DNA from: a phage
Sequence record: PV730301.1
Length of the DNA stretch: 44,881 nucleotides
Direction: 5' to 3' (one strand)
Shown here: positions 1-44,881 of the stretch, piece after piece
Layout of the letters: each line of letters starts with the position of its first letter
Position numbering within the stretch: position 1 is the stretch's first letter
Notes under the pieces: generated by a model
Told to the model about the DNA's origin: nothing
Database searches by the model: none
What the model saw: only the letters and a program-made list of their open reading frames with translations
Program-made: the position numbers and the translations under genes

Positions 1-127
1 GAAACGACGCATCACCGGCGTCTCCGCTGACGCCCCTGGTGCCAAGATTGACATGGCGACTATTTCTCCTGCGTCTTTTTCTACCCCACTTAACGCTACT
101 ACCGAGGTTACCGCACCCGCCGCATTG
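1..127. repeat. 127-bp terminal direct repeat, identical to 44755..44881 (circular assembly overlap or terminal redundancy)
   Basis: Exact identity of the first and last 127 bp read directly from the sequence; an ORF runs continuously across the junction. Confidence 0.9.
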
Positions 128-331
128 ACTCTCACTGTTGCGGTAACTGGTGGTCTGGCTCCTTATTCCTACCAGTGGTATAAGAATAACAACGCCATCG
201 CAGGCGCTACCGAGGCTACGTACACCAAGGCCACTACTGTTGCTACTACCGACTCCGGTACGTATAAAGTGGTTGTTCACGATGTGTATGGTAATATTAT
301 CTCCAGCAGCACTGTAGCAACTGTGTCTTAA
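2..331 (+). CDS. Ig-like domain virion protein, 3' portion (ORF begins at 44741 and continues across the window junction); possible head decoration protein
   Basis: In frame with ATG at 44741 through the repeat; PYSYQWYKNN...DSGTYKVVVHD resembles an Ig-like fold; lies directly after the major capsid gene. Confidence 0.55.
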   Translation, partial: KRRITGVSADAPGAKIDMATISPASFSTPLNATTEVTAPAALTLTVAVTGGLAPYSYQWYKNNNAIAGATEATYTKATTVATTDSGTYKVVVHDVYGNIISSSTVATVS

Positions 332-367
332 TACAACGGCCCTTCGGGGCCGTAATAAGGAAAGGTC

Positions 368-547
368 ATGGCAGATAATTATGTAATCCGCGAAAAGTAC
401 ACCCATGTCGATATTGTTGACGGTCAGGTGATGCCTGTTCGCGGTGTTGTAGAAGCGGATGAACTGGTTGCAACCCAACCTGACAACGAAGAAGCACACA
501 ACAACGGCGGTGGTACTAAGCGTCGTCGCCGTAAGTCAGAGGATTAG
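368..547 (+). CDS. hypothetical small protein (59 aa)
   Basis: ATG preceded by AGGAAAGG; basic C-terminus; follows a hairpin at 338..353. Confidence 0.35.
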   Translation: MADNYVIREKYTHVDIVDGQVMPVRGVVEADELVATQPDNEEAHNNGGGTKRRRRKSED

Positions 548-550
548 GGT

Positions 551-703
551 ATGAATATCATGCGCCGCTTGCTCTGTATCCACAAATACCTAACGGTAAG
601 AGTCGTGTATGGTGACGAGATAATTGGTAGAAATTACAAGCGATACCGCCAAGAGTGCACTAAATGCGGCGTAATCAGATACGTGGGTGGTGATAAATGT
701 TAA
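551..703 (+). CDS. hypothetical small Cys/His-containing protein (50 aa)
   Basis: GAGGA 7 nt upstream of ATG; stop overlaps the start of the next gene (ATGTTAA). Confidence 0.3.
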   Translation: MNIMRRLLCIHKYLTVRVVYGDEIIGRNYKRYRQECTKCGVIRYVGGDKC

Positions 704-1206
704 TTGTAGAAACAGGCCAAATTATAGAGGGGGCTGATTCGTACGTCTCATTAGCGGACGCCCGCGCGTTAGCGGCTAATTATGGCCTTGAGCTACCGGA
801 AGACGATACCGCAGCTGAAGTTGCCCTGCGCAACGGCACCACTTATGTCGGGCTGGCAGAACCGCAGATGTGCGGTCGTCGTGTATCCGCTGAACAGTAT
901 CTGGCGTATCCGCGCACCGGCGTTACGCTGAACGGATTCCCGGTAGCGAACAATGTCATTCCGAAACAGGTGATTCTTGCGCAGGTAATCGCGTCCGCTA
1001 CATATGGCGCGGGTACTGAGGTACGGGCAAACTCAGACGGTCGTTCGGTGCAGACAGAGCGTGTTGAGGGCGCGGTGACAGTGACCTACTTCAACAACGG
1101 CAACAGTGGCGCGACAACCGCCATTACCGCTGCTGACGACGCATTACGCCCGTTACTGTGTGGCGGTCCTAACAATGGCTTCTCGTTTAATGTGTACCGG
1201 GGTTAA
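697..1206 (+). CDS. putative head-tail connector/neck protein
   Basis: Position between capsid and neck genes; GGTGGTGA RBS; no recognisable catalytic motif. Confidence 0.35.
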   Translation: MLIVETGQIIEGADSYVSLADARALAANYGLELPEDDTAAEVALRNGTTYVGLAEPQMCGRRVSAEQYLAYPRTGVTLNGFPVANNVIPKQVILAQVIASATYGAGTEVRANSDGRSVQTERVEGAVTVTYFNNGNSGATTAITAADDALRPLLCGGPNNGFSFNVYRG

Positions 1207-1208
1207 AA

Positions 1209-1823
1209 ATGGCGAAGACTAAAACAGAGATGTTTACCCTTATCGGCGCGAACCTCCCCGATAACACGACCGGGCTTATCACACCCGCGAAGTTACGCGA
1301 GGTAATGACGCAGATGGCCGACTCCCCTATTTACGCCACTCCAGGTGTTAAAGAGGTTGAAGTTCTCCGTGCCGCGTCTACCGTAATACAAGCGCCTACC
1401 GCGGTGGACACGGCGTTGCAGTTAACTTTTGGTGCGGCTCAAGGTAGCGCGACGGACCCGGTAATGATTAATGCCGCAGGGCTGGTCACATTCAACGCCG
1501 CAGGTAACTACGCCGTTCGCATCAAGTTGCAGGCCGGGCGTACAGGGGCAAGTGGTACATCCATCCTGCTATCACGTATTTTAGTAAACGGTGCTCAGTA
1601 CGGCTCGCCAGCTGCCACGAAACTGGTAAGCGCGGACACCACAATCCCGATTGAATCTCGCGTCGTTATTAACCCGACAGCAGGCCAGACGTTTTCCGTG
1701 CAGATTATGCGGGATAGCGCCGGAAGCAACTTCGGCGGCGTATATCCGCAAGCGGCTACCGTAACCGCATGGGGCACAGCGCCGTCAGCGTTACTGGTTA
1801 TCTCGAGACTGGAGGCCGCGTAA
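1209..1823 (+). CDS. virion structural protein of unknown role
   Basis: 204 aa, Ala/Thr/Gly-rich, inside the structural operon. Confidence 0.4.
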   Translation: MAKTKTEMFTLIGANLPDNTTGLITPAKLREVMTQMADSPIYATPGVKEVEVLRAASTVIQAPTAVDTALQLTFGAAQGSATDPVMINAAGLVTFNAAGNYAVRIKLQAGRTGASGTSILLSRILVNGAQYGSPAATKLVSADTTIPIESRVVINPTAGQTFSVQIMRDSAGSNFGGVYPQAATVTAWGTAPSALLVISRLEAA

Positions 1824-2182
1824 TGAGCACAGCTTTCAGTAAACGTATGCAAGGCGTTGGTACACGCCTGCTAACCAAATTCGGAAGCACGGTGTCTCTG
1901 ATTCGCGCTGGCTCGAAAGTGTGGGATGAAGTTCTCGGCGAGTACGTCTGGTCCGCGGATGAAGTGCTGCCGTTGAAGGCCGTTCCGGTTCCGGTAAACG
2001 CAGGACTGGTAAACGGTACGACGATTCAGGCTGGTGACATGATTGTTAAAGCGGATTGCAGCGTCGTTCCGAAGACGGAGGACAAGGTGCAATTCGGCGG
2101 AGAGCAATGGTCTGTCGTAGCCGTTGAAAAGAAGATGGTTAACGATGATGTCGTGGCGTATTTTATTCAGGTGAGAAAATGA
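1823..2182 (+). CDS. putative head-tail adaptor protein
   Basis: ATG overlaps the previous stop (TAATG); size and position typical of a neck protein. Confidence 0.4.
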   Translation: MSTAFSKRMQGVGTRLLTKFGSTVSLIRAGSKVWDEVLGEYVWSADEVLPLKAVPVPVNAGLVNGTTIQAGDMIVKADCSVVPKTEDKVQFGGEQWSVVAVEKKMVNDDVVAYFIQVRK

Positions 2183-2574
2183 GTTTCGCGCTTGATGTCT
2201 CTAAGTTCGTAGAAAAGGCGAAGAAGAATCCCGAGAAGGTGATGCGTCAGGTGTCTATCAAGCTGTTTTCCGCTATCATAAAGGCGAGCCCGGTAGATAC
2301 AGGCCGCTTTCGCATGAACTGGATGGCGTCTGGTGGTACTCCTGCTTCCGTGGTTACAGACGCTACGGATAAATCAGGAAACATAGCAACCGGAAACGCT
2401 ACAAGTTTCGTGCTGAATGCCTCAGACTGGCGCGAGTTCACGCTGACAAATAATCTGCCGTATGCGCAACGACTGGAGTATGGTTGGTCGCAACAGGCGC
2501 CAGCCGGAGTTGTCAGGACTAATGTGTCTCGCTTCCAGCAACTCATTAACGAAGAAGCCAACAAGGTGAAATAA
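2179..2574 (+). CDS. HK97 gp10-like neck/tail attachment protein
   Basis: VDTGRFRMNW resembles the HK97 gp10 family signature; ATGA overlap with the upstream gene. Confidence 0.5.
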   Translation: MSFALDVSKFVEKAKKNPEKVMRQVSIKLFSAIIKASPVDTGRFRMNWMASGGTPASVVTDATDKSGNIATGNATSFVLNASDWREFTLTNNLPYAQRLEYGWSQQAPAGVVRTNVSRFQQLINEEANKVK

Positions 2575-2987
2575 TGGGCTACTTTGAGGACTTAACAAAA
2601 GCGTTTGATGTGCCGCTGGTAGCCTTCGGAACCGCCAACGGCATCAAGGTTGCTCTTGAAAACATCGACGCGCCGACGTCAACCAATACACCGTATCTGG
2701 CAAGTTACATGTTACTTGCGGACACCGAGCAGGCGGATTTGTTCTTCACGGAACAACGCGCTGGTGTCTATCAGGTAGATATTAACTACGCATCGGCGAA
2801 AGGTAGCGCGCCAATCAATAAAATGGCAGACTTACTTAACACGGCGTTTAAAGCAGGTAAGTCATTTTCACGTAACGACATCTGCGCCGAGGTTCAATCG
2901 GTTAGCCTGGGGCCGCTGATTGTAGAAAACGGATGGGCCAAACGACCATTGTCAATTAACTTTATTGCATTCACCAAGAGGCTGTGA
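2574..2987 (+). CDS. putative tail completion/terminator protein
   Basis: Position immediately before the major tail protein; AAGGTGA RBS. Confidence 0.4.
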   Translation: MGYFEDLTKAFDVPLVAFGTANGIKVALENIDAPTSTNTPYLASYMLLADTEQADLFFTEQRAGVYQVDINYASAKGSAPINKMADLLNTAFKAGKSFSRNDICAEVQSVSLGPLIVENGWAKRPLSINFIAFTKRL

Positions 2988-2989
2988 AT

Positions 2990-4156
2990 ATGGCTACAAC
3001 TCCTTTTAAGGGCGCGAATACCGCGCAATTCTATGTGGCGGAAGTGACCCCGGGCGTAACACCGGATAACCCGGTATGGTCGCCGTTGCGCAATACGGGC
3101 GGCGTTCCCGCCATTACCCGCGACACGCTGACCTCTAACGAACTGGACGGCAGCCGTGAAACCACATCCATCCGCACCGGCAACAAACAGGTTAGCGGGG
3201 AATACGCTATCGAGCTTAGCTCTAAAAGTCAGGACGACTGGTTAGCTGGGGCTTTAGGCTCTACGTGGCAATCCGGGGTTTCTCTGTCCGATCTGTCCAT
3301 TACCGTCGCACCGGCAGGCAAGACGTTTACCCGCGCGGATGGTAGCTTCATTACGGACGGCGTTGAAGTAGGCGACCTGATCGCGTTCACCGACTTAACG
3401 GGCGACAACGCTAAACCGTTCATCGTAACCGAGGTAAGTGCGACTGTTGTCACCGGTGCCGGTATCCAACATACTCTGACCACCGAGACCGTAACAACCG
3501 ACGCTAAAACCGGCGACAAACTGGAAACTGGTAACGCGTGTAAGACGTTCTCTATCCTCACCTGGTACAAAGGCCAGTGCGGCGGGGCCGACGCGTACAC
3601 GCTAACCAAAGGCGTGGAAGTTTCTGGTTTCACTGTTGAGCAGGCGGTCAACGCGATGGTAACTGGCAGTTTCCCGTTCATCGGCCGCAGCCAGGAGATT
3701 CTCACCACGCCGCCGACGGGTTCTGATTTCTCCTCTGTTACGTTTGGTGACGAGCCATTCTCCTCCGTCGACGTTTCCGTGTTCGACGGCTCTACGCCGT
3801 TGCGTTGTGACAGCCTGACCATCACCAACGACAACAGCGCGTCCGCACAGTTCGAACTCGGTAATACTAACGTAGCGTTTGTGGAACGTAGCCGCGCGGC
3901 TAACACCTTCTCCATCTCCGGTAAGCTGTACGACATGGCTATGATTCAGAAGTTTATCAACGAACAGCAGGTAGAGATTAACTCTATTCTGGCGGGGGTA
4001 AACGGGGCTATGTCTTTCAGTTTAAAACGCGCGGAGCTTACGGCGGTTACCCCAGAAATATCTGGCCCGGAATCGATTACCCAAAGTATAGAAGGGCAGT
4101 CCACAGGCAACCAGTACCAGTCGTCCATTACTATCCAGCGTATCACCTACGCATAA
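2990..4156 (+). CDS. putative major tail (tube) protein
   Basis: 388 aa, last gene of the neck/tail block, followed by a strong terminator; start taken at ATG 2990 (AAGAGG RBS) rather than the GTG at 2984. Confidence 0.5.
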   Translation: MATTPFKGANTAQFYVAEVTPGVTPDNPVWSPLRNTGGVPAITRDTLTSNELDGSRETTSIRTGNKQVSGEYAIELSSKSQDDWLAGALGSTWQSGVSLSDLSITVAPAGKTFTRADGSFITDGVEVGDLIAFTDLTGDNAKPFIVTEVSATVVTGAGIQHTLTTETVTTDAKTGDKLETGNACKTFSILTWYKGQCGGADAYTLTKGVEVSGFTVEQAVNAMVTGSFPFIGRSQEILTTPPTGSDFSSVTFGDEPFSSVDVSVFDGSTPLRCDSLTITNDNSASAQFELGNTNVAFVERSRAANTFSISGKLYDMAMIQKFINEQQVEINSILAGVNGAMSFSLKRAELTAVTPEISGPESITQSIEGQSTGNQYQSSITIQRITYA

Positions 4157-4161
4157 AACTA

Positions 4162-4184
4162 AGGCCCCGAAAGGGGCCTTTTTC
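4162..4184. terminator. rho-independent terminator (bidirectional position)
   Basis: AGGCCCC-GAAA-GGGGCCT hairpin followed by TTTTT; sits between convergent plus and minus operons. Confidence 0.7.
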
Positions 4185-4361
4185 TTACTCACTTTTGAAT
4201 GGCATTTCATAGAAGTTAGTTAACTGGCCCAGGCCACTCCGTTCTGCCATTTCTTTTGAGGCCTCTTCCTTGCTACCGACCGCATAAATATCAACCCACT
4301 CATCCCATTCTTCGTCGTATACACGGATTACATATATTGTTTTCATAATATTTTCACTCAT
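4185..4361 (-). CDS. hypothetical small acidic protein (58 aa)
   Basis: ATG with AGGAG 8 nt upstream; ATGA overlap with the upstream gene stop; the six-frame track begins at a TTG further upstream. Confidence 0.4.
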   Translation of the reverse strand: MSENIMKTIYVIRVYDEEWDEWVDIYAVGSKEEASKEMAERSGLGQLTNFYEMPFKSE

Positions 4362-4584
4362 CAATGTTACTCCTGTACTCCCGTAACTTCTCCAGACTTT
4401 CAATTGCTTCTGCTAAGTCGGTTCCGGTGTCCTTGTGCCCGCGAAGGCCCATACACAATAGCTTCTTCAATGCGTGCTGTAGTGCCGGGTCGCGGATATC
4501 GAAAGCACGGAGAACATCGTAAACGTCTACTGTCATAGTGCTGCCGTGAGTGTTCGTCATTGTGCGGTTGTATTTATTTGTCAC
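4354..4584 (-). CDS. DUF3310-like phage protein
   Basis: YDVLRAF...ALQHALKKLLCMGLRGHKD...DLAEAIESL pattern recalled as DUF3310-like; start codon uncertain (GTG or internal ATG). Confidence 0.45.
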   Translation of the reverse strand: MTNKYNRTMTNTHGSTMTVDVYDVLRAFDIRDPALQHALKKLLCMGLRGHKDTGTDLAEAIESLEKLREYRSNIDE

Positions 4585-4774
4585 TGTTAACTCTCTTAAA
4601 TCGGGCTATGCCCGACTCGTTAATGTTGCCTATTTCAAAGAAGCTGCGATATTTAGGCGAATACATTCTTACGTCGCCATTCTCGAGGGTGATCCCTCCA
4701 TATACAGCACCTACTTCGAATCCATTTTTCTCCGCGTACGGACTCACATCGGTGCATTCATACATATCTTTCAT
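4574..4774 (-). CDS. hypothetical protein
   Basis: ATGA overlap with the upstream phosphoesterase gene (translational coupling). Confidence 0.45.
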   Translation of the reverse strand: MKDMYECTDVSPYAEKNGFEVGAVYGGITLENGDVRMYSPKYRSFFEIGNINESGIARFKRVNSDK

Positions 4775-5901
4775 CCCAGCATCTCCGGTGAAATAGTTAA
4801 ACGTGCGACCTCACCATATTCGGCGCTATAAGTAATTACGTTCGCACTACGGCCAGACATCCATCCGCCGCGGGAGGCGTAGGCGTCTTTAGCCGCTAAA
4901 GTGCGGTGTTGCTCAACAATCATGTTACGGCTTTCTACAATCTTTTGGTGGTGCAGGTGGCCTACGTGGGCGTAGCTGTAAACGCTCTCGCCGAACGCTT
5001 TGCGGAACTTAGCAATCATAACCGGTTCGATAGCGTCGAAGCGTGCTTTATGCCCGTGGTGAAAGAACAGGGTCGTTTTGCCGTGTTGCACCATCTTGTA
5101 AACATCCGGCGACGTGTCGACGATCACTCGGCTGTCTTTTGAGTATAAAGTCGTGAACATTTCCGCCAACCACACAGACCCTACAGGGTCGTGATTTCCT
5201 TGCACGATAAGCAAGCGAACATTTTTGTGTTTAACCAGCGCCATATCAACAACACGGCGGACCATACGAATCATGTAGCGGACAAGTTTCTGGTAGCGAG
5301 TGTCTGCGTCCAACACATGGCGCGACTCAGGGGTGACGGCATCCAGACTATCGAAGTGCGCGAAGTCCCCAAGCAGGTTAATAACTCCTGTTCCCGCGTC
5401 CGGTGCTTTCTGAAACGCAGCATCAAACCAGCGAGAGAACAGGTCTTCCGCAATCTTCATGTCCCAGTCGTCGCCGCTCTCATCGGCCCATGCCAGCATA
5501 CCGAGATGAAAATCAGATACAGTGTAAAGATTGAGTAGTTTATCGTCACGTTTGGCTCGAACGGCTTTAACAGGCGCAACGGGCGTAATCTCTGATTTCA
5601 TGCCTTCAATTACGGCTTTCATCAACTCGACCTGACGTTCGGCATCGGTGTCGGTCTTAACCCATTGCAACTTAGTGTTGCCGAACTCGTCCACAAGCGA
5701 CGACGTGCCTTTAATCTTGTAGCCGTCTGGTACGAGGTGGCTGACGTCCCGCCCGTGACCTACTCCTTTCTTAGCCAGCTTCGCTTTACGGATACGAATA
5801 ACGCGGTCTGAGATGCCGTATTTACGGGCGATGTCGATAATCTTTGTTCCGGCGTTCAATTCTTCCTGCAACTGTTCGTCGGTTATTTTCTTCCTGGCCA
5901 T
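4771..5901 (-). CDS. N-terminal HTH domain fused to a calcineurin-like metallophosphoesterase (phosphatase or nuclease)
   Basis: Motifs DFH, GDFAHFD, GNHD, HHGH and GHLHH match the metallophosphoesterase signature; N-terminal IIDIARKYGISDRVI is HTH-like; GAGGA RBS. Confidence 0.7.
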   Translation of the reverse strand: MARKKITDEQLQEELNAGTKIIDIARKYGISDRVIRIRKAKLAKKGVGHGRDVSHLVPDGYKIKGTSSLVDEFGNTKLQWVKTDTDAERQVELMKAVIEGMKSEITPVAPVKAVRAKRDDKLLNLYTVSDFHLGMLAWADESGDDWDMKIAEDLFSRWFDAAFQKAPDAGTGVINLLGDFAHFDSLDAVTPESRHVLDADTRYQKLVRYMIRMVRRVVDMALVKHKNVRLLIVQGNHDPVGSVWLAEMFTTLYSKDSRVIVDTSPDVYKMVQHGKTTLFFHHGHKARFDAIEPVMIAKFRKAFGESVYSYAHVGHLHHQKIVESRNMIVEQHRTLAAKDAYASRGGWMSGRSANVITYSAEYGEVARLTISPEMLG

Positions 5902-5938
5902 GCTTATTCCTCGTGCTTAGGATTTGTCCTATACTAGC

Positions 5939-6130
5939 TCACTTCTCTTTGACATTCGAGTTGCAAGCCCAGATTAAAATAAATACCCACGGCAGCAGAA
6001 TCCAGCCAAGAAACAGGTTGGCCATGAATATCGCTAACTTCGCTTTATGGTCGCGGAAATACGCAACCAGGAAAGGCGCAAAATAGGCTAGTAGTGCAAA
6101 CAGAATTAGGGAAACTGGTAAACTGGACAT
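5939..6130 (-). CDS. Imm-like superinfection immunity membrane protein
   Basis: YFAPFLVAYFRDHKAKLAIFMANLFLGWILLPWVFILIWA matches the superinfection-immunity (Imm) pattern; AAGGAG RBS before the ATG at 6130. Confidence 0.6.
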   Translation of the reverse strand: MSSLPVSLILFALLAYFAPFLVAYFRDHKAKLAIFMANLFLGWILLPWVFILIWACNSNVKEK

Positions 6131-6160
6131 TTTAAACTCCTTCATTGTTGGTGTAAGTGA

Positions 6161-6189
6161 ATAGTACCCTATTATATTGGGGTGCGCAA
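6161..6189 (-). promoter_or_regulatory. sigma70-like promoter for the Imm/phosphoesterase operon (TTGCGC-17-TACTAT) containing the conserved TGAATAGT..CTATTATA element
   Basis: Hexamers and 17-bp spacing read from the sequence; the 23-mer is identical to 41997..42019. Confidence 0.45.
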
Positions 6190-6296
6190 GTAGTGTGCTA
6201 GAATAAGTTTGCGCCTAGTGTCGCACACGAAAAGCGGGTGGTTCCCGTCTGGCGCATTAACCTTAACCTGTAACCTCTTAACCAAAGGATTAAAGA

Positions 6297-6713
6297 ATGA
6301 AACTTTCTGATTTTTATTTCGAAGAGAAAGCACTGGTGGGCAAGAAGATGCCTATTCTCCTGCCAAATGGCGAAGACTCAGGTGAGTGGCTTAACGTCGT
6401 AAGTCCTGACGCCGATGTCGCCGTTAAAGCAGGGCGTGCTTTCATTATCGCGTACCGCCGTGGGCTGGCGCGTTTTGAAGAACTGGAAAAGGCCGCCAAA
6501 GAATCCGGCGACTATACTGAATATAACCTGGCGGTTAACGAACTGGCTGAAGACCTCAACCGACAACTCGCGGCGGAAGTCGTAAACGGCTGGAGCTTTG
6601 ATGAGCCTTTCTCTAAAGAAGCATTTAACAAATTGCTGGGCCAGTTCAAGGCATTAGGGACACAGGTGGCCGCGTTCCATAACGCCGAGCGCAAAGCATT
6701 ACAGGAAAAGTAG
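6297..6713 (+). CDS. tail assembly chaperone (gpG-like)
   Basis: Position immediately upstream of the tape measure gene; AAAGGA RBS; overlapping -1 frame ORF downstream. Confidence 0.5.
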   Translation: MKLSDFYFEEKALVGKKMPILLPNGEDSGEWLNVVSPDADVAVKAGRAFIIAYRRGLARFEELEKAAKESGDYTEYNLAVNELAEDLNRQLAAEVVNGWSFDEPFSKEAFNKLLGQFKALGTQVAAFHNAERKALQEK

Positions 6714-6745
6714 ACGCGCTGTACAGGTTCGCCACCTACGAGTTT

Positions 6746-7078
6746 GTGGATAAGCATAAAATCAGAGAGTTTGATTCTATAGCCGACGGACACGAACAGG
6801 CGCTTATCGCGATGGGTGTAATCGATAAGAAAAAACGTGCAGCGCGACGGGGTGGGCCAGAATGCCCGCCCCTTTTTATATCCACCTTTGAGACGTACTG
6901 TGACATTAAGTTTACGCGACACGTGCGTGAGGACGCTGTAGTATTGTTTGCAAGAGAATCTGTTACGTGGCAAGACCTGAAAGCCTATCTCGATGTTACG
7001 CAAAAACAGCTTAGCCTGTTCGAGATAGACATTATCATGGGCTTAGAAGCAATCTTTGAAGGTAGAAATCATGGCTGA
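6746..7078 (+). CDS. putative frameshift extension of the tail assembly chaperone (gpT-like)
   Basis: ORF in the -1 frame, open from 6683 and overlapping the chaperone 3' end; no own SD; ends inside the tape measure start. Confidence 0.35.
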   Translation: MDKHKIREFDSIADGHEQALIAMGVIDKKKRAARRGGPECPPLFISTFETYCDIKFTRHVREDAVVLFARESVTWQDLKAYLDVTQKQLSLFEIDIIMGLEAIFEGRNHG

Positions 7079-9494
7079 TACCGCTAGTTTAATAGTACGA
7101 GTATCATCGACCGGCGTCGATAAAACCACATCACAACTGAACGGGCTTACTAAAGCCGCAGGCGCTGCGGCTGCCGCCGTTGTCAGTCTGGAAACCGCCA
7201 AGCAGGTGTTCAGTGCGCTGGTGGAGTCTCAGCGCAACTTCGATAAGCTGAACTCCGGCCTTATCACAATGACCGGGAGCGCCAAGAACGCGGCTAAGGC
7301 TTTCAGTGTCCTGCAACAGTTCGCAAAAGAAACTCCGTATGGCCTCAATCAGGCGGTAGAGGGGTTTACCAAGCTCGTGGCTCTCGGTCTTAACCCAAGC
7401 AAAGAGGCGCTGATTTCCTACGGCAACACCGCAGCGGCTATGGGTAAAGACCTTAATCAGATGATTGAGGCCGTAGCGGACGCCAGTACATTTGAATTTG
7501 AGCGACTGAAAGAGTTTGGCATTAAGTCGTCACAGCAGGCGGATACAGTTTCGTTCACGTTCCGCGGTGTCACCACCACGGTTAAAAAGAACTCCGAAGA
7601 GATTCAGAAATACCTGTTAAACATCGGCAACACCGATTTCGCCGGGGCGATGGAGACGCGCTCGAAGACATTAGATGGTCAGTTGTCGAGCCTGGCAGAC
7701 TCTTTCGATGGCCTTGTACTCGCGGTGGCGCAATCCGGTTTTGGCGATGCCGTAGGCGAACAAGCGGCGACAGCGGAAGATGCTATCACGGCACTCACCG
7801 ACGCCATCGCGTCTAATGAGATAGCCGCTACGCTCCAGGATTGGGTAACGCTGTTCAATGAATCGTTCAAGTTTATTTCTGATGCCTTAAACGACCTGGC
7901 ATACGATACCGAGGACAAATCCGCGGACATGTCAGACTCGCTGGGGACTATCCCGGACGCTATCCGTGAGTGGTTGCCTGATATACAGCAGACATTTCAC
8001 GAGGTTATTGCGTGGTTCCAGCGCATTGACGATTACGCCGTAGCGTTAGGTCAGACTCTTGCCGACGTGTTCGACCCAAGCAAAACGGCAGCGCTCACAT
8101 TTAAAAACCTGACCGCAGAGGCCGACGCCGCATACGCTGCCAGCATAAAACGCGCAGAGGCCGAATCACAGGCCATCACCAACAGGTCTAAGCAGCGTAA
8201 GAAAGAAATTGAGGAACAGCGCAAGCAGTACGACGAGCGCAAGAAGCAAGAAATTGACTTAGCCAGCCTTGTTAATAAAAATGGCGGAACTGGCGGAACC
8301 GGAAATACCAACGACAAAGACGCGAAAGCCGCTGCTAAGAAAGCGGAGCAATTGCGCAAACAGGCCCAGGATTATCTGGACACTTTGGCGCGTCAGAACA
8401 ACGATGAGTTAAAGGCTATTGACGCGCAGGAACAGCAGAAACTTAAAGAGGCCGCTAAATACCGAAAAGAAGGGGCGCTAACCGCTGAAGAGTATGAAAA
8501 GGCGAAAACCGCAATAGTTCTTCAATACGGACAAAAGCGCCAGGACGCTCTTGATAAAGAGTTAGCCGAGGAGCAGAAAAAACTGCAACAAGGCGTGGCT
8601 GTTCTGGCGTCAATCGACCCTATCGCAAACTTACAGCTCGAGCGGCAGAAGAGACTCGCAGTTATAGAGGAATACGAGGCCCAAGAAAACTCAGTACATG
8701 AAGTCGCGTTACAGGCGCGGGCGGAACTGGACAAGCAATATAACGATGGGCTGGCTGCCGCCGCCGAGGAGCGTTTCCGCAACCAATCCGAATGGAACAA
8801 CATGTTAATGGACTCCCTCGATGCGGTTGGCGCATCTGCATCCAGTTCCATAGTCGGTCTTATTAACGGCACACAGACCGCGAGTGAGGCAATGGCAAAC
8901 TTGGGCAACGCTATTCTATCCTCAGTCGTTTCAGGGTTAACACAGATGGGAGTGGAGTACCTGAAAAACATGATTATCGGCCAAACGGCATCCGCAGCGA
9001 CTATAGCGACCGCATCGGCTACCGGAGCGGCGATTGCCGCAGCGTATGCCCCCGCCGCGGCTATGGCGTCCCTGGCGTCATTTGGGGCCAACAGTGTTCC
9101 AGCTATGTCGGGCATCACAACCACGGTGGCGAGTACCCAAGCGTTAGCCTTAACTGGATTCCGCGAACAAGGCGGCCAAATGAACGCTGGCGGCAGCTAT
9201 CTTGTTGGTGAGCGTGGCCCTGAGATTATTAAGATGGCGGGGGCAGGGCGTGCGGTTAACTCAAGTCAAACACGGCAACAGTTAAGTGGCAACAATAGCG
9301 GAAATAGTGGACCATCTAATGTTACCATTGTAAATAACACATCGAGTCATATTGGCAACGTATCCACTGAGCAGGATGATGAGGGGCGCTTGCGTATCAT
9401 TATCTCTGAGCAGGTGGCTTCTGAGCTAATGAACAGCAACAGTCGGATTAGCAAGGCCCGCAAGTCTACGCGAAATGCACCTGGCTTTAAGTGA
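7071..9494 (+). CDS. tail tape measure protein
   Basis: About 800 aa, Ala/Gln/Lys-rich coiled-coil character, follows the chaperone pair; GAAGGT RBS before ATG 7071. Confidence 0.85.
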   Translation: MADTASLIVRVSSTGVDKTTSQLNGLTKAAGAAAAAVVSLETAKQVFSALVESQRNFDKLNSGLITMTGSAKNAAKAFSVLQQFAKETPYGLNQAVEGFTKLVALGLNPSKEALISYGNTAAAMGKDLNQMIEAVADASTFEFERLKEFGIKSSQQADTVSFTFRGVTTTVKKNSEEIQKYLLNIGNTDFAGAMETRSKTLDGQLSSLADSFDGLVLAVAQSGFGDAVGEQAATAEDAITALTDAIASNEIAATLQDWVTLFNESFKFISDALNDLAYDTEDKSADMSDSLGTIPDAIREWLPDIQQTFHEVIAWFQRIDDYAVALGQTLADVFDPSKTAALTFKNLTAEADAAYAASIKRAEAESQAITNRSKQRKKEIEEQRKQYDERKKQEIDLASLVNKNGGTGGTGNTNDKDAKAAAKKAEQLRKQAQDYLDTLARQNNDELKAIDAQEQQKLKEAAKYRKEGALTAEEYEKAKTAIVLQYGQKRQDALDKELAEEQKKLQQGVAVLASIDPIANLQLERQKRLAVIEEYEAQENSVHEVALQARAELDKQYNDGLAAAAEERFRNQSEWNNMLMDSLDAVGASASSSIVGLINGTQTASEAMANLGNAILSSVVSGLTQMGVEYLKNMIIGQTASAATIATASATGAAIAAAYAPAAAMASLASFGANSVPAMSGITTTVASTQALALTGFREQGGQMNAGGSYLVGERGPEIIKMAGAGRAVNSSQTRQQLSGNNSGNSGPSNVTIVNNTSSHIGNVSTEQDDEGRLRIIISEQVASELMNSNSRISKARKSTRNAPGFK

Positions 9495-9539
9495 TAATAT
9501 GGATATTAGGTTAACATCCAATCTACCGAGGTTCTAATA

Positions 9540-10040
9540 ATGACCGACTTATATTTCCCACGTAGCCTTAAGCCGGTGGTATCGAAAGGCTACTCAATGA
9601 CCAGACGTAACAACGTCTGGAGTGTAGATTTAGCTGGTGGCGGGGTGCGTCAGGGGCGCGACACGTATTACGACGTGTTCCCGATAAGCGTAACTCTGAT
9701 TACATCCGCAATGGGGCGACAGGCTTTTCTGTCGTTCCTCGAAAAAGTAGACGGCGGTGCGTCAAGTTTCTGGATGGCGCACGACTTCGGCATGGGTATT
9801 GAGGACTACCAGGTAACAATCACGTCCACCATCGCTGAGTCTACCGAAGATGGCATTAACTGGACAATCACTTTCACGGCAACCGCCGAGAAATCGCCGT
9901 TTCAGGACCAAGAGAACCAGTGCCTGATTAACAATCTGCCGGATTTGTATGGTTGCTATGGTGATGTGCTGGGCTGTTTACTTAAAGCCTACGGAACCGC
10001 GCAATCAACGTTTCCACGAATTTGGGACCCGATGCAATGA
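9540..10040 (+). CDS. minor tail protein (distal tail / gpM-like position)
   Basis: First gene after the tape measure; typical size. Confidence 0.45.
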   Translation: MTDLYFPRSLKPVVSKGYSMTRRNNVWSVDLAGGGVRQGRDTYYDVFPISVTLITSAMGRQAFLSFLEKVDGGASSFWMAHDFGMGIEDYQVTITSTIAESTEDGINWTITFTATAEKSPFQDQENQCLINNLPDLYGCYGDVLGCLLKAYGTAQSTFPRIWDPMQ

Positions 10041-10552
10041 GTCAGGAATCAGTAGAAGTCGCATACCGCCGTAAGCTGGCCTCAAACCCCGACGGCGAGA
10101 TAGACTACATCACGTTGCAAATCAGCCACCCGTTGCTGTCAAAGACGTACTATCTTGTTCGCGGGCTGCAGGAACTTACAGCAACACTGGAGACGGGCGA
10201 AGCAATAACATTCGAGCCAACCCCGATGGAGGCGTCGGGAGCGGCTAACAACAGTGATATGGACCAGACTACGACGTTTACTTTACCGGATATCCTCAAT
10301 CAACTGGATGATGAGATGGATAAAATCCCGATGAGCAATACTGAGTTGCCTAAGTTCGTCTTCCGCCGTTACGTCAGCACCGACCTGTCTTATCCGGCTG
10401 ACGGCCCGGTCGTGTACGAGTTGCAGGCTATCAACCAGGAGAAAGGCGAGTTCTCCGCAGATGTTGGTACACCTATGCTGAACCAACGAAGCACTGGTAT
10501 ACTGATGACACCTAAAGAGATACCGTTATTACGCGGCCTGTTGACCACATGA
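10037..10552 (+). CDS. minor tail protein (gpL-like position)
   Basis: ATGA overlap with the upstream gene; position in the tail tip cluster. Confidence 0.45.
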   Translation: MSQESVEVAYRRKLASNPDGEIDYITLQISHPLLSKTYYLVRGLQELTATLETGEAITFEPTPMEASGAANNSDMDQTTTFTLPDILNQLDDEMDKIPMSNTELPKFVFRRYVSTDLSYPADGPVVYELQAINQEKGEFSADVGTPMLNQRSTGILMTPKEIPLLRGLLTT

Positions 10553-10914
10553 ATATTAACGACTACACGGGAATACCTTACGACTTTCGCAAACGTAATT
10601 GCTGGCACCATGTGCGCATTGTCCGCGCGGATGCCGGGTTAGAAACCCCGGCGTTCGACGTTACAAGCCCAACGGCAATTAACGAAGCGTTCGACGAAGG
10701 GCATCGCGACACGAAGGGGCTTACGAAGATTGATAAGCCTGAAAACTTCTGTGCGGTGCTTATGGGGTTCCGCCGCGGCGGTCGTATCGTGTGGCACGCA
10801 GGAGTTTACTTTGACGGAATGGTGAGTCATTGTGAGCTTGCATCACGTCAGGTACGGCTTGACAGGCTGGCGGACCTCAGAGACACGTACACGGAGATTG
10901 AATTTTGGCGATAA
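10549..10914 (+). CDS. tail assembly/tip protein (gpK-like position, possible Cys-His peptidase-like)
   Basis: ATGA overlap; conserved Cys/His (NCWHH); position before the large tip protein. Confidence 0.35.
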   Translation: MNINDYTGIPYDFRKRNCWHHVRIVRADAGLETPAFDVTSPTAINEAFDEGHRDTKGLTKIDKPENFCAVLMGFRRGGRIVWHAGVYFDGMVSHCELASRQVRLDRLADLRDTYTEIEFWR

Positions 10915-13460
10915 TCCTGCACTACACGCGAAACGCTGACGGCGCTTTCGACCGTACAAAACACGTCGGGATGCCGATGGAGTTTGTCGTTAACCGTATT
11001 CCTGATGGCGTGCCGGTGCGCGTCTACCTTGGTGAGATTGGTGACGATACAGACGTAACTGACGACCTCGGCGCGCTTAAAGACGAAGACGCGGTATACC
11101 ACATTATCGAGGGTGCGGGTAGCGGGGCGCTCGGTGCCGTTAGTAAGGTGTTCGGCTTTATCCTTAAGCCAATTGCTAAGTTGTTCGGCCTTAACATGTC
11201 CGCGAACGCCAACTACACGGCAACTAACAACCAGACAACATCACCAAATAACAGCCTTACCGACCGCTCAAACAAACCACGCCCTTACGAGCGCTCCTAT
11301 GACATCTGCGGGACTGTGCAGACAATCCCTAATGACCTGATGCAGACGTATAAGGCGTTCAACTCCACTGGTGCTTTGCTGGAGTATTCGTACTATGACG
11401 CAGGGCGCGGGCATCTGCATATTGAGGCTGATGGCGTCACAGAGGGCGACACCCTGATAAGCGACATCACAGGCTCCTCTGTTGCCGTGTATGCGCCGTA
11501 TACGTCGCCGAACAACACCACATCGCCGCAACTACAAATCGGCGACGTCATTGACCAGAAACTCTATGTTACATACTCCAACGACGACGTTGACGGTATT
11601 GTGCTGAAAGCGCCAAACGATATAGGAGCTAACCCAAGCGCCGGCGGTACCGCCAAACGTATTTCGACCACCGGCTACCTGTATGACCCGTCGGGTGACT
11701 CTGCCTTTTCTGAGTTTCTTAGCGTCGGTGATGTCGCGGTGCTGAGCAACTTTGACGTTAAGGACGTCACTAACCTGAACGGCCCATTTGAGGTTTTATA
11801 TGTCGACGACTTTGAGGTTCGGTTGTACGTCGGGGATATAGGTAATTGGGGCAACCTTAATAGCGGAGAGACTTACGCACTTACAGAGCGTTCTGATACG
11901 TTTATAGGCCCAAGCAACACCTATGACGTATCCCTGACGGACTGGTATTACATGGTGCGCGGAGAGGTTGACCGGGTGCTGGCCAACGTTGCCGGGCAGA
12001 ACGGCCTCTATAAATACGACGGCGGCTATAACCGCACCAGCGTGACCGTAGAACTCCAGTACCAGATGATTGATTCCCAACGTAACCCGTTGAGCGATAT
12101 CTACACGGTACGGGCTACAATTACAGGCAACAATACCGACTACGTTGGCACGTCTATCTACGGTCAATTGCCGACCGCGTCCCGTTTCCGCGCCCGTATG
12201 CGCCGTATAACTAATTTCGATAAAGACTACGACGGAACGGTAAGTGACGAGATAACCTTCATCAACCTGTACGGTCAGTCTCTGGACACAACCCCACACT
12301 ACGGCAACCGAACTACCGTACATTGCGCCCGTAAACAGACGCCGCGTGCCGCGAGTATCGATAACCCTGAACTGCGCATGATTGCGACCGAGATGTGCTA
12401 CAAATATCTCGGTAATGGGGTATTCGATACGGTAATGACACCAAACACGCAGGCGGTGCAGTCGCTAATCAGACTGGCTCGCGACCCGGCGGTAGGTAAC
12501 TTAGAACTGACAACGGCAAACATGGATAAGTTGCTTGCCGTGCAGGAAGAGATTGAGTCCTATTTCGGGAGTGAGTTAGCTGGTCAGTTCTGCTACACGT
12601 TTGACGACTACGACACCACGATGCAGGACATCGTTCAGACCATAGCGGAAGCCGTGTTCTGTACCGCGTACCGTAAAGGCGCGGATATTATGCTGCGATT
12701 CGACCGTCCGGTTGCTGGGCCTGAGATGGTGTTCACCCACCGCAGTAAGACAACCGGTACGGAGAAATGGACTCGCACGTTCAACGATTCTACTACCTAC
12801 GATAGCCTGTCGTTCTCATACATCGACCCGGATACCAACGTACAGGAAACGATTTATATACCAGAAGAACTCGGCGCAAACACCGAGGAATACGAATCGA
12901 AGGGCGTGCGCAACTATCAGCAAGCGTACTGGCTGGCGTGGCGTCGCTACCAGCGCAACACGTTAAGTAAAGTTGTCGTAGAGTTCGAAGCTACGGAAGA
13001 GGGCGCGCTCGCTACACCGGGCGGCGTAATCAGTGTCGTTAAAGGCTCGCGTATCGCGCCGCAGGATGGCTATGTTGTTGCCGTTAATGGGCTTACACTG
13101 ACGCTGTCGCAGCCTGTTACGTTTACCCAGGGCGATGACCACTCCATCATCCTTAAGAAGCGCGACGGCTCTGTGCAAAGCATCTCTGTTATCAAAGGAA
13201 CCCACGACCGTGAGGTGATTATGCTCTCCGCGCCGGAGGAGGCAATCTACACAGGGAATAGCGCACTAAAAACTGAGTTTTCATTCGGCAACGAAGCAAG
13301 GCATAATGCTCAGAAGATAGTTGTTTCTTCAATCGACCCTGGCGACGACCGCACGGTCAAGATTATGGGCTACAACTATGACGACGGATTCTATAAATAC
13401 GACGGCGTAGCGCCATACGGCAGCGGTTTCTCCGACGGATTCGGCAATGGTTTTAATTAA
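10905..13460 (+). CDS. tail tip / central tail fiber protein (gpJ-like)
   Basis: 851 aa, directly downstream of the minor tail genes and upstream of the tailspike. Confidence 0.55.
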   Translation: MAIILHYTRNADGAFDRTKHVGMPMEFVVNRIPDGVPVRVYLGEIGDDTDVTDDLGALKDEDAVYHIIEGAGSGALGAVSKVFGFILKPIAKLFGLNMSANANYTATNNQTTSPNNSLTDRSNKPRPYERSYDICGTVQTIPNDLMQTYKAFNSTGALLEYSYYDAGRGHLHIEADGVTEGDTLISDITGSSVAVYAPYTSPNNTTSPQLQIGDVIDQKLYVTYSNDDVDGIVLKAPNDIGANPSAGGTAKRISTTGYLYDPSGDSAFSEFLSVGDVAVLSNFDVKDVTNLNGPFEVLYVDDFEVRLYVGDIGNWGNLNSGETYALTERSDTFIGPSNTYDVSLTDWYYMVRGEVDRVLANVAGQNGLYKYDGGYNRTSVTVELQYQMIDSQRNPLSDIYTVRATITGNNTDYVGTSIYGQLPTASRFRARMRRITNFDKDYDGTVSDEITFINLYGQSLDTTPHYGNRTTVHCARKQTPRAASIDNPELRMIATEMCYKYLGNGVFDTVMTPNTQAVQSLIRLARDPAVGNLELTTANMDKLLAVQEEIESYFGSELAGQFCYTFDDYDTTMQDIVQTIAEAVFCTAYRKGADIMLRFDRPVAGPEMVFTHRSKTTGTEKWTRTFNDSTTYDSLSFSYIDPDTNVQETIYIPEELGANTEEYESKGVRNYQQAYWLAWRRYQRNTLSKVVVEFEATEEGALATPGGVISVVKGSRIAPQDGYVVAVNGLTLTLSQPVTFTQGDDHSIILKKRDGSVQSISVIKGTHDREVIMLSAPEEAIYTGNSALKTEFSFGNEARHNAQKIVVSSIDPGDDRTVKIMGYNYDDGFYKYDGVAPYGSGFSDGFGNGFN

Positions 13461-13472
13461 AGAGGACTCTAT

Positions 13473-15698
13473 ATGTCAAGCGGATGCGGTGACGTTTTAA
13501 GCCTGGCGGATTTACAAACCGCCAAGAAACACCAGATTTTTGAAGCTGAGGTTATTACAGGGCGCCAGGGTGGGGTGGCTAGTGGTGATTTCATTGACTA
13601 TGCCACTAATCAGGTTACTGGTCAGACGCAGAAGACGTTACCCGCCGTGTTGCGTGACGCAGGATTTTCTCCGGTTTCGTGGGACTTTTCTACAGGCGGG
13701 ACATTAACTGTTAACGACCGTGATAAAGTGGTGTACGACCCAGTTAGCCAAACATGGTACTCGTACGCCGGTACGCTACCTGTTACAGTTCCCGTTGGTT
13801 TTAACCCGGTAGGTAATACGGACTGGAAACCGCAGACAGACCCGTATTTACGTGACGACCTTAAATCTGAACAAGGCGCAGCGCTAATAGGGTCATTCCC
13901 TTCAGTAGCGGCATTAAAAGCCTTAGCCGATTTATCCCCTTTTTCTGACGGAGACAGAGTGGTAGTCCGTAGTTTCCTGGCTGGGTATAACGTGGGTGGT
14001 GGGATTTTTCAGTGGCACCCACTTGCGACAACCGCCGATGATGGGTTCTCTGTTATCCGACCTTCGTCAGTAACTGGCGCTGGTCGATGGATTAACATTA
14101 AACGCGGCAGGTTAACCCCGGAAGAATGCGGGTGCGTACCTAATGACCCGTCTTTTGACAATGGTGTGGCACTTAACAGATGGGCGTCACAGCAGCACTG
14201 TATCGGTTCCGTAGGAACATTCTATAAAACCACGGCGTTAATACCGTCTCCGCCAGCGTACCCGCAGTATATAGCTGCTAAGGGTATGCGGCTGATGACT
14301 ACCATAGCTGACGTAAACGGGGTGGAACTTCCAAAAGACACATCCCGCAGAATAATTATCGAAGGGCTGGAATCGTTTGTTGATTATTCGCTAACAGCCA
14401 CAGACAGAAATAAGGCAAACGGTTTTTACATCGCGGGTAGCCGTGAAGTAACGTTAAAGGATATCCGTTGTGAGGGGTGGAAAAACGCTGGTGTCTGGTG
14501 GTTTGAAGTCAACAGCATGACCATAGATGGTTTTGTTGGGTGGCGAAATGATTGGGACGGCTCCTCGCTATTTGCCTCTGGCGGTGATTTGGTTGAGTGG
14601 ACTTCGCCTACCGGTGTGGCAAAATCATGCAGCATAACTAATTTCTTATGTCTTTCAGATTCTAGCCAGAGCGTCTCCATTAACACATTATCTGTTGGGC
14701 GAAATATACTAATCAGTAACGGACGCTGTTTCACGTATGACGCTACAGATTTTACACCAAAAGAACATTCTAACATAAAAGCACGCCACGGAATTACTAT
14801 AGGCTACAACTCTAACCATCCATACGGTGGGGGTATCAAAGTCAGCAATGTCATTATCAGAGATAAGGGATGGACAGGGATTTACCGTTCTGGTGGTTTA
14901 GACGGCGCCGTGAGGTATCAACCTGCTACCATTTCTAATGTCTCCATTTACGATTGCGGGTTCGGGGTAAACGAAGATAACATTGGTGCCGGTATTCTGT
15001 TTGGTGACGTAGTGGACGGAGACATGATCAACAACTGTTATGTTGAAGGGTTCGCCAACGCTAATAACGGTGCGTATAAAATTCAGGATTCTGTAGGTAC
15101 AGGGAAGCTGACAATAGCTAACTGTGTGGATAAGGGTTCCACGGGCTACGGTGTGCATATAGCGACAGAATCGGTTAACGTAATGGTTATTGGGCACAGA
15201 AGCATAGAACCTACTGGCGCTGGAATTTTTCTTGAGCCAAAAGGCGGCGCAACACTATTCCGGTTTCATACTATTGACGGATGTCGTATTGAGCGCGCGA
15301 CTGACGGTTACGGAATATTTGTGTCTAGCGGCGTAATTCGCGCAAATATTAAAAACAACGAAATCCATGGTACTTCTACGGACTCAACTTCAAACTGCGC
15401 TATTCGTGTAATCCAAAACGGGCAATCCATAAATATAAGAGGTAATCAAATTTATGGTTTTGCATACGGGTTGTGGTACAACACTTACGTAGATACCACG
15501 ACAGTATTCCCGTGGGGTAACAACCAGTTCTTCGGCTGCATTAACGCGCACCGTTTCGCAAGGACAACCGGCACCAGCGTAGCCAAGGTAGAACCAAACT
15601 ACTATGACGGGGCTACTACAAACCGGTTTTCTAACGGTGGCGTGGGTACAAGTAACGGAACGGAAGAATTCAGAGTTAATGGAGTGCCCGTAACGTAA
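13473..15698 (+). CDS. tailspike with right-handed beta-helix (polysaccharide depolymerase-like)
   Basis: 741 aa; repeated NxxG/IxG-rich C-terminal region typical of pectate-lyase folds; last gene of the tail operon. Confidence 0.7.
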   Translation: MSSGCGDVLSLADLQTAKKHQIFEAEVITGRQGGVASGDFIDYATNQVTGQTQKTLPAVLRDAGFSPVSWDFSTGGTLTVNDRDKVVYDPVSQTWYSYAGTLPVTVPVGFNPVGNTDWKPQTDPYLRDDLKSEQGAALIGSFPSVAALKALADLSPFSDGDRVVVRSFLAGYNVGGGIFQWHPLATTADDGFSVIRPSSVTGAGRWINIKRGRLTPEECGCVPNDPSFDNGVALNRWASQQHCIGSVGTFYKTTALIPSPPAYPQYIAAKGMRLMTTIADVNGVELPKDTSRRIIIEGLESFVDYSLTATDRNKANGFYIAGSREVTLKDIRCEGWKNAGVWWFEVNSMTIDGFVGWRNDWDGSSLFASGGDLVEWTSPTGVAKSCSITNFLCLSDSSQSVSINTLSVGRNILISNGRCFTYDATDFTPKEHSNIKARHGITIGYNSNHPYGGGIKVSNVIIRDKGWTGIYRSGGLDGAVRYQPATISNVSIYDCGFGVNEDNIGAGILFGDVVDGDMINNCYVEGFANANNGAYKIQDSVGTGKLTIANCVDKGSTGYGVHIATESVNVMVIGHRSIEPTGAGIFLEPKGGATLFRFHTIDGCRIERATDGYGIFVSSGVIRANIKNNEIHGTSTDSTSNCAIRVIQNGQSINIRGNQIYGFAYGLWYNTYVDTTTVFPWGNNQFFGCINAHRFARTTGTSVAKVEPNYYDGATTNRFSNGGVGTSNGTEEFRVNGVPVT

Positions 15699-15702
15699 AA
15701 CT

Positions 15703-15724
15703 AAGGCCCCGAACGGGGCCTTTT
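15703..15724. terminator. rho-independent terminator after the tailspike
   Basis: GGCCCC-GAAC-GGGGCC hairpin plus TTTT; near-identical to the terminator at 4162..4184. Confidence 0.7.
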
Positions 15725-15726
15725 CG

Positions 15727-15864
15727 CTACTCTTCTGATAGCTTCTCCAGCACAAACGCCAGTTGCGCATTAGCGGCATCTCTTTGCTGACGTAGCCGTA
15801 AAACCTCCTCTTCGAGTTCCTTGATACGTTTTTGCAATGCGGGAATCGGGGCTATGATGTTCAT
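15727..15864 (-). CDS. hypothetical small coiled-coil protein (45 aa)
   Basis: ATG overlaps the stop of the upstream Toprim gene (ATGA); heptad-like sequence; ends next to the terminator. Confidence 0.35.
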   Translation of the reverse strand: MNIIAPIPALQKRIKELEEEVLRLRQQRDAANAQLAFVLEKLSEE

Positions 15865-16376
15865 CTGGTAAATTTCCTCGCAAGATACGTTATTTCTTCT
15901 TCACAAAGTTCATCGAGGTCGTTAGATACAAATCCTCTGGTGAATGTTTTGCTTAACTTTAAGCCCGCTTTATCATTGTCACCGGCGCACACCCATTCAT
16001 ACGGCAAAAGTGACATTTGCTGCCGTAAGTCGGCTGGTATGTTCGACCCCAATGCGCTAACTGCATTAAACCCGCAATTCATCAAAGCAACAGCTTTAAA
16101 TATGCTTTCGGTGACAAATACCACCCCGCTACTTGGCAAATACTCAAGCCCCCATAAACACGGCCTTGTTGTTCGGGTAAAGTACCGCGCGTCTTTAGGG
16201 TTTTTACAGTTCTTTTCCGCATGTGGGTTGTAGTGCTGGTATCCGCGAAGCCTACCATCAAACCCCCACAGGTAAAACGTAGCTACTCCAGTGCCTAAGA
16301 CTACACGTAAACGGTCAGCGTCAAAACCTCGTGACAGCAGATGCGCCTTAAGTAGTAACTCCTTGCAATCCATCAT
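15861..16376 (-). CDS. Toprim-domain protein (primase-like)
   Basis: Conserved Glu (VTES) and DxD (AGDNDKAG) typical of Toprim; ATGA overlap with the helicase gene. Confidence 0.55.
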   Translation of the reverse strand: MMDCKELLLKAHLLSRGFDADRLRVVLGTGVATFYLWGFDGRLRGYQHYNPHAEKNCKNPKDARYFTRTTRPCLWGLEYLPSSGVVFVTESIFKAVALMNCGFNAVSALGSNIPADLRQQMSLLPYEWVCAGDNDKAGLKLSKTFTRGFVSNDLDELCEEEITYLARKFTR

Positions 16377-17797
16377 TTCTTACTCCTACGTTTCATATAA
16401 TTAAGTAGTTCGTCCTGTACAGACCTTTTCTCGTCTGTACGCGCGGCGACAACTTCATCAAGAGTATCTCGGGCTATTATTTGATAAATGAATACAGACC
16501 GTTTGTACCCAGACTGCATCTGCCTTACTGGGCCTATACGCTCGATAACCTGCAAATAATGTTCCAGGTTCCATCCCTGACTCATAAATGCCATGTGGTG
16601 TCCGCCGTGTTGTAGTGACAGCCCGTGGCCCGCGGAGGCCGGGTGTATCAGGAGCATAGGTATTTCACCGCGGTTCCACGCTTCCATCTGCTTATTACCC
16701 TTAGCACCTTTGGCAAAAGCCTGCGCCTGCGGGAATCGCTTAAGGATGCGCTCCAGTTCGTGCTTGAACTGATAGGCCACCAGTAACGGCGCGCCCTGTA
16801 ACTCCTCCACAATTGACTCCAGAGCATCCAGTTTCGTGTCGTGTACTTTCTCCCAGTCTTTCGTCGCTTCGCCGTCTGGCCCTGACACATACACGGCACC
16901 AGATGCAATCTGCAAACACTTAGATGTCTTCGCCGCCGCGTTAGCCGCTTCAACTTCTCCGCTCTCCAGTTCCGCGAATAACTTCTCCTCCATATCGATG
17001 TACGCCTGACGCGCTTTCTTCGGCAGGTCGATTTCAACCGGTACAATAATCGGCGCTTCGCAGCCAAACCACTCGGCGGCGTCAATAGTGAGACTAATGT
17101 CCTTCATCTTCTGGTGAATTTCATTATCCGCCCCCGGTCGTGCGTGGTGTTCACGAGCCATCGCCGACTTACCTTTCTGTACCGAGTTAAACCAGCGGTC
17201 GGTGAACGCCGTGTACGATGAGCCTAGGCGTTCACCTGCGTCGATAAACCAGTTCTGCCCCCACAAGTCCTTGAGGCCGTTAGGAGACGGCGTACCCGTC
17301 AGGTTTATGAAACGCTTAACCTTACCGAACGCCACTTTACTAAGCGCCTTTGCCCGCTTGCTCCCTCCTGAACGGCTGCGAAAAGATTTCAGCTTCGTGC
17401 TCTCGTCGGCAACGATAACCGTAAAAGGCCAGTCGTCTTTGCCGTAGTAGTCAATCAGCCACTCGATTACCTCATAGTTCGTACACACCACGTTAGCGTC
17501 TGACTCCAGCGCCGCGATGCGGCGCTTCTCCGAACCAGTTGCATCTACGACACGCAGACAAGGGAAGTTCCATTTCTCTTGTTCAGCAGGCCATGTGCCA
17601 GACGCAACACGCAGCGGGGCGAGGATTAACACTCGGTCGTCGTCATTAAGTTGGCCGTTGCGGAACAGTCTGTTTAATGTCCACAGTACGCTGCCAGTCT
17701 TCCCGGCGCCCATGCTTGCCCAAATATTACAGCGATTATGTCGCAACATGAACGAGGTCATGAGCTTCTGGTACTCGCGCCTTTGAAACTTACTCAT
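16373..17797 (-). CDS. ATP-dependent helicase (SNF2/DEAH-like)
   Basis: Walker A GAGKTGS and DExx box IVADEST; C-terminal helicase domain. Confidence 0.8.
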   Translation of the reverse strand: MSKFQRREYQKLMTSFMLRHNRCNIWASMGAGKTGSVLWTLNRLFRNGQLNDDDRVLILAPLRVASGTWPAEQEKWNFPCLRVVDATGSEKRRIAALESDANVVCTNYEVIEWLIDYYGKDDWPFTVIVADESTKLKSFRSRSGGSKRAKALSKVAFGKVKRFINLTGTPSPNGLKDLWGQNWFIDAGERLGSSYTAFTDRWFNSVQKGKSAMAREHHARPGADNEIHQKMKDISLTIDAAEWFGCEAPIIVPVEIDLPKKARQAYIDMEEKLFAELESGEVEAANAAAKTSKCLQIASGAVYVSGPDGEATKDWEKVHDTKLDALESIVEELQGAPLLVAYQFKHELERILKRFPQAQAFAKGAKGNKQMEAWNRGEIPMLLIHPASAGHGLSLQHGGHHMAFMSQGWNLEHYLQVIERIGPVRQMQSGYKRSVFIYQIIARDTLDEVVAARTDEKRSVQDELLNYMKRRSKK

Positions 17798-18719
17798 TTA
17801 CCGCCCCCATGAATGCCTTTATAAATTCAGCGGCTACTTGCGGGACGATGGCATTGCCATAACCGCGCAATCGTCCCACTCTGGCGGGTATCCCATTAGC
17901 CAGCGGGAATGTGCCGGGTTCAACTGGCCTGAATTTCCCATCCCGGCATCCGAGCCAGTCAGCATCTGACCAGAAGCTGTGATGCGGATTGGCCGCGATA
18001 TTTTCAGTCCCTGCTCCGTTGAGTAGCCCAGCCTGTCGAATGTTCTGTCTTTTCCGTCCTTGCGAATAACTGTCTCTCCGCTCCCTCTGTAATCGTTCGC
18101 GGTCGGCGTCGCCCATGCCGCCATCGCGGCTGCCCACCCCAGTTTGTTCGGTTTCGTCCTGCCGTCTGTGCTGCGCATGTTCACGTCGTTTGTTATCAGT
18201 GATACCGCCGGTGTGGGCCAGTCTGTGCGCTCCGAAGAACAGCCTGTCGCGTTTGTGCGGTGCGCCGACGCTACAAGCTGGGAGTACGGCAAACCCGACG
18301 GCGTAGTCTTCTCTTTCCAGGTGAGTTTGTAAATCGCACATCCACGATTTTGCAATTGCTGGCGCAACCTGTTCCCCAAAGAGGACTGGAGGGCGGCACT
18401 CGCTGATGAGGTCGAGGAACACAGGTGCGAGGTGTCTCGGGTCGAACTGTCCGAGTTGTTTTCCCGCCGCGCTAAACGGTTGGCAAGGCGGGCTTCCCGT
18501 CCAGAGAGGCGTATCTTCCGGAACTCCCGCAAGTCTGAGCGCGAGAGGCCAGCCGCCGATACCAGCGAAAAAATGACACTGAGTGAATCCGTCGAGGTCT
18601 TCTGGCTTAACTTTGGTAATACTTCTTTCATCTACAACTCCAAAAGGTATATGCCCCTGTTTTATTAATTCACGCAGCCACGCGGCTGCGCCTCTATCCC
18701 ATTCGTTGTAATAGTTCAT
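17790..18719 (-). CDS. DNA (cytosine-5)-methyltransferase
   Basis: Motif I FAGIGG and motif IV PCQPFS are diagnostic of C5 methyltransferases. Confidence 0.7.
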   Translation of the reverse strand: MNYYNEWDRGAAAWLRELIKQGHIPFGVVDERSITKVKPEDLDGFTQCHFFAGIGGWPLALRLAGVPEDTPLWTGSPPCQPFSAAGKQLGQFDPRHLAPVFLDLISECRPPVLFGEQVAPAIAKSWMCDLQTHLEREDYAVGFAVLPACSVGAPHKRDRLFFGAHRLAHTGGITDNKRREHAQHRRQDETEQTGVGSRDGGMGDADRERLQRERRDSYSQGRKRQNIRQAGLLNGAGTENIAANPHHSFWSDADWLGCRDGKFRPVEPGTFPLANGIPARVGRLRGYGNAIVPQVAAEFIKAFMGAVNE

Positions 18720-18907
18720 TTCGCCACCAGAACCAGCTCTTTACGCCCGAACGCCGTAACGTTGCCTGTTACATCTTCGATAACCAGTTTACCGTTCGAC
18801 TCGACGTACACCGTATCAACGGCAACAGGACGACGGGTCTTAACGTTGAAAATCATGTCTCCAGGTACGATGTCACGTGCTGGTTTGCGGTCATATTCGT
18901 GTTTCAT
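18716..18907 (-). CDS. hypothetical protein
   Basis: ATGA coupling to the methyltransferase gene; promoter immediately upstream. Confidence 0.5.
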   Translation of the reverse strand: MKHEYDRKPARDIVPGDMIFNVKTRRPVAVDTVYVESNGKLVIEDVTGNVTAFGRKELVLVAK

Positions 18908-19226
18908 TTCTCAATTCCTTATATTGTTGGTGTGTGTGATTACTATAATAGCCCGCTATTAGGTCGTCAACCTGTTTAAACGAACCAACGACAAAAACAT
19001 TTGCGCCTCGTTTACGCATCCTCTCGTGTTCACGTATTTGGTGCGGGTCTGGCTTCGTGTTTTCATCCTTCTTCACCTCGACGAACCAGACGATGCCGCC
19101 GGGGAGAATTATCAGCAGGTCGGGGGCGCCCACTCTATTTTCGTACGACAATTTGCGTACGAGGCCACCGATGGCCTCGAATCGCTCTTTTGCGTATTTC
19201 TGGATGCGCCCCTCAGGCGTACTCAT
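18891..19226 (-). CDS. VRR-NUC domain nuclease
   Basis: GAPDLLII...FVEVKK pattern typical of VRR-NUC. Confidence 0.65.
   Translation of the reverse strand: MSTPEGRIQKYAKERFEAIGGLVRKLSYENRVGAPDLLIILPGGIVWFVEVKKDENTKPDPHQIREHERMRKRGANVFVVGSFKQVDDLIAGYYSNHTHQQYKELRNETRI
18942..18970 (-). promoter_or_regulatory. sigma70-like promoter (TTGACG-17-TATAGT) with the conserved element, embedded in the 3' end of the VRR-NUC gene
   Basis: Hexamers and spacing read from the sequence; same architecture as 23052..23081 and 26055..26083. Confidence 0.5.
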
Positions 19227-19307
19227 CTATGCACCCCTCCCGTTTTGTATGCTCGATACCGCAGCGCGGACAGATTCGGCAGTCTTCTTCGTAGAACCAG
19301 TAAATTT

Positions 19308-19439
19308 TCATTCCAGCACCCACAGATAAATTGCAATAAACATACCTAACACGGCTACAATCATTCCGTATTGGCCCTCGTGACAGTAGACACCGGCAGC
19401 AAATCCCGCCAGTACCGCGATAATCAGTTTACTTGGCAT
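19308..19439 (-). CDS. hypothetical small membrane protein (43 aa)
   Basis: Hydrophobic; ATG adjacent to the HNH stop; the track ORF 19308..19691 overlaps the HNH gene and is probably too long. Confidence 0.3.
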   Translation of the reverse strand: MPSKLIIAVLAGFAAGVYCHEGQYGMIVAVLGMFIAIYLWVLE

Positions 19440-19440
19440 T

Positions 19441-19956
19441 CTAGCCCCCGTGATTCTCATGAAAGCCGTAGCGAACAATCGCAGATTTCCGTGCACAAGC
19501 CGCGTCAAATATATTGTCATAGTGGCCCAGGAATATAAGTCTACCGTCAACGAATATCCCTGCTTTCCATTTAGCCGCCCGTGCGTTCCAGTGCACACCA
19601 GTGAGACCTGACTTGTTATCTTTTCTGCGAGATGCGTTTCGGTTATTATCAGTACGGGATACTTTCCGAAGGTTGCATGCACGATTATCATCCAGGATAT
19701 GATTTATATGGTCTACTTCATCATCAGGCCCTAAACGGTCATTGTTATACATCTCCCATGCGATACGATTAGCCCTGTAACTAACCCCTCTGACGACGAT
19801 ACATATGTAGCCCCTCTTACTTGGACTACCGGCTTCGTCTCCGGCGTTTATACTGTGTCTCGGGGAATACTTCCATCGTATCTTCCCCGTGTCAGGTTCG
19901 TAGTAGAAATGGTCATGCCAATTAATTAAATCTCTCATAAACCACCCCATCATCAT
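19441..19956 (-). CDS. HNH homing endonuclease
   Basis: HINHILDDNRACNLR HNH motif; overlaps the DNA polymerase stop. Confidence 0.7.
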   Translation of the reverse strand: MMMGWFMRDLINWHDHFYYEPDTGKIRWKYSPRHSINAGDEAGSPSKRGYICIVVRGVSYRANRIAWEMYNNDRLGPDDEVDHINHILDDNRACNLRKVSRTDNNRNASRRKDNKSGLTGVHWNARAAKWKAGIFVDGRLIFLGHYDNIFDAACARKSAIVRYGFHENHGG

Positions 19957-22154
19957 TTAGCATATCTGTACATTTCGCTACCTTCCGCGACAAGAGGGAA
20001 ACCATCCGCCCACTCAGGCAGCGAACACATTAATTTTTCCAGTTCGGCCACCGTGTACTCAGGTGTATCTGGAGTTTCACACACTAATTCATCGTGTACC
20101 GAAAGCACGATAGGATACCCGCCGTGTTCAACGTTAATCATCGCATATGCTAGTAAATCACGGCACAGAGCCTGAACAATGTTTTCGCAGGCCTTGCCGC
20201 CGTGTGTGTACAGGGTGGTCCATTGGCGGGTTAACTGGTTTTCGCCTTGATACTTGATTCGCACATTCGTGTTTACCCGCCCGTCTTCGTCTGTTTCCTT
20301 TGTCACACTAACGCCGATTCCCGGATACGAGAGGATGCGGCCTGACGGCAACTCCATACACAACCACCAACCCGGAACCTTCCTGCCGGATGAATCAAAT
20401 TCTACAGTGCGCCATATGCGGATAGCCCTTTCCCCGTTCCTGCGCAAGCGCGCTCCCGCCCAAAATTCACGACCAGGGTTACGAACAGCGGCTAAAATTC
20501 CGTCTTTAAGGTCGCGCCAGAACGCTACTGTTTCAGGGTGTGACTCGCGCCACATACGCTTGATCGCGTCGCATGTGCGCCACACTTTCTTGTCCAGAAT
20601 ATACGACGGTCGGTCGTCCTTTTCGCCCGGACGCGGCGGTCGCTTTGCTTCCTGAATACGCGCCCACTCATACCCACGTGCGGTAGCAGCCCAGATGTGG
20701 TCAGGGAAAGTCCCATCCATTGTTTTTGCCATCTCAATAAGGTCAAGACCTAAGTTTTTAGCAAACGTAACGAACGCTCCGACGCCCCCCTCATAGCCGA
20801 GGCCAAGCTCGCAAGCCTTGCCTATCTGTCTGATTTCCTTGTAGTTTTTCTTAATGTCATCTGGGTCCATGCCGAACATCTTACCTGCGGTTACGCAGTA
20901 AATATCCAGTCCGGCACGGAACGTATCGAGCGCGGTTTCTTCACCTGCCAGCCACGCAAGCCCGCGGCCTTCTACGTTAGAGTAATCGGCAACTACAAAC
21001 TTATGTCCTGCTTCCGGGATGATGCAGCTACGAACCGTCGAAGCCGTTAGCTTGGCTACGTCGAAACGGCGGTGTGCACGGCCCTTAAGTAGCGCCGCAA
21101 TTCCTTTACCTAGTTCATCATCGTGATAATACCCGCGTGCCAGGTTCTGCGGCTGGAAGCCTTTACCGGCCCATCGCAGAGTTCGTTTTGCCCCGCCGTA
21201 CTGCAAGCAACCACGGCGGCGGTCGTCCGACGAGCGGCCCAACAGCAGTGGGTTATACTTTGTCGATGCTGTGGACGCTGCCCCGAGTCGCATCTCGATA
21301 ATCGTGCGGGCGTCGTCGGGTAAATCATCGTCTGACAACAGGTCATTCAGCGTCGACTTCTGCGCGTTGTGGATTCGGTGCGCCGGTGCGAGTTCACGCA
21401 GAATCGGAAGGAAGTCATTCCCGGTAAGCGAGCCGCCGTATTTGCGTTGGGCTTCTTCCTGTAACTGTGCTTTGTGTTTCTCCACAGCTTCGATCGCAGC
21501 TTCTGCCAACGCAACGTCAACCTTAAACCCGCGGTCATTGATTAACTGGTCCAGTTCCAGTACGCGGTCTTCAAACTCTGAGTTACCCCACCGCGGCAGC
21601 TTATGGAAGACTTCACGCATTGCGGTGATGTCGCTCACAGCGTACTTGATGAACAGCACCCACTCGTCAGGGTGAGTTTCTGCGGTGTAGCGGCGGATTT
21701 TGTAGTTCTTCGGCGTCGGTTTAGAAAAACGCTTAATCAGCGCCTTGCCGCGTTTATCTTTCGCGTTGTCCGCAGATACGCCCAACACTTCGCACAATGC
21801 GTCAAGTGAACCCGGCAGAGCGTGACGGAAGGCCCAAATCATCGTATCAATGGTGTTGCTTACAGGAATATCAAAACCCCAGCAGTGTTTCATGATGAGT
21901 CTGTCGAACATTGAACCGTTGTGCCACACCATCTTTATGCGGCTGTTAGGTTTAACCAGGCGGCGTAACGCGCGGTGCAAATCCCCCGGCATGTCGCTGC
22001 CTTCGGTGCAATCCCATACCTGCACAGGCTCGTCGTCAAAAGCATATGTGCAGATAAGCACTTCTGTAGTTGGGTGTTCGGCGTAAGCGTAAGAACCGAC
22101 TTTCTTTAAATCGGCTTCGGAGAATGTTTCAAAGTCCAGGTATAAGTAGCTCAT
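19953..22154 (-). CDS. family A DNA polymerase with 3'-5' exonuclease domain
   Basis: Exo I motif DFETFS, motif C SVHDELV; start placed at ATG 22154 with AAGGA RBS. Confidence 0.9.
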   Translation of the reverse strand: MSYLYLDFETFSEADLKKVGSYAYAEHPTTEVLICTYAFDDEPVQVWDCTEGSDMPGDLHRALRRLVKPNSRIKMVWHNGSMFDRLIMKHCWGFDIPVSNTIDTMIWAFRHALPGSLDALCEVLGVSADNAKDKRGKALIKRFSKPTPKNYKIRRYTAETHPDEWVLFIKYAVSDITAMREVFHKLPRWGNSEFEDRVLELDQLINDRGFKVDVALAEAAIEAVEKHKAQLQEEAQRKYGGSLTGNDFLPILRELAPAHRIHNAQKSTLNDLLSDDDLPDDARTIIEMRLGAASTASTKYNPLLLGRSSDDRRRGCLQYGGAKRTLRWAGKGFQPQNLARGYYHDDELGKGIAALLKGRAHRRFDVAKLTASTVRSCIIPEAGHKFVVADYSNVEGRGLAWLAGEETALDTFRAGLDIYCVTAGKMFGMDPDDIKKNYKEIRQIGKACELGLGYEGGVGAFVTFAKNLGLDLIEMAKTMDGTFPDHIWAATARGYEWARIQEAKRPPRPGEKDDRPSYILDKKVWRTCDAIKRMWRESHPETVAFWRDLKDGILAAVRNPGREFWAGARLRRNGERAIRIWRTVEFDSSGRKVPGWWLCMELPSGRILSYPGIGVSVTKETDEDGRVNTNVRIKYQGENQLTRQWTTLYTHGGKACENIVQALCRDLLAYAMINVEHGGYPIVLSVHDELVCETPDTPEYTVAELEKLMCSLPEWADGFPLVAEGSEMYRYAK

Positions 22155-22276
22155 TTCTTTTTCCTTAAATCCAGTGCCTTCGTTTCGCTTAATCTTATTT
22201 TCATACAATCACGGCAAATCCACACATGCCGGTATCCGGCTCGGTACTTATCCGCGTACCACGGAAGCGGTTTCAT
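22151..22276 (-). CDS. possible small Cys-containing ORF (41 aa) coupled to the polymerase start
   Basis: ATGA overlap with the polymerase ATG; no clear SD, so weak. Confidence 0.2.
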   Translation of the reverse strand: MKPLPWYADKYRAGYRHVWICRDCMKIRLSETKALDLRKKK

Positions 22277-22326
22277 ATAACGATAAACGTGCTTACAGAA
22301 AAACATTATTTTCGACCCTTAGTAAA

Positions 22327-22346
22327 AAGGCCCAATGAAGGGCCTT
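22327..22346 (-). terminator. terminator-like hairpin after the DUF2815 gene
   Basis: AAGGCCC-loop-GGGCCTT hairpin followed on the minus strand by TTTACT. Confidence 0.45.
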
Positions 22347-22365
22347 AGTTAAATTGATTCAGATA

Positions 22366-22995
22366 TTAGCGGCGGCGACGTTCGCGGCGCGGGGCTTCAT
22401 CTTCTTCATCGTCTTCCAGGTCGTCAGTGCTCGCTACTACACTGGAGCCCCCGAAGCGTTTACCTTCTCCCATATACTTGATGCCGAGGATGGTAGCGCA
22501 CAGGTTTTTCCAATCTTTGTGCCACCATAATTCTACAGATACGTTTGCGACACATCCGCTATATACCTGCTCGCCTTCTATTTCCTTTCCATCGATGTTG
22601 AAATCAGGCTCGGTTTGTTTTTCACCTTTAGCTGATGTCATAATTACCGGCTGGCGGTTGTTAGTAGCGCGGAAATACAGACCTTCTTCAAAATCTTCAA
22701 TCGGATTGTCGCGCATTGCCAGGTCACGGACGCAGCATTTGTCTGCGTGGTGGTCTACGCCGTAGTTGGCCTTCATCCATTTCTCGGCAGCAGCCGCCCC
22801 GATTGCCTCTGTTACAACTTCCAGTGCGGTGTCGTAAAGCGCGTCTATTTGAGGATGGTCAGGCTGCATAAGAACAGTTACCTGATATTTACCTTTAATC
22901 AGTTTACCGGTTTTCTTGTCCTCAGAGTCAGCAGCACGTTCGAATACGTTAACCCATGCAGTGTTTACTTTACGCAGATTCAGTTTAATACCCAT
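22366..22995 (-). CDS. DUF2815-like protein, probable ssDNA-binding protein
   Basis: Family recognition by eye; acidic C-terminal region DDLEDDEEDE as in SSB tails. Confidence 0.55.
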   Translation of the reverse strand: MGIKLNLRKVNTAWVNVFERAADSEDKKTGKLIKGKYQVTVLMQPDHPQIDALYDTALEVVTEAIGAAAAEKWMKANYGVDHHADKCCVRDLAMRDNPIEDFEEGLYFRATNNRQPVIMTSAKGEKQTEPDFNIDGKEIEGEQVYSGCVANVSVELWWHKDWKNLCATILGIKYMGEGKRFGGSSVVASTDDLEDDEEDEAPRRERRRR

Positions 22996-23051
22996 CTTGA
23001 TTTCTCGCTTTTCAAAGTTTACTCCGGGAAGCTGCCCGGCCAGTGATTAGA

Positions 23052-23081
23052 ACTATAATAGCTAACTATTCAGGTTGTCAA
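23052..23081 (-). promoter_or_regulatory. sigma70-like promoter (TTGACA-18-TATAGT) with the conserved element
   Basis: Intergenic; hexamers read from the sequence. Confidence 0.5.
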
Positions 23082-23085
23082 CACT

Positions 23086-23259
23086 TTATTTAAGTTTCTT
23101 CGGAACTACCTTATAGATATAAGGTTGCACCGCCTCATGCTTTGAGTTCTTCTCTTCTGCAATTTTGTCGGCGTCGGCGCGTTTAGCGTGAACGGAAACA
23201 ATTTCAAGTTCTTGAATATAGTCTAGGCGGTAATATCGCGTGAGAATATAAACCATCAT
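23086..23259 (-). CDS. hypothetical protein (57 aa)
   Basis: GGAGGA RBS; ATGA coupling with the upstream gene. Confidence 0.45.
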   Translation of the reverse strand: MMVYILTRYYRLDYIQELEIVSVHAKRADADKIAEEKNSKHEAVQPYIYKVVPKKLK

Positions 23260-24527
23260 TCTAAATCCTCCTCTGTTACCTGATTCCACTCAGGGCGTTT
23301 GTCATCTGCCGTTGCAACACATGGTGCGCCTGGCTTACGTGTAATTAGTTTTTCGAGAATAGGCCACGCATCGGTATTTTTGAACGCGGCTTCTGCCTCT
23401 TTCGGAGATACAAGAGACGCCTTAAACAGCATTTTCCGGTCTATTTCATAAAATTCTGCGGCGTCTATTACCTCCTTCGCATCTTTCCACGCACGGTTGC
23501 CCATCTTACCCTCCACCAGCTTGTACCCCGGCACTTTCTTACCGGAATGCAACGCGGTGGCCATCGCTTTCTCAACCTTGTCGATGTGCTGGCGCAACAA
23601 CGGCAACTTCTCATACTCAGCTACGAGTTGCTCTGGCGTAAGCTCCAGCGCAAAGTCGTCTTCCAGTTCTTCCACCAGTACAGAATTAACCGTCTTTGTA
23701 CGCGCGGCGCATTGTTCCGAGAACCGACACCACTGACAACCATCGACCGACGGCCTGAAATCCGATGCTTTCAGGTTCTTCTTGCCGCGGGAATACGCAT
23801 CAAGGGCTAACAGCGCGCGTTTCTGGGCAAACTTAGCGAACAGTTCCAGACCTTCAACCGAGATGTCCCACTCCGACGCACCACCAGCGTACGGCTGGAA
23901 GATGACCAGGCGCACTACTGTGATGTTATAACGTCTCTTGAGTCGGCGATAAACACCGAGAGCGTAAAGCATAAGCTGTTTGTTTTCTTTCGCTTCGACA
24001 CGATGCCGCCCAGTTTTCAGGTCGCCGATGATAAGCATATGTTCATCGGTGTTAGCCAGTTCCTGTACGGCAACAAGGTCAGCGGTCCCGAACGTCTCAA
24101 CGCCTTCATACCCAGGATGCAATACCTCAGTAAGATTGACGCGCATTTCCGGCTTGGCGTAAGTCGCTACGTCGATAATCGCTTTGCAGTAGTCCGTGTA
24201 CTTGCGCACCTGCTCAATCATGTCTGCCGTAATCAGTACCGCACCTTTCATCGGACTGATTAGTTCCTTAATCTGGCCTTTACCTTCATCAAGCACGTAA
24301 GCGCCGACTTCGCGCTCTAACGGCAACGCAGTACCTTTGATGTACTGATTTAAATGGACCTCTGCTATAGTGTGGCACGCGGTTCCTGTAACGGCGGATT
24401 TGCCTGACGTGTTAGGAATATCTTTTTCACAGGCCAACGATGCACTGCACGTCAGCCACTTTTTAGCGCCCGACGGTGACAGTAAGGCGTGTACATCGTT
24501 ATTGCCGCCACGTTCTTTAAGAATCAT
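23256..24527 (-). CDS. DUF2800-like PD-(D/E)XK nuclease (Cas4-like exonuclease)
   Basis: IGDLKTG...EAKENKQLMLYA core and C-terminal Cys cluster CQWCRFSEQC. Confidence 0.65.
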   Translation of the reverse strand: MILKERGGNNDVHALLSPSGAKKWLTCSASLACEKDIPNTSGKSAVTGTACHTIAEVHLNQYIKGTALPLEREVGAYVLDEGKGQIKELISPMKGAVLITADMIEQVRKYTDYCKAIIDVATYAKPEMRVNLTEVLHPGYEGVETFGTADLVAVQELANTDEHMLIIGDLKTGRHRVEAKENKQLMLYALGVYRRLKRRYNITVVRLVIFQPYAGGASEWDISVEGLELFAKFAQKRALLALDAYSRGKKNLKASDFRPSVDGCQWCRFSEQCAARTKTVNSVLVEELEDDFALELTPEQLVAEYEKLPLLRQHIDKVEKAMATALHSGKKVPGYKLVEGKMGNRAWKDAKEVIDAAEFYEIDRKMLFKASLVSPKEAEAAFKNTDAWPILEKLITRKPGAPCVATADDKRPEWNQVTEEDLE

Positions 24528-25021
24528 TTCTCGGCTCCGTTAACTGTAAATCCGTATTTAATTTCGGCTTGCCTACGAGCCTTAGCCGCGTTCTCTAACT
24601 TATTGTAAGCCCCTAAATAAATTGGCACCCCGTCTACATAAATTCTGGCAACCCACTTACCAGAGCGTTTATGAAACCCAACGCCTTTAACACCCGAAGT
24701 ATTGTCAGTACGTATGTTTGTGCCGTGTGCGATACTACCTCGACGCATTTTTATAAGATTTTCTATTCTGTTATCAGTTCTATCTTTATTTTTGTGACGA
24801 ATTACTTCCCCTTGCGCCATTGGCCCGTTAAACATCTCCCAAACAACGTGGTGGATAAGTTTAGTAGCGCCGTTAAAACGTAGTATTTTAAATTCACTCC
24901 CATCGTTATCCACCCTCGTACTACCAGCTTCTTGCCCTATTTTTACAGATTTTGACGGGCTTATTTTCCAAAACAATTTCCCTGTGACAGGGTCATAGTC
25001 AAACAGTTCATGCCAATTCAT
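24524..25021 (-). CDS. HNH endonuclease
   Basis: HKNKDRTDNRIENL HNH-like motif; ATGA overlap with the upstream gene. Confidence 0.65.
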   Translation of the reverse strand: MNWHELFDYDPVTGKLFWKISPSKSVKIGQEAGSTRVDNDGSEFKILRFNGATKLIHHVVWEMFNGPMAQGEVIRHKNKDRTDNRIENLIKMRRGSIAHGTNIRTDNTSGVKGVGFHKRSGKWVARIYVDGVPIYLGAYNKLENAAKARRQAEIKYGFTVNGAEK

Positions 25022-25290
25022 GCTCTGCTCTCCCACTGGTCAATTAAATGTCGCGTTTGGTGATGACAATGCATAGCCCACCCATACATCGACTCAAAGA
25101 CATAAAAGTCAGGTTTGGCGAAAGTCGTGCGCTTAATCTGTGACACGTGTCGGCCTATATCTTTAGGGCGCGGTACTTCGCCTAAGTACGCCATCTCTTC
25201 CATCAGGTGCGCACCGGACGGCGCACGTAACAGCCATAGCGCCTCCGTATTATCCCGCCTGTCTACGGCGCGGTAGAGTTGGTAAATCAT
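25018..25290 (-). CDS. hypothetical protein
   Basis: ORF with GAGGG upstream of the ATG. Confidence 0.4.
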   Translation of the reverse strand: MIYQLYRAVDRRDNTEALWLLRAPSGAHLMEEMAYLGEVPRPKDIGRHVSQIKRTTFAKPDFYVFESMYGWAMHCHHQTRHLIDQWESRA

Positions 25291-25333
25291 ATTTCCGACC
25301 CTCAGTTAAAGCGGCCCGAAGGCCGCGGGATAG

Positions 25334-25846
25334 TTATTCTTCTTCGAAATACTTGTTCTTGATTGCCGTCAGGCGTTCCAGGTACTCAACCAGGTCTTCG
25401 TCTTTAATTGCAGCAATCTTCATCTTCTTACCAGTGAACTCTTCCAGCAGTTCATCAGAATCATCACACGCGGCATCACTCGGACCTTCGTTAATTGCGT
25501 CGTCGATAGCCTGAATCTGGTCACGAAGAGACTTATAATCGACTTCTTCTTTCTCTTCTTCCGGCTCTGGCGTAGGTTCCTCTACTTTAGCTTTACGCGG
25601 CTTGCGTTTCGGCTTCTCTTCTTCTTCTGCCGGTTTAGTGTCGACGATGTCTTCACCTTCGACCGGGATTTCTTTCCCGATGCCTGTACCCGGGTCGACC
25701 TCAAGTACCTCGCCAGTAACCGATACGTCTACAAGCATTTCACCCGCACGCTCAACCGGCGGAACCGGACGTTTCACACTATTTGCGGCAATCAGTTCAT
25801 GTGCAACTACGAAACGCTCCAGTAATTTTAAGAATTGGTCTAACAT
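25334..25846 (-). CDS. hypothetical acidic Glu/Asp-rich protein
   Basis: ORF with strong acidic low-complexity region; coupled to the upstream small gene. Confidence 0.45.
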   Translation of the reverse strand: MLDQFLKLLERFVVAHELIAANSVKRPVPPVERAGEMLVDVSVTGEVLEVDPGTGIGKEIPVEGEDIVDTKPAEEEEKPKRKPRKAKVEEPTPEPEEEKEEVDYKSLRDQIQAIDDAINEGPSDAACDDSDELLEEFTGKKMKIAAIKDEDLVEYLERLTAIKNKYFEEE

Positions 25847-26022
25847 TATTTGTTCTCCTGTTCGGCGATATTGTTAAGTTCTTTAAGAATGTCTTTCTGC
25901 ATGTTTTCTGGTAAGTATAAGAATGCTTGAGTAATCATGCCTTTAACGCTTCCGCGGCCTTCTAAGATGAAGTTGGGGAACCACACTTTCCAGTTAGCAT
26001 CATAATCTTTACGTTTAGCCAT
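25846..26022 (-). CDS. hypothetical small protein (58 aa)
   Basis: GAGAGGAGAGA RBS; first gene downstream of the early promoter. Confidence 0.45.
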   Translation of the reverse strand: MAKRKDYDANWKVWFPNFILEGRGSVKGMITQAFLYLPENMQKDILKELNNIAEQENK

Positions 26023-26054
26023 TTTGTTTCTCTCCTCTCGTTTAGTATGGGCTG

Positions 26055-26083
26055 ACTATAATAGCAAACTATTCACATGTCAA
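26055..26083 (-). promoter_or_regulatory. sigma70-like early promoter (TTGACA-17-TATAGT) with the conserved element
   Basis: Hexamers read from the sequence; a second weaker copy (TTGATA-17-TAATTA) at about 26099..26127. Confidence 0.5.
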
Positions 26084-26147
26084 TGGGCTTTTCTAAAATA
26101 ATTAATATGGTACTATTCACATATCAACCGACTAAGGAGTAATTGAC

Positions 26148-26363
26148 ATGCAACCATCTGAACTAGGCATCCGCGTAGAACAACGCCGCAAAGAACTCGG
26201 CATCTCCCAGCGCCGTCTGGCTGTCCTGGCTGGTGTTTCCCAGGGCGCAATTAACCAGCTGGCACTTGGAGTAACTCAGGACGTCCGCCCGGCGACGCTG
26301 TTTAAACTGGCGGAAGTGCTGCAAGTAGACGCTAAGTGGCTGGCATTCGGTGAAGGGGCTTAA
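26148..26363 (+). CDS. XRE-family HTH transcriptional regulator (Cro/CI-like)
   Basis: ELGISQRRLAVLAGVSQGAINQLALG helix-turn-helix; AAGGAG RBS; only plus-strand gene within the minus-strand block. Confidence 0.75.
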   Translation: MQPSELGIRVEQRRKELGISQRRLAVLAGVSQGAINQLALGVTQDVRPATLFKLAEVLQVDAKWLAFGEGA

Positions 26364-26380
26364 CGCCCCTTTCTTTTTGC

Positions 26381-28621
26381 CTATTCCAAATCTTCCTCGG
26401 TCACTATCAGCATCTCATTCGGTTCGTATATTGTCTTTGGTCTTAATCTGTCACCCATCTTTTCCGGTATACGGTATGTACCGGGGATAACCTCGCCGTT
26501 AGCATCACATCCTAGCATCAACTCACCGTCTTTCAGCATCTTCTCGAGATGGTGGTTAGTGATGGCATGGTCACCCGAGTTCGATACTATCTGCCGTTGG
26601 GTAAAACCTCGTCCGGTGTCGTCAGACTGTTGCAGGTCTTCCAGCGCGGCGAGTATGGATTCCTTCCTTCCTTCATCCTTCCCACGTTTTACGGCATTCT
26701 TTACGTTTTCTTTACCTTCCTTTGTCATCCCTTCTTCCCGCTCTTTCTCCTCGTCAGTTTTGAACGGCTCGAAGCCCCACGGCATCAGCACAAGCGCCTT
26801 GTGCGGTTCCGGCAGGTCGAGGTTTACGATTGTGCCGTATTCCTCTGTGCTACCGAGGAACTCAACCGCACGGTACTCTTTCGGTGGTGGCGCTTCACGG
26901 AACTGTACCGACTCCAGCACCATGCCAACCGTCTTCTGTTGAGGGCCATGCTTAAATTTCGAGTGGTATACGTTTATCTGACGGTCGGTCGCACGCTCAA
27001 TTGTCAGTTCTACGTCAACGCCCGCGTACAGCGCCCCACTGCCACGGGCTTTCTTGCCACCCTTCGGCGTGTGGTGAACAACGCCTACCGCGGCTTTAGT
27101 TGCGTCACGTACTTCTTTCAGGATGGCGATAACTTTACCCATACCGATTGCCGTTGATGAGCTGTTCTCGTCGAACTTATCAATCGTCAGGGCCAGGGTC
27201 TGGTTAAGGGTGTCGAACGCGACCATGCCGATAGGTTCATCACCTGCAGTTTCGCGCATCAGCTTAATCAGGTTTCTCAGTTTCCCGACTTCGCCCATGT
27301 CGATAACATGTACATAATCTTTACCTTCCTCGCCATATTTAGCCGCGAGCGCGTCGATACGTGTGCGGGTAGCCGCGCCACCTTCACCATCAATATAGAA
27401 GTGATGGCAACGCTGGGTATCCGCCCCTGCGAACCGGTATCCGGCGGCGCTAAGGTACATCATCCCGAGCGTATAAAACGATTTGTACGTGCCGGATTCT
27501 CCGACAATATCCCAGATGCAATCAGACGGCATGTACCCCTCGACGACGAAATCAGCCTTTACCGGTTCCGGTAACTCGTCCTCCTCTGAGTCTTCGTCGT
27601 CTTCCAGGTCGTCGAGACTGCATGAAACTGATTCACGCGCACCCCACCCGATAGCCTCGGCGACTTCACTGAACGGAAGCCCGGTCGCGTCGCACGCGTA
27701 CTTCCACACCTCTTTCGGGGACATGCCTTCGGTTGCCGTAATGTCGGTGTCGTGAATCATGGTTACGTTCGGCGCTTCGTATCCCTCGCGCGGGAAACAC
27801 AGAAGGAAGTCGTCCGGGCGCGGGGTCGGGTCGCTGTAGTTTTCTGCGTGTTCCGGCGTAGCTGGCATCTTAAGGCCGCGCGGCGTCATGACGCCCCCAT
27901 ACTCGAACGCCAGGGATTCGAACGCATCTGTAAACGCGGTGCGCAGTTCTTCCGGTATCTGATAATCCGATGCGCTGCTAACATCAACGGCGGGGATACC
28001 TTCCAGTAACTCGTCCGGGTCAATTAGGTCGTTGCGACGCGACCAGATAACAGTAGAGCCAACCGGCGGCAGATACATCGGCTGCGACAGAGTAAACCCG
28101 CTTCGGTCAGCACCCATGCCTTTGAAGAAATGCTCCAGTAATCCATGACGAACGCGGATGATGTCGCCGCCTTCAACCGGGCGAGCCAGCGGCATGACGA
28201 CACGGAACCGCGGTGACTCTTCGGTATGTGATGCCGTGGTGTAAAGGCACACCGCCTGGCGGCTACGCTTAACCAGGCGCACCGCTTCCTGATACTCTTC
28301 CGGTGTTGCACTGTCAAAGTCTAGATACGCCAGCGACGATTTGCTTACAGACGCATCGCAGCGATAGAAGAAGCCTTTACGCGCTTGCTTAAAGTCACCT
28401 GTTTCCGGGTCTTTTACGGTGCTGTGCGTAGCGTCACACGCGGCGGTGATATACCCCGGCGCGGTCTTCGGGTTAATTCCGCCACGAACGGCATCAAGCG
28501 GCTGGATTAACTCTTTCAGGTCGTCCAGTGTTGCCGTGTGTGTGGTTCTGACGTTTATATCCTTTTTCTCTGCCCGCGCGTTGCGACGTGACCACGAGTA
28601 GGATAAAATTACATCGGACAT
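26381..28621 (-). CDS. primase/helicase (N-terminal primase-like domain plus RecA-like AAA_25 domain)
   Basis: RecA-like region FYIDGEGG...VVHHTPKGGK; start at ATG 28621 (track gives a GTG at 28663); C-terminal VTEEDLE tail. Confidence 0.65.
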   Translation of the reverse strand: MSDVILSYSWSRRNARAEKKDINVRTTHTATLDDLKELIQPLDAVRGGINPKTAPGYITAACDATHSTVKDPETGDFKQARKGFFYRCDASVSKSSLAYLDFDSATPEEYQEAVRLVKRSRQAVCLYTTASHTEESPRFRVVMPLARPVEGGDIIRVRHGLLEHFFKGMGADRSGFTLSQPMYLPPVGSTVIWSRRNDLIDPDELLEGIPAVDVSSASDYQIPEELRTAFTDAFESLAFEYGGVMTPRGLKMPATPEHAENYSDPTPRPDDFLLCFPREGYEAPNVTMIHDTDITATEGMSPKEVWKYACDATGLPFSEVAEAIGWGARESVSCSLDDLEDDEDSEEDELPEPVKADFVVEGYMPSDCIWDIVGESGTYKSFYTLGMMYLSAAGYRFAGADTQRCHHFYIDGEGGAATRTRIDALAAKYGEEGKDYVHVIDMGEVGKLRNLIKLMRETAGDEPIGMVAFDTLNQTLALTIDKFDENSSSTAIGMGKVIAILKEVRDATKAAVGVVHHTPKGGKKARGSGALYAGVDVELTIERATDRQINVYHSKFKHGPQQKTVGMVLESVQFREAPPPKEYRAVEFLGSTEEYGTIVNLDLPEPHKALVLMPWGFEPFKTDEEKEREEGMTKEGKENVKNAVKRGKDEGRKESILAALEDLQQSDDTGRGFTQRQIVSNSGDHAITNHHLEKMLKDGELMLGCDANGEVIPGTYRIPEKMGDRLRPKTIYEPNEMLIVTEEDLE

Positions 28622-28680
28622 GTTGTATATTCCTTCAGCAAGTAATTTGGCCTCGGCGTTCACCGCGTCGGGGCTTTCTT

Positions 28681-28914
28681 TTATTCCAGGTCTTCTAAAG
28701 TGGCCGTCATTCCGCGAACTTCAGCAACGGCACTATATTTCCCGCCAACATTTTTCACGACACCGGATTTAACCAGTACACGTAACGACCCTTCAATGAT
28801 GGCGGAACTATAGTACTTAAAATAACTACGGCGCAAGTCGATAACGCTGCACGACCCTTTTTTACGTGTTAACGAAACGACCGCCGTAAATACGCGTGAC
28901 TGGAACTCGGTCAT
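28681..28914 (-). CDS. hypothetical protein with C-terminal TLEDLE tail
   Basis: ATGA coupling to the upstream AlpA-like gene. Confidence 0.5.
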   Translation of the reverse strand: MTEFQSRVFTAVVSLTRKKGSCSVIDLRRSYFKYYSSAIIEGSLRVLVKSGVVKNVGGKYSAVAEVRGMTATLEDLE

Positions 28915-29081
28915 TTCACGTTCTCCTTAATCCACGCTTCCACTTTCTCCGGGTCGAACGTACCTGGCTGGCGGCGGCCCATAATGCGAATACAACAATC
29001 GGGGAACTTCCCACTCTTTAACCAGTTATTCAGTGTGCGGCGAGTAACCCCGATACGCTCAGCTACTTCATTCTGTGTCAT
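28911..29081 (-). CDS. AlpA/excisionase-family HTH regulator
   Basis: MTQNEVAERIGVTRRTLNNWLKSGKFP matches the AlpA-type HTH; start placed at ATG 29081. Confidence 0.6.
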   Translation of the reverse strand: MTQNEVAERIGVTRRTLNNWLKSGKFPDCCIRIMGRRQPGTFDPEKVEAWIKENVK

Positions 29082-29113
29082 TCTCAAACCCCCATTATCA
29101 GTTAACGAAACCA

Positions 29114-29142
29114 AGTATACATTGTGAATAATGGGAAATCAA
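29114..29142 (-). promoter_or_regulatory. sigma70-like promoter (TTGATT-17-TATACT) for the AlpA-primase operon
   Basis: Hexamers read from the sequence; spacer carries an ATTATTCACA variant of the conserved element. Confidence 0.45.
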
Positions 29143-29511
29143 ACATAATCGCACCTATTGACATTATGAAAATCTTCGTTTAAGGTGCTTCTGTATCTTA
29201 GTTACTTTGATTCCTGTTCACCTTGTAAGAATGTTTAACCCGTGCGTCAAGCAAAGGGTTAAACACAGGCTTACTGAACATTCGAATTATCGTAACTTTC
29301 CTTCCTTAGTATCTCAGGTTGCCCTGGGCAAGCTCTATTCTCATCGGCAGCTTATCTCTTAAGTATCTGATTTTCTTAATGTGCCGTAGATTCGCAACCG
29401 TAAAAATGTAACGATTATTGGGCAGGCTTAAGGCCTGCCCTTTAGTTACCAAGTAATAAGAATAAAGGCACAACCATCCCTGAAAAATCACAACGGCAAC
29501 GTAACCATCTC

Positions 29512-29540
29512 TTGCACACCCCGACATAATAGGATACTAT
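29512..29540 (+). promoter_or_regulatory. sigma70-like promoter (TTGCAC-17-TACTAT) with the conserved element
   Basis: Hexamers read from the sequence; same architecture at 30871..30899. Confidence 0.5.
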
Positions 29541-29568
29541 TCACTTATCAAAACGAAACCGAGGAGCG

Positions 29569-29766
29569 ATGGTTATGTTTAAGAAGGGTCAATTGGCTAA
29601 AACTAAACGTGGAGGGCAATATGTATTAGTGTTGCAGGACTAGAACGAGTATGACCAGGATAATCTGGTTGACGTATGGGGTCTGGTAAGAAAGAAAACT
29701 GGGTTCGCCTTACGCGATAATTTAGAACTCATCGGCAACAATTTTAAATTCAAAGGGGTGAAGTGA
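29569..29766 (+). pseudogene. small ORF interrupted by an in-frame TAG at 29641 (amber allele, readthrough or sequencing error)
   Basis: GAGGAG RBS; 24 codons, TAG, then 40 more codons ending in TGATG coupling to the next gene. Confidence 0.35.
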
Positions 29767-29969
29767 TGGAAGAATTATTTGAAGAACTGAAACATCATAG
29801 ACTAGAGAAGGTGCATTTCCAGGTAAACAGATACGAGGTTGTTTTGCTAGACGGCCCGACTATTTCTTCCGGGACATGTGGGCTCTTGTTGAAAGTTTTA
29901 CGTGCGCTCCGAACGGCATCGAATCATGATGCTCGTGCCGACGACTCTGAGGGAGGTTGCCGTGAATAA
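29766..29969 (+). CDS. hypothetical protein
   Basis: AGGGGTGA RBS; ORF. Confidence 0.5.
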   Translation: MEELFEELKHHRLEKVHFQVNRYEVVLLDGPTISSGTCGLLLKVLRALRTASNHDARADDSEGGCRE

Positions 29970-30135
29970 TATTTTAATTGTGGGGGTTGGTATGAGAGAA
30001 GCATTTGAGCGGTGGGCCGTCGTCGAGGGTCTGCCGGTTAACAAGGGTTCAAAGAAAGAGTACCTGAACGTTAAGACGCGTCTCGCGTGGCGGGCGTGGA
30101 AAGCTGGTGTGCAAGCTGTGATGAATAAGGGGTGA
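29962..30135 (+). CDS. hypothetical protein (GTG start)
   Basis: GGGAGG RBS 5 nt before GTG 29962. Confidence 0.4.
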   Translation: MNNILIVGVGMREAFERWAVVEGLPVNKGSKKEYLNVKTRLAWRAWKAGVQAVMNKG

Positions 30136-30138
30136 GAT

Positions 30139-30444
30139 ATGAGCGAAGAACTTAAAGCATTTTATAAAGCCTACGCTGCGTGGCTCGATGCTGGTGCGGT
30201 TAACAATGGCGTATTCACATGTTGCACCGGACTATGCTTCGCATTACATAAATGGGCAGGCGATAAAGGTTACAACCTCCGCGCTCTGCGCCTGGAGTTG
30301 AAAGCACAGTTTACCAACGCCGGGTTAGATTCGGGCTACCCGTTTAACCACGGCGAACGCAACTATGACGTTGAGTGCGACGATGAAACAATCCACCTAA
30401 ATCCGGCGCGCATCGCCTGGGTACGTAAACACGCGACTGATTGA
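30139..30444 (+). CDS. hypothetical protein
   Basis: AAGGGGTGAG RBS; ORF. Confidence 0.5.
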   Translation: MSEELKAFYKAYAAWLDAGAVNNGVFTCCTGLCFALHKWAGDKGYNLRALRLELKAQFTNAGLDSGYPFNHGERNYDVECDDETIHLNPARIAWVRKHATD

Positions 30445-30521
30445 TATGTGTAACCAGACGACAGCCCTGCTGCTATTCTGAGCCTGGTAAAGTATTAACT
30501 TAGTAATAGAGGACTTGATAA

Positions 30522-30722
30522 ATGAGCGAGTGGGTTAAGTGCCGCGACAGGATGCCGGAATGTTTTACGGATGTGCTGGTTTCTGACGGTTCCTATGTAG
30601 AAGTTATGACGCTGCTTGGCGACGGCACCTGGCTTGCGCTGCTGGGGGATTGGGCTACATGTGTTTCTGTTGACAGGATAACTCACTGGATGCCGTTACC
30701 CGAGCTGCCACCCCCGGTATAA
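30522..30722 (+). CDS. DUF551-like protein
   Basis: W..C.D..P....VLV.DG......HWMPLPELPPP pattern typical of DUF551; AGAGGA RBS. Confidence 0.55.
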   Translation: MSEWVKCRDRMPECFTDVLVSDGSYVEVMTLLGDGTWLALLGDWATCVSVDRITHWMPLPELPPPV

Positions 30723-30755
30723 CAGGTCAATAGGTTACTATTTGGCTTTGTGTCT

Positions 30756-30790
30756 TACGCTGCTACACAGCAGCGTATCATTTTTCTCAT
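30756..30790 (+). terminator. rho-independent terminator
   Basis: 9-bp stem TACGCTGCT/AGCAGCGTA followed by a T-rich tract. Confidence 0.6.
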
Positions 30791-30870
30791 TTTTGTTCTA
30801 TTTCACCAAACGCAACAATCGAAGCGACTATTGCAGGAGATGAAACAATACAAACACCAATAAAATTTAC

Positions 30871-30899
30871 TTGCACACCTGGATATAATAGCCTACTAT
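30871..30899 (+). promoter_or_regulatory. sigma70-like promoter (TTGCAC-17-TACTAT) with the conserved element
   Basis: Hexamers read from the sequence. Confidence 0.5.
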
Positions 30900-30930
30900 T
30901 CATTTACACAAACGAGAGGAGAGACAGAAG

Positions 30931-31080
30931 ATGGTTACTTTGATGGTTATGGAGTTTGAAAACAGCGCAGCAACTTATCGCGAGATGACTATGGCGCAGG
31001 CGTATCACCTGGCTTCAAACGGCAACTTCTACAAGGCTCAAATCATCAATGAGTTCGGGGTAATTGACTATGAATTTTAG
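30931..31080 (+). CDS. hypothetical small protein (49 aa)
   Basis: GAGAGGAGAGA RBS; below the ORF-track length cutoff. Confidence 0.4.
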   Translation: MVTLMVMEFENSAATYREMTMAQAYHLASNGNFYKAQIINEFGVIDYEF

Positions 31081-31342
31081 CAGCTACACCGTTACCGTTG
31101 ATTTTGAGGGGCTGGAATTGCCCCTCCCAAACAACTATCGGTATATAACCCGTGACCGTTTCGGTTTTATTCAGGGGTGGCGGAACAAACCGACAGACAC
31201 TGAGTTCGGAATGTCAGGCGGAGAAGAGTTGCCGATCACTTTCGGGCATCAGAGTAGCAGCGAAGAGCTTAAAACTGTGATTCGTAAGTATCGCCGCCGC
31301 GGTAACACCGGGCTTATAGCGATAACAGGTGCTGTTGAATAA
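31070..31342 (+). CDS. hypothetical protein
   Basis: ORF; start at ATG 31070. Confidence 0.45.
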   Translation: MNFSSYTVTVDFEGLELPLPNNYRYITRDRFGFIQGWRNKPTDTEFGMSGGEELPITFGHQSSSEELKTVIRKYRRRGNTGLIAITGAVE

Positions 31343-31361
31343 ACGAGAGGAGAGAAGGAAG

Positions 31362-31580
31362 ATGTTCCTGGAATGTAAATCCTACGATGGCTATTGGGCG
31401 CTGACTAAAAACGACCTGTACCACCTCAAAGAAGACGGCGATGAGAGCCGCTGCTACATAATAGACGACAACGGCACTGAACTTGATGTCTATTACACTG
31501 GCTACGGCCAATGGGCGCTATCCGCGGACGATGACTTTGTGTTTGAAGAATATAACGGGGAGGAGCCAGAAGATGAGTAG
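31362..31580 (+). CDS. hypothetical acidic protein
   Basis: GAGAGGAGAGAAGGAAG RBS nearly identical to that at 30911. Confidence 0.5.
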   Translation: MFLECKSYDGYWALTKNDLYHLKEDGDESRCYIIDDNGTELDVYYTGYGQWALSADDDFVFEEYNGEEPEDE

Positions 31581-32082
31581 CAAAAACGAAGTATTCGAGT
31601 ACCTGATTGACCAGTTACGGAAGCAGGTAAATAACAACCCGTACAAGCAGCAGTGCGAAGACCTGGCGCACGAGGTGCAGTCACTTAAGAATCAGTTACG
31701 TGACGCGTCGGCGCTGGTGGCTGAGTTACAAGAGACGATAAAACTAATGAACGAGGACTTTAACCGCGTCACAAACCGCGGCGGCCCGCTGCCGAAAGGG
31801 GTGAGCTACGTAGTGGGTGAGCACGGGCCTGAGCAATCCGGTTGCCGTAAAGAGGGCGCACAGGAGTGCGAGCACTCATGGATTATTATGCCTGGGTTGT
31901 TTCTCAGTGAAGGCAATCCGGACAACGTTCCCGGTAGCGAGCTTTGTTCTAAATGCGGTAAACGTGAGTGGGACGACGAGGAATATAAACCGAAAAATGA
32001 TACATCGGAATGCGAGCACGAATGGCAATTTTACGGAGTCGGGTTTCCATGTATGTACCTTAAATGCGGGCTAAAGAAATGA
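31573..32082 (+). CDS. coiled-coil protein with C-terminal Cys-rich zinc-ribbon-like region
   Basis: GGGGAGGAG RBS; CEHSW...CSKCGK...CEHEW...CMYLKCG cysteine pairs. Confidence 0.5.
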   Translation: MSSKNEVFEYLIDQLRKQVNNNPYKQQCEDLAHEVQSLKNQLRDASALVAELQETIKLMNEDFNRVTNRGGPLPKGVSYVVGEHGPEQSGCRKEGAQECEHSWIIMPGLFLSEGNPDNVPGSELCSKCGKREWDDEEYKPKNDTSECEHEWQFYGVGFPCMYLKCGLKK

Positions 32083-32282
32083 CCAGCATCTTATTTATCT
32101 GGGTGTTGTACGCAGGCCAGATGCACCTGACGGCATCAGAAACGTTTTACTCGATGGAGGCGTGCCAGTCAGCGGCACGCGCCGCAGAGAACGCACACTT
32201 CCTGTTTCAGGGTGACAAGCCAAACGATTCAGAGGTGCGCGCTATCTGCTCACCCAAGCGACTTGGTAAACAGGAGAAGTGA
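32079..32282 (+). CDS. hypothetical protein with hydrophobic N-terminus
   Basis: ATGA coupling; ORF. Confidence 0.4.
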   Translation: MTSILFIWVLYAGQMHLTASETFYSMEACQSAARAAENAHFLFQGDKPNDSEVRAICSPKRLGKQEK

Positions 32283-32284
32283 TT

Positions 32285-32557
32285 ATGGTACAGAGATACG
32301 ATTTAAAAGAAGACTGTGTTACGGGGCATATTGACTTAGAGAAAGACGCAGACGGTGACTGGGTGCGTTATGGAGACTACAAGGAACTGGACAACAGTTT
32401 CCAGGACTACATAACAACTACGGACATGGAAATAGAAGGGCTTGTGGTAAGATTGGCAGAAGTAAACGCTGAGTTACAGAAATACAAAGACCAGTTCCCT
32501 GATTACGTCGAGTGCGCGAACTGTGGGTCAATTACACATGTGGAAGGGGTGGAGTGA
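32285..32557 (+). CDS. hypothetical protein, paralog of the next gene
   Basis: AGGAG RBS; begins MVQRYDL like 32557..32751. Confidence 0.5.
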   Translation: MVQRYDLKEDCVTGHIDLEKDADGDWVRYGDYKELDNSFQDYITTTDMEIEGLVVRLAEVNAELQKYKDQFPDYVECANCGSITHVEGVE

Positions 32558-32751
32558 TGGTGCAAAGATATGAATTAGAGCTTTATCATTGCAATGGCGG
32601 AGAGATGGAGCCGTGTGATGAAGGTGGTTACGTAGAGTACGAAGATTACGCGGAGCTGGAGCGAAAACTGTGTAACTTCGCCGCCCAGGTACTGTACTCA
32701 CCTTGTTCGAAAGTTACCGAAGAAATGGCCTGCGAGATTCTCGGTATATGA
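32557..32751 (+). CDS. hypothetical protein, paralog of the previous gene
   Basis: TGATG coupling; begins MVQRYEL; shares the (D/G)(W/Y)V(R/E)Y(G/E)DY(K/A)EL(D/E) motif. Confidence 0.5.
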   Translation: MVQRYELELYHCNGGEMEPCDEGGYVEYEDYAELERKLCNFAAQVLYSPCSKVTEEMACEILGI

Positions 32752-33041
32752 GCCTCGCAACTGACATCCTGAAACGAAGCGGCATTGCGCCGCTGTCACC
32801 GAGAGCTAAAACACAGATATACAAGCGCCGCCGTAACGCGCTGTACCCGGAGATTCAGGCCAGACGCAAAGCGGTCCGCGCCTGTGGGTTCCAGAACGGG
32901 AGGGCGGTGAATCTCGGTGAGTTCAAGACAAAGGAACGCGCCGCTATCGCTAATCGGTTATTTAATTACTGGAAATCGCTGGGATACGATGATATTCCGA
33001 CGAAACCACAGAGACGACAATACATCTGGAGACATAAATGA
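32748..33041 (+). CDS. hypothetical basic protein
   Basis: ATGA coupling on both sides; Arg/Lys-rich. Confidence 0.45.
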   Translation: MSLATDILKRSGIAPLSPRAKTQIYKRRRNALYPEIQARRKAVRACGFQNGRAVNLGEFKTKERAAIANRLFNYWKSLGYDDIPTKPQRRQYIWRHK

Positions 33042-33478
33042 CTACTATCGCGTTCGACGGAAAGACAATGGCCTGTGATACCCGTGTTGTGTGCGGAAGT
33101 AACTGCTACAACACAGACATAAAGATATACGAGAATGATACTTATGTTATAGGGGTAGCGGGTGACGCTGGAGTTGGCACTATGCTTATCGATTGTCCGG
33201 GTATTCTTCGACCACAGCCCTACGACTTCGATTTCGAGGCCCTGGTGTTCGTGAAAGACACAGAAAAGGTGTATAAAGTCGCGTTTTATAAATCATGGGA
33301 TTGTGCACTTAGTTCGGTTATTCCAATTGCGGATAGCTTCGCCGCCGTGGGGTCTGGCTCGCCCTATGCGTTAGCCGCTATGGAATGCGGGTATTCGGCG
33401 CATGGTGGTGTAGCTGTTGCCTCGAAGTTCGACACTAACACCGGCGGCAAGATTATTACCAAACAACTATTAGGATAA
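33038..33478 (+). CDS. HslV/proteasome beta-like Ntn-hydrolase peptidase
   Basis: N-terminal MTTI (Thr nucleophile after Met removal), VIGVAGDAGVGTML and AAVGSGSPYALAA resemble HslV motifs. Confidence 0.65.
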   Translation: MTTIAFDGKTMACDTRVVCGSNCYNTDIKIYENDTYVIGVAGDAGVGTMLIDCPGILRPQPYDFDFEALVFVKDTEKVYKVAFYKSWDCALSSVIPIADSFAAVGSGSPYALAAMECGYSAHGGVAVASKFDTNTGGKIITKQLLG

Positions 33479-33537
33479 TTCCTACCCGTGGTATCCTCCA
33501 GTTACTGCATACTTAATACGCACCTGGAGGATTCATC

Positions 33538-33846
33538 TTGGATAAATTTACTGAAACAGTGACAGGGTGGCTTCTCGCCGCCGCACTAGCCGGAGGGGTC
33601 ATCGGGCTACGACAACATAAGTCCGTTATTTCTGGCCCCATCGACGGGTTCTGCTTTATTGCAACTGGCTTCACCTGCGCCGTATTTGGCGCACCTCTCG
33701 CAGCTCAATGGTTCGGCATTACCGGCGAACGCGAAATAGCTGGCCTCGGATTTATCATCGCTGTTCTCTGGATGCCTATCTATTCCCGCCTTTCTGGCAT
33801 CGTCGCCGGAGAATACATCGCACGTCGAGGAGGCCCGGATGAATGA
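33538..33846 (+). CDS. holin (three predicted TM helices), TTG start
   Basis: Hydrophobic segments; position before the endolysin; GGAGGA 6 nt before the only available start (TTG). Confidence 0.55.
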   Translation: MDKFTETVTGWLLAAALAGGVIGLRQHKSVISGPIDGFCFIATGFTCAVFGAPLAAQWFGITGEREIAGLGFIIAVLWMPIYSRLSGIVAGEYIARRGGPDE

Positions 33847-34111
33847 GTTATTCTGGTTCGGCGGTATGCTGGCAATCGGAGGCACATCGCTGTTTAACGT
33901 GTATCATCCCAGCGTTGACGACGGATTATTTGGCCGTGTGCTCTATATCCTGACCGCTATTGTCTGCGCCGCCGGGTGTATCCACCTGTTACAGGGCAGC
34001 ATGTCACCAACGCTGCCCGAGACCTTAATTACATTAGTTGCGCTGCGCCAGATTCGCCAGGCGTGGCTGTCATACGGAGGACATAAGCGTGTCTCGAAAT
34101 ATTTCAGATAA
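33839..34111 (+). CDS. holin/antiholin-like membrane protein
   Basis: Two hydrophobic segments; ATGA coupling; lies between holin and endolysin. Confidence 0.45.
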   Translation: MNELFWFGGMLAIGGTSLFNVYHPSVDDGLFGRVLYILTAIVCAAGCIHLLQGSMSPTLPETLITLVALRQIRQAWLSYGGHKRVSKYFR

Positions 34112-34577
34112 TGGGTTGCATTTCACTGCCGCGTTCGAGGGGTTCCGCGGAACTGCGTATCGCGCTACACCGAATGAGAAGTACCTGACTATTGGGTATG
34201 GAAGCTATGGCCCGCATGTTAAGGCTGGACAGACCATCACGCCGGGGCAAGGCCTCCTGTTACTTAACCGTGATATGGCTAAGGCCGTGGCTGCGGTTGA
34301 TGCAGCGGCGCACCATTCACTGACACAGGCGCAGTTCGATGCCGTGTGCGACCTGGTCTACAACGCCGGTGCAGGCGTGATTGCCGCTACTACAGGCACA
34401 GGTAAGGCGCTGCGCTCAGGTGATACCGTGACGCTGCGGGCCAAGCTGGCACTGTTCATCAACCAGAACGGCAAACCGTTACTTGGCCTGCGTCGCCGTA
34501 CTGCGGGTCGTCTTGCACTGTTCGACGGTAAACCGTGGCAGGAGGCGGAGGCTATCGGGCGCGCGGTGAAAGGTTGA
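34089..34577 (+). CDS. endolysin, GH24 lysozyme (P22 gp19-like)
   Basis: FEGFRGTAYRATPNEKYLTIGYG and QFDAVCDLVYNAG match the phage lysozyme pattern; GTG start with GGAGGA RBS. Confidence 0.8.
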   Translation: MSRNISDNGLHFTAAFEGFRGTAYRATPNEKYLTIGYGSYGPHVKAGQTITPGQGLLLLNRDMAKAVAAVDAAAHHSLTQAQFDAVCDLVYNAGAGVIAATTGTGKALRSGDTVTLRAKLALFINQNGKPLLGLRRRTAGRLALFDGKPWQEAEAIGRAVKG

Positions 34578-34644
34578 CACCTGAGACTAATCCGACGATA
34601 CTTAAATCACCTCCTGTTCCATCCCTCTGCTCTCCAGTTTTATC

Positions 34645-34675
34645 CCGGCCCTGACCCAGCCGGGATTTTTTTTTT
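34645..34675 (+). terminator. rho-independent terminator after the lysis genes
   Basis: CCCGGC-loop-GCCGGG hairpin followed by a run of about 10 T. Confidence 0.75.
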
Positions 34676-34697
34676 ATCTATTTTCTGTTATGACTAG

Positions 34698-34726
34698 TTG
34701 ACTATTACATTCGACCCTACTATATT
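34698..34726 (+). promoter_or_regulatory. sigma70-like promoter (TTGACT-17-TATATT)
   Basis: Hexamers and spacing read from the sequence; upstream of 34761. Confidence 0.5.
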
Positions 34727-34760
34727 TACTCCATCGACAACGAGAACGGAGTAGAGAGAA

Positions 34761-35009
34761 ATGAATAACGTACCGACAATCGCAATAACCGCGGAACTTG
34801 AAGCTAGATGCATCGCATGGGCTATGGATAACGACCCGGTTGCTATGCGTAAATTTCCAATGAAAATCACAGATACCGAAGCATTCAAAGACGCACAACT
34901 GATGGCACGCATCGCCGTTAGTAACCTGAGCCGCAATATACCGGCGGATGCGTTCTGGTTCGCTGCGATGCAGACACTGAAAGCAGCTTATGCAGGAGAG
35001 AAGAAATGA
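34761..35009 (+). CDS. hypothetical protein
   Basis: GGAGTAGAGAGA RBS; ORF. Confidence 0.5.
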   Translation: MNNVPTIAITAELEARCIAWAMDNDPVAMRKFPMKITDTEAFKDAQLMARIAVSNLSRNIPADAFWFAAMQTLKAAYAGEKK

Positions 35010-35203
35010 AAGTTAAAGCCGCTAAAATTCTCTGGTTAGCCGCCCTTGACTATGTGACAGAGGGTAAAGTGTATGATGTATACAACCCGACAGCTACTGG
35101 TTTCGGTTATATAGTCTCCGACGACGACTGCGATATTTTCATAGACTTTGGTAACGATGATGGCGATGGTTTCCACGGCGTTAAATGGGAGGTTGTAGAA
35201 TGA
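35006..35203 (+). CDS. hypothetical acidic protein
   Basis: ATGA coupling; ORF. Confidence 0.5.
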   Translation: MKVKAAKILWLAALDYVTEGKVYDVYNPTATGFGYIVSDDDCDIFIDFGNDDGDGFHGVKWEVVE

Positions 35204-35358
35204 GTGAACAAGGCCCGGTAAGTCAGCCATTACGAGTAGGACGTAAAGTCAATCACACCCCGTTCCCGACACGCGAGGAACTGTTGAAACGTAACAGTTT
35301 CCCGGGGCCGGACAAGAACAAGTATCTCAATCGCATGTGGGGAGAGCGTAAAGAATGA
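35200..35358 (+). CDS. hypothetical small protein (52 aa)
   Basis: ATGA coupling at both ends; below the track cutoff. Confidence 0.35.
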   Translation: MSEQGPVSQPLRVGRKVNHTPFPTREELLKRNSFPGPDKNKYLNRMWGERKE

Positions 35359-35540
35359 CTGACCGTGAATACGAAAAGATGATGGTGGAGGCTGTTAACA
35401 GCGGCGTAGACATTAGCCACGTTATGCACGTCCTGAACACTAAAATCGCGGTGGCCGAGCAAATGGTAGAGTCACTTTACGAGACGCGCCGTGAACTTAT
35501 TAACCGCTTCAACCTGAACAAAGGTGACGCCAATGCCTAA
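35355..35540 (+). CDS. hypothetical protein
   Basis: ORF with coupled start. Confidence 0.5.
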   Translation: MTDREYEKMMVEAVNSGVDISHVMHVLNTKIAVAEQMVESLYETRRELINRFNLNKGDANA

Positions 35541-35772
35541 AATAACAATCGCATCACTCGAGCGCCGTATTCTGGTGCTTGAGTCGGAAAAACAGACGTT
35601 AGGCGGGCAACTGTCAATTAACGGCGAGTTTCAACTGGAGGCGTTTAAGCTGCTTCTTGATAGGTTAAAAGCGGACGAAAAGCCTTGCGTGCATGATTAC
35701 TACCTACATGTGGTGGGCGGGCTACATCGCGCCACGTGCATTAAATGCGGTGAAGCGTATGGGGTCGCCTGA
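35533..35772 (+). CDS. hypothetical protein with C-terminal CxxC...CxxC
   Basis: AGGTGA RBS; start at ATG 35533. Confidence 0.45.
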   Translation: MPKITIASLERRILVLESEKQTLGGQLSINGEFQLEAFKLLLDRLKADEKPCVHDYYLHVVGGLHRATCIKCGEAYGVA

Positions 35773-35941
35773 ACCTGTAATTATTGATGGCGTCCTGTGG
35801 AAACCTTACTCGGTTAACCACATCGACGCCGACGGGAAGAAGTTTAGCTTCTACATTTTTGCAATTAGCCGTGAGCACGCCGCCTGTGTGGTCGATGATA
35901 TACGAGAAACGGCGTGGTTAGGCGATGAGATAGTGGGGTAA
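35759..35941 (+). CDS. hypothetical protein
   Basis: ORF; start uncertain. Confidence 0.35.
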   Translation: MGSPEPVIIDGVLWKPYSVNHIDADGKKFSFYIFAISREHAACVVDDIRETAWLGDEIVG

Positions 35942-35945
35942 GAGT

Positions 35946-36029
35946 ATGAGCCTCGAGGTAGTTATCGGTCTGGTTGGTCTTAGTTACTTCATTGGGCTTC
36001 TGGTTGGGTTTCTGTGGGGTAGATACTAA
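35946..36029 (+). CDS. possible tiny hydrophobic peptide (27 aa)
   Basis: Single TM-like ORF; TAATG coupling to the next gene. Confidence 0.25.
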   Translation: MSLEVVIGLVGLSYFIGLLVGFLWGRY

Positions 36030-36310
36030 TGGCGCGCACCGTTGCATCTAGATTCACCGATATTGAATCCGCTATAGAAGAAGCCGTTTATTGTAGATTT
36101 TGCAACCCCTCCGCGGTACATAACTACGGAGTTATTGTTAAATATGGCAAGTTTGAGGTTAGAAGGGTGCGCGCCGACCGTCCGTACGAGTTTTTATGGA
36201 CAACAGAAAGCCTCATCCCGCGGTGCCACATTTACACAAGCGGTGCACATACGATTTTTGTAGACCTTAACAAGAAAGATATTACCGTCACTAAAGGAGC
36301 GACAAATTGA
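36029..36310 (+). CDS. hypothetical protein
   Basis: ORF. Confidence 0.5.
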   Translation: MARTVASRFTDIESAIEEAVYCRFCNPSAVHNYGVIVKYGKFEVRRVRADRPYEFLWTTESLIPRCHIYTSGAHTIFVDLNKKDITVTKGATN

Positions 36311-36543
36311 TTACCAGCATCCCTAAACTGATTGAAGAGTACGGAAATATGTCGGAGACTTGCCGACAAACCGGTATCTGCGAGATGACGATTGCCAAGT
36401 ACAGCAAAGACGTGAACTGCGAGCGTCACGTAATTTATAACAATCGTCTTATGACGCACGTTAAGACTAGCCCGGTGTTATTCACACGCCGCGGTATCAC
36501 TAAAACAGAGCAACGCATTGCTAAAAAGGAGAGTGGGGAATGA
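36307..36543 (+). CDS. hypothetical protein
   Basis: ORF; start codon uncertain (TTG or internal ATG). Confidence 0.4.
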   Translation: MITSIPKLIEEYGNMSETCRQTGICEMTIAKYSKDVNCERHVIYNNRLMTHVKTSPVLFTRRGITKTEQRIAKKESGE

Positions 36544-36641
36544 GATTGCTAATCATCCCCAACGCCTGGGCTATCGCCGTAGCTAATGACCATTACGGCG
36601 GCGACGGTAAAAGAGCGCCACGACACGGCCTATACAACTGA
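36540..36641 (+). CDS. possible small ORF (33 aa)
   Basis: ATGA coupling; ends just before a terminator. Confidence 0.25.
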   Translation: MRLLIIPNAWAIAVANDHYGGDGKRAPRHGLYN

Positions 36642-36645
36642 TACA

Positions 36646-36667
36646 AGCCCTCTACGGAGGGCTTTTC
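36646..36667 (+). terminator. rho-independent terminator ending the early/middle plus operon
   Basis: AGCCCTC-TACG-GAGGGCT hairpin followed by TTTT. Confidence 0.65.
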
Positions 36668-36762
36668 TGTACATCCCGCCCAATCCCCTTATATAATCTA
36701 TTTAGACGCGTAGGGCGCGTCTGGTGCGCTCTGATGGTCAGACGCATATGCAAGGGGATTCT

Positions 36763-37305
36763 ATGAAGCTGAAACTTAAGCAGCCATCGCCAGAGGTGGT
36801 GCAAGCTGCACATGAAGAAGCTGTTAGCGCAAACCGTCGCCGTAAACGACCGCGCGGTAAACAGAGCCTTTATCAATCATCCCGTAATTCCGCCGCGCTG
36901 TGGGACCCGGACTATTGCGACGAATTAATCGAGTTCTTCGACCGCACGTCGTGGGAGCTTGTGCCTACGTCAAAGGGAGACGAACGCCCGCTGATTCAGG
37001 ATAAACCCCCGTCTCTGGCCCGCTTCGCCTTACACATCGGCGTCACTATCCCGATTATTAAGCTGTGGCTGCGTGAGATTCCTGCATTTGCAGAAGCCTG
37101 GGAGACAGCTCAATCGCTGGAAGAGGCCTATTTCACTGAGACAGGGGCCGCTGGTATCTCCGCTACGTTCGCTGCCGCTAAGCTGGGCCTTAGCAAAGAT
37201 AAGCCGGTCGAGGAAGCCGAGGTTCTACCGGCGACAATCGTATTTAGCGTAGCGCCCCCTGTAGGTGAAATCAAAACCACTAACATGGGTGAGGACGACG
37301 TATGA
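36763..37305 (+). CDS. terminase small subunit
   Basis: Directly upstream of and overlapping the large terminase; HTH-like region ARFALHIGVT...W..E.P.F.EAWE. Confidence 0.6.
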   Translation: MKLKLKQPSPEVVQAAHEEAVSANRRRKRPRGKQSLYQSSRNSAALWDPDYCDELIEFFDRTSWELVPTSKGDERPLIQDKPPSLARFALHIGVTIPIIKLWLREIPAFAEAWETAQSLEEAYFTETGAAGISATFAAAKLGLSKDKPVEEAEVLPATIVFSVAPPVGEIKTTNMGEDDV

Positions 37306-38552
37306 GTATCCAACTGTCCGCCCCTCAATCTATATTTCTCAATTGCGCCAATAAGTATAAGGCGTACGTCGGGGGCTTCGGTAGCGGTAAAACGTTTGTA
37401 GGATGCCTGAAGCTATTGACTTTCATCCGTCAGAACCCAAGAACGCGCGTCGGATACTTCGGACCGACATACCCGGCAATTCGCGATATTTTCTATCCAA
37501 CTTTCGAGGAAGCGGCTAATCTACTCGGGCTAAGTGTAGTAGTTAAAACGGGAGACAAAGAAGTAGAGGTGCGATATGGGCGCCAGTACCTGGGTACGGT
37601 AATCTGTCGTTCTATGGACAACCCGGCATCGATAGTTGGCTTTAAAGTATCCGCCGCGGTAGTGGACGAGCTGGACGTATTGAGCCGCGAGAAAGCGGAG
37701 CTGGCGTGGAACAAAATCGTAGCTCGTATGCGTCTTGTTATACCCGGTGTAGTTAACCAGATTTCGGTGACAACTACACCAGAGGGGTTTAAGTTTGTTT
37801 ATTCTAAATTTAAAGAGAATCCTACCAAAAGTTACTCTATGGTTCAGGCGTCTACACATGAGAATGCAAAATTTCTCCCATCGGATTATATCGACTCATT
37901 AGTGGAAACGTACCCGGAGCGATTAATAGACGCATATCTGAACGGTGAGTTTGTCAACCTGACATCCGGCAGCGTGTATTACGCATACGACCGCCGTAAG
38001 CACCGCAGCAAAGAGACAATTCAGCCGGGCGACACCTTATACATTGGGCAGGACTTCAACGTTACGAAGAATGCGAGCGCCGTTTATGTACAGCGCAAAG
38101 ACGGCTGGCACGCGGTTGCAGAACTGAAAGGTCTGTTTGATACGCCGGACACCGTGCGTGTAATTACCGAGAAGTGGAAGTCGCAAGGCCACCGTATCGT
38201 CGTTTACCCCGACGCCAGCGGCAAGAACCGCAAAACCAACTCCGCGTCAATCTCTGATATTGCATTACTACAGCAGGCTGGTTTCGACGTTCGCGCTAAA
38301 TCCGCCAACCCCCCGGTTAAAGACCGCGTTTTAGCCGTGAACACCGCGCTGGAAAAAGGTAAGCTGTGGGTTAATGACCACTTATGCCATGAGATAGCGA
38401 AGGCGCTGGAGCAGCAGGCATACGATGATAACGGAGAGCCAGCTAAAGACGGCGTCATTGACCACATGGCGGATGCTCTCGGCTATCCTGTAGTTTACGA
38501 GATGCCGGTGGTTAAACCTGTAATCAACATCCCGGTGACTTTCGCACTTTAA
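37302..38552 (+). CDS. terminase large subunit
   Basis: Walker A GGFGSGKT and Walker B AAVVDELD; size and position. Confidence 0.9.
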   Translation: MSIQLSAPQSIFLNCANKYKAYVGGFGSGKTFVGCLKLLTFIRQNPRTRVGYFGPTYPAIRDIFYPTFEEAANLLGLSVVVKTGDKEVEVRYGRQYLGTVICRSMDNPASIVGFKVSAAVVDELDVLSREKAELAWNKIVARMRLVIPGVVNQISVTTTPEGFKFVYSKFKENPTKSYSMVQASTHENAKFLPSDYIDSLVETYPERLIDAYLNGEFVNLTSGSVYYAYDRRKHRSKETIQPGDTLYIGQDFNVTKNASAVYVQRKDGWHAVAELKGLFDTPDTVRVITEKWKSQGHRIVVYPDASGKNRKTNSASISDIALLQQAGFDVRAKSANPPVKDRVLAVNTALEKGKLWVNDHLCHEIAKALEQQAYDDNGEPAKDGVIDHMADALGYPVVYEMPVVKPVINIPVTFAL

Positions 38553-38564
38553 GAGGATTATTCA

Positions 38565-40046
38565 ATGTTAACTATGAACGGTCAGAATCAGGGTGTTAAG
38601 ACAAAACACCGGGAATGGCTGCATCACTTCGATAAATGGCAGAAGGTGCGCCACGCGCTGGAAGGCGACCTTATTCGCTATCTGCGCAACGTCGGGAAGA
38701 ACGAGCCTGACCCGACCTACGCAGCACAGCGCCAGGAAGAATACGAGAACGGTGCTATCTGCTACAACTTCACTAAACGTACCCTGGTAGGGATGGTGGG
38801 GTCGGTTATGCGCAAAGACCCCGAGCAGATTATCCCGCCTGAACTTGAGTACCTGTTACGTAATGCCGACGGTTCCGGCGTTGGCCTGTGGCAGCACGCT
38901 CAGGACACTCTAATGGAGATTGACTCGGTTGGCCGCGGCGGGTTGCTGGTTGACGCCCCGGAGACAGCCGCAGCAACGGCAGCCGAGCAGAACGCGGGGC
39001 TATTAAACCCGGTAATCGCATTCTATACCGCAGAGAACATCATCAACTGGCGACTGACTCGCGTCGGTTCTGTTAACCGCATGACGATGGTCGTGTTGCG
39101 TGAGGTGTGGGAATACTCAGAACCGGATGCAGAGTTCGAAACAAAGTTCGGTGAGCAATACCGTGTTCTCGATTTGATTGACGGGCGCTACCGTCAGCGT
39201 ATTTACCGCTTCGATGCAGAAGGTGGTGCACAGGGTGAAGTAAAACAAATCTTCCCGAAACTTGGCGAACAGCTACGCGGCAAAATCCCGTTTACGTTCA
39301 TTGGCGCGAGCAACAACGACGCAACCATCGACGACGCCCCTTTGCTCCCGTTGGCTGAACTTAATATCGGGCATTTCCGCAACAGCGCGGACAATGAAGA
39401 GTCCAGCTTCGTTGTAGGCCAGCCCACTCTGTTCATCGCCCCTGGTGAAAACATGAGCATGGAACAGTGGGTGGAAGCTAACCCACGCGGTGTGCGCATG
39501 GGGTCGCGTTCAGGCCATAACATCGGGTACGGCGGAAACGCGTTTCTGGTTCAGGCAGGAGAGAACAACCTGGCCAAGCAGAATATGCTGGATAAAGAGA
39601 ATCAGGCAATCCAGATTGGCGCGCAGCTTATCACCCCGACGCAGCAAATCACCGCTGAATCAGCACGCCTGCAACGCGGCGCGGATACGTCCGTTATGGC
39701 GACAATCGCACGTAACGTAAGCATGGCATATACCGATGCGTTGCGCTGGGTGGCTGCGATGCTAGGGTTGCGTGAAGGTACAGAGGTTGAGTTCAAGCTG
39801 AATATGGAGTTCTTCCTGCAACCAATGACCGCTCAGGACCGCACCCAGTGGATGGCGGATATTAACGCTGGCCTGTTACCGGCTACAGCTTACTATGCGG
39901 CATTGCGTAAGGCGGGCGTAACGGACTGGACGGACGAAGACATTCAGAACGCTATCGAGGATGCGCCTCTGCCTATGGGCGCGGTTACCCGGGTGCAGGG
40001 GGAGATTCCGCAGTCTGCGCAACAACAGGACACCACTCAGCAGTAA
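38565..40046 (+). CDS. portal protein
   Basis: 493 aa directly after the large terminase, before the head-morphogenesis gene. Confidence 0.7.
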   Translation: MLTMNGQNQGVKTKHREWLHHFDKWQKVRHALEGDLIRYLRNVGKNEPDPTYAAQRQEEYENGAICYNFTKRTLVGMVGSVMRKDPEQIIPPELEYLLRNADGSGVGLWQHAQDTLMEIDSVGRGGLLVDAPETAAATAAEQNAGLLNPVIAFYTAENIINWRLTRVGSVNRMTMVVLREVWEYSEPDAEFETKFGEQYRVLDLIDGRYRQRIYRFDAEGGAQGEVKQIFPKLGEQLRGKIPFTFIGASNNDATIDDAPLLPLAELNIGHFRNSADNEESSFVVGQPTLFIAPGENMSMEQWVEANPRGVRMGSRSGHNIGYGGNAFLVQAGENNLAKQNMLDKENQAIQIGAQLITPTQQITAESARLQRGADTSVMATIARNVSMAYTDALRWVAAMLGLREGTEVEFKLNMEFFLQPMTAQDRTQWMADINAGLLPATAYYAALRKAGVTDWTDEDIQNAIEDAPLPMGAVTRVQGEIPQSAQQQDTTQQ

Positions 40047-40056
40047 GTTCACATAT

Positions 40057-40079
40057 AGCCCCGAAAGGGGCTTTCTTAT
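40057..40079 (+). terminator. terminator-like hairpin (possible attenuator inside the head operon)
   Basis: AGCCCC-GAAA-GGGGCT hairpin followed by TTCTTAT. Confidence 0.45.
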
Positions 40080-40082
40080 AGT

Positions 40083-41159
40083 ATGCTATTAACTTTAGCG
40101 CCACAGGGTTTATTTATGAGCTTACTTACATCACTAATCAGCCACCAGATATGGCTGCAACGCACCGCATCCGGCGAAGTGAAAGACCTCGCGCCGTTCA
40201 TTCAGGAGATGCGGGACGAAATAAAACGGCAGGTGCTGCTATTCGGCGACGACGGGCGCAGCACTGCGCGACTGAATAAACTGTTACGTGACCTCGAAGA
40301 AGCGCTAACTGGACTTACAGGCGACTGGCAAACAAAGCTGACAGAAGACCTTAAGGAACTGGCGGCGTATGAGGCTGAGTGGAACGTAAAGACACTGACC
40401 GCCAACGTTAACGCGGAATTTGTTACACCTACGGCCGAGCAGGTGTGGGCCGCAGCCGAGTTTCAACCCTTATCGTTAAGCGACAAGCCCGTTGACTTCA
40501 CTAAGCTGATGTCTGGCTGGGGTGAAACGGAGGTTGCGCGCCTTGTAACGGGCGTTAAGATGGGTTTCGCACAAGGCCAGACAACACGGCAGATTGTTAA
40601 GAATGTTGTAGGCGCTGGTGGACTAGCCAACATCTCTGAGCGTAACGCAGCTACAGTAATCCGCACCGCGCTGTCCCACGTATCCAACGAAGCCCGTAAT
40701 GAGACGTACCGCCAGAACGACGACATCATTGAGAAGTACGAGTGGGTGTCGACGTTGGACAGCCGCACCAGTACAATTTGCAGAGCCAGAGACGGAATGA
40801 CGTGGGAAATCGGAAAAGGGCCGATGCCGCCAGCGCATCCGAATTGTCGGTCATGCACGGCCCCTGTGATTAGCTCGGAGTTCGACTTCCTGGATAAAGG
40901 CGCAAAACGCGCGGCTAAAGGCGCAGACGGCGGAGCCCAGGTAAGCGCGGGCACCACTTACTACGAGTTCCTGAAACAGCAACCGGCATGGTTTCAGGAC
41001 CAGGCGCTTGGTCCTGTTCGCGGTAAGATTTTCCGTAACAGCGGTATATCGCCGGAAGAGTTTCGCGTAATATCTGTAGATGGTTTCGGGAATCCGCTCA
41101 CGCTTAGGCAGATGGCGGAACTCGATAAACGTGTTGCTGATTATCTGAAAGGGGAATAA
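40083..41159 (+). CDS. head morphogenesis protein (Mu F / SPP1 gp7-like)
   Basis: Position after the portal; size. Confidence 0.55.
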   Translation: MLLTLAPQGLFMSLLTSLISHQIWLQRTASGEVKDLAPFIQEMRDEIKRQVLLFGDDGRSTARLNKLLRDLEEALTGLTGDWQTKLTEDLKELAAYEAEWNVKTLTANVNAEFVTPTAEQVWAAAEFQPLSLSDKPVDFTKLMSGWGETEVARLVTGVKMGFAQGQTTRQIVKNVVGAGGLANISERNAATVIRTALSHVSNEARNETYRQNDDIIEKYEWVSTLDSRTSTICRARDGMTWEIGKGPMPPAHPNCRSCTAPVISSEFDFLDKGAKRAAKGADGGAQVSAGTTYYEFLKQQPAWFQDQALGPVRGKIFRNSGISPEEFRVISVDGFGNPLTLRQMAELDKRVADYLKGE

Positions 41160-41620
41160 TGATGGGCTTTTTCAAAGTAACTGATGTGCCGTCGCGTCGC
41201 GTAGTTCAGTATGCTCGCGTGTCTGGCTCTGGTGAGAACGTGGTGTTTATCGAAGATGAAAGTGTACTCGGTACACCAGTAGACGACATGCCGTTTGCGG
41301 ACAAGACCGGTATTGCGTTGCCTGCGGCGGGTATGCTTTACGAGATTCCGTATCTGGCGGACGCCGGTGACGTGTACTTCTCTTTGCAACCGCAGGACGC
41401 TGAACTGGCAGACGGCAGCGCAACTATCACTGTCGAAGTTAAGGCAGGCAAAGCACCCTATGCGCTGACCTGGTACAAAGACGGTAAGGAAGTGGTAAAC
41501 GCCCCGGAAGAGGCTCTGTCTCTGACGGTTAACGCCGCGGGCGAATACTTCGTTAAAGTTACCGATGCCGATGGTGTAGAGGCCGTGAGTAAGGCGGCGA
41601 AGGTCACTAAGCCAGAATGA
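41159..41620 (+). CDS. Ig-like domain protein
   Basis: C-terminal PYALTWYKDGKEV...GEYFVKVTDADG parallels the Ig-like region of the 44741 gene. Confidence 0.55.
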   Translation: MMGFFKVTDVPSRRVVQYARVSGSGENVVFIEDESVLGTPVDDMPFADKTGIALPAAGMLYEIPYLADAGDVYFSLQPQDAELADGSATITVEVKAGKAPYALTWYKDGKEVVNAPEEALSLTVNAAGEYFVKVTDADGVEAVSKAAKVTKPE

Positions 41621-41623
41621 TAA

Positions 41624-41651
41624 AAGGCCCCTTACGGGGCCTTAGATTTTT
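41624..41651. terminator. rho-independent terminator between convergent genes
   Basis: AAGGCCCC-TTAC-GGGGCCTT hairpin followed by ATTTTT. Confidence 0.65.
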
Positions 41652-41956
41652 CCTATTAGTTTTTTAATTCTATCGCGTTCTATTCTTTTCCCTTCTTCTA
41701 CTCCATCATTGAAGTATCTTTCCGCGTCTTCCTTGTTGGACTTACGAACTGCTGCACCATCTCTATATAGCTCTTGATTGTCACGTAACACCCTAATCTT
41801 AGCTATTATTTCGTTAAAAGGTGCGTCAGCACGTACTTTAAGCATAGACCTTACCTGTTCTACGAACCAAGCAAAATCAGGCTTTTTCGCTAATTTCTCT
41901 CTTAAAACAGCGTTCTCTTGTTCCGCTTTTGTGGCGCGAGCACGATAATCAACCAT
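41642..41956 (-). CDS. hypothetical charged coiled-coil protein (lone minus-strand gene in the late region)
   Basis: ORF with its own promoter and terminator. Confidence 0.5.
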   Translation of the reverse strand: MVDYRARATKAEQENAVLREKLAKKPDFAWFVEQVRSMLKVRADAPFNEIIAKIRVLRDNQELYRDGAAVRKSNKEDAERYFNDGVEEGKRIERDRIKKLIGKI

Positions 41957-41999
41957 TTTAGTAAACCTCTATTTTTATTAAATAACACCGATGTGATGA

Positions 42000-42028
42000 A
42001 TAGTACCCTATTATATTGGTGTCTGCAA
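42000..42028 (-). promoter_or_regulatory. sigma70-like promoter (TTGCAG-17-TACTAT) with the conserved 23-mer
   Basis: Same 23-mer as at 6158..6180. Confidence 0.45.
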
Positions 42029-42094
42029 ACTATTTGTTTATGTATTCCAGTTATTCCACTCAATTGTAAATGTTGGAATAAACTATTCGAATAG

Positions 42095-42123
42095 TTGACT
42101 TTTCACTAAAAATGTGCTAAGCT
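42095..42123 (+). promoter_or_regulatory. candidate late promoter (TTGACT-17-TAAGCT with extended -10 TG) overlapped by a perfect 16-bp palindrome
   Basis: Hexamers read from the sequence; palindrome AACTATTCGAATAGTT at 42081..42096. Confidence 0.45.
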
Positions 42124-42303
42124 CCACCTGAGCTTGTGAAGTATGAACAAGCGACCGCGGCGCGGGCAGGTAACGGAGCGGGACGTAAGTCCTGAGTGTA
42201 GTTACGCTGACGCGTTCGGAAGGGCCACACTCTATTGCTTGTGTAAAAAGTAACTGGTTTACTGAGATTACGCCGTTTCTATGTTTAAATGATAAGGACT
42301 AGC

Positions 42304-42330
42304 GCCCCGCTTTATGGCGGGGCTTTACTT
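42304..42330 (+). terminator. leader terminator/attenuator directly upstream of the spanin gene
   Basis: GCCCCGC-TTTATG-GCGGGGC hairpin followed by TTTACTT, 18 nt before the RBS. Confidence 0.5.
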
Positions 42331-42347
42331 ATCGAGAAAGGAGAAAC

Positions 42348-42734
42348 ATGAATCTTAAAGCAACTGTCGTAGCGGGAGCATGTTTCATCATCCTGGCTTA
42401 CGCACACGGCATCTACCAGTATCGCAGCGGCTGGAACGAAGGCCGGGCGAATCTCGTTTCGCAGCAACAGCAGAAAGCACAGGCTGAGTTCGCGAAGAAA
42501 ACACAACGGCAGCAGCAGGATGAATCAAAGGCAGCCGCCGCTGACAACGAAGGTAAGACGAAATCAGAGGTGATTACCCGTGAAGTCGTTAAGTACATTA
42601 GAACGCCTGGTCGCAGCGTGTGCACTTTTGACCCTGAGCGCGTGCAGCTCAAGTCCCGCGCCGTCGCAAACGCCAATTCCATCCCCGGATACGACGATGA
42701 TGCAGCCGCCGTGCAAACTGGCGCCGCCAAGTAG
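42348..42734 (+). CDS. i-spanin (Rz-like)
   Basis: N-terminal TM helix, Gln/Ala-rich coiled coil, AAGGAG RBS, embedded +1 frame lipoprotein ORF. Confidence 0.7.
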   Translation: MNLKATVVAGACFIILAYAHGIYQYRSGWNEGRANLVSQQQQKAQAEFAKKTQRQQQDESKAAAADNEGKTKSEVITREVVKYIRTPGRSVCTFDPERVQLKSRAVANANSIPGYDDDAAAVQTGAAK

Positions 42735-42843
42735 CGACGCGGACGAGGATTTGGCTATCGACGTTCAGAATGCTGAATGTGTGCGGCAACTGCGCCTGAA
42801 GGTGTTCATGTTGCAGGATTACGTGAGGAATATTCTGGAATAG
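42580..42843 (+). CDS. o-spanin (Rz1-like lipoprotein)
   Basis: Signal peptide with lipobox LSAC; Pro-rich; overlaps the 3' end of the Rz gene in another frame. Confidence 0.7.
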   Translation: MKSLSTLERLVAACALLTLSACSSSPAPSQTPIPSPDTTMMQPPCKLAPPSSDADEDLAIDVQNAECVRQLRLKVFMLQDYVRNILE

Positions 42844-42925
42844 TTGCCTTGCATGTTGGAATAATTTATTCTTGACATGTAAATCCGGGTGGCCCGGGTT
42901 CCAACGTCCAGGGGACATACTGACT

Positions 42926-43630
42926 ATGAATCGTTTTTTACGTTATCCGTTCCAGGAAGAAGCTGGAGCAGAAGATAAAGCCGGTGGCGGTGACGCGCCG
43001 AAAATGTTCACCGCCGAAGAAGTTCAGGCGCTGATTGAGAAAGAAGTCGCCGGGCTTAAGGCTAATCAGGAAGCATTGCTGGCGGAGAAGAAAGAAGCCG
43101 CCCGCAAAGCAAAAGAGGCTGAAGAAGAACGGCAGCGCGCACACCAGGAGGCGTTAAAAGCCGCCGGTAAGATGGACGAGTTCGAAAAGACGATTCGTAG
43201 CCAGTATGACCCGGTGTTAGCCGAGAAAGATGGCCGCATCTCCAGAATGGCAGAGCGCATCCTCGGCAGCGAACGTAAAGCGGTGTTAGGCTCTTTCGCG
43301 GGTGACTTTATTACCCCGGAAGCAGTAGACATTCTTGCTCCGTTCGTTAAGACTGAGTTCGAAGGTGATGATGTGGTTACTAAGTTTGTTGGTGCAGATG
43401 GCAACGTAATCACGACTGACCCGGAACAGTTCCGCAAATACCTGCGCGAACACAAAGCGTTTTCGCATTTGATTAAAGCAAATGCAGCTTCCGGCGGCGG
43501 GGCTTCCGGTAGCAAAGGCGGCGGGGCCGCACCAGCGTTTAAAGACATGAGTGAAGCGGAGCGCATTGCTCTGTATGAATCGAACCCTGCCGAATTTGAA
43601 CGGCAACTTAAAGCCCTGAGGAAAAAATAA
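42926..43630 (+). CDS. capsid scaffolding protein
   Basis: Helical charged EAKR-rich protein immediately upstream of the major capsid gene; start at ATG 42926 (track begins at a TTG at 42872). Confidence 0.6.
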   Translation: MNRFLRYPFQEEAGAEDKAGGGDAPKMFTAEEVQALIEKEVAGLKANQEALLAEKKEAARKAKEAEEERQRAHQEALKAAGKMDEFEKTIRSQYDPVLAEKDGRISRMAERILGSERKAVLGSFAGDFITPEAVDILAPFVKTEFEGDDVVTKFVGADGNVITTDPEQFRKYLREHKAFSHLIKANAASGGGASGSKGGGAAPAFKDMSEAERIALYESNPAEFERQLKALRKK

Positions 43631-44679
43631 TGGCAATTACTACTATCGGCGACATCGTAACTGGTAAAGAATCGGTCATTCTGTCTTACATGACAGAAGA
43701 CCCGGTGGAGAAAACTGCGTTCTTCCAGTCTGGTATTCTTACCCCGACCCCGTACGCCGCTGCTATCGCTAACGGCCCGTCCAACAAAGCTGTTCTGCCG
43801 TACTGGAAAGCGATTGATACTTCTATCGAGCCGAACTACTCGAACGATGTGTATCAGGACATCGCAACCCCTCGTAACGTGCAGACCGGTGAGATGGACG
43901 TTCGCGTAGCTTACCTGAACGAAGGTTTCGGTCAGGCGGATTTGACTGTCGAACTGACCAGCCAGCATCCGCTGCGATCCGTAGCGTCCCGTCTGGATAA
44001 CTTCTGGCAGCGCCAGGCACAACGCCGTCTGATTGCTACCGCGCTTGGTCTGTACAATGACAACGTAGCCACTACCGACGCGTACCACGAGCAGAACGAC
44101 ATGGTAATCGACGTGTCCTCTACCCTGGGCTTCGACTCCGGCGCGTTCATCGATGCTACCCAGACTATGGGTGATGCGCTGATTGGTAACGGCGGTGAAG
44201 TGCTGGGCGCTATTGCAATGCACAGCTTCGTTTATGCGCAGGCGCGTAAGCAACAGCTTATCGACTACATCCGTAACGCAGACAACGACACCATGTTCGC
44301 CGCCTACCAGGGCTACCGCGTGATTGTTGATGACAGCATGACCGTAGTCGGTACTGGCGGCAGCCGTAAGTTCATCTCCATTATCTTCGGTAACGGCGCT
44401 ATCGGTTACGGTGAAGGTTCTCCGTCCAACCCGCTGGAATACGAGCGCGAAGCGTCTCGCGGTAACGGTGGTGGTGTTGAAACCCTGTGGACCCGTAAGA
44501 CCTGGTTGCTGCACCCGTTCGGCTACAGCTTCACCAGTGCAGTAATCACCGGCAACGGCACCGAGACTACCCCACGCTCCGCTTCCTGGCAGGACCTGGC
44601 TAACGCCTCCAACTGGAACCGTGTTGTTGAACGTAAGCACGTACCGATTGCCTTCCTGGTAACTGGTGTCGGGTCTTAA
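43630..44679 (+). CDS. major capsid protein
   Basis: 349 aa after the scaffold, followed by a strong terminator; ATGA-type coupling. Confidence 0.8.
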   Translation: MAITTIGDIVTGKESVILSYMTEDPVEKTAFFQSGILTPTPYAAAIANGPSNKAVLPYWKAIDTSIEPNYSNDVYQDIATPRNVQTGEMDVRVAYLNEGFGQADLTVELTSQHPLRSVASRLDNFWQRQAQRRLIATALGLYNDNVATTDAYHEQNDMVIDVSSTLGFDSGAFIDATQTMGDALIGNGGEVLGAIAMHSFVYAQARKQQLIDYIRNADNDTMFAAYQGYRVIVDDSMTVVGTGGSRKFISIIFGNGAIGYGEGSPSNPLEYEREASRGNGGGVETLWTRKTWLLHPFGYSFTSAVITGNGTETTPRSASWQDLANASNWNRVVERKHVPIAFLVTGVGS

Positions 44680-44695
44680 GGTTAAGCTATAATCG

Positions 44696-44718
44696 AGAGG
44701 GACTTCGGTCCCTCTTTT
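44696..44718 (+). terminator. rho-independent terminator after the major capsid gene
   Basis: GAGGGAC-TTCG-GTCCCTC hairpin followed by TTTT. Confidence 0.75.
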
Positions 44719-44740
44719 CATTTACTAAGAGGATTCCTAA

Positions 44741-44881
44741 ATGGCAGACGTATTGAAACGACGCATCACCGGCGTCTCCGCTGACGCCCCTGGTGCCAAG
44801 ATTGACATGGCGACTATTTCTCCTGCGTCTTTTTCTACCCCACTTAACGCTACTACCGAGGTTACCGCACCCGCCGCATTG
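44741..44881 (+). CDS. Ig-like domain virion protein, 5' portion (continues at window start 2..331)
   Basis: ATG with GAGGA RBS; reading frame continues through the terminal repeat. Confidence 0.55.
   Translation, partial: MADVLKRRITGVSADAPGAKIDMATISPASFSTPLNATTEVTAPAAL

What the first reader, a model, noticed from the sequence alone, without database searches (positions are those of the whole stretch)
4157..6296. Early minus-strand operon (Imm-like protein, HTH-phosphoesterase, DUF3310-like) inserted inside the tail gene cluster
Seen in sequence: the major tail gene (ends 4156) and the tail chaperone gene (starts 6297) are separated by a 2.1-kb minus-strand operon with its own promoter (6161..6189) and a terminator at 4162..4184. 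It encodes an Imm-like superinfection immunity membrane protein, an HTH-metallophosphoesterase fusion and three small proteins. Inference: an accessory host-takeover or superinfection-exclusion module carried as a moron inside the structural module.
Basis: partly seen in the sequence, partly recalled or inferred. Interest (0 to 1): 0.5.

Follow-up and report, generated by a model that had tools for sequence, protein, structure and literature searches.

The report
Antisense accessory operon between tail genes
A backward-facing, early-promoter operon sits between the tail-tube and tail-chaperone genes of this Kagunavirus-type coliphage; it encodes a superinfection-immunity membrane protein, a DNA-binding metallophosphoesterase and three small proteins, and it is real but an ordinary, already annotated feature of its phage subfamily, with end genes swapped like cassettes.

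Summary
Five tightly packed minus-strand genes (4185-6130) lie between the tail tube gene (ends 4156) and the tail assembly chaperone gene (starts 6297). They are bounded by a conserved promoter (6161-6190) and a conserved bidirectional hairpin terminator (4161-4180).

Kagunavirus and Jerseyvirus relatives carry the HTH-metallophosphoesterase (MPE) antisense at this junction in 48 of 61 loci examined. Cornellvirus keeps the MPE elsewhere but still has a small secreted-protein gene in the slot.

The MPE is a core gene, found in 2036 phage records including T1. Its GC content matches the genome. Only the first gene and the 3' cargo behave like morons. The first gene is Imm here; in relatives it is a signal-peptide protein, a 2-TM protein or an HK97 gp15/YebO-like protein. 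The 3' cargo makes up 20 architectures.

"DUF3310-like" is true at fold level only. The same promoter module heads the early region, which supports early expression.

Novelty is low: identical architectures are already annotated in GenBank.

The parts
2984..4156 (+). Tail tube gene (left flank of the slot)
   Evidence: Pfam Phage_tube_2, E 1e-38; phrog_290.
4161..4180 (.). Bidirectional hairpin terminator, shared by the tube gene (plus strand, followed by TTTTTCTT) and the antisense operon
   Evidence: Found by the scan on both strands. Fold dG is -16.3 and -19.2 kcal/mol, z -3.8. AAGGCCCC-N4-GGGGCCTT is conserved right after the tube stop codon in 50 of 51 distinct relatives, whatever gene lies beyond it.
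4185..4358 (-). orf57, small acidic soluble protein of unknown function; last cargo gene
   Evidence: ORF listed. Eight distinct homologues at 56-93% identity, none with an internal stop, present in only some relatives. No Pfam, PHROG, NCBIfam or PADLOC match. GC 0.40.
4354..4584 (-). orf76, a stand-alone copy of a widespread phage domain with a DUF3310 / T7 gp1.7-like fold
   Evidence: phrog_2452, E 9e-37. 3587 representative clusters, with the domain fused at the N- or C-terminus of many proteins. No Pfam family, DUF3310 included. AF2 pLDDT 91.8. BFVD: close homologues are fused to DNA ligase or phosphodiesterase; remote hits are SaV-like, DUF3310 and nucleotide kinase. Third-codon-position excess of variable sites, 27/17/71. 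Never co-occurs with the PNK+ATPase cassette.
4574..4774 (-). orf66, small soluble protein of unknown function; cargo gene
   Evidence: ORF. 92-97% identical copies in a subset of relatives only. Variable sites by codon position 7/3/13. No family match. GC 0.43.
4771..5901 (-). HTH-metallophosphoesterase (376 aa); the constant core gene of the operon
5939..6130 (-). Imm-family superinfection immunity protein (63 aa, two transmembrane helices); first gene
   Evidence: Pfam PF14373, 47.2 bits against cut-off 27.9; phrog_1039, E 7e-24. Hydrophobic segments at 4-22 and 34-52. 366 phage records, including T4-like myoviruses annotated 'immunity to superinfection'. Codon-position variation 22/8/46. 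Replaced by other envelope proteins in relatives.
6161..6190 (-). Promoter of the antisense operon: -35 TTGCGC (6189-6184), 17-nt spacer, -10 TACTAT (6166-6161)
   Evidence: Both hexamers are conserved across Kagunavirus, Jerseyvirus and others while the spacer varies. The same module lies at 29511-29540(+) and 30870-30899(+) in the early region; 4 matches against 0.16 expected.
6196..6204 (+). Candidate extended -10 (TGcTAGAAT) of the divergent promoter for the TAC / tape-measure operon
   Evidence: TGnTA is conserved in the alignments. It would start transcription at about 6210, the first base of the RNA motif. Inference only: the scan did not list it.
6207..6272 (+). Conserved structured RNA element resembling Rfam int-alpA: an outer stem enclosing two hairpins, in the leader of the TAC gene
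   Evidence: RF02996, 31.3 bits (gathering 35.8), full-length match, E 0.011 for the whole window. My own covariance model finds exactly one copy, in TAC sense, 35-90 nt upstream of TAC in 60 loci. 93% of cells are paired and 6 pairs show changes on both sides, against 29-60% paired in the slid controls.
6258..6283 (+). Four (T/G)TAACC repeats between the RNA element and the TAC ribosome-binding site
   Evidence: Read from the sequence. The AACC cores are invariant. One relative (L007) has an extra repeat unit. Function unknown.
6297..6713 (+). Tail assembly chaperone gene (right flank of the slot)
   Evidence: Pfam Phage_TAC_4; phrog_15027, E 5e-70.

Best explanation
This is the resident accessory-gene slot of Guernseyvirinae siphophages, not a one-off insertion.

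Anatomy. A compact divergent control region (6131-6296) lies upstream of the tail chaperone gene. From it, a host-RNA-polymerase promoter of the phage's early class fires backwards into a short operon. The operon ends at the hairpin that also terminates the tail tube gene.

First position. It is reserved for a small envelope protein, here an Imm-family two-helix inner-membrane protein. Inferred: this protein is made early and blocks DNA entry of superinfecting phages, as T4 Imm and HK97 gp15 do.

Second gene. In Kagunavirus and Jerseyvirus this is always the HTH-metallophosphoesterase, a core enzyme with an intact di-metal active site. Inferred: it is a DNA-directed phosphodiesterase or nuclease that acts on host or replicating DNA. 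The variable downstream genes fit nucleic-acid or nucleotide phosphate chemistry: a DUF3310-fold domain here, a HAD phosphatase plus P-loop kinase in K1G.

3' end. It is a cassette site recombining exactly at the MPE stop codon. In this window it holds orf66, orf76 and orf57.

Other strand. The same control region carries the promoter and a structured int-alpA-like leader for the chaperone / tape-measure operon.

Shown: the anatomy, its conservation, the cassette behaviour, the promoter class and the folds. Inferred: expression timing, the exclusion phenotype and the MPE substrate.
For: - Coordinates and families.
- Synteny: 48 of 61 non-redundant loci carrying both tube and TAC have the MPE antisense between them, in 20 architectures. 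PNK+ATPase and orf76 are mutually exclusive, and the swaps occur at the MPE stop codon. GenBank records DUEC01, K1G and Bas74 show the same layouts.
- Slot without the MPE: Cornellvirus Shemara and other relatives still keep an antisense small secreted or membrane protein in the slot.
- Alternative first genes: a phrog_14165 signal-peptide protein, a 2-TM protein, and a YebO-like protein 41% identical to HK97 gp15. Per PMC3594210, gp15 is an inner-membrane exclusion protein encoded by a moron between the chaperone and tape-measure genes.
- Promoter: phylogenetic footprint and repeats of the module at the early region.
- Terminator conservation.
- GC: MPE 0.515, close to the genome's 0.509; Imm, orf66 and orf57 at 0.40-0.44.
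- MPE: active-site invariance and fold; spread over 2036 records.
- Precedent: a stand-alone early phage MPE that degrades host DNA, mycobacteriophage Gp48 (PMC12287305).
- orf76: fold, and fusions to ligase or phosphodiesterase.
Against: - No experiment bears on any protein of this operon.
- The only transcriptome of a Kagunavirus (K1B4, PMC12645636) puts the Imm gene in its 'late' class, together with DNA polymerase and methylases. That study uses long, multi-cycle time points and does not separate strands in the text I could read.
- The -35 hexamer is weak (3 of 6), and the consensus scan did not list this promoter.
- No PDB relative is detectable by sequence.
- The set of loci is biased, because most were found through the MPE itself.
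Confidence: 0.62

Rival explanations
1. The whole 2.1-kb block is a horizontally acquired moron, dispensable and recently inserted into the tail module of this phage. It provides exclusion or host takeover.
For: The block has its own promoter and terminator. Its mean GC of 0.483 is below that of its neighbours. Imm is classed as a moron-type gene in PHROGs. More distant relatives have only 0.35-1.2 kb between tube and TAC.
Against: The MPE is present at this position in every Kagunavirus/Jerseyvirus-type locus examined. It has genome-typical GC. It is conserved in full length, HTH included, in 2036 phage records down to 25-45% identity. The control region and terminator are conserved even where the slot is nearly empty. 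The slot is therefore ancestral; only its end genes come and go.
Confidence: 0.1
2. The operon's core purpose is nucleic-acid end healing or nucleotide salvage rather than DNA destruction. The MPE would act as a 2',3'-cyclic phosphodiesterase / 3'-phosphatase or a dNMP-producing exonuclease. It would work with the kinase and phosphatase cassettes (K1G type) or the gp1.7-like orf76 domain. The outcome would be repair of RNA or DNA cut by host defence nucleases, or recycling of host DNA into dNTPs.
For: In 17 loci the MPE is followed directly by a HAD-type phosphatase annotated as polynucleotide kinase and by a P-loop kinase-like protein. That cassette and orf76 never co-occur. The orf76 fold resembles DUF3310 / T7 gp1.7-type nucleotide kinases and PNK-annotated proteins, and its close homologues are fused to DNA ligase and phosphodiesterase. 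From established knowledge: the Clostridium thermocellum Pnkp healing enzyme uses a calcineurin-type phosphoesterase domain, and T7 gp1.7 feeds dNMPs from host DNA breakdown into dNTP pools.
Against: No ligase gene lies in or near the operon. orf76 is only 76 aa, too short to be a kinase by itself. The HTH argues for a double-stranded DNA target. Many relatives carry the MPE with no kinase-related partner at all (the SP>MPE and MPE-only architectures).
Confidence: 0.2
3. The HTH-MPE is primarily a regulator or an anti-signalling enzyme. Its HTH might bind the conserved divergent control region (for example the TAACC repeats) to time the switch between the antisense operon and the tail operon. 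Alternatively, its phosphoesterase might remove protein phosphates or hydrolyse cyclic-nucleotide defence signals.
For: Several GenBank records call it a transcriptional regulator or a winged-HTH protein. There is a weak PHROG match to a late transcriptional activator over residues 3-36. Relatives carry Pfam HTH_1 or HTH_50 at the N-terminus. Rv0805, a cyclic-nucleotide phosphodiesterase, is among the best Foldseek hits. Conserved repeats of unknown function lie next to the gene's own promoter.
Against: In T1, Dhillonvirus and Cornellvirus the gene lies far from any such control region, and the RNA and repeat element is absent from T1 and Dhillonvirus loci. Strict conservation of all catalytic residues shows that the enzyme activity, not only DNA binding, is selected. 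There is no PADLOC or anti-defence family match.
Confidence: 0.08

Closest known systems
Same locus in published Guernseyvirinae genomes (K1G ORF18-21, NC_027993; vB_Ec_DUEC01, PQ799475; SonjaBuckley Bas74, PQ850627)
   Same: Tail tube gene, then an antisense operon ending with the MPE and Imm genes, then the TAC gene. DUEC01 has exactly the window's five-gene order at 89.6% nucleotide identity over the whole 4.3 kb. K1G and Bas74 share Imm and the MPE.
   Different: K1G carries a polynucleotide-kinase-type phosphatase plus an ATP-binding protein in place of orf66/orf76/orf57. Bas74 carries orf76 only. Annotations of the MPE disagree: DNA repair exonuclease, DNA polymerase II small subunit, transcriptional regulator, oxidoreductase.
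HK97 gp15 moron (Cumby et al. 2012; reviewed in PMC3594210)
   Same: A small inner-membrane superinfection-exclusion gene with its own expression signals, embedded in the tail operon next to the chaperone gene. A gp15/YebO-like protein (41% identity over 34 aa, E 2e-10) occupies the very same slot in Klebsiella-phage relatives of this window.
   Different: HK97 gp15 lies between the chaperone and tape-measure genes, on the same strand, in a temperate phage, and is expressed from the prophage. Here the slot lies between tube and chaperone, is antisense, belongs to a phage group described as virulent, and the window's occupant is of the Imm family, not YebO.
T4 Imm (Pfam PF14373, Imm_superinfect)
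   Same: Family membership by HMM above the curated cut-off, small size, two transmembrane helices. tblastn reaches T4-like myovirus genes annotated 'immunity to superinfection'.
   Different: 63 aa, in a siphophage. The exclusion phenotype and its specificity are untested. From my own knowledge, T4 Imm acts on T-even DNA entry and works together with Sp.
Phage T1 ST16 and other phrog_704 'DNA repair exonuclease' proteins
   Same: Full-length homologue with the same HTH + linker + MPE architecture (44% identity over 375 aa).
   Different: In T1 it lies in the non-structural region near the lysis genes. In Dhillonvirus it lies just upstream of the small terminase gene. None has a demonstrated activity that I could find.
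Mre11 / SbcD nucleases and the wider calcineurin-like metallophosphoesterase superfamily
Mycobacteriophage A10ZJ24 Gp48 metallophosphoesterase (PMC12287305)
   Same: A stand-alone phage MPE with the five motifs, expressed early. It has phosphodiesterase activity, damages host genomic DNA and so disables host defences. This is the best experimental precedent for what the window's MPE may do.
   Different: Its relatedness beyond the superfamily level was not tested here. That paper mentions no HTH domain. The host and the phage group are different.
DUF3310 / SaV-like / T7 gp1.7-type nucleotide kinase domain
   Same: The orf76 model (pLDDT 91.8) matches BFVD models with these names at Foldseek probability 1.00, TM 0.6-0.72 and 19-24% identity.
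   Different: E-values are only about 0.02. No Pfam DUF3310 match for orf76 or for any of 61 relatives, even at E 1. orf76 belongs to its own large sequence family (phrog_2452; 3587 clusters).
Rfam RF02996, int-alpA RNA motif
   Same: Full-length match with the same three-helix layout and shared sequence blocks (GCGCCUAG ... CGAAAAGCGGG ... CCCG-CUGGCGC), on the plus strand.
   Different: Score 31.3 is below the gathering score of 35.8. The U-rich tail of the consensus is replaced by TAACC repeats. The context is upstream of a tail chaperone gene, not an integrase or alpA gene.

Membership tests
Imm_superinfect (Pfam PF14373; T4 Imm family) | Match to the family HMM above the curated gathering score | tested here: met
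   47.2 bits against 27.9, E 2e-12, covering 41 of 42 profile positions. phrog_1039 'immunity to superinfection', E 7e-24.
Imm_superinfect (Pfam PF14373; T4 Imm family) | Small protein with two membrane-spanning helices | tested here: met
   63 aa. Hydropathy peaks at 4-22 and 34-52 (Kyte-Doolittle, 19-residue window).
Imm_superinfect (Pfam PF14373; T4 Imm family) | Blocks DNA entry of superinfecting phage | not testable with these tools
   Needs plasmid expression and efficiency-of-plating or DNA-injection assays.
Calcineurin-like metallophosphoesterase superfamily | Five conserved metal-binding and catalytic motifs (DxH, GD, GNH[D/E], H, GHxH) | tested here: met
   D130-F-H132, G178-D179, G235-N236-H237-D238, H282-G-H284 and H312-V-G314-H315-L-H317. 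All are invariant or nearly so in 59 sequences down to 40% identity.
Calcineurin-like metallophosphoesterase superfamily | Match to Pfam Metallophos or Metallophos_2 above the gathering score | tested here: not met
   22.3 bits against 27 (Metallophos_2) and 17.1 against 21.5 (Metallophos). This is a divergent member that the curated thresholds do not capture.
Calcineurin-like metallophosphoesterase superfamily | MPE fold | tested here: met
Mre11/SbcD DNA repair nuclease (the usual database label) | Specific structural similarity above other MPE subfamilies, a capping domain, and a Rad50/SbcC partner | tested here: not met
DUF3310 (Pfam PF11753) for orf76 | Match to the family HMM | tested here: not met
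   No hit at E<=0.1 for orf76. No hit at E<=1 in any of 62 family members scanned.
DUF3310 (Pfam PF11753) for orf76 | Same fold | tested here: inconclusive
   BFVD models named DUF3310, SaV-like and nucleotide kinase match at TM 0.6-0.72 and probability 1.00, but at E about 0.02 and 19-24% identity.
Moron (sense of Juhala et al. 2000, as summarised in PMC3594210) | Own promoter and terminator | tested here: met
   Conserved promoter at 6161-6190 and hairpin at 4161-4180. These are sequence-level predictions, not mapped transcripts.
Moron (sense of Juhala et al. 2000, as summarised in PMC3594210) | GC content differing from the surrounding genes | tested here: inconclusive
   Met for Imm (0.443), orf66 (0.428) and orf57 (0.402). 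Not met for the MPE (0.515) or orf76 (0.489), against a window mean of 0.509.
Moron (sense of Juhala et al. 2000, as summarised in PMC3594210) | Extra DNA that is absent from otherwise similar relatives | tested here: inconclusive
   True for orf66, orf57, Imm (replaced by other genes) and orf76 (alternates with PNK+ATPase). False for the MPE within Kagunavirus and Jerseyvirus (48 of 48 loci). The whole MPE part is absent from the slot in Cornellvirus and in VLCpiS11a-like phages.
int-alpA RNA (Rfam RF02996) for 6208-6272(+) | Covariance-model score at or above the gathering score | tested here: not met
   31.3 bits against 35.8. No relative reaches the gathering score either.
int-alpA RNA (Rfam RF02996) for 6208-6272(+) | Conserved secondary structure supported by covariation | tested here: met
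   15 pairs in 3 helices, 93% of cells paired, 6 pairs with changes on both sides in 28 distinct sequences. Slid controls give 29-60% paired, and 0 of 500 shuffles reach the covariation score (also on an independent MAFFT alignment).

The most novel reading that the evidence does not exclude
The 166-bp control region, not the protein genes, may be the interesting object. It is a back-to-back promoter pair. The plus-strand transcript would start exactly at a covarying int-alpA-like three-helix RNA followed by TAACC repeats.

That RNA could be a cis-acting leader needed to express the chaperone, tape-measure and distal tail genes after the strong tube terminator. It might act as an antitermination, stabilising or protein-binding element, possibly recognised by a phage HTH protein. 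This would give the orphan int-alpA motif its first defined functional context. It would also explain why an antisense early operon is tolerated at this one junction throughout the subfamily.
Probability: 0.15. Interest if true: 0.55.

Novelty: already known. Interest (0 to 1): 0.22.

Why it matters
For this window it mainly corrects the picture. The block is a standard subfamily feature with a fixed core and exchangeable ends, so it should not be flagged as an unusual insertion.

Three practical points follow:
1. Phages of this group are described as virulent and are used or proposed for therapy. They routinely carry exclusion-type membrane proteins from at least four unrelated families at one hot spot. 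This may shape cocktail compatibility.
2. The HTH-metallophosphoesterase is conserved in more than 2000 phage genomes. It is labelled inconsistently (DNA repair exonuclease, DNA polymerase II small subunit, regulator, oxidoreductase) and has no known function. The evidence here supports only "active metallophosphoesterase with a DNA-binding domain".
3. A structured RNA of a family with no assigned role sits at a defined place in a small, engineerable phage genome, which makes it easy to test.

Tried and rejected
- orf76 as a truncated remnant of the K1G-type ATPase. I raised this because PHROG matches fall on the C-termini of longer 'ATPase' families. Rejected: BLASTP finds no alignment to K1G gp20, and orf76 is a self-standing, widely fused domain. 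orf66 compared with K1G PNK shows no similarity.
- Sequence searches of the MPE against PDB chains, both as a single sequence and as a profile, gave nothing usable. The same holds for the orf76 profile.
- NCBIfam gave nothing meaningful for any block protein. PADLOC defence models gave no hits. Pfam and PHROGs gave nothing for orf66 or orf57.
- Pfam scans of ten long orf76-domain fusion proteins identified none of the partner domains.
I solved this by a third homologue search with a distant-only profile.
- The AlphaFold-database library was not available for the orf76 fold search, so BFVD was used instead.
- Rfam at gathering thresholds found nothing in the window or in ten relatives.
- Folding of the whole 101-nt leader is no more stable than its shuffles (z -0.09). 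Support for the RNA therefore rests on covariation and the Rfam match, not on energy.
- The hairpin GCGGGAACCACCCGC+TTTTC, read on the minus strand as a terminator, was set aside. It lies upstream of the minus-strand promoter, and its G-U pairs fit the plus strand.
- The scan's own minus-strand promoter (6157-6129) was rejected because it overlaps the Imm start codon.
- The literature gave no functional study of this block. The supplements of the paper describing int-alpA are not held.

Full report
**What the window is.** The 4.3 kb around the finding matches 452 phage records. The best matches are Escherichia phages of the genus Kagunavirus (subfamily Guernseyvirinae) at 88-92% nucleotide identity. 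vB_Ec_DUEC01 covers 100% of the query. This is therefore a Kagunavirus-type siphophage genome.

**Checking the observation.**
- The plus-strand ORF 2984-4156 is a tail tube protein, and 6297-6713 is a tail assembly chaperone.
- Between them, GC skew turns negative and five minus-strand ORFs are packed with short overlaps.
- The first is Imm. It is best started at the ATG at 6130, which has an AAGGAG ribosome-binding site. It passes the curated Pfam threshold for the superinfection-immunity family and has two hydrophobic helices.
- The 376-aa protein is phrog_704 at E 8e-162 but only sub-threshold for the Pfam metallophosphoesterase models.
- An alignment of 59 relatives down to 40% identity keeps every residue of the five metallophosphoesterase motifs.
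- An AlphaFold model (pLDDT 77.9) shows a three-helix N-terminal domain, a beta hairpin and an MPE core.
- The three small ORFs are real genes by conservation. For orf66 and orf76, variation is concentrated at the third codon position.
- The hairpin at 4161-4180 is strong on both strands.
Two independent results support it nevertheless. CTTGC(A/G)C and TA(C/T/G)TAT are conserved 17 nt apart across Kagunavirus, Jerseyvirus and other relatives while the spacer changes. The same module occurs four times in the window against 0.16 expected. Two near-identical copies (29511-29540 and 30870-30899) lie in intergenic DNA at the head of the plus-strand cluster of small genes, next to the AT-rich divergent region. 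That places the operon in the phage's early promoter class, though no transcript has been mapped.

- I collected 73 IMG/VR loci through the MPE and 32 through the chaperone, plus GenBank records, and located all genes by tblastn.
- After removing duplicate contigs, 61 loci hold both tube and chaperone genes. 48 of these have the MPE antisense between them, in 20 different gene orders.
- The MPE is the constant element.
- The first gene is Imm in most loci. In others it is a 107-110-aa signal-peptide protein (phrog_14165).
- Downstream of the MPE there are several alternatives: a HAD phosphatase plus P-loop protein (the K1G arrangement), orf76 alone (Bas74), orf66+orf76, an HNH endonuclease, an anti-repressor, and orf57 present or absent.
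- The phosphatase/kinase pair and orf76 never occur together, and the exchanges begin at the MPE stop codon.
- The window's own order (Imm, MPE, orf66, orf76, orf57) is already deposited and annotated in DUEC01.
- The 13 loci without the MPE in the slot come from more distant relatives (tube 66-75% identical). They include Cornellvirus (Shemara, FSL SP-031) and Klebsiella phage VLCpiS11a-like genomes.
- These still have 0.35-1.2 kb between tube and chaperone. In the eight such intervals inspected, that space holds an antisense small envelope protein: the signal-peptide protein, a two-helix protein, or a single-helix YebO-like protein.
- In Shemara the MPE gene lies antisense in the head module instead. 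In T1 and Dhillonvirus it lies in yet other places.
- Base composition agrees with this picture: MPE 0.515 against 0.509 for the window, and Imm, orf66 and orf57 at 0.40-0.44.
- Conclusion: the slot, its control region and its terminator are ancestral; the MPE is a core gene that lodges there in two genera; only the end genes behave as morons.

**The first gene.**
- The YebO-like occupant in the Klebsiella-phage relatives is 41% identical over 34 residues to HK97 gp15.
- HK97 gp15 is the founding example of a moron. It lies in the tail operon next to the chaperone gene, inserts into the inner membrane and blocks genome entry of superinfecting phage (PMC3594210).
- With the T4 Imm family in the window, two of the four alternative occupants belong to families with a proven exclusion member. 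All four are small envelope proteins.
The phenotype itself is untested.

**The metallophosphoesterase.**
- tblastn finds it in 2036 phage records, almost always full length with the N-terminal domain.
- Relatives carry Pfam HTH_1 or HTH_50 at the N-terminus.
- The database names 'DNA repair exonuclease' and 'DNA polymerase II small subunit' are therefore generic fold echoes.
- I think a DNA-directed phosphodiesterase or nuclease is the most likely function. The reasons are the DNA-binding domain, the strictly conserved catalytic site, and the precedent of mycobacteriophage Gp48, an early MPE that degrades host DNA and thereby disables host defences (PMC12287305).
- A role in end healing or nucleotide salvage, together with the exchangeable kinase, phosphatase or orf76 partners, is the main rival.

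**orf76 and 'DUF3310-like'.**
- It is not a fragment of the K1G ATPase.
- It is a roughly 65-residue domain found in 3587 representative clusters, alone or fused at either end of other proteins.
- Pfam does not recognise it. None of 62 members hits DUF3310 even at E 1.
- Its model (pLDDT 91.8) matches close homologues fused to a DNA ligase and to a phosphodiesterase. More remotely (E about 0.02, TM 0.6-0.7) it matches models named SaV-like, DUF3310, nucleotide kinase and polynucleotide kinase.

- The intergenic DNA (6131-6296) is conserved well beyond the promoter.
- Rfam reports a full-length, sub-threshold match to the int-alpA RNA motif at 6208-6272 on the plus strand: 31.3 bits against 35.8, E 0.011 for the whole window.
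- A covariance model built from 14 relatives finds exactly one copy per genome. It is always in chaperone sense, 35-90 nt upstream of the chaperone start. It occurs in 60 loci including Cornellvirus, and is absent from T1, Dhillonvirus and VLCpiS11a-type loci.
- The three helices are 93% paired, and six pairs change on both sides. Slid controls give 29-60% pairing. An independent MAFFT alignment gives the same answer.
- G-U pairs fit the plus strand.
- A conserved TGnTAGAAT (6196-6204) would start transcription at the first base of the motif. Four (T/G)TAACC repeats (6258-6283) follow it, before the ribosome-binding site.
- This looks like the structured leader of the chaperone / tape-measure operon, which needs its own start after the tube terminator. 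Its function is unknown. Overall folding energy is unremarkable.

**Evidence that cuts the other way.** The only Kagunavirus transcriptome I found places the Imm gene in a 'late' class, together with DNA polymerase and methylases and apart from the structural genes (PMC12645636). Its time points span 5-120 min, so it does not settle timing. It does suggest that Imm is not co-expressed with the tail genes.

**Verdict.**
- The object is a known, annotated feature of Guernseyvirinae genomes. Interest is low for the block itself.
- The cassette logic of the slot, the unassigned core phosphoesterase and the int-alpA-like leader are modest leads worth a note.

Noticed in passing
window 6207-6272 (+); also one copy upstream of the TAC gene in 60 related loci (e.g. 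L005 2625-2677, L112 13677-13729): A conserved three-helix RNA structure resembling Rfam int-alpA (31.3 bits, below the gathering score of 35.8) lies in the leader of the tail chaperone gene. It has 6 covarying pairs, and its G-U pairs fit the plus strand.
   Followed up: yes
window 29511-29540 (+), 30870-30899 (+), 28810-28837 (-): Further copies of the block's promoter module (CTTGCAC...TACTAT). Two are near-identical and intergenic in the early region. The third lies inside ORF 28681-28914 and may be a chance match.
   Followed up: partly
window 6258-6283 (+): Four (T/G)TAACC repeats lie between the RNA element and the TAC ribosome-binding site, with invariant AACC cores. Locus L007 has one extra unit. 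They may be a protein-binding site.
   Followed up: no
L061 7001-8125 and L005 3001-4125, compared with window 4771-5901: Mosaic MPE alleles. The first roughly 100 residues (HTH and linker) are nearly identical to the local type, while the catalytic domain is only about 55-59% identical. This indicates recombination inside the gene at the domain boundary.
   Followed up: partly
window 4169-4172 and the same hairpin in relatives: The terminator loop occurs as GAAA or as its complement TTTC (also GTTT, TTCC) in otherwise identical hairpins. This is what flipping of the palindrome by recombination would produce.
   Followed up: no
L007-L079 (e.g. L008, L013, L018): Strong mosaicism around the slot. 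MPE genes 95-98% identical to the window's lie next to chaperone and tape-measure alleles only 45-57% identical, so the slot is a recombination boundary between tail-gene alleles.
   Followed up: partly
window 6297-6713 and 6746-7078: The two chaperone ORFs correspond to the pair annotated in K1G and Shemara as a programmed-frameshift product (joined CDS). I did not look for the slippery site.
   Followed up: no
window 19447-19926 (-) and 24539-25021 (-): Two stretches 35-36% identical to the HNH endonuclease that occupies the cargo position in some relatives. This suggests that homing-type endonucleases are scattered in the early region.
   Followed up: no
window 28911-29114 (-) and 30522-30722 (+): A small HTH_17/excisionase-type DNA-binding protein lies next to the AT-rich divergent control region. 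A DUF551 protein lies in the early small-gene cluster. Either could be a regulator of the shared promoter class.
   Followed up: no
L112 (Salmonella phage Shemara) 4308-5441 (-): In Cornellvirus the MPE gene is again antisense and has its own annotated terminator, but it lies inside the head module, between a head-morphogenesis-associated gene and the spanins. The gene therefore repeatedly lodges backwards within late operons.
   Followed up: partly

What the first reader, a model, noticed from the sequence alone, without database searches (positions are those of the whole stretch)
6158..42028. One conserved quasi-palindromic promoter/operator element reused at seven or more operon starts
Seen in sequence: an identical 23-mer TGAATAGTACCCTATTATATTGG occurs at 6158..6180 and 41997..42019. 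Close variants TGAATAGT-N3-CTATTATAGT sit at 18942..18970, 23052..23081 and 26055..26083, each just after TTGAC(A/G), giving minus-strand TTGACA-17/18-TATAGT promoters. The mirror form (C/T)ATAATAGG-N-TACTATTCA preceded by TTGCAC lies at 29512..29540 and 30871..30899, giving plus-strand TTGCAC-17-TACTAT promoters. Every copy is immediately upstream of an operon start, and one is inside the 3' end of the VRR-NUC gene. All contain an AATAG-N4-CTATT inverted repeat. Inference: a phage promoter family with a built-in operator for a phage-encoded regulator, for example the XRE HTH at 26148 or the AlpA-like HTH at 28911.
Basis: partly seen in the sequence, partly recalled or inferred. Interest (0 to 1): 0.65.

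Follow-up and report, generated by a model that had tools for sequence, protein, structure and literature searches.

The report
Shared operator in Kagunavirus early promoters
A 14-bp palindrome (AATAG-N4-CTATT) sits inside the core of eight host-type promoters of this virulent E. coli phage and is most likely the binding site of the phage's own small 434-Cro-like repressor; this is an ordinary kind of phage control circuit, and the motif has already been listed in papers on sister phages.

Summary
AATAG-N4-CTATT occurs 8 times in the window (0.04 expected). A ninth copy with one mismatch lies in front of the XRE gene. Eight of the nine overlap sigma-70-like promoters just upstream of a ribosome-binding site and a gene start.

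The window is a complete Kagunavirus (Guernseyvirinae) genome. The sites are kept at equivalent positions in all 38 Kagunavirus and 12 Jerseyvirus loci examined. The half-sites are essentially invariant there, while the central 4 bp and the flanks drift.

The XRE protein (26148-26363) is a full-length homolog of phage 434 Cro, which binds 14-bp dyad operators of the same layout. Its own promoter carries a copy. More distant relatives with diverged Cro-like proteins carry different 14-bp palindromes at the same promoter positions (AATAC-N4-GTATT; ATTAG-like). The AlpA-like HTH is missing from one Kagunavirus that keeps all its sites.

Best reading: host-RNAP early and middle promoters with an embedded Cro-type operator, repressed and autoregulated by XRE. 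Binding and transcription start sites are untested.

The motif itself was already published as PHIRE "phage promoters" for fBC-Eco01 and Golestan. One of those papers assigned it to a phage RNA polymerase that these phages do not encode. This is a new member of a known kind, of modest interest.

The parts
6161..6189 (-). Class-A promoter with operator: TTGCGC (6189-6184), 17-bp spacer, TACTAT (6166-6161). The palindrome AATAGTACCCTATT is at 6160-6173. It drives the superinfection-immunity-like ORF (5939-6145) and the DNA-repair exonuclease cassette.
   Evidence: orthologous copy in Bas73 at 14284 and in SE2 at 33752
18942..18970 (-). Class-B promoter with operator: TTGACG, 17-bp spacer, TATAGT. 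The palindrome at 18947-18960 lies in the spacer. It is inside the 3' end of the VRR-NUC-like ORF and drives 18716-18907, the methyltransferase gene and the helicase gene.
   Evidence: a site is present in 33/33 Kagunavirus and 12/12 Jerseyvirus loci that cover this position
23052..23081 (-). Class-B promoter with operator: TTGACA, 18-bp spacer, TATAGT, palindrome at 23057-23070. It drives the ssDNA-binding/annealing protein gene and the DNA polymerase gene.
   Evidence: 34/35 Kagunavirus and 12/12 Jerseyvirus loci
26055..26083 (-). Class-B promoter with operator: TTGACA, 17-bp spacer, TATAGT, palindrome at 26060-26073. It drives the leftward operon (25846-26022 through the exonuclease gene) and is divergent from the XRE gene.
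   Evidence: 38/38 Kagunavirus loci
26104..26117 (+). Operator copy with one mismatch, AATATGGTACTATT, overlapping the -10 (TACTAT, 26111-26116) of the XRE gene's own promoter. The mismatch creates a TG at -15/-14, that is, an extended -10. There is no recognisable -35.
   Evidence: the site is present in 38/38 Kagunavirus loci and reads AATATGGTACTATT in 37 of them
26148..26363 (+). XRE/HTH_3 gene, 71 aa, a homolog of phage 434 Cro. This is the proposed operator-binding repressor.
   Evidence: PDB 434 Cro E=4.9e-7 over residues 6-68; Pfam HTH_3 E=1.2e-12; PHROG transcriptional repressor
29512..29541 (+). Class-A promoter with operator: TTGCAC, 17-bp spacer, TACTAT, palindrome at 29528-29541. 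It marks the start of the rightward early operon.
   Evidence: 34/34 Kagunavirus loci
30729..30742 (.). Orphan perfect palindrome AATAGGTTACTATT with no -35 and no downstream RBS. It lies between the stop codon of 30522-30722 and the terminator at 30756-30777.
   Evidence: perfect in 10 of the 31 Kagunavirus sequences listed at this spot (the window included), one mismatch per half-site in 2 (AAAAG...CTAAT), and right half replaced (G[GTA]GAT/GGGAC/GGGCT) in the other 19
30871..30900 (+). Class-A promoter with operator: TTGCAC, 17-bp spacer, TACTAT, palindrome at 30887-30900. It drives the second rightward operon (small ORFs, HslV-like peptidase, holins, endolysin).
   Evidence: 30/30 Kagunavirus loci
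42000..42028 (-). Class-A promoter with operator: TTGCAG (42028-42023), 17-bp spacer, TACTAT (42005-42000), palindrome at 41999-42012. It drives the ORF 41642-41956.
   Evidence: Bas73 copy at 5160
34693..34726 (+). Candidate weak operator ACTAGTTGACTATT (one mismatch) whose centre and right half contain the -35 of a TTGACT-17-TATATT promoter upstream of the NinH/terminase region. Its status is uncertain.
   Evidence: a site with at most one mismatch is kept in 21/23 Kagunavirus loci and, with a different mismatch, in Jerseyvirus SE2
42090..42123 (+). Candidate weak operator AATAGTTGACTTTT (one mismatch) overlapping the -35 of TTGACT-17-(TGc)TAAGCT upstream of the spanin, scaffold and capsid genes. 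Its status is uncertain.
   Evidence: the same promoter is listed as host promoter HP1 in fBC-Eco01

Best explanation
The repeated element is a family of host sigma-70 RNA polymerase promoters that drive the non-structural operons of a virulent Kagunavirus. These operons are the two rightward early operons, three leftward replication operons, two small reversed cassettes inside the structural region, and the regulator gene itself.

Each promoter contains one 14-bp dyad operator, AATAG-N4-CTATT.
- In class B (TTGACR-17/18-TATAGT) the operator fills the spacer, at about -25 to -12.
- In class A (TTGCRC-17-TACTAT) it covers the -10, at about -19 to -6.

The proposed binder is the phage's 71-aa 434-Cro-like XRE protein acting as a dimer, with one recognition helix per AATAG half-site. 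Occupying these positions would exclude RNA polymerase. XRE would therefore act as a Cro-type repressor that damps or shuts off early and middle transcription as it accumulates. It would also autoregulate through the weaker copy at its own extended -10 promoter.

Shown here: the motif, its positions, its conservation, the homology to 434 Cro, and the matching geometry. Inferred: promoter activity, XRE binding, and the sign of regulation (repression).
For: Enrichment and position:
- 8 perfect copies against 0.04 expected, and the top palindrome in the genome.
- Fixed registers relative to the -35 and -10 hexamers, and an RBS plus start codon 25-50 nt downstream.

Conservation:
- Orthologous sites are present in 33/33, 34/35, 38/38, 38/38, 34/34 and 30/30 Kagunavirus loci. 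The three leftward sites scored (helicase, SSB/polymerase and left -88) are present in 12/12 Jerseyvirus loci each.
- The half-sites are invariant or nearly so (a minority base at one position in some sites), while the central N4 and the flanks vary.

The binder:
- XRE's best PDB match is 434 Cro (E=4.9e-7, residues 6-68 of 71), followed by 434 repressor.
- From established knowledge, 434 operators are 14-bp dyads with conserved outer bases and a variable centre. The enumerator used here recovered TACAA-N6-TTGTA next to the 434-type Cro genes in lambdoid loci, which serves as a positive control.
- The Gln equivalent to 434 Gln28, which contacts base 1 (A), is invariant in the alignment. Base 1 of the half-site is A in every clade.
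- The XRE gene is divergently arranged, with two copies in its control region.

Covariation:
- Lineage L053 (XRE 43% identical, different recognition helix) has AATAC-N4-GTATT at four promoter positions.
- Cornellvirus-like phages have ATTAG-type sites.
- The degenerate pattern is about 10-fold enriched in every Guernseyvirinae-like clade and absent from unrelated phages with XRE homologs.

Exclusions:
- Jerseyvirus and Cornellvirus-like phages both infect Salmonella yet differ in motif, which argues against a host factor.
- No RNA polymerase gene is annotated in the close relative Bas73.
- The only other recognisable DNA-binding ORFs are an HTH_17 protein and a NinH-like protein.

Expression timing: an HTH gene is among the four early genes in the RNA-seq study of Kagunavirus K1B4 (PMC12645636).
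Against: - No binding data and no mapped 5' ends exist.
- Kagunavirus and Jerseyvirus share the same AATAG operator although their XRE proteins are only about 51% identical. They differ at presumed base-contacting positions of helix 3 (SQGAINQ versus SQSLITH). The protein-operator covariation is therefore suggestive, not clean.
- The right half-site overlaps or abuts the -10 element in every register, so part of its conservation could be a promoter constraint.
- Class-A promoters are weak consensus matches (7 of 12).
- One-mismatch copies also overlap the -35 of two apparent late promoters. This does not fit a simple early-off switch.
- No prophage with a close XRE homolog and a classical cI/cro operator cluster was found that could confirm the specificity independently.
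Confidence: 0.6

Rival explanations
1. The palindrome has no separate regulator. It is part of a duplicated promoter, 5'-UTR and RBS cassette, and it is conserved because RNA polymerase itself needs those bases (AT-rich spacer and -10-like hexamers).
For: The repeat unit extends beyond the palindrome into the 5' UTR and RBS (TCAyTTAcac..AACGAGAGGAG). The right half-site supplies -10 bases in three different registers: TACTAT, TATTGT and T+ATAGT. Class-B promoters are near-consensus and need no factor.
Against: The left half-site lies in the spacer, where sigma-70 makes no base-specific contacts, yet it is as invariant as the right one. The same dyad is used in two registers 6 bp apart and in opposite orientation of its asymmetric flanks. 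Both half-sites changed together in L053, from G/C to C/G. A perfect copy at 30729 exists without any promoter.
Confidence: 0.15
2. The AlpA-like HTH_17 protein (28911-29114) binds the palindrome, as an activator or as a Q/AlpA-type antiterminator loaded at the promoter.
For: It is an HTH DNA-binding protein (Pfam HTH_17 E=2e-7). It is 71-100% identical across Kagunavirus and Jerseyvirus, which share the motif. Its own promoter lacks the palindrome. Many intrinsic terminators lie inside the operons.
Against: Kagunavirus locus L031 lacks the gene, which is replaced by 149-aa and 47-aa ORFs, but keeps 6 perfect sites. The Cornellvirus-like and L053 lineages lack it within 10 kb of the XRE gene but keep palindromes at the same promoter positions. 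From established knowledge, small Xis/AlpA-type proteins do not typically read 14-bp perfect dyads.
Confidence: 0.07
3. Another factor binds the palindrome: either an unrecognised small phage protein or a host transcription factor.
For: Most early ORFs have no recognisable domain. XRE binding is unproven.
Against: The motif differs between Jerseyvirus and Cornellvirus-like phages that share Salmonella as host, which argues against a host factor. Multi-copy occurrence is confined to contigs of about 41-45 kb, the size of Guernseyvirinae genomes, in IMG/VR; several of them are the same contigs as the Kagunavirus and Jerseyvirus loci, and other hits are single, at chance level. To my knowledge no E. 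coli regulator has an AATAG-N4-CTATT consensus. XRE is the only canonical dimeric-operator type of HTH protein in the genome.
Confidence: 0.13
4. The sites are promoters for a phage-encoded RNA polymerase, as stated for the same motif in the fBC-Eco01 paper.
For: PHIRE reports the 20-mers, and the paper labels them 'Phage RNAP promoter' (PMC9825357).
Against: No RNA polymerase gene is present in the annotated relatives. The large ORFs in the window line up with the tape measure, tail, tailspike, DNA polymerase, helicase and primase genes of Bas73. The sites carry sigma-70 -35 and -10 hexamers at 17±1 bp. PHIRE only finds repeated 20-mers.
Confidence: 0.02

Closest known systems
Phage 434 Cro / cI with the 14-bp OR and OL operators (ACAA-N6-TTGT)
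   Same: The regulator is a full-length sequence homolog of 434 Cro. The operator is a 14-bp dyad with conserved outer bases and a variable centre. Operators overlap promoter core elements. The regulator's own promoter carries an operator.
   Different: There is no cI partner, no integrase and no tripartite operator clusters. Instead there are 8-9 single operators dispersed over a strictly virulent genome, each embedded in a different promoter and in two registers. The half-site sequence is different (AATAG).
PHIRE-predicted 'phage promoters' of Kagunaviruses fBC-Eco01 (consensus tgAATAGTa-ccTATTat-T) and vB_EcoS-Golestan
   Same: It is the same motif at the same genomic positions; several 20-mers are identical to those in this window.
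   Different: In the passages I read, those papers list the sequences without noting the dyad symmetry, the embedded -35 and -10 hexamers or a link to the Cro-like gene. One attributes them to a phage RNA polymerase that the phage does not encode.
Mycobacteriophage L5 'stoperators' (many repressor sites dispersed through a genome)
   Same: A single phage repressor with many sites spread over the genome, mostly in short intergenic regions.
   Different: As I recall the literature, stoperators are asymmetric 13-bp sites, orientation-biased, act on elongation, and belong to a temperate immunity system. Here the sites are symmetric, lie within promoter cores, and the phage is virulent.
Bidirectional promoters arising from -10 symmetry (Warman et al. 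2021)
   Same: AT-rich, near-symmetric sequence around the -10. Two sites (6160, 41999) lie in divergent intergenic regions.
   Different: The dyad is not the TAnnnTA overlap of two -10 hexamers. In the reverse orientation there is no consistent -35 or -10 (my inspection; mixed scores).

Membership tests
Sigma-70 (host RNAP) phage early/middle promoters | -35 TTGACA-like and -10 TATAAT-like hexamers separated by 17±1 bp | tested here: met
   Class B matches 10-11 of 12 positions. Class A has TTGCRC-17-TACTAT, 7 of 12, with the key TTG and TAnnnT bases present but below the scan threshold.
Sigma-70 (host RNAP) phage early/middle promoters | Located just upstream of a 5' UTR, an RBS and the first gene of a co-oriented gene block | tested here: met
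   8 of 9 copies.
Sigma-70 (host RNAP) phage early/middle promoters | Transcription start 5-9 nt downstream of the -10; rifampicin-sensitive transcription | not testable with these tools
   The only RNA-seq on a relative (K1B4, PMC12645636) gives gene-level time classes and no 5' ends.
434 Cro/cI-type (HTH_3) repressor-operator system | Regulator homologous to 434 Cro or 434 repressor | tested here: met
   PDB 2cro/3cro E=4.9e-7, residues 6-68 of 71; 434 repressor E=1.2e-5; Pfam HTH_3.
434 Cro/cI-type (HTH_3) repressor-operator system | 14-bp dyad-symmetric operator with conserved outer bases and a variable centre | tested here: met
   AATAG-N4-CTATT. The half-sites are invariant or nearly so and the centre is variable across 38 Kagunavirus loci and 12 Jerseyvirus loci.
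434 Cro/cI-type (HTH_3) repressor-operator system | Operators overlap promoter core elements, including the regulator's own promoter | tested here: met
   Operators lie at about -25 to -12 or -19 to -6. The copy at 26104-26117 overlaps the -10 of the XRE promoter.
434 Cro/cI-type (HTH_3) repressor-operator system | Operator sequence co-varies with the regulator's specificity | tested here: inconclusive
   L053 has AATAC-N4-GTATT, Cornellvirus-like phages have ATTAG-type sites, and 434-type Cro loci have TACAA-N6-TTGTA. However, Kagunavirus and Jerseyvirus share AATAG despite different helix-3 residues.
434 Cro/cI-type (HTH_3) repressor-operator system | Paired cI repressor and clustered tripartite OR/OL operators (lysis-lysogeny switch) | tested here: not met
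   No cI-like or integrase gene in the annotated relatives. Operators are single and dispersed; the only pair is at 26060 and 26104.
434 Cro/cI-type (HTH_3) repressor-operator system | Direct sequence-specific binding of the protein to the operator | not testable with these tools
   Needs EMSA, footprinting or ChIP.
Promoters of a phage-encoded single-subunit RNA polymerase (label used in PMC9825357) | The phage encodes an RNA polymerase | tested here: not met
   None in the Bas73 or SE2 annotation. The large ORFs of the window line up with genes of other assigned function in Bas73.
AlpA/Xis-type HTH_17 regulator as the binder | The gene co-occurs with the motif | tested here: not met
   L031 lacks the gene but has 6 perfect sites. 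The Cornellvirus-like and L053 lineages lack it but keep promoter palindromes.
Bidirectional promoters from -10 symmetry | Overlapping -10 hexamers on opposite strands (TAnnnTA) and a -35 on both sides | tested here: not met
   Class A reads TACTATT. The reverse orientation gives -35 matches of 3 of 6 or fewer at most sites and often lacks T at -7.

The most novel reading that the evidence does not exclude
A whole subfamily of strictly virulent phages (Guernseyvirinae) may time most of its transcription with a single Cro-only circuit. One 71-aa 434-Cro-like repressor would read single operators built into several different registers of otherwise ordinary sigma-70 promoters: -12.5 and -18.5, possibly -15.5 in some relatives and -33.5 at the weak late-promoter sites. 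Operator specificity would have drifted between genera (AATAG, AATAC, ATTAG). That would provide a natural set of small, potentially orthogonal repressor/operator pairs, and an example of a lysogeny-switch protein repurposed as a global lytic-cycle regulator.
Probability: 0.4. Interest if true: 0.5.

Novelty: new member of a known kind. Interest (0 to 1): 0.3.

Why it matters
If XRE does bind these sites, the early and middle programme of Kagunavirus and Jerseyvirus would be controlled by one tiny repressor and a 14-bp site. These are common E. coli and Salmonella phages, widely proposed for therapy and biocontrol and used as synthetic-biology chassis.

That would give a simple handle for engineering expression timing. 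It would also correct the published annotation of these sites as phage-RNA-polymerase promoters. Conceptually it is a familiar Cro-type repressor/operator design. The only unusual aspects are the dispersed single operators and the absence of a cI partner in a virulent phage.

Tried and rejected
- Reverse-orientation promoters at class-A sites. I looked for a consistent -35 and -10 on the opposite strand. Only 29528 gives TTGATA, and its -10 lacks T at -7 in this window. I rejected this as a general feature.
- Prophage relatives of XRE. A scan of bacterial genomes for a close homolog inside a classical cI/cro region, which would have revealed its operator independently, found only relatives of at most 59% identity over short segments in unrelated MAGs.
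- IMG/VR scan for AATACNNNNGTATTATAGT, to find relatives of L053. It returned chance-level single hits and an unrelated AT-rich contig (L285). It is useful only as a chance-level control.
- Literature search for the literal motif strings found nothing relevant.
- The K1B4 RNA-seq paper has no 5'-end resolution, and the BASEL paper says nothing about regulation.
- Rfam has no hit anywhere in the window.
- Host-factor idea. I know of no E. coli regulator consensus that matches, and the motif differs between Salmonella phages of different genera.
- An RNA-level role for the palindrome. I rejected this because the dyad lies upstream of the predicted transcription starts and its stems are only 5 bp.
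Full report
**Observation.**
The 23-mer TGAATAGTACCCTATTATATTGG occurs at 6158-6180 and 41997-42019, with none expected in shuffles. The core AATAG-N4-CTATT occurs eight times against 0.04 expected. It is the most over-represented 5-Nn-5 palindrome in the window; the next ones are GC-rich terminator stems.

Allowing one mismatch adds four sites against about 1.2 expected. The most important is AATATGGTACTATT at 26104-26117, 30 nt upstream of the XRE start codon.

**What the window is.**
The window is a complete, circularly permuted genome of a Kagunavirus (Guernseyvirinae). It is 88-92% identical to K1G, Bas73, Bas74, SZH-1 and others. Gene order follows Bas73:
- structural genes on the plus strand;
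- three leftward replication operons (helicase and methylase; DNA polymerase and SSB; exonuclease);
- a leftward AlpA-like and helicase-primase operon;
- rightward early and lysis genes;
- two small reversed cassettes inside the structural region.

No RNA polymerase, integrase or cI-like gene is annotated in Bas73 or in the Jerseyvirus SE2.

**Anatomy.**
In promoter orientation the sites fall into two classes.
- **Class B** (18947, 23057, 26060; all minus strand): TTGAC(A/G), 17 or 18 bp, TATAGT. The dyad lies in the spacer and its last T is the first base of the -10, so the dyad spans about -25 to -12.
- **Class A** (6160 and 41999 on the minus strand; 29528, 30887 and the XRE copy at 26104 on the plus strand): TTGC(A/G)(C/G), 17 bp, TACTAT. 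The -10 lies inside the right half of the dyad, which spans about -19 to -6.

Only the 14-bp dyad is common to both.

Class-B promoters are the three best sigma-70 matches in 17-32 kb. Class-A promoters keep TTG and TAnnnT but match only 7 of 12 positions and are not picked up by the consensus scan.

Each promoter is followed by a short 5' UTR, a strong Shine-Dalgarno sequence and a start codon. The XRE promoter has no -35. Its single operator mismatch (G to T) creates TG at -15/-14, that is, an extended -10. The 30729 copy has no -35 and no gene; it lies between a stop codon and a terminator.

**Conservation.**
I collected 80 IMG/VR loci around XRE homologs, plus Bas73, SE2, FSL SP-031, St162 and a lambdoid Klebsiella phage. 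Sites with at most one mismatch are present at the orthologous positions in Kagunavirus loci as follows:

| Position relative to the XRE start | Loci with a site |
|---|---|
| about -6.5 kb | 33/33 |
| about -2.7 kb | 34/35 |
| -88 | 38/38 |
| -44 | 38/38 |
| about +3.5 kb | 34/34 |
| about +4.8 kb | 30/30 |

In Jerseyvirus, the three leftward sites that were scored (helicase, SSB/polymerase and left -88) are each present in 12/12 loci. The raw position lists show further sites to the right of the XRE gene in every Jerseyvirus locus that extends that far.

Within Kagunavirus the half-sites are invariant or nearly so; at some sites a minority of loci carry a different base at one position. The central four bases and the flanks vary, for example AATAG[CGAA/CTAA/CAAA/TGAA/CGAG]CTATT at -88. 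That is the footprint expected of an operator read by a symmetric dimer.

The orphan 30729 site is different. It is perfect in 10 of the 31 Kagunavirus sequences listed at that spot.

In IMG/VR, multi-copy occurrence of the extended motif is confined to contigs of about 41-45 kb, the size of Guernseyvirinae genomes. Several of them are the same contigs as the Kagunavirus and Jerseyvirus loci. Other hits are single and at chance level.

**Who binds it.**
The XRE protein's best match among solved structures is phage 434 Cro (E=4.9e-7, residues 6-68 of 71), followed by 434 repressor. From established structural work, 434 Cro and repressor bind 14-bp dyads with conserved outer bases and a non-contacted variable centre (ACAA-N6-TTGT). 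This is the same layout as AATAG-N4-CTATT.

As a positive control, the same palindrome enumerator returned TACAA-N6-TTGTA in lambdoid loci that encode 434-type Cro proteins. Those operators are visible between cI and cro of Klebsiella phage RCIP0098.

The Gln corresponding to 434 Gln28, which contacts adenine 1, is invariant in the XRE alignment. Base 1 of the half-site is A in every clade. The XRE gene is divergently arranged, with two copies in its 125-bp control region.

More distant relatives keep the architecture but change the dyad.
- Locus L053 (XRE 43% identical, helix TQGGIGH) has AATAC-N4-GTATT. There are two perfect and two one-mismatch copies in 12.7 kb, all in -35/-10 contexts, which is a symmetric change of both half-sites.
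- Cornellvirus-like St162 and SP-031 have ATTAG-type, more degenerate sites.
- The degenerate pattern A[AT]TA[GCT]-N4-[AGC]TA[AT]T is about 10-fold enriched in all Guernseyvirinae-like clades. It is absent from unrelated phages that merely carry an XRE homolog.

Because Jerseyvirus and Cornellvirus-like phages share Salmonella as host but differ in motif, a host factor is unlikely.

The AlpA-like HTH_17 protein is a poor candidate. Kagunavirus locus L031 has replaced it with unrelated ORFs yet keeps six perfect sites. The Cornellvirus-like and L053 lineages lack it. Apart from a NinH-like protein, no other early ORF has a recognisable DNA-binding domain.

The weak point is that Kagunavirus and Jerseyvirus share AATAG although their XRE proteins are about 51% identical and differ in helix 3 (SQGAINQ versus SQSLITH). 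The covariation is therefore supportive but not clean.

**Mechanism.**
A dimer bound at -25 to -12 or at -19 to -6 would block sigma-70 region 2/3 contacts and open-complex formation. This is an inference from the positions.

The most likely function is Cro-type repression. Strong host-recognised promoters fire on entry. XRE, reported as an early gene in a relative (PMC12645636), then accumulates and turns down the early and replication operons. It limits its own synthesis through the weaker operator.

Two apparent late promoters carry one-mismatch copies whose centre and right half contain the -35 (AATAG-TTGA-CTnTT). They are TTGACT-17-TATATT at 34698 and TTGACT-17-TAAGCT at 42095. Whether these are occupied is open. 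If they are, XRE would be a global damper rather than a pure early-off switch.

**Comparison with what is known.**
The motif is not new as an observation.
- The fBC-Eco01 genome paper lists seven 'phage RNAP promoters' with consensus tgAATAGTa-ccTATTat-T. They include TGAATAGTACCCTATTATAT twice and TGAATAGTACCATATTAATT, which is the XRE-promoter copy (PMC9825357).
- The Golestan paper lists seven PHIRE sequences such as TAATAGGGTACTATTCATTA (PMC7203180).
- In the passages I read, neither paper notes the dyad, the embedded sigma-70 hexamers or the Cro-like gene. The 'phage RNA polymerase' attribution cannot be right, because no such gene exists.

The system works like a Cro/operator circuit and meets the family features that could be tested: homology, operator geometry, promoter overlap and an autoregulatory copy. 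It lacks a cI partner and clustered OR/OL operators. I therefore rate it a new member of a known kind, of modest interest.

**Limits.**
Everything about function rests on sequence. No 5' ends, no binding data and no genetics exist for this phage group as far as the searchable literature shows. A search for prophage relatives that might reveal the operator specificity independently found none.

Noticed in passing
window 29150-29500 (+): A gap of about 400 bp between the AlpA-like gene and the 29528 promoter has a TTGACA-17-TAAGGT promoter-like site (about 29160) and an intrinsic terminator (29420-29440). The stretch 29195-29450 folds far better than shuffles (z=-6.4). Its 3' part of about 170 nt is almost identical between Kagunavirus and Jerseyvirus, while a 5' hairpin varies in sequence. 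There is no Rfam hit. It could be a structured ncRNA or a replication or other cis element. Bas73 annotates a minus-strand CDS there.
   Followed up: partly
window 30729-30742: A perfect operator palindrome with no promoter, between a stop codon and a terminator, 158 bp upstream of the 30887 operator. It is polymorphic: perfect in 10 of the 31 Kagunavirus sequences listed at that spot. Its function is unknown; it could be an auxiliary or looping site, or a relic.
   Followed up: partly
window 23024-23039 (-): The 5' UTR of the ssDNA-binding/annealing protein gene contains the hairpin CCGGGCAGCTTCCCGG. It is conserved in Kagunavirus and Jerseyvirus, and slightly variant forms are kept in the Cornellvirus-like and L055 lineages despite divergence of the surrounding sequence. 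It may be a translational or stability operator.
   Followed up: no
window 26104-26117: The single mismatch in the XRE-promoter operator (AATAT instead of AATAG) creates a TG at -15/-14, that is, an extended -10, in a promoter with no -35. The site reads AATATGGTACTATT in 37 of the 38 Kagunavirus loci; one has AATATGATACTATT.
   Followed up: yes
window 34693-34726 and 42090-42123: Two apparent late-operon promoters share TAGTTGACT. In both, a one-mismatch operator-like dyad contains the -35 hexamer (AATAG-TTGA-CTnTT). They are conserved in Bas73, and the first is conserved with a different mismatch in Jerseyvirus SE2.
   Followed up: partly
window 29569-29645: The first ORF after the 29528 promoter is only about 24 codons here (MVMFKKGQLAKTKRGGQYVLVLQD*). 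Relatives encode a protein of 63-64 aa (L031 13843-14037; Bas73_0056). The gene appears disrupted in this genome.
   Followed up: no
L031 12559-13144: One Kagunavirus contig has replaced the AlpA-like gene and the adjacent 77-aa gene with a 149-aa ORF and a 47-aa CxxC...CxxC zinc-ribbon ORF. It keeps all operator sites.
   Followed up: partly
L001 (Bas73, PQ850603.1) about 34027-34240: The GenBank record does not annotate the XRE/Cro-like gene although an ORF 94% identical is present. A short minus-strand ORF (34042-34137) is annotated instead.
   Followed up: partly
window 40077-40090: TATAGTATGCTATT is a one-mismatch copy overlapping the start codon of the head-morphogenesis gene, just after a terminator. 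It is also listed by PHIRE in the Golestan paper and conserved in Bas73. It shows no promoter features, and its significance is unclear.
   Followed up: no

What the first reader, a model, noticed from the sequence alone, without database searches (positions are those of the whole stretch)
6683..6713. Possible programmed -1 frameshift joining the two tail assembly chaperone ORFs
Seen in sequence: the -1 frame is open from 6683, overlapping the last 10 codons of the chaperone ORF, and continues to 7078 inside the tape measure start. The downstream ORF has no ribosome-binding site. The only slippery-like run is AGGAAAAG (6703..6710), which is not a canonical XXXYYYZ heptamer. Established knowledge: gpG/gpGT-type frameshifting is widespread in tailed phages.
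Basis: partly seen in the sequence, partly recalled or inferred. Interest (0 to 1): 0.35.

Follow-up and report, generated by a model that had tools for sequence, protein, structure and literature searches.

The report
Tail chaperone frameshift with RNA stem
This is the ordinary tail-assembly-chaperone -1 ribosomal frameshift of a K1G-like coliphage, already annotated in close relatives, but it uses a minimal A_AAG slip site next to the stop codon and probably a conserved long-range RNA stem, which I did not find described in the papers I searched.

Summary
The chaperone ORF (6297-6713) ends ...GAA AAG UAG. The -1 frame is open from 6683 to 7078 and has no credible start or ribosome-binding site. 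It encodes a conserved T domain (Pfam Phage_TAC_18).

The window is a Kagunavirus, about 95% identical to phage K1G. The K1G records already carry the joined product with the same junction (QEK|VDALY).

Across 30 relatives (<90% nt identity; T domain down to 38% aa identity), A_AAG and the preceding third-position A never vary. Lys codons elsewhere are roughly evenly split between AAA and AAG. Two lineages carry canonical heptamers at the same spot: G_GGA_AAG and A_AAA_AAG.

A helix starts 4-5 nt after AAG. In the window, 6715-6724 pairs with 6837-6846. Every relative has one, with compensatory changes. Its 3' arm lies at +130 or +204 depending on lineage.

The best reading is -1 frameshifting on an NNA_AAG site helped by this stem, as in insertion sequence IS3. 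It would yield a few percent of G-T fusion. Nothing has been shown experimentally.

The frameshift itself is known; the signal architecture is a modest addition.

The parts
6297..6713 (+). Frame-0 tail assembly chaperone ORF (gpG analogue), 138 aa, ending ...LQEK*
   Evidence: ORF list. Pfam Phage_TAC_4, E=3.8e-5. Annotated as tail assembly chaperone in K1G and fKuEco01.
6704..6710 (+). Slip site G_GAA_AAG. The functional core is the hexamer GAA_AAG (6705-6710), that is the tetramer A_AAG (6707-6710).
   Evidence: A_AAG and the preceding third-position A are invariant in 30/30 representatives and 61 distinct contexts. Canonical G_GGA_AAG and A_AAA_AAG occupy the same position in L025 and in L060/L063.
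6711..6713 (+). UAG stop of the chaperone ORF, directly 3' of the slip codon. Its first two bases are the second and third bases of the first -1-frame codon, GUA (6710-6712).
   Evidence: TAG or TAA is adjacent to AAG in 29/30 representatives. In L054 it is one codon later.
6715..6724 (+). 5' arm of the long-range helix (CGCGCUGUAC), starting 4 nt after AAG. The conserved core GCGYUG starts 5 nt after AAG.
   Evidence: Present in the MFE and centroid folds of 6703-6860. Pair probability 0.76-1.00. GCG YTG is frozen at synonymous sites in 30/30 representatives.
6837..6846 (+). 3' arm of the long-range helix (GUGCAGCGCG). It pairs with 6715-6724 over 10 bp with one G-U.
   Evidence: Duplex -17.4 to -20.0 kcal/mol. 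In class I, 6 pairs show compensatory changes. Class II has the 3' arm at +194..+210 instead, with 3 compensatory pairs.
6710..7078 (+). -1 frame extension (gpT analogue), 122 codons from GUA 6710-6712 to TGA 7076-7078. The predicted G-T fusion is 260 aa with junction ...LQEK|VDALYRF...
   Evidence: Translation. Pfam Phage_TAC_18, E=1.2e-18. tblastn hits align from residue 1-2 in 492 of 494 phage records. The K1G fusion with the same junction exists as ADA82267.1 / YP_009168804.1.
7071..9494 (+). Tape measure protein gene. It overlaps the end of the -1 ORF by 8 nt (ATGGCTGA).
   Evidence: ORF list. Pfam TMP_3. SD-like GAAGGUAG upstream. The K1G annotation starts at the equivalent ATG.

Best explanation
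This is the gpG/gpGT-type recoding site of a Kagunavirus (Guernseyvirinae) siphophage.

Most ribosomes translate the chaperone ORF to ...GAA AAG and terminate at UAG (6711-6713), giving the 138-aa G protein. A small fraction slips back one base when tRNA-Lys on AAG (6708-6710) re-pairs with AAA (6707-6709). Decoding then continues GUA GAC GCG CUG... in the -1 frame to 7078. The product is a 260-aa G-T fusion (...LQEK-VDALYRF...).

The slip site is a minimal NNA_AAG hexamer, not an X_XXY_YYZ heptamer. Such sites are barely shifty on their own in E. coli. The shift is therefore probably driven by a conserved helix whose 5' arm (6715-6724) starts 4-5 nt after the slip codon. Its 3' arm lies about 115 nt downstream (6837-6846). 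Together they close a multibranched domain at the mRNA entrance of the ribosome.

The adjacent stop codon may add a pause. It also means that non-shifted ribosomes never translate through the helix.

Shown here: the ORF geometry, the invariance of the motif, the helix and its covariation, and the existing annotation. Inferred: that slippage happens, its efficiency (I guess 1-5%, by analogy with IS3 and lambda), and that the helix is the stimulator.
For: 1. ORF geometry, and no usable start or SD for the -1 ORF.
2. The G and T parts hit tail-assembly-chaperone Pfam families.
3. A_AAG plus the preceding A is invariant in 30/30 representatives, while other Lys columns pool to 79 AAG and 69 AAA. 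A stop is adjacent in 29/30.
4. Canonical G_GGA_AAG (RP180) and A_AAA_AAG (L060/L063) occur at the identical position.
5. Ala7 and Arg8 of the -1 frame, upstream of the window's GTG 6746, are conserved with free synonymous variation. No shared start codon exists.
6. Long-range helix. All 30 representatives have a 5' arm at +5/+6 that pairs with +126..+136 (class I, duplex -17.8 to -21.5 kcal/mol) or +194..+210 (class II, 8-16 contiguous bp, duplex -18.9 to -27.8 kcal/mol).
   - 78-83% of cells are paired, against 19-49% when the partner is slid by 1-3 columns.
   - 6 (class I) and 3 (class II) pairs show compensatory changes.
   - The covariation score beats 500/500 shuffles.
   - Helices of >=13 bp occur in 13/30 representatives against 0.3% of control probes.
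   - Pair probability is about 1.0 in most class II folds, but <=0.33 in one or both folding contexts for six representatives.
7. Published data. Z_ZZN tetramers alone are at background (0.147% against 0.112%). With the IS3 pseudoknot placed 5 nt downstream, the six effective tetramers give 0.26-5.6%, with A_AAG ranked far above the rest (PMC4066793). NNA_AAG sites are used by IS1222 and B. subtilis cdd (PMC5009743).
8. The joined product with this junction is deposited for K1G, fKuEco01 and Shemara.
Against: - There is no experimental evidence for any Guernseyvirinae phage: no fusion protein, no reporter assay.
- In the window alone the helix is unremarkable. A 10-bp contiguous helix occurs for about 10% of control probes, and 3/68 control probes give an equal or better duplex energy.
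- In four class I relatives (L027, L030, L047, L051) the predicted pair probability is low in at least one folding context.
- Both arms in class II encode conserved peptides (ALYEF and KFIQR), so part of the complementarity could be carried by protein constraint.
- A 4-5 nt spacer is at the short end of the usual 5-9 nt.
- No local hairpin or pseudoknot was found.
- One published genome note states that these phages have no canonical slippery sequence and annotates a separate ORF (PMC6776780).
Confidence: 0.78

Rival explanations
1. The frameshift is real, but the long-range helix is not its stimulator. It would instead serve mRNA stability, control of tape measure translation or transcription attenuation, or be a by-product of coding constraints. 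Slippage would then rely on A_AAG plus the adjacent slow stop codon: tRNA-Lys would slip in the P site while UAG waits in the A site.
For: - The stop is adjacent to AAG in 29/30 representatives.
- The helix in the window is not exceptional on energy alone.
- The class II arms encode conserved peptides.
- A terminator-like hairpin sits right after the 3' arm, which hints at other RNA-level roles.
Against: - The 5' arm keeps a fixed distance of 4-5 nt from the slip codon in all 30 representatives, while the 3' arm moved between +130 and +204. That pattern fits an element defined by its distance to the slip site.
- Tetramers without a stimulator are at background in E. coli (PMC4066793).
- In L054 the stop is displaced by one codon, yet A_AAG and the helix are kept.
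Confidence: 0.13
2. There is no frameshift. The T protein is made on its own, by initiation or termination-reinitiation at the CUG/UUG codon 6719 (using AGGA 6703-6706 as an SD) or at GUG 6746. This is how Ent1, Eta, Jersey and Shashou are annotated.
For: - Separate ORFs are annotated in several records.
- AGGA lies 12 nt upstream of CUG 6719, with an anti-SD duplex of -4.3 kcal/mol.
- The stop and the candidate start are 5 nt apart.
Against: - The codon is CUG in 27/30 representatives and UUG in only 3.
- GGAA is absent in the 10/30 representatives with GCA, UCA or AAA before AAG.
- The codon lies inside a stable helix.
- GUG 6746 is not conserved (ATA, GTC and GTT in relatives) and has a poor SD.
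- This model gives no reason for the frozen A_AAG, or for canonical heptamers at that spot.
- In the lambda paradigm the T domain works only when fused to G (PMC5009743).
Confidence: 0.07
3. The -1 ORF is a non-functional or chance open frame.
For: None beyond the lack of a start codon.
Against: - Pfam Phage_TAC_18, E=1.2e-18.
- 494 phage records encode a homologue, with full-length alignment in 492 of them.
- 29 invariant residues across 8 diverse sequences, with synonymous variation.
Confidence: 0.01

Closest known systems
Phage lambda gpG/gpGT -1 programmed frameshift, and the conserved tail-assembly-chaperone frameshift of tailed phages (Levin 1993; Xu 2004, 2013, 2014, as summarised in PMC5009743)
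   Same: - Two overlapping ORFs lie immediately upstream of the tape measure gene.
- The downstream ORF is in the -1 frame without its own start.
- The shift occurs on ...A_AAG near the end of G.
- The product is a G-T fusion, expected at a low ratio to G.
- Lambda's site G_GGA_AAG differs from the window's G_GAA_AAG by one base, and is present as such in Raoultella phage RP180.
   Different: - The site here is not X_XXY_YYZ. Only the A-site half (A_AAG) is conserved across the family.
- The G stop codon directly follows the slip codon.
- A conserved long-range helix starts 4-5 nt downstream. No stimulator is mentioned for lambda in the passages I read.
- The G/T/tape-measure module is separated from the tail tube gene by an inverted gene cassette.
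IS3 transposase frameshift signal (A_AAG tetramer plus a downstream pseudoknot)
   Same: - The same minimal A_AAG slip site.
- A structured stimulator beginning about 5 nt downstream.
- Frameshifting in E. coli depends on both parts, with efficiency up to about 5.6% (PMC4066793; PMC6815119).
   Different: The stimulator here is a helix closed over 115-190 nt, not a compact pseudoknot. No pseudoknot is evident. The gene is a phage assembly chaperone, not a transposase.
IS1222 (G_CGA_AAG) and Bacillus subtilis cdd (A_CGA_AAG) hexanucleotide -1 frameshifting
   Same: An NNA_AAG site where only tRNA-Lys re-pairs cognately. The identity of the 5' codon modulates efficiency (PMC5009743).
   Different: The 5' codon here is GAA (GCA, UCA, GGA or AAA in relatives), not CGA. 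I found no conserved upstream Shine-Dalgarno stimulator, which is how I recall the cdd signal working.
IS911 three-way-junction stimulator
   Same: An elaborate multibranched 3' structure acts as the stimulator (PMC5009743). The window's MFE fold has the long-range helix closing two internal hairpins.
   Different: IS911 uses the heptamer A_AAA_AAG together with more than one stimulatory element (PMC4066793). The internal branches here are not conserved or tested.

Membership tests
gpG/gpGT-type tail assembly chaperone -1 frameshift | Two overlapping ORFs directly upstream of the tape measure gene, in the tail module | tested here: met
   6297-6713 and 6683-7078 precede the tape measure gene (ATG 7071). 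One deviation: the tail tube gene is not adjacent but separated by an inverted cassette.
gpG/gpGT-type tail assembly chaperone -1 frameshift | Downstream ORF in the -1 frame with no own start codon or RBS | tested here: met
   GTG 6746 has an anti-SD duplex of -2.5 kcal/mol and is not conserved. CTG 6719 is a non-canonical start.
gpG/gpGT-type tail assembly chaperone -1 frameshift | Both parts belong to tail-assembly-chaperone protein families | tested here: met
   Pfam Phage_TAC_4 (24.4 bits, cut-off 21.1) and Phage_TAC_18 (67.5 bits, cut-off 27).
gpG/gpGT-type tail assembly chaperone -1 frameshift | Conserved slippery sequence in the overlap | tested here: met
   NNA_AAG is invariant in 30/30 representatives.
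gpG/gpGT-type tail assembly chaperone -1 frameshift | Fusion protein made at a low ratio and required for tail assembly | not testable with these tools
   Only annotation exists. The searches returned no paper reporting a proteomic or genetic test for these phages.
Canonical X_XXY_YYZ heptamer -1 PRF | Heptamer that lets both the P-site and A-site tRNAs re-pair | tested here: not met
   The window has G_GAA_AAG. GAA to GGA re-pairing needs a central G-U. Relatives have GCA or UCA, which cannot re-pair. The heptamer is canonical only in RP180 (G_GGA_AAG) and L060/L063 (A_AAA_AAG).
Z_ZZN tetramer / NNA_AAG hexamer -1 PRF with 3' stimulator (IS3, IS1222 type) | In-frame A_AAG | tested here: met
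   6707-6710, with frame-0 codon AAG at 6708-6710.
Z_ZZN tetramer / NNA_AAG hexamer -1 PRF with 3' stimulator (IS3, IS1222 type) | Stable RNA structure starting about 5-9 nt 3' of the motif | tested here: met
   The helix starts 4 nt (window) to 5 nt (conserved core) after AAG. It is conserved, with covariation. Its function as a stimulator is inferred, not tested.
Z_ZZN tetramer / NNA_AAG hexamer -1 PRF with 3' stimulator (IS3, IS1222 type) | Measured frameshifting that depends on both motif and structure | not testable with these tools
   This needs a reporter assay.
Any curated RNA family (Rfam 15) | Covariance-model match | tested here: not met
   No match with E<=1 in 6500-7100.

The most novel reading that the evidence does not exclude
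The conserved long-range helix is an obligatory stimulator of A_AAG -1 frameshifting in the tail chaperone genes of the whole Guernseyvirinae subfamily. Its 5' arm is fixed 4-5 nt after the slip codon. Its 3' arm migrated during evolution between +130 and +204.

Because the G stop codon lies between the slip site and the helix, some 95% or more of ribosomes never translate through it, so a slowly refolding long-range structure would stay formed. Together with the terminator-like hairpin just behind the 3' arm (6849-6877), it could form one RNA device that sets the G : GT : tape measure stoichiometry.
Probability: 0.45. Interest if true: 0.5.

Novelty: new member of a known kind. Interest (0 to 1): 0.35.

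Why it matters
The frameshift itself adds nothing new. It is the standard way tailed phages make a small amount of G-T fusion, and it is already annotated in K1G.

What is useful is that public records for this subfamily disagree:
- Some join the two ORFs.
- Some call a separate ORF from a CTG or TTG codon.
- One paper states that no slippery sequence exists.

The comparative data settle where the shift happens and why the site looks non-canonical.

If the helix is confirmed, it would be a clear, covariation-supported case of a phage tail-chaperone frameshift that depends on an RNA stimulator. It would also be a natural example of a stimulator whose distal arm has moved. That is relevant to frameshift predictors, which scan only 50-100 nt downstream (PMC10885494) and would miss it.

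Tried and rejected
- **Local stimulatory hairpin or pseudoknot.** The fold of 6703-6800 has z = +0.15. RNAalifold on -40..+110 of 30 representatives gave only a 3-bp helix at -0.74 kcal/mol.
- **Known RNA family.** No Rfam match.
- **Upstream Shine-Dalgarno stimulator.** Nothing is conserved 10-14 nt upstream of the slip site. The GGAA inside the site is absent in a third of lineages.
- **Hairpin enclosing the slip site** (AGCGC 6688-6692 with GCGCU 6716-6720). It is not conserved in register, and it is incompatible with a ribosome sitting on the site.
- **Transcriptional slippage.** The A run is only 4 nt.
- **Internal starts** (ATT 6698, CTG 6719, GTG 6746, ATG 6812). All have poor SD or are non-canonical or not conserved. 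ATG 6812 would remove 34 conserved residues.
- **Energy alone as evidence for the helix.** It is not convincing for a single genome. Control probes average -17.7 +/- 4.3 kcal/mol against -23.0 observed, and for the window 3/68 controls are as good. The argument therefore rests on register, contiguity and covariation.
- **Literature.** No paper holds both 'Kagunavirus' and 'frameshift'. The Jerseyvirinae paper (PMID 25663216) and Licznar 2003 are not in the library.

Full report
**Identity of the window**

Region 6100-7300 matches 117 phage records at 80-99% nucleotide identity. Nearly all are Escherichia Kagunavirus phages; the best are ST20, Raoultella phage RP180 and K1G at about 95%. The window is therefore a K1G-like siphophage of the subfamily Guernseyvirinae.

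**Check of the observation**

- The frame-0 ORF 6297-6713 encodes 138 aa ending ...CAG GAA AAG TAG. It hits Pfam Phage_TAC_4.
- The -1 frame has TAA at 6680-6682 and is then open from 6683 to TGA 7076-7078. Its translation hits Pfam Phage_TAC_18 at E=1.2e-18.
- The tape measure gene starts at ATG 7071 and overlaps the end of the -1 ORF by 8 nt. The K1G annotation uses the equivalent ATG.
- GTG 6746 is the first ATG/GTG/TTG codon in the -1 frame. It has a poor anti-SD match (-2.5 kcal/mol, against -5.4 and -5.0 for the two real starts nearby).
- The only in-frame slip motif in 6683-6713 is A_AAG (6707-6710), inside G_GAA_AAG.

**Is it already known?**

- RefSeq and GenBank records of K1G, fKuEco01, fPoEco01, fFiEco02, Shemara and Shelanagig carry a two-piece joined CDS. 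Four of these records (fPoEco01, fFiEco02, Shemara, Shelanagig) label it a frameshift product; K1G and fKuEco01 call it (putative) tail assembly chaperone.
- I built the K1G fusion with junction ...LQEK|VDALY... It is an exact match to ADA82267.1, QNO11738.1 and YP_009168804.1. The Shemara fusion, built the same way, matches YP_010582519.1.
- Other records (Ent1, Eta, Jersey, Tsm2, Shashou) annotate a separate ORF.
[quoted passage not shown] Shashou nevertheless has the same CAG GAA AAG TAG.
- I found no experimental test.

**Comparative evidence for the slip site**

I collected 8 annotated relatives and 80 IMG/VR loci found with a T-domain alignment. T-domain identity runs down to 38%.

- Across 61 distinct junction contexts the sequence NNA AAG TAR is invariant. 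The one exception is L054, which has AAG TTA TAG.
- I reduced the set to 30 representatives below 90% nucleotide identity. In all 30 the last Lys codon is AAG and the third base of the preceding codon is A, whatever the amino acid: GAA x20, plus GCA, TCA and AAA. GGA occurs only in RP180, which is outside the 30.
- Nine other majority-Lys columns in the same sequences pool to 79 AAG and 69 AAA. In about 70 codon columns, the only other degenerate-codon columns with zero third-position entropy are the -1-frame codons GCG and YTG just downstream.
- Two lineages carry canonical heptamers at exactly this position: G_GGA_AAG in RP180 (L025) and A_AAA_AAG in L060/L063.
- The varying P-site codon shows that only the A-site half of the site is under selection. 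This is an NNA_AAG hexamer site, not a tandem-slippage heptamer.

**Evidence that the -1 frame is read from the junction**

- tblastn hits of the -1 translation start at residue 1 or 2 in 492 of 494 phage records.
- Codons 1-4 (V-x-A-L) are constrained at the RNA level, by the stop codon and the helix, so they are not independent evidence.
- Ala7 and Arg8 do count. They keep the residue with free synonymous variation: Ala7 is GCC/GCG/GCA/GCT in 29/30, and Arg8 uses four CGN codons. Trp9 and the aromatic residue at codon 11 are also conserved. All lie upstream of the window's GTG 6746.
- The 'independent starts' annotated in orthologues are the Leu codon at +9. It is CTG in 27/30 representatives and TTG in 3, and it lies inside the helix.

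**The long-range helix**

The frozen GCGYUG, 6-11 nt after the G of AAG, has an exact complement CARCGC at a fixed distance. That distance is +130 in 9 representatives, including the window, and +204 in 18.

Extending the pairing gives two classes:

| Class | Pairing rule | Helix | Duplex energy |
|---|---|---|---|
| I (window, K1G-like, Ent1-like) | position i pairs with 141-i | window: 6715-6724 CGCGCUGUAC with 6837-6846 GUGCAGCGCG, 10 bp | -17.8 to -21.5 kcal/mol |
| II (Jersey, Shemara, Eta, Tsm2, fFiEco02 and others) | position i pairs with 215-i | 8-16 contiguous bp | -18.9 to -27.8 kcal/mol |

All 30 representatives have one or the other.

- In the window the helix is in both the MFE and centroid folds of 6703-6860. 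Its pair probability is 0.76-1.00.
- Pair counts for class II: 83% of cells are paired, against 19-49% when the partner is slid by 1-3 columns. Three pairs show compensatory change, and the covariation score beats 500/500 shuffles.
- Pair counts for class I: 78% paired, against 23-48% when slid. Six pairs are compensatory. One pair is C-G in 7 sequences and U-A in 6, with none unpaired. The score again beats 500/500 shuffles.
- Some compensations change both proteins. In L060, Tyr to His in the 5' arm goes with Ile to Met in the 3' arm.
- In class I the 3' arm lies in the variable linker of the T domain and encodes different peptides in different lineages.

The controls temper this. With gapped duplexes, control probes reach -17.7 +/- 4.3 kcal/mol against -23.0 observed, and for the window 3/68 controls are as good. 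Contiguous helices of >=10 bp occur for 9.6% of control probes, but in 22/30 representatives. Helices of >=13 bp occur for 0.3% of controls, but in 13/30 representatives. The case therefore rests on the family, not on the window alone.

**Mechanism**

- In E. coli, Z_ZZN tetramers without a stimulator are at background (0.147% against 0.112%). With the IS3 pseudoknot 5 nt downstream, six tetramers rise to 0.26-5.6%, and A_AAG ranks far above the rest (PMC4066793; PMC6815119).
- NNA_AAG sites are used by IS1222 and occur in B. subtilis cdd. Their efficiency depends on the 5' codon (PMC5009743).
- When AAG is in the A site, a helix starting 4-5 nt downstream begins at about +11/+12 from the first P-site base. 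That is where 3' stimulators are thought to act.

I therefore infer A-site slippage of tRNA-Lys from AAG to AAA, driven by the helix. It should give a few percent G-T fusion, comparable to lambda's 30:1 ratio.

The adjacent stop codon may add a pause. It also keeps non-shifted ribosomes from translating through the helix. That last point is my inference.

**Rivals**

| Rival | Confidence | Main point |
|---|---|---|
| Frameshift real, but the helix has another role | 0.13 | Argued against by the fixed 5'-arm distance and the background level of bare tetramers |
| Independent initiation or reinitiation at CUG/UUG or GUG | 0.07 | Does not explain the frozen A_AAG or the canonical heptamers; the start and the SD are not conserved |
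| Chance ORF | 0.01 | Excluded by protein conservation |

**Novelty and score**

The frameshift is a textbook phenomenon and is already annotated for near-identical genomes. The signal is of the IS3 kind: A_AAG plus a 3' structure. I did not find the conserved long-range helix, or the movement of its 3' arm, described in the papers I searched. Frameshift predictors that fold 50-100 nt downstream (PMC10885494) would miss it.

I file this as a new member of a known kind, with interest 0.35.

Noticed in passing
window 6849-6877: An intrinsic-terminator-like hairpin lies inside the -1 (T) ORF, 2 nt after the 3' arm of the long-range helix. It is GGGGUGGGC-CAGAAU-GCCCGCCCC (9 bp, -20.6 kcal/mol) followed by UUUUUAUAU. 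It encodes RGGPECPPLFI. A similar hairpin plus U tract, with different stem extensions, is present in roughly 10 of 30 relatives. It is absent from Jersey-, Ent1- and Shemara-like phages. It could attenuate transcription into the tape measure gene, because the T region is mostly ribosome-free.
   Followed up: partly
window 4771-6296: The chaperone/tape-measure module is not adjacent to the tail tube gene. A minus-strand cassette lies between them: a 376-aa metallophosphatase at 4771-5901 and a 68-aa superinfection immunity protein at 5939-6145, with more such genes upstream in K1G and Shashou. A 150-nt intergenic region follows at 6146-6296. The chaperone gene therefore seems to start its own transcription unit.
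   Followed up: partly
window 6706; L025 (Raoultella phage RP180): RP180 is about 96% identical to the window. A single A-to-G difference turns G_GAA_AAG into the canonical lambda-type heptamer G_GGA_AAG and changes the chaperone C-terminus from QEK to QGK. This is a natural test case for the effect of the P-site codon.
   Followed up: no
L054 (IMGVR_UViG_2162886012_000023), junction at 1498-1510: This is the only relative in which the chaperone stop codon is not adjacent to the slip codon (AAG TTA TAG). A_AAG and the helix are kept.
   Followed up: no
L051, L069 (about +87..+95 after the slip codon): Some class I relatives have a competing partner for the 5' arm. It is GCGGCGCU(G), from the conserved EAAL codons, and it lowers the predicted probability of the +130 helix. 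It is either a third possible position for the 3' arm or an alternative fold.
   Followed up: no
L091 (NZ_JACVEL010000023.1, Taishania pollutisoli assembly): The only hit in the bacterial and archaeal genome collection is a 13-kb contig in the genome assembly of Taishania pollutisoli strain CZZ-1, a species unrelated to the Escherichia, Salmonella and Serratia hosts of the phage hits. Its T domain is 54% identical to the window's. It looks like a phage contig or contamination rather than a prophage of that organism.
   Followed up: no
window 7056-7071: The mechanical ORF list starts the tape measure ORF at TTG 7056. The SD-like GAAGGUAG and the annotations of relatives point to ATG 7071 instead.
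   Followed up: yes

What the first reader, a model, noticed from the sequence alone, without database searches (positions are those of the whole stretch)
23256..28704. Shared C-terminal (V)T(E/L)EDLE tail on three replication-module proteins
Seen in sequence: the DUF2800 nuclease ends ...QVTEEDLE (codons at 23259..23279), the primase/helicase ends ...IVTEEDLE (26384..26404) and the 77-aa protein ends ...TATLEDLE (28684..28704). The underlying codons differ, so the conservation is at peptide level. Established knowledge: acidic C-terminal tails in T7 gp2.5 and gp4 and in bacterial SSB act as docking motifs for replisome partners. Inference: a common docking motif recruiting these proteins to one hub, possibly the polymerase or the DUF2815 SSB-like protein.
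Basis: partly seen in the sequence, partly recalled or inferred. Interest (0 to 1): 0.6.

Follow-up and report, generated by a model that had tools for sequence, protein, structure and literature searches.

The report
Shared acidic tail on replication proteins
Several DNA-replication proteins of this Kagunavirus-type phage carry the same short acidic peptide ([A/V/T/C]-[S/T]-x-[D/E]-D-L), which is conserved across related phages and matched between proteins of the same phage, so it is most likely a common plug linking them to one partner in the replication machinery, much as acidic tails do in phage T7.

Summary
Three minus-strand genes end in EDLE: the DUF2800 nuclease, the primase-helicase and a 77-aa protein. 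Chance does not explain it: 0 of 20,000 shuffles gave three shared C-terminal 4-mers, and the expectation is 1.6e-5.

The window is a Kagunavirus-like phage. The motif core is [AVTC]-[ST]-x-[DE]-D-L. There are two further conserved copies, one in the primase-helicase linker and one at the start of the acidic tail of the gp2.5-like SSB (DUF2815).

Across Kagunavirus, Jerseyvirus, Cornellvirus, Dhillonvirus, Eiauvirus and Klebsiella VLCpiS11a-like relatives the D-L core is kept. Codons, stop codons, downstream context and gene order all vary. This is peptide-level selection, not a ribosome-binding-site or terminator artefact.

Distant phages with the same duf2800-gp2.5-polA module use different tails (DDFDDL, WDDE..DEV, ..DDL). 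Within one phage those tails are again matched between proteins. The nuclease tail fits its own phage's SSB tail better than other phages' SSB tails (permutation p <= 5e-5).

The best reading is a shared docking peptide, a new variant of the T7 gp2.5/gp4 acidic-tail principle. The acceptor is not identified. The polymerase, which never carries such a tail, and the SSB's ssDNA groove are the leading candidates. No binding has been shown.

The parts
23259..23279 (-). C-terminal motif VTEEDLE of the DUF2800 / PD-(D/E)XK (Cas4-like) nuclease (gene 23256..24527)
   Evidence: The motif is kept in about 70 orthologues at 42-93% identity. It is also kept in all 17 cluster representatives at >=35% identity. 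D, L and E are invariant across 33 distinct DNA versions with synonymous codon changes.
26384..26404 (-). C-terminal motif VTEEDLE of the primase-helicase (gene 26381..28663, probable start 28621)
   Evidence: Orthologues at 27-97% identity end T[ED][EDG]DLE, ATDDDLKD, SDEDLNS, ATDDDLAD, EEDDLEN or ATNSDLED. There are 38 distinct DNA versions, the stop codon is TAG, TAA or TGA, and the downstream context varies.
28684..28704 (-). C-terminal motif ATLEDLE of the 77-aa winged-helix protein p77 (gene 28681..28914; phrog_5169)
   Evidence: Orthologues end AT[LP]EDLE. The AF2 model has pLDDT 88 and shows three helices plus a beta hairpin, with a low-confidence tail. Foldseek hits are winged-helix domains such as LexA-N, MotA-N, IclR and RPA32C.
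27602..27622 (-). Internal copy CSLDDLE (followed by DDEDSEEDE) in the linker between the primase and helicase parts of the primase-helicase
   Evidence: The copy is conserved as C[ST]x[DE]DL[EDA] in Kagunavirus, Jerseyvirus (VTCDEEDLADEE), Dhillonvirus (CTDADLDN), the Klebsiella group (CTDEDLDDD) and Eiauvirus (CTDEDLEDE).
22414..22434 (-). Internal copy ASTDDLE at the start of the disordered tail of the gp2.5-like SSB (DUF2815; gene 22366..22995). It is followed by an acidic run and an Arg-rich end, APRRERRRR
   Evidence: In a 49-sequence alignment (43-95% identity), A188, D192, L193 and D195 are nearly invariant, while the rest of the tail varies. In the AF2 model the flanks 183-187 and 198-209 have pLDDT below 50. 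The motif has pLDDT 50-70 with a one-turn helix at residues 190-193.
19953..22208 (-). Family A DNA polymerase (probable start ATG 22154): candidate acceptor of the tails. This is inferred, not shown
   Evidence: Pfam DNA_pol_A and a 3'-5' exonuclease domain. It is the only core module protein that never carries an acidic-hydrophobic tail in any lineage examined. It is 63-66% identical in lineages where the other module proteins are 27-47% identical.

Best explanation
The tail is a short linear docking motif with core [A/V/T/C]-[S/T]-x-[D/E]-D-L. It is flexible and acidic and has one hydrophobic anchor, the Leu. In this phage it is displayed at five conserved sites: the C-termini of the Cas4-like nuclease, the primase-helicase and a small winged-helix protein, the primase-helicase interdomain linker, and the first residues of the tail of the gp2.5-like SSB.

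All copies are proposed to bind, and therefore compete for, the same acceptor site in the phage's own replication and recombination machinery. This would recruit and exchange these proteins at the fork or at DNA ends.

By analogy with T7, the acceptor is most likely a basic patch on the family A polymerase and/or the ssDNA-binding groove of the gp2.5-like SSB. In the groove case, newly made ssDNA would displace the tail and hand the SSB over to the DNA.

Shown here: the motif exists, it is under peptide-level purifying selection, it is modular, and it co-varies between proteins of one phage. Inferred: that it binds anything, and which protein is the acceptor.
For: (1) Non-random occurrence: three identical C-terminal 4-mers, 0/20,000 shuffles. 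All six-frame [DE]DLE matches fall in replication genes.

(2) Conservation across Kagunavirus/Jerseyvirus, Cornellvirus, Dhillonvirus, Eiauvirus and Klebsiella VLCpiS11a-like phages, down to 27-47% protein identity and despite inversion of the primase-helicase gene. All 17 DUF2800 cluster representatives at >=35% identity end x-x-D-L plus 0-3 residues.

(3) Peptide-level selection: D, L and E are invariant while codons (TTA/TTG/CTG/CTT, GAA/GAG, GAT/GAC), stop codons and downstream sequence vary.

(4) Within-phage matching. Distant phages with the same module use different tails that are again shared inside one phage:
- Chi-like phage: nuclease ..WDDEDDDEV, SSB ..WDEDEDWEDEV, helicase ..VWDDEE, TerS ..DEVDDDEV.
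- Pseudomonas SS2019XI: primase, gp74, nuclease and SSB all end in ..[DE]DL.
- Staphylococcus P240: SAEDDFDKL versus AAEDDFDEL.
- Bacillus BCE1: DFEDEEF versus DFQDEEF.
- Paenibacillus FutureBee: SLEQEFAN versus SLEDEFAD.
A permutation test on 18 lineages gives a mean self score of 22.1 against 17.1 +/- 0.9 for shuffled pairings, p <= 5e-5. The result is the same when the DL clade is represented once.

(5) Modularity: an unrelated 62-aa ORF in the Klebsiella group ends AMTATDEDLE, against GMTATLEDLE in p77.

(6) Disorder: the tails have low pLDDT with a one-turn helix over the motif.

(7) Precedent. The T7 gp4 acidic tail binds basic patches of gp5/trx, and the gp2.5 tail competes with it (bioRxiv 10.64898/2026.05.20.726333). 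In Enc34, the acidic tail of the DUF2815 SSB inserts into the groove of a neighbouring molecule in the crystal, and that paper cites T7 work showing that the gp2.5 tail and ssDNA compete for one surface (PMC5686142).

(8) Phages of the same host carry different tails (Salmonella: Jerseyvirus DL versus Chi-like WDDE..DEV). This favours a phage-encoded acceptor that co-evolves with the tails.
Against: No binding has been shown, and no complex could be predicted with the tools available.

The T7 tails depend on a C-terminal aromatic residue (my recollection of the Richardson-lab literature). This motif has none, and it is not always terminal.

Bulk charge does not single out an acceptor: PolA has pI 6.8 and the SSB OB domain pI 5.6.

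The polymerase argument ('never has a tail', 'most conserved') is circumstantial. All phages examined that have the nuclease-SSB pair also have PolA, so the two acceptor candidates could not be separated.

One lineage, Vibrio D287, has the module without any such tails.

Within-phage similarity could in part reflect shared compositional drift of adjacent acidic tails. The permutation test controls for general acidity, but only across 18 lineages.
Confidence: 0.65

Rival explanations
1. Cis-acting autoinhibitory DNA-mimic tails. Each DNA-binding protein (nuclease, primase-helicase, winged-helix protein, SSB) folds its own acidic tail back onto its own DNA-binding surface to tune DNA affinity or specificity. 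There is no common partner.
For: In Enc34, removing the SSB tail abolishes discrimination between ssDNA and dsDNA. The T7 gp2.5 tail competes with ssDNA on its own surface (PMC5686142; PMC10359462). All carriers here are DNA-binding proteins. The p77 body is basic, with pI 10.
Against: Generic acidity would be enough for DNA mimicry. It would not need the same specific residues ([ST]-x-[DE]-D-L, or AEDDFD, or SLExEFA) on unrelated folds in one phage, nor their covariation across lineages. The motif is the most conserved part of tails that are otherwise variable.
Confidence: 0.15
2. The tails mimic a host signal, such as the host SSB C-terminal tip, and dock the phage proteins onto a host hub protein rather than a phage protein.
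For: Many lineage variants (DDFDDL, EFDDLS, NDFDDV) resemble the bacterial SSB tip D-F-D-D-D-I-P-F (resemblance from memory). All DL-clade hosts seen here are Enterobacterales.
Against: The DL motif lacks the terminal Pro-Phe and its carboxylate. Phages of the same host genus use different tails: Jerseyvirus DL versus Chi-like WDDE..DEV on Salmonella, with Smarc4 and APSE-2 also on Enterobacterales. That pattern fits a fast-evolving phage acceptor better than a conserved host pocket.
Confidence: 0.1
3. A shared degradation tag: the tail marks early replication proteins for coordinated proteolysis, for example by the phage's HslV-like peptidase or a host AAA+ protease.
For: The phage encodes an HslV-family Ntn peptidase at 33038..33478. 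C-terminal tags are a known route to bacterial proteases (general knowledge).
Against: The HslV-like gene is found in Jerseyvirus and only part of Kagunavirus. It is absent from Dhillonvirus records, which do carry the motif. Conserved internal copies in a linker and at the start of the SSB tail do not fit a terminal degron.
Confidence: 0.04
4. A nucleotide-level signal or chance: the codons encode a Shine-Dalgarno or translational-coupling element or part of a terminator, or the identity results from recent gene conversion or coincidence.
For: At the nuclease stop, GAGGAGGATTTAGAATGATG contains a GGAGG box 7 nt before an overlapping ATG of the downstream small ORF.
Against: The other two tails are followed by a terminator hairpin or by an intergenic hairpin, with no coupled start. 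In orthologues the nuclease tail is kept where the downstream sequence is a promoter-like TTGACA or a different gene, and where the GGAGG is replaced by GAAGAAG. Synonymous sites differ between copies and between orthologues. Chance is excluded.
Confidence: 0.03

Closest known systems
Acidic C-terminal tails of phage T7 gp2.5 (SSB) and gp4 (primase-helicase) that bind basic patches of gp5 DNA polymerase
   Same: In both cases a gp2.5-type SSB and a primase-helicase in a family A polymerase replisome carry similar flexible acidic tails. In T7 the tails compete for one acceptor (PMC10359462). The SSB here belongs to the gp2.5/Enc34 family.
   Different: The sequence is different: [ST]-x-[DE]-D-L with a Leu anchor and no terminal aromatic residue. 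In the SSB and in the primase-helicase linker the motif is internal. It is also carried by a Cas4-like nuclease and a small winged-helix protein, which have no T7 counterpart. The primase-helicase belongs to another family (phrog_3228/AAA_25, no PDB relative). Binding has not been shown.
Enterobacter phage Enc34 ORF6 (DUF2815 SSB) and its acidic tail
   Same: Same Pfam family (PF10991). In both, a disordered acidic C-terminal segment follows the OB fold. In the Enc34 crystal the tail lies in the groove of a neighbouring molecule (PMC5686142).
   Different: Going by the cloning primer in PMC5686142, the Enc34 tail ends ..WDEDEV. That is the Chi-like type, not the DL type. The paper does not report that the nuclease, helicase or terminase of the same phage group carries a matching tail.
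Bacterial SSB C-terminal tip (..DDDIPF) as a hub for genome-maintenance proteins
   Same: An acidic peptide with hydrophobic anchors on a flexible tail, used as a multi-partner docking signal.
   Different: The logic is reversed. In bacteria one protein (SSB) displays the tip and many partners have the pocket. Here many proteins display the tip, which implies one or a few pockets. The sequence also differs and has no terminal Pro-Phe.
duf2800-gp2.5-polA phage module
   Same: The window has this gene set and order: small protein, DUF2800 nuclease, DUF2815 SSB, PolA. The module is described in PMC8093625.
   Different: In the papers found, the module was described at the level of gene content. 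No shared or co-varying tails are mentioned in the passages read.

Membership tests
T7-type acidic docking tails (gp2.5/gp4 to gp5) | Flexible, strongly acidic C-terminal segment outside the folded domain | tested here: met
   The last 11 residues of the nuclease have net charge -5. The tails of the SSB and p77 have low pLDDT next to confident domains.
T7-type acidic docking tails (gp2.5/gp4 to gp5) | Similar tails present on both the SSB and the primase-helicase of one phage | tested here: met
   The primase-helicase ends VTEEDLE and has CSLDDLE in its linker. The SSB has ASTDDLE. The arrangement is conserved in relatives.
T7-type acidic docking tails (gp2.5/gp4 to gp5) | C-terminal aromatic residue (Phe) as the essential anchor (feature recalled from the T7 literature) | tested here: not met
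   The tails end D-L-E, D-L-K-D, D-L-S and similar, with no aromatic residue in the DL clade. More distant lineages do have Phe, of the type [DE]F[DEN][DN]L.
T7-type acidic docking tails (gp2.5/gp4 to gp5) | The tail binds basic patches on the family A polymerase | not testable with these tools
gp2.5 / Enc34 (DUF2815) SSB family (for the protein at 22366..22995) | Sequence membership of PF10991 and relatives with a solved OB-fold structure | tested here: met
   PF10991 at 45 bits against a cutoff of 26. phrog_112 at E 1e-32. The profile hits PDB 4jg2 and 4klk ('Phage-related protein DUF2815'). The AF2 model is a confident beta-rich domain.
Bacterial SSB C-terminal tip | Terminal ..D-D-D-[IL]-P-F on a bacterial-type SSB | tested here: not met
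   No Pro-Phe terminus. The carriers are a nuclease, a primase-helicase and a winged-helix protein. The SSB is of gp2.5 type and ends in RRERRRR.
Beta-clamp-binding motif | Q-L-[SD]-L-F or a similar motif | tested here: not met
   The tail sequences contain no Gln-Leu-x-Leu-Phe pattern.
Translational-coupling / Shine-Dalgarno element | Conserved purine-rich nucleotides at a fixed distance from a downstream start codon | tested here: not met
   Only one of the three tails precedes an overlapping start. The nucleotides and the downstream context vary among orthologues while the peptide is kept.
duf2800-gp2.5-polA module | Adjacent genes for a DUF2800 nuclease, a DUF2815 SSB and a family A polymerase | tested here: met
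   Genes at 23256..24527, 22366..22995 and 19953..22208, all on the minus strand. The module is described in PMC8093625.

The most novel reading that the evidence does not exclude
The tails form a lineage-private 'address code'. A single short motif, copied onto at least five sites including unrelated small proteins, makes nuclease, primase-helicase, winged-helix protein and SSB compete for one acceptor. That acceptor is the ssDNA groove of the gp2.5-like SSB. Each enzyme would therefore carry pre-bound SSB and release it onto the ssDNA it produces, an ssDNA-gated hand-off. Because the code differs between phage lineages (DL, FxxL, WDDE..DEV), replisome parts of co-infecting phages would not cross-react.
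Probability: 0.2. Interest if true: 0.7.

Novelty: new variant of a known kind. Interest (0 to 1): 0.55.

Why it matters
The duf2800-gp2.5-polA module is one of the commonest replication and recombination cassettes of tailed phages. The nuclease alone has 1,512 matching phage records and 11,809 cluster representatives. Its protein-protein wiring is unstudied.

A shared, co-varying peptide gives a concrete, cheap handle on that wiring. Synthetic peptides can fish out the acceptor. Tail swaps between lineages can test specificity. The motif also flags unannotated small proteins, such as p77 and the 62-aa ORF, as replisome-associated.

It would extend the T7 acidic-tail principle from two proteins to a whole set that includes a Cas4-like nuclease. 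It would also explain why these genes travel together.

Several of these phages (Kagunavirus, Jerseyvirus, Dhillonvirus) are used or proposed for therapy and biocontrol, so knowing how their replisome is assembled has practical value.

Tried and rejected
1. Ribosome-binding-site or coupling artefact. Suggested by GGAGG plus an overlapping ATG at the nuclease stop. Rejected by codon and context variation.

2. p77 as a duplicate of the C-terminal domain of the primase-helicase. BLASTP shows no similarity beyond a 7-residue LEDL match, E 0.33.

3. The N-terminal ATLDDLKE of the primase-helicase and the LSDDDLPDD of PolA as further motif copies. The first is not conserved in Jerseyvirus (SGTWDEFVE). 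The second lies in a conserved, probably folded segment of the polymerase. Neither is counted.

4. The search for homologous proteins on the nuclease returned only close relatives. An alignment-based locus scan added few new lineages. Distant lineages were obtained from tblastn and annotated records instead.

5. Separating PolA from the SSB as acceptor by finding phages with the nuclease-SSB pair but no PolA. Every phage examined had PolA.

6. Bulk charge and pI of candidate acceptors were uninformative.

7. AF2 of the SSB was run to see whether its own motif docks in cis. The tool reports only pLDDT and secondary structure, so the test is inconclusive. The motif has pLDDT 50-70 and a one-turn helix.

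8. Link to the HslV-like peptidase. It is not co-distributed with the motif.

9. Literature searches found no prior description of the shared tails. The library is incomplete, so this is not proof of absence.
Full report
**What the window is.** The region matches Kagunavirus-type siphoviruses (Guernseyvirinae) at 87-92% nucleotide identity, for example Escherichia phages SZH-1, ZCEC5 and Bas73. The annotated relative Bas73 has the same minus-strand replication operon. In the window this operon holds, in order:
- an excisionase-like HTH protein;
- a 77-aa protein (p77);
- the primase-helicase;
- several small proteins;
- a DUF2800/PD-(D/E)XK nuclease;
- a 57-aa ORF;
- a DUF2815 gp2.5-like SSB;
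- a family A polymerase.

This is the duf2800-gp2.5-polA module described in PMC8093625.

**Check of the observation.** The three proteins end ..NQVTEEDLE (23259..23279)..LIVTEEDLE (26384..26404) and ..MTATLEDLE (28684..28704), as reported.

The two VTEEDLE tails differ only at third codon positions. The p77 tail uses other codons again.

In all six reading frames of the window, [DE]DLE occurs five times, always in frame in a replication gene. Besides the three C-termini there are CSLDDLEDDEDSEEDE in the primase-helicase linker and ASTDDLEDDEEDE at the start of the SSB tail.

Among 74 non-overlapping ORFs, EDLE is the only C-terminal 4-mer seen more than once. A triple never arose in 20,000 shuffles, and the expectation is 1.6e-5.

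**Conservation.** I collected about 95 related loci from viral contigs and phage records.

The nuclease keeps the tail in essentially all full-length orthologues. Examples: Kagunavirus/Jerseyvirus ..[VA][TS]E[ED]DLE or ..TEDDLEA; the Klebsiella VLCpiS11a-like group ..A[ST]DEDL[SE]; Dhillonvirus ..ATDEDLSNE; Cornellvirus ..ATDSDLDD; Eiauvirus ..VKDDDLVD.

The primase-helicase keeps it down to 27-33% identity..TTEGDLE..SATDDDLKD..VASDEDLNS..SEEDDLEN..ATNSDLED. It does so even where the gene lies on the opposite strand to the nuclease.

p77 is restricted to Kagunavirus and Jerseyvirus and always ends A[TS][LP]EDLE, with rare single changes.

In a search of 1.84 billion cluster representatives, all 17 full-length DUF2800 representatives at 35% identity or more end x-x-D-L plus 0-3 residues.

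The conserved core is therefore [AVTC]-[ST]-x-[DE]-D-L, not the terminal Glu. The two internal copies are conserved as well:
- The linker copy is C[ST]x[DE]DL in Kagunavirus, Jerseyvirus, Dhillonvirus, the Klebsiella group and Eiauvirus.
- In the SSB copy, A188, D192, L193 and D195 are nearly invariant in 49 sequences of 43-95% identity, while the rest of the tail is a variable series of acidic and basic blocks.
- Dhillonvirus-type nucleases carry an additional internal TATDEDLGD.

**Peptide level or nucleotide level?** At the nuclease stop the tail codons contain GGAGG seven bases before an overlapping ATG. A coupling signal was therefore a serious rival.

It fails. I found 33, 38 and 16 distinct DNA versions of the three tails. 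In these, D, L and E are invariant as residues while codons vary (TTA/TTG/CTG/CTT; GAA/GAG; GAT/GAC). The stop codon is TGA, TAA or TAG. The downstream sequence is an overlapping start, a TTGACA promoter-like box, another gene or a terminator hairpin. Selection therefore acts on the peptide.

**Covariation between proteins of one phage.** This is the most informative result. More distant phages with the same module have other tail sequences, yet the tails are again matched inside each phage.

| Phage | Matched tails |
|---|---|
| Chi-like Salmonella phage 37 | nuclease ..AWDDEDDDEV, SSB ..AWDEDEDWEDEV, helicase ..VWDDEE, small terminase ..DEVDDDEV |
| Pseudomonas SS2019XI | primase ..DDDEDDDL, gp74 ..GEGEDL, nuclease ..EGEDDL, SSB ..GGDDDL |
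| Burkholderia AH2 | gp76 ..GDDEL, nuclease ..VFDDL, SSB ..PADGL, TerS ..PAEGL |
| Staphylococcus P240 | nuclease SAEDDFDKL, SSB AAEDDFDEL |
| Bacillus BCE1 | DFEDEEF and DFQDEEF |
| Paenibacillus FutureBee | SLEQEFAN and SLEDEFAD |
| Achromobacter ewii | ASDFAE and ASDFAG |
| Cornellvirus | DSDLDD in both |

I scored the best 6-residue BLOSUM62 match between the last 14 residues of each nuclease and the last 60 residues of each SSB in 18 lineages. The same-phage mean is 22.1 against 17.1 +/- 0.9 for permuted pairings (p <= 5e-5). With the DL clade counted once it is 21.8 against 16.9 +/- 1.1.

Because every tail in the test is acidic, this controls for composition. Matching tails on unrelated folds that change together are what is expected if they share one co-evolving binding site.

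The tail is also modular. An unrelated 62-aa ORF between the SSB and PolA genes in the Klebsiella group ends AMTATDEDLE, almost the p77 tail. One lineage, Vibrio D287, lacks tails on both the nuclease and the SSB.

**The carriers.** p77 is predicted with confidence (pLDDT 88) as a three-helix winged-helix domain with a beta hairpin, followed by a low-confidence tail with a one-turn helix over LEDL. Its nearest solved folds are LexA-N, MotA-N, IclR and RPA32C winged helices. The Foldseek E-values are only about 1e-2, so this assigns a fold class, not a family. It is not a copy of the C-terminal region of the primase-helicase.

The SSB model has a confident OB-type domain. Residues 183-187 and 198-209 have pLDDT below 50. 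The motif between them has pLDDT 50-70 and a one-turn helix at 190-193. This pattern is typical of a binding motif in a disordered tail, but it gives no information on contacts.

**Mechanism.** The closest precedent is T7. [quoted passage not shown] The gp2.5 tail competes with gp4 for gp5. The gp2.5 tail also interacts with other replication proteins and influences its own DNA binding.

For the DUF2815 family, the Enc34 structure shows the acidic tail lying in the groove of a neighbouring molecule. That paper also cites the T7 result that tail and ssDNA compete for one surface.

I therefore propose that the five copies are interchangeable ligands for one acceptor site. The site would lie on the polymerase and/or in the SSB groove, and would recruit and exchange the nuclease, the primase-helicase, p77 and the SSB.

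Evidence bearing on the acceptor is circumstantial. The polymerase is the only core protein that never carries such a tail, and it is much the most conserved. The SSB has structural precedent for tail binding, but it is itself a carrier.

A phage-encoded acceptor is favoured over a host one. Phages of the same host genus use different tails: Jerseyvirus and Chi-like phages on Salmonella, with Smarc4 and APSE-2 also on Enterobacterales.

**Rivals.**
- Cis-acting DNA-mimic tails explain the acidity but not the sequence-specific matching.
- A host-SSB-tip mimic is not excluded but is disfavoured for the reason just given.
- A degron for the phage HslV-like peptidase is unlikely. That gene is missing from Dhillonvirus, and conserved internal copies do not fit a terminal tag.
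- A nucleotide-level signal and chance are excluded.

**Comparison with known systems and novelty.** This works like the T7 acidic tails and like bacterial SSB tips, but it is not a member of either by sequence. It has no terminal aromatic or Pro-Phe, it has a Leu anchor, and some copies are internal.

What differs from T7 is the set of carriers (a Cas4-like nuclease, a winged-helix protein and an interdomain linker) and the lineage-specific co-varying 'code' across the widespread duf2800-gp2.5-polA module. I found no paper describing this, though the searchable library is incomplete.

I rate it a new variant of a known kind. It is of moderate to good interest because it is directly testable with peptides and tail swaps.

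Noticed in passing
window 25334..25846 (-): A 170-aa very acidic protein (pI 4.4, phrog_3127) ends ..NKYFEEE. jackhmmer links it to small proteins just upstream of the DUF2800 nuclease in Jerseyvirus, Cornellvirus, Dhillonvirus, the Klebsiella group, Eiauvirus, Serratia Smarc4 and Paenibacillus FutureBee. It looks like a fourth conserved, uncharacterised member of the module, with its own acidic-aromatic tail (YFEEE, YYEVEE, FFEFEEE, EEYDEE).
   Followed up: partly
window 19441..19956 (-) and 24524..25036 (-): Two ORFs of 171 and 170 aa with similar N-termini (..YEPDTGKIRWKYSP.. and ..YDPVTGKLFWKISP..) and similar C-termini (..VRYGFHENHGG and ..IKYGFTVNGAEK). They sit inside the replication operon and are absent at these positions in Bas73. 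They look like homing-endonuclease-type insertions, but I did not run a domain search on them.
   Followed up: no
relatives L011, L041, L043, L045-L048 (PolA ORFs): Some relatives have a PolA ORF of 1031-1032 aa instead of about 733 aa. This suggests an intein or a large insertion in the polymerase gene of those phages.
   Followed up: no
window 22369..22395 (-): The SSB tail ends in an Arg-rich block, APRRERRRR, after the acidic run. Relatives have repeated acidic/basic blocks such as DEDDEDEEEERPRRRRR. This is unusual for an SSB tail, and its function is unknown.
   Followed up: partly
window 33038..33478 (+): An HslV/proteasome-beta-like Ntn peptidase gene (N-terminal MTTIAF..). tblastn finds it in Jerseyvirus and part of Kagunavirus, and distantly in jumbo phages, but not in Dhillonvirus.
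   Followed up: partly
window ~21320..21340 (-), PolA residues ~285-300: A conserved internal polymerase segment, LL[SAED]D[DEP]D[LF]PD[DE], present across Kagunavirus, Dhillonvirus, the Klebsiella group and Eiauvirus. It resembles the tails but probably lies in a folded region.
   Followed up: partly
window 26148..26363 (+) and hairpin 26352..26372: A plus-strand XRE-type HTH gene converges on the primase-helicase gene. Its last codons overlap a GC-rich hairpin that lies about 10 nt downstream of the primase-helicase stop codon and could act as a terminator for both genes.
   Followed up: no
L053 12417..12605 (also L051, L056): In Klebsiella VLCpiS11a-like contigs a 62-aa ORF between the SSB and PolA genes, unrelated to p77, ends AMTATDEDLE. 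That is nearly the p77 tail, GMTATLEDLE.
   Followed up: partly
window 23086..23259 (-): A 57-aa ORF whose ATG overlaps the nuclease stop codon (ATGA). It has a weak match to DUF7336, below the Pfam cutoff. This is the only one of the three tails followed by a translationally coupled gene.
   Followed up: partly

What the first reader, a model, noticed from the sequence alone, without database searches (positions are those of the whole stretch)
26023..26147. Divergent early control region with tandem ACTATTCACAT(G/A)TCAA repeats flanking a lone plus-strand XRE regulator
Seen in sequence: two direct copies of ACTATTCACATGTCAA / ACTATTCACATATCAA (about 26069..26084 and 26112..26127), 43 bp apart. 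Copy 1 overlaps the -35 of the minus-strand promoter. Copy 2 overlaps the -10/+1 region (TACTAT at 26111) of the plus-strand promoter that drives the XRE HTH gene, the only plus-strand gene inside 13 kb of minus-strand replication genes. The geometry is that of an autoregulated Cro/CI-type switch, although no integrase is present.
Basis: partly seen in the sequence, partly recalled or inferred. Interest (0 to 1): 0.55.

Follow-up and report, generated by a model that had tools for sequence, protein, structure and literature searches.

The report
Cro-like repressor sites in phage promoters
The two repeats are real, but they are two of about a dozen copies of a short palindrome built into the promoters of a strictly lytic E. 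coli phage (Kagunavirus). It is most likely the binding site of the phage's small 434-Cro-like protein, which would make this a genome-wide early-gene shut-off rather than a lysis/lysogeny switch.

Summary
The repeats are real: 26068-26083 (reader 1 nt off) and 26112-26127, with a third copy at 29536-29551. Copy 1 contains the -35 of a near-consensus leftward promoter (TTGACA-17-TATAGT). Copy 2 contains the -10 (TGG-TACTAT) of the XRE gene's promoter.

The repeat unit was drawn wrongly. The conserved element is a 14-16 bp palindrome, (T)AATAG-N4-CTATT(C). It has 8 exact and 4 one-mismatch copies in this 44.9-kb Kagunavirus genome (about 1 expected), 11 of 12 of them between genes. Ten have a sigma-70-like promoter around them, in either orientation and three registers (centre -12.5, -18.5 or -33.5). 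Arms are near-invariant across about 40 relatives while centre and flanks vary, and Jerseyvirus has the same palindrome.

The XRE protein is a 71-aa homologue of 434 Cro in sequence and predicted fold. This family binds palindromes with an uncontacted centre.

Best reading: a Cro-like repressor with a genome-wide operator set, including a conserved weaker site on its own promoter. There is no CI partner and no integrase, so it is not a bistable switch. Binding is inferred, not shown.

Two papers already list the motif, as "phage promoters". Ordinary kind, modest interest.

The parts
26060..26073 (.). It lies in the spacer and -10 of the leftward promoter, centred at -18.5.
   Evidence: The arms are near-invariant in 35 distinct relative sequences (one arm column 90-99%) while the centre varies.
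26104..26117 (.). It has one mismatch in the left arm. It overlaps the -10 of the XRE promoter, centred at -12.5.
   Evidence: The site is near-invariant in 31 distinct relative sequences, and its imperfect left arm (AATAT) is invariant.
26068..26083 (+). It consists of the right palindrome arm, a variable linker and the -35 hexamer (TTGACA on the minus strand).
   Evidence: The linker at 26076-26077 has 13 variants of 2-3 nt among relatives.
26112..26127 (+). It consists of the right palindrome arm, which overlaps the -10 hexamer, plus the start-site region of the XRE promoter.
26055..26083 (-). Leftward promoter P_L: TTGACA (26083-26078), 17-nt spacer, TATAGT (26060-26055). The predicted start is near 26048. 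It drives gene 25846-26022 and the replication genes beyond.
   Evidence: (11/12 match). Conserved in Kagunavirus relatives. Jerseyvirus has TTGCAT-17-TATAGT at the same place.
26108..26116 (+). XRE promoter: extended -10 TGG-TACTAT with no recognisable -35 (CTTTTC at 26088-26093). The predicted start is near 26121-26123.
   Evidence: TG and TACTAT are kept in all Kagunavirus relatives. Jerseyvirus has TTGCGT-17-TACTAT.
26148..26363 (+). Gene for the 71-aa XRE/HTH_3 protein, a 434-Cro-like single-domain repressor candidate. Its ribosome-binding site AAGGAG is at 26134-26139.
26352..26372 (+). Intrinsic terminator for the XRE transcript. The T-run is on the plus strand only.
   Evidence: plus direct reading of the sequence.
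25846..26022 (-). First gene of the leftward operon (58 aa, no family match). It is replaced by at least four other genes in relatives, while the promoter stays.
29528..29541 (.). It lies in the rightward promoter TTGCAC-17-TACTAT, centred at -12.5, ahead of the rightward small-gene operon.
   Evidence: Conserved in relatives and in Jerseyvirus Ent1 at 37906.
30887..30900 (.). Palindrome in the rightward promoter TTGCAC-17-TACTAT.
30729..30742 (.). Exact palindrome with no convincing promoter around it. A terminator-like hairpin follows immediately.
23057..23070 (.). Palindrome in the leftward promoter TTGACA-18-TATAGT upstream of the gene that relatives annotate as ssDNA-binding protein (22366-22995).
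   Evidence: The product name comes from relatives' annotation and Pfam marks. The orthologous site in Ent1 is at 32156.
18947..18960 (.). Palindrome in the leftward promoter TTGACG-17-TATAGT upstream of gene 18716-18907. It overlaps the last codons of ORF 18891-19226.
   Evidence: The orthologous site in Ent1 is at 27946.
6160..6173 (.). Palindrome in the minus-strand promoter TTGCGC-17-TACTAT upstream of the superinfection-immunity-like gene.
   Evidence: The orthologous site in Ent1 is at 15735, in a third register.
41999..42012 (.). Palindrome in the minus-strand promoter TTGCAG-17-TACTAT upstream of gene 41642-41956.
34693..34706 (.). One-mismatch palindrome (ACTAGTTGACTATT) over the -35 of the plus-strand promoter TTGACT-17-TATATT. 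A possible weak site.
   Evidence: The Ent1 equivalent is AATAGTTGACTAGT at 40891.
42090..42103 (.). One-mismatch palindrome (AATAGTTGACTTTT) over the -35 of the plus-strand promoter TTGACT-17-TAAGCT. A possible weak site.
40077..40090 (.). One-mismatch palindrome (TATAGTATGCTATT) between genes, just after a terminator. Its role is unclear.
   Evidence: The Golestan paper also lists it as a PHIRE 'promoter'.

Best explanation
The window is the genome of a virulent Kagunavirus (Guernseyvirinae). The 125-bp region holds two back-to-back sigma-70 promoters. P_L fires leftward into the replication genes. P_xre fires rightward into a 71-aa 434-Cro-like HTH gene.

Each promoter carries one copy of a 14-16 bp palindrome, (T)AATAG-N4-CTATT(C). 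The same palindrome is built into at least seven other sites in the genome, six of which have a sigma-70-like promoter around them.

Proposed mechanism:
- The Cro-like protein is made from its own weak promoter, which has an extended -10 and no -35.
- It accumulates, binds the palindromes as a dimer and blocks RNA polymerase at all of them.
- This turns down the immunity, replication and rightward small-gene operons.
- It finally turns down its own promoter, whose site is a conserved imperfect copy.

This would be a one-protein timer or shut-off regulon, not a bistable switch.

Shown here: the sites, their enrichment, their placement in promoter-like sequence, their conservation pattern, and the family of the protein. 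Inferred: that the promoters fire, that this protein is the binder, and that binding represses.
For: - Identity of the phage. It is 86-94% identical to Kagunavirus phages over most of a 1.7-kb query, and 91-97% over the 341-bp region itself.
- Enrichment. AATAG-N4-CTATT gives 12 matches at up to 1 mismatch against 0.99 expected, with 0 of 100 shuffles reaching 12. In an unbiased count of all 5-N-5 and 6-N-6 palindromes it is the top entry in the window (8 exact). In Jerseyvirus Ent1 it is also the top entry (4 exact, as TAATAG-N4-CTATTA). Ent1 has 8 hits against 1.3 expected.
- Location. 11 of 12 sites lie in the roughly 11% of the genome that is intergenic by a crude map.
- Promoter context. 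Ten sites have a sigma-70-like -35/16-18 nt/-10 around them; 30729 and 40077 do not. The palindrome lies in either orientation relative to transcription, centred at -12.5, -18.5 or -33.5. One Ent1 site has a further register, about -15.5. Polymerase contacts alone therefore cannot explain conservation of both arms.
- Conservation. In about 40 Kagunavirus loci the arms are near-invariant (one to three arm columns at 90-99% in some sites), while the central 4 bp and the 2-3 nt linker next to the -35 vary freely (13 linker variants). In relatives one site reads AGAATAG instead of TATAATAG, so what is kept is AATAG, not a TATAAT box.
- Orthologous promoters in Jerseyvirus keep the palindrome although their flanks have diverged.
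- The protein. It has an HTH_3 domain. Its best PDB sequence match is 434 Cro (E 4.9e-7, both 71 aa). The AF2 model has five helices (pLDDT 78.5), and its best fold matches are 434 Cro, 434 repressor, SinR, C-proteins and P22 c2.
- Family precedent. P22 repressor binds an 18-bp site as a dimer without touching the central four base pairs (PMC4267663). The 5-4-5 architecture here matches that.
- Recognition helix. GVSQGAINQLALG is invariant in all Kagunavirus-type homologues down to 77% identity, except one Ala-to-Val change, and those phages keep the sites.
Against: - No experiment links the protein to the sites, and no transcription start has been mapped.
- The phage encodes at least one other small HTH protein (HTH_17, 28911-29114) that could be the binder.
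- The recognition helices of the Kagunavirus and Jerseyvirus proteins differ (SQGAINQ versus SQSLITH, 52% identity overall), yet the palindrome is nearly the same. This is not what a strict protein-site co-variation would predict.
- Cornellvirus has a 39%-identical homologue, but no repeated palindrome was found in 31 kb of its genome.
- Both arms resemble -10 hexamers, so part of the conservation could reflect promoter function.
- The site at 30729 has no convincing promoter.
Confidence: 0.55

Rival explanations
1. Promoter cassette only. The repeated 20-30 nt are a phage-specific consensus of strong host-polymerase promoters (or, as two papers label them, promoters for a phage RNA polymerase). 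No dedicated regulator binds them. The palindromic look comes from -10-like hexamers on both strands.
For: PHIRE lists the same 20-mers as conserved 'promoters' in fBC-Eco01 and Golestan. In the five forward-class sites the right arm overlaps the -10 hexamer TACTAT. In the three reverse-class sites the left arm abuts or overlaps TATAGT. The four full forward-class promoters share about 32 nt, including the -35 flank, which could simply reflect a common origin.
Against: No RNA polymerase gene was found. The largest ORFs are tape measure, DNA polymerase, helicase-primase and two tail proteins, and the annotated relatives shown list none. The element lies in opposite orientations relative to transcription (5 forward, 3 reverse) and in three registers. 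In each class, one arm lies where sigma-70 makes no base-specific contact, yet that arm is near-invariant while neighbouring linker bases vary freely.
Confidence: 0.17
2. The palindrome is an operator, but for another protein. Candidates are the 67-aa HTH_17 protein (28911-29114), another small phage protein, or a host factor. The XRE protein would then have a different target.
For: The HTH_17 protein is present and conserved in synteny. The recognition helix of the XRE protein differs between Kagunavirus and Jerseyvirus while the palindrome barely changes. Cornellvirus keeps an XRE homologue without an obvious repeated palindrome.
Against: HTH_17/excisionase-type proteins of about 60 aa are not known, to my knowledge, for binding 5-4-5 palindromes as symmetric dimers. 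434 Cro and P22 c2 relatives do exactly that. The XRE gene's own promoter carries a conserved site, as expected for an autoregulated repressor. The palindrome does not match any host-factor consensus that I can recall (own knowledge, not tested).
Confidence: 0.18
3. One reading: a local, autoregulated Cro/CI-type bistable switch built from two tandem operators flanking the XRE gene.
For: Divergent promoters each overlap one repeat, next to a Cro-like gene.
Against: There is no second repressor. The divergent gene is a 58-aa protein with no family match, and relatives carry other genes in its place. There is no array of three adjacent operators, and no integrase was seen among the ORFs examined; a relative is reported to have none. 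The same site occurs at seven or more other sites across the genome.
Confidence: 0.05

Closest known systems
Phage 434 Cro and its 14-bp operators (ACAA-N6-TTGT)
   Same: Both proteins are 71 aa with a single five-helix HTH_3 domain. 434 Cro is the best sequence match (E 4.9e-7) and the best fold match (TM about 0.8). The candidate site is a 14-bp palindrome with conserved outer bases and a variable centre, and it overlaps core promoter elements.
   Different: The recognition helix differs (SQGAINQ versus KQQSIQL), and so does the half-site. There is no CI partner and no OR1-OR3 array. The sites are scattered over 9-12 places in a virulent genome rather than clustered at two operators.
P22 c2 repressor N-terminal domain and its 18-bp operator with four uncontacted central base pairs
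   Same: The fold matches. The operator architecture is the same: conserved arms and a 4-bp centre that the protein does not read (PMC4267663). An annotated relative (phage Snoke) reports an HHpred match to P22 C2.
   Different: P22 c2 has a C-terminal oligomerisation and cleavage domain and works within a lysogeny switch. The protein here is the HTH domain alone.
Repressors with many dispersed sites: P1 C1 operators, phiC31 conserved inverted repeats, mycobacteriophage L5 stoperators (from my own knowledge, not checked here)
   Same: One phage repressor with a dozen or more sites spread across the genome, controlling several operons.
   Different: Those are temperate phages that maintain lysogeny. 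Here the phage is virulent, and the sites sit inside core promoters in three registers.
Controller (C) proteins of restriction-modification systems (C.AhdI, C.BclI)
   Same: They are small XRE-fold proteins and appear among the top fold matches. They are autoregulated from a weak promoter and act as delay timers (PMC2647307, abstract listed).
   Different: C-proteins act on a paired C-box at their own operon only, and they activate before they repress. No such paired box is seen here.
PHIRE 'phage promoters' of Kagunavirus fBC-Eco01 and VB_EcoS-Golestan
   Same: These are the same 20-mers at the same seven genome positions, including both copies upstream of the Cro-like gene.
   Different: The papers treat them as promoters, in one case for a phage RNA polymerase that the genome does not encode. 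They do not note the palindrome, the two orientations, or a link to the HTH protein.

Membership tests
434 Cro / P22 c2-type XRE (HTH_3) phage repressors | HTH_3 (PF01381) domain | tested here: met
   E 1.2e-12, residues 11-65. PHROG hits are all transcriptional repressor or regulator families.
434 Cro / P22 c2-type XRE (HTH_3) phage repressors | Five-helix lambda-repressor-like fold | tested here: met
   The AF2 model has helices 5-17, 21-28, 32-39, 48-57 and 62-67, with pLDDT 78.5. Top Foldseek matches are 2cro, 1pra, 3cro and 3jxb, with TM 0.77-0.84.
434 Cro / P22 c2-type XRE (HTH_3) phage repressors | Cro-like rather than CI-like: a single domain of about 70 aa with no C-terminal oligomerisation or S24 peptidase domain | tested here: met
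   The protein is 71 aa, and the alignment to 434 Cro spans residues 6-68.
434 Cro / P22 c2-type XRE (HTH_3) phage repressors | Binds as a dimer to a 14-18 bp palindromic operator overlapping a promoter | not testable with these tools
   A fitting palindrome exists in the gene's own promoter and in other promoter-like sites. Binding was not measured.
Lambdoid CI/Cro bistable immunity switch | A second repressor (CI) transcribed divergently from the Cro gene | tested here: not met
   The divergent gene is a 58-aa protein with no Pfam or PHROG match. Relatives carry other genes in its place.
Lambdoid CI/Cro bistable immunity switch | Array of adjacent operators (OR1-3) shared by the two divergent promoters | tested here: not met
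   There are two sites 44 bp apart (43-45 bp in relatives), each within its own promoter.
Lambdoid CI/Cro bistable immunity switch | Lysogeny module (integrase, excision) | tested here: inconclusive
   No integrase appeared among the ORFs scanned, but not every ORF in the window was scanned. A relative is reported to lack an integrase (PMC9825357).
Phage-RNA-polymerase promoters (label used in PMC9825357) | A phage-encoded RNA polymerase | tested here: not met
   The largest ORFs are tape measure, family A DNA polymerase, helicase-primase and two tail proteins. The annotated relatives shown list none.
Phage-RNA-polymerase promoters (label used in PMC9825357) | One fixed orientation relative to the transcribed genes | tested here: not met
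   Five sites point with the downstream gene and three point against it.
Sigma-70 promoters | -35 and -10 hexamers with a 16-18 nt spacer upstream of a gene with a ribosome-binding site | tested here: met
   P_L scores 11/12. The other promoters score 7-11/12 with 17-18 nt spacers. P_xre has TG-n-TACTAT. Start sites were not mapped.
R-M controller C-protein / C-box timers | Paired palindromic C-boxes immediately upstream of the protein's own gene, giving activation followed by repression | tested here: inconclusive
   The fold is similar. Only one imperfect palindrome lies in the gene's own promoter, and the second palindrome 44 bp upstream belongs to the divergent promoter.

The most novel reading that the evidence does not exclude
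A strictly virulent siphovirus subfamily (Kagunavirus and Jerseyvirus) times its whole transcription programme with one CI-less, 434-Cro-like protein. The protein would read a palindrome embedded in a dozen host-polymerase promoters, in three different registers. It would repress the early and replication promoters (centre -12.5 or -18.5). It might act differently at the two promoters where a weaker site sits over the -35 (centre -33.5), ahead of the gene blocks starting at 34761 and 42348. This would be a leftover immunity protein turned into a global lytic regulator.
Probability: 0.3. Interest if true: 0.55.

Novelty: new member of a known kind. Interest (0 to 1): 0.35.

Why it matters
Guernseyvirinae phages are widely proposed for therapy and food safety. 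Their 'transcriptional repressor' gene is the kind of annotation that can raise doubts about a temperate lifestyle. If it is a Cro-like lytic regulator with a defined site set, and has no CI or integrase partner, that would help settle the doubt.

The analysis also argues against a published label: the motif is not a phage-RNA-polymerase promoter. It offers a compact system of one 71-aa protein and about a dozen sites that can be tested directly. Such a system could be used to study timing in a virulent phage that relies on host polymerase. It could also supply a set of repressible promoters for engineering.

Tried and rejected
- I searched for more distant XRE homologues to see whether the site travels with the protein. 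The word-indexed protein search returned only Kagunavirus-type proteins at 77-99% identity. IMG/VR gave the same set plus one unrelated 40% hit.
- Klebsiella phage klb_E (45% identity) turned out to carry a 434-type protein (recognition helix TKQQTIQQ) next to an ACAA-N6-TTGT-like site. It does not have the AATAG palindrome, so it is not informative.
- Cornellvirus (39% identity): palindrome counting, repeat finding and shared k-mers in 20 intergenic regions gave no clear common site. This remains unresolved.
- I considered TATAAT at 26057-26062 as a plus-strand -10. It has no -35, and relatives at another site replace TATAAT with TAGAAT while keeping AATAG. Rejected.
- I considered copy 2 as a second leftward promoter (TTGATA-18-AATTAT, 9/12). 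Its -35 is absent in Jerseyvirus. Judged unlikely.
- I considered a fixed helical phase between the two sites. Their spacing is 43-45 bp in Kagunavirus. I counted 55 bp by hand from the Ent1 sequence. Not fixed.
- The inverted repeat CATGTCAAT/ATTGACATG is not conserved in relatives. Judged to be chance.
- The Rfam scan of the whole window found nothing.
- Literature searches found no transcriptome or binding study for these genera.

Full report
**What the window is.** A 1.7-kb query around the finding is 86-94% identical, over 83-91% of its length, to Escherichia and Shigella phages of the genus Kagunavirus. It shows weaker matches to several hundred Salmonella Jerseyvirus phages. The 341-bp region itself is 91-97% identical to Kagunavirus phages. 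Both genera belong to the subfamily Guernseyvirinae, which is described as virulent and lacking lysogeny genes (PMC9825357). At 44,881 bases the window is about one whole genome.

ACTATTCACATATCAA is at 26112-26127. The spacing is 44 bp.
- A third copy with one mismatch is at 29536-29551. That gives three matches at up to three mismatches against 0.55 expected, and no shuffle reached three.
- The similarity extends leftward to about 25 nt.
On the minus strand, TTGACA (26083-26078), a 17-nt spacer and TATAGT (26060-26055) match the consensus at 11 of 12 positions. About 26 nt further on come GAGGAGAG and the ATG at 26022.
- On the plus strand, TG-G-TACTAT (26108-26116) is an extended -10 without a usable -35. 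It is followed by AAGGAG (26134-26139) and the ATG at 26148.
- The 71-aa product has an HTH_3 domain (E 1.2e-12).
- It is the only credible plus-strand gene in the minus-strand block 15727-29114.

**The repeat unit was mis-drawn.** Searching for the left extension (TAATA-N5-CTATTCA) found seven perfect copies across the genome, not three. Aligned, they share a palindrome, AATAG-N4-CTATT.
- This pattern has eight exact and four one-mismatch copies, against 0.99 expected.
- In an unbiased count of every 5-N-5 and 6-N-6 palindrome, it is the most frequent one in the window. The only other recurrent palindromes are GC-rich stems, several of which the terminator scan also picks up.
In copy 1 it is the -35 hexamer plus a linker.

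**Where the sites are.** Eleven of the twelve lie in intergenic DNA, which is about 11% of the genome by a crude gene map. The twelfth, at 18947, overlaps the last codons of one ORF just upstream of the next gene. Ten sites have a sigma-70-like promoter around them:
- Forward class, TTGC(A/G)N-17-TACTAT, palindrome centred at -12.5:
  - 6160 on the minus strand, ahead of a superinfection-immunity-like gene
  - 29528 on the plus strand
  - 30887 on the plus strand
  - 41999 on the minus strand
  - copy 2, which lacks the -35 and is assigned from the sequence, not from the script
- Reverse class, TTGAC(A/G)-17/18-TATAGT on the opposite strand, palindrome centred at -18.5:
  - 18947
  - 23057, ahead of the gene that relatives annotate as ssDNA-binding protein
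  - copy 1
- Two one-mismatch sites, 34693 and 42090, lie over the -35 of TTGACT promoters, centred at -33.5.
- The exact site at 30729 and the one-mismatch site at 40077 have no convincing promoter.

**Why this looks like an operator and not just a promoter.** The same element occurs in both orientations relative to transcription and in several registers. In each class, one arm lies where sigma-70 makes no base-specific contact.
- Across 37 IMG/VR relatives plus annotated phages, the arms are near-invariant; a few arm columns are conserved in only 90-99% of distinct sequences. The central four bases vary.
- The 2-3 nt linker between the right arm and the -35 of copy 1 exists in 13 variants, including length changes. 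The equivalent linker at the promoter at 23057 exists in seven. Unconstrained positions in these regions therefore do drift, and the arms do not.
- At the 30887 site most relatives read AGAATAG where the window reads TATAATAG. The kept feature is AATAG, not a TATAAT box.
- In Jerseyvirus Ent1 the palindrome is TAATAG-N4-CTATTA. It has four exact copies and eight at up to one mismatch, against 1.3 expected.
- These sites sit at orthologous promoters whose flanks have diverged. One of them (TTGCAT-17-TATTAT) is in yet another register, which I place at about -15.5.

**The protein.**
- Its best match in the PDB is phage 434 Cro (E 4.9e-7, residues 6-68 of 71; 434 Cro is also 71 aa). Next come 434 repressor and P22 c2.
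- The Jerseyvirus homologue (52% identical) also matches 434 Cro best.
- An AlphaFold model (pLDDT 78.5) has five helices. It superposes best on 434 Cro, the 434 repressor N-terminal domain, SinR, R-M controller proteins and P22 c2.
- Proteins of this family bind palindromes as dimers. [quoted passage not shown] A 5-4-5 palindrome is therefore the expected kind of site.
- The recognition helix GVSQGAINQLALG is invariant in all Kagunavirus-type homologues down to 77% identity, apart from one Ala-to-Val change in one cluster. A 77%-identical phage keeps six exact sites within 20 kb.

**Best-supported mechanism.** This is inference from the points above. The Cro-like protein is made from a weak promoter and accumulates. 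It occupies the palindromes and occludes RNA polymerase at the immunity, replication and rightward small-gene promoters. At higher concentration it occupies its own promoter, whose site is a conserved imperfect copy.

There is no second repressor. The divergently transcribed gene is a 58-aa protein with no family match, and relatives carry at least four other genes at that position. There is no array of adjacent operators, and no integrase turned up among the ORFs examined. The arrangement therefore works like Cro acting alone, or like an R-M controller-protein timer. It does not work like a lysis/lysogeny switch.

**Weak points.**
- Nothing here measures binding or transcription.
- A second small HTH protein (HTH_17, 28911-29114) is an alternative binder.
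- The Kagunavirus and Jerseyvirus recognition helices differ (SQGAINQ versus SQSLITH) although the site barely changes.
- Cornellvirus has a 39%-identical homologue, in a rearranged locus, without an evident repeated palindrome in the 31 kb examined.
- Both arms resemble -10 hexamers.

**Comparison with the literature.** Two genome papers ran PHIRE and list exactly these 20-mers as seven conserved 'promoters'.

No RNA polymerase gene was found among the largest ORFs or in the annotated relatives shown. The element also occurs in both orientations. The 'phage RNA polymerase promoter' label is therefore not supported. I found no paper that notes the palindrome, links it to the HTH protein, or reports a transcriptome for these genera.

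**Verdict.** This is a real and conserved regulatory element of an ordinary kind: a Cro-family repressor with promoter-embedded operators. Interest is modest.

Noticed in passing
window 26074-26077 and 23074-23075; loci L002-L038, L043, L047: The 2-3 nt between the palindrome's right arm and the -35 hexamer is hypervariable among close relatives, while everything around it is invariant. There are 13 variants at copy 1, including 1-nt length changes, and 7 at the promoter at 23057. The promoter spacer therefore toggles between 17 and 18 nt.
   Followed up: partly
window 25846-26022 and the equivalent position in L002-L038: The first gene downstream of the conserved leftward promoter is mosaic. 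At least five unrelated sequences abut the same promoter and ribosome-binding site in different relatives.
   Followed up: no
window 30729-30790; L006 9560-9640: An exact palindrome with no convincing -35 is followed within about 10 nt by a strong hairpin with a T-run (ACGCTGCT-ACAC-AGCAGCGT). In several relatives it is preceded by a tandem GGTGTAACAGGT repeat. It could be a short transcript, an attenuator or a roadblock site.
   Followed up: no
window 42060-42347: This stretch contains a back-to-back arrangement of the half-sites (CTATTCGAATAG), then a TTGACT-17-TAAGCT promoter, then a leader of about 230 nt ending in a GC-rich hairpin before the gene at 42348. Rfam finds nothing there.
   Followed up: partly
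window 29523-29551: The site at 29528 may serve two overlapping divergent promoters. The rightward one is TTGCAC-17-TACTAT. The weak leftward one is TTGATA-17-TATGTC, which reads TATGTT in most relatives and would feed the HTH_17/helicase-primase operon through a leader of about 400 nt. Similarly, 6160 has a plus-strand candidate, TTGGTG-16-TATTAT.
   Followed up: partly
window 4161-4180, 15703-15722, 22327-22346, 41624-41643: A family of four near-identical GC-rich hairpins (AAGGCCCC-N4-GGGGCCTT) lies at operon boundaries. The terminator scan picks up two of them, one on both strands.
   Followed up: no
window 24524-25036: An HNH endonuclease with an AP2 domain is inserted in the replication operon. 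Relatives differ in such homing-endonuclease genes, and Jerseyvirus Ent1 carries inteins in its polymerase and helicase.
   Followed up: no
L045 (Cornellvirus vB_CECAV_044) 10587-13631: In Cornellvirus the XRE homologue and the helicase-primase gene are on the same strand, so the segment is inverted relative to Kagunavirus and Jerseyvirus. The annotated XRE ORF of about 149 aa (10587-11036) is probably over-extended, because the homologous part starts near 10819.
   Followed up: partly
window 29576-29644: A 22-aa ORF (MFKKGQLAKTKRGGQYVLVLQD) with a strong ribosome-binding site follows the promoter at 29528. Relatives have 32-63 aa ORFs starting with the same residues, so it may be truncated here.
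   Followed up: no
window 29150-29170, minus strand: The sequence reads AATAGGTGCGATTATGTT, a degenerate palindrome-like element within a possible TTCATA-17-TATGTT promoter just upstream of the HTH_17 gene. It resembles the Jerseyvirus copy-1 variant AATAGAGCACGATTATAGT.
   Followed up: no
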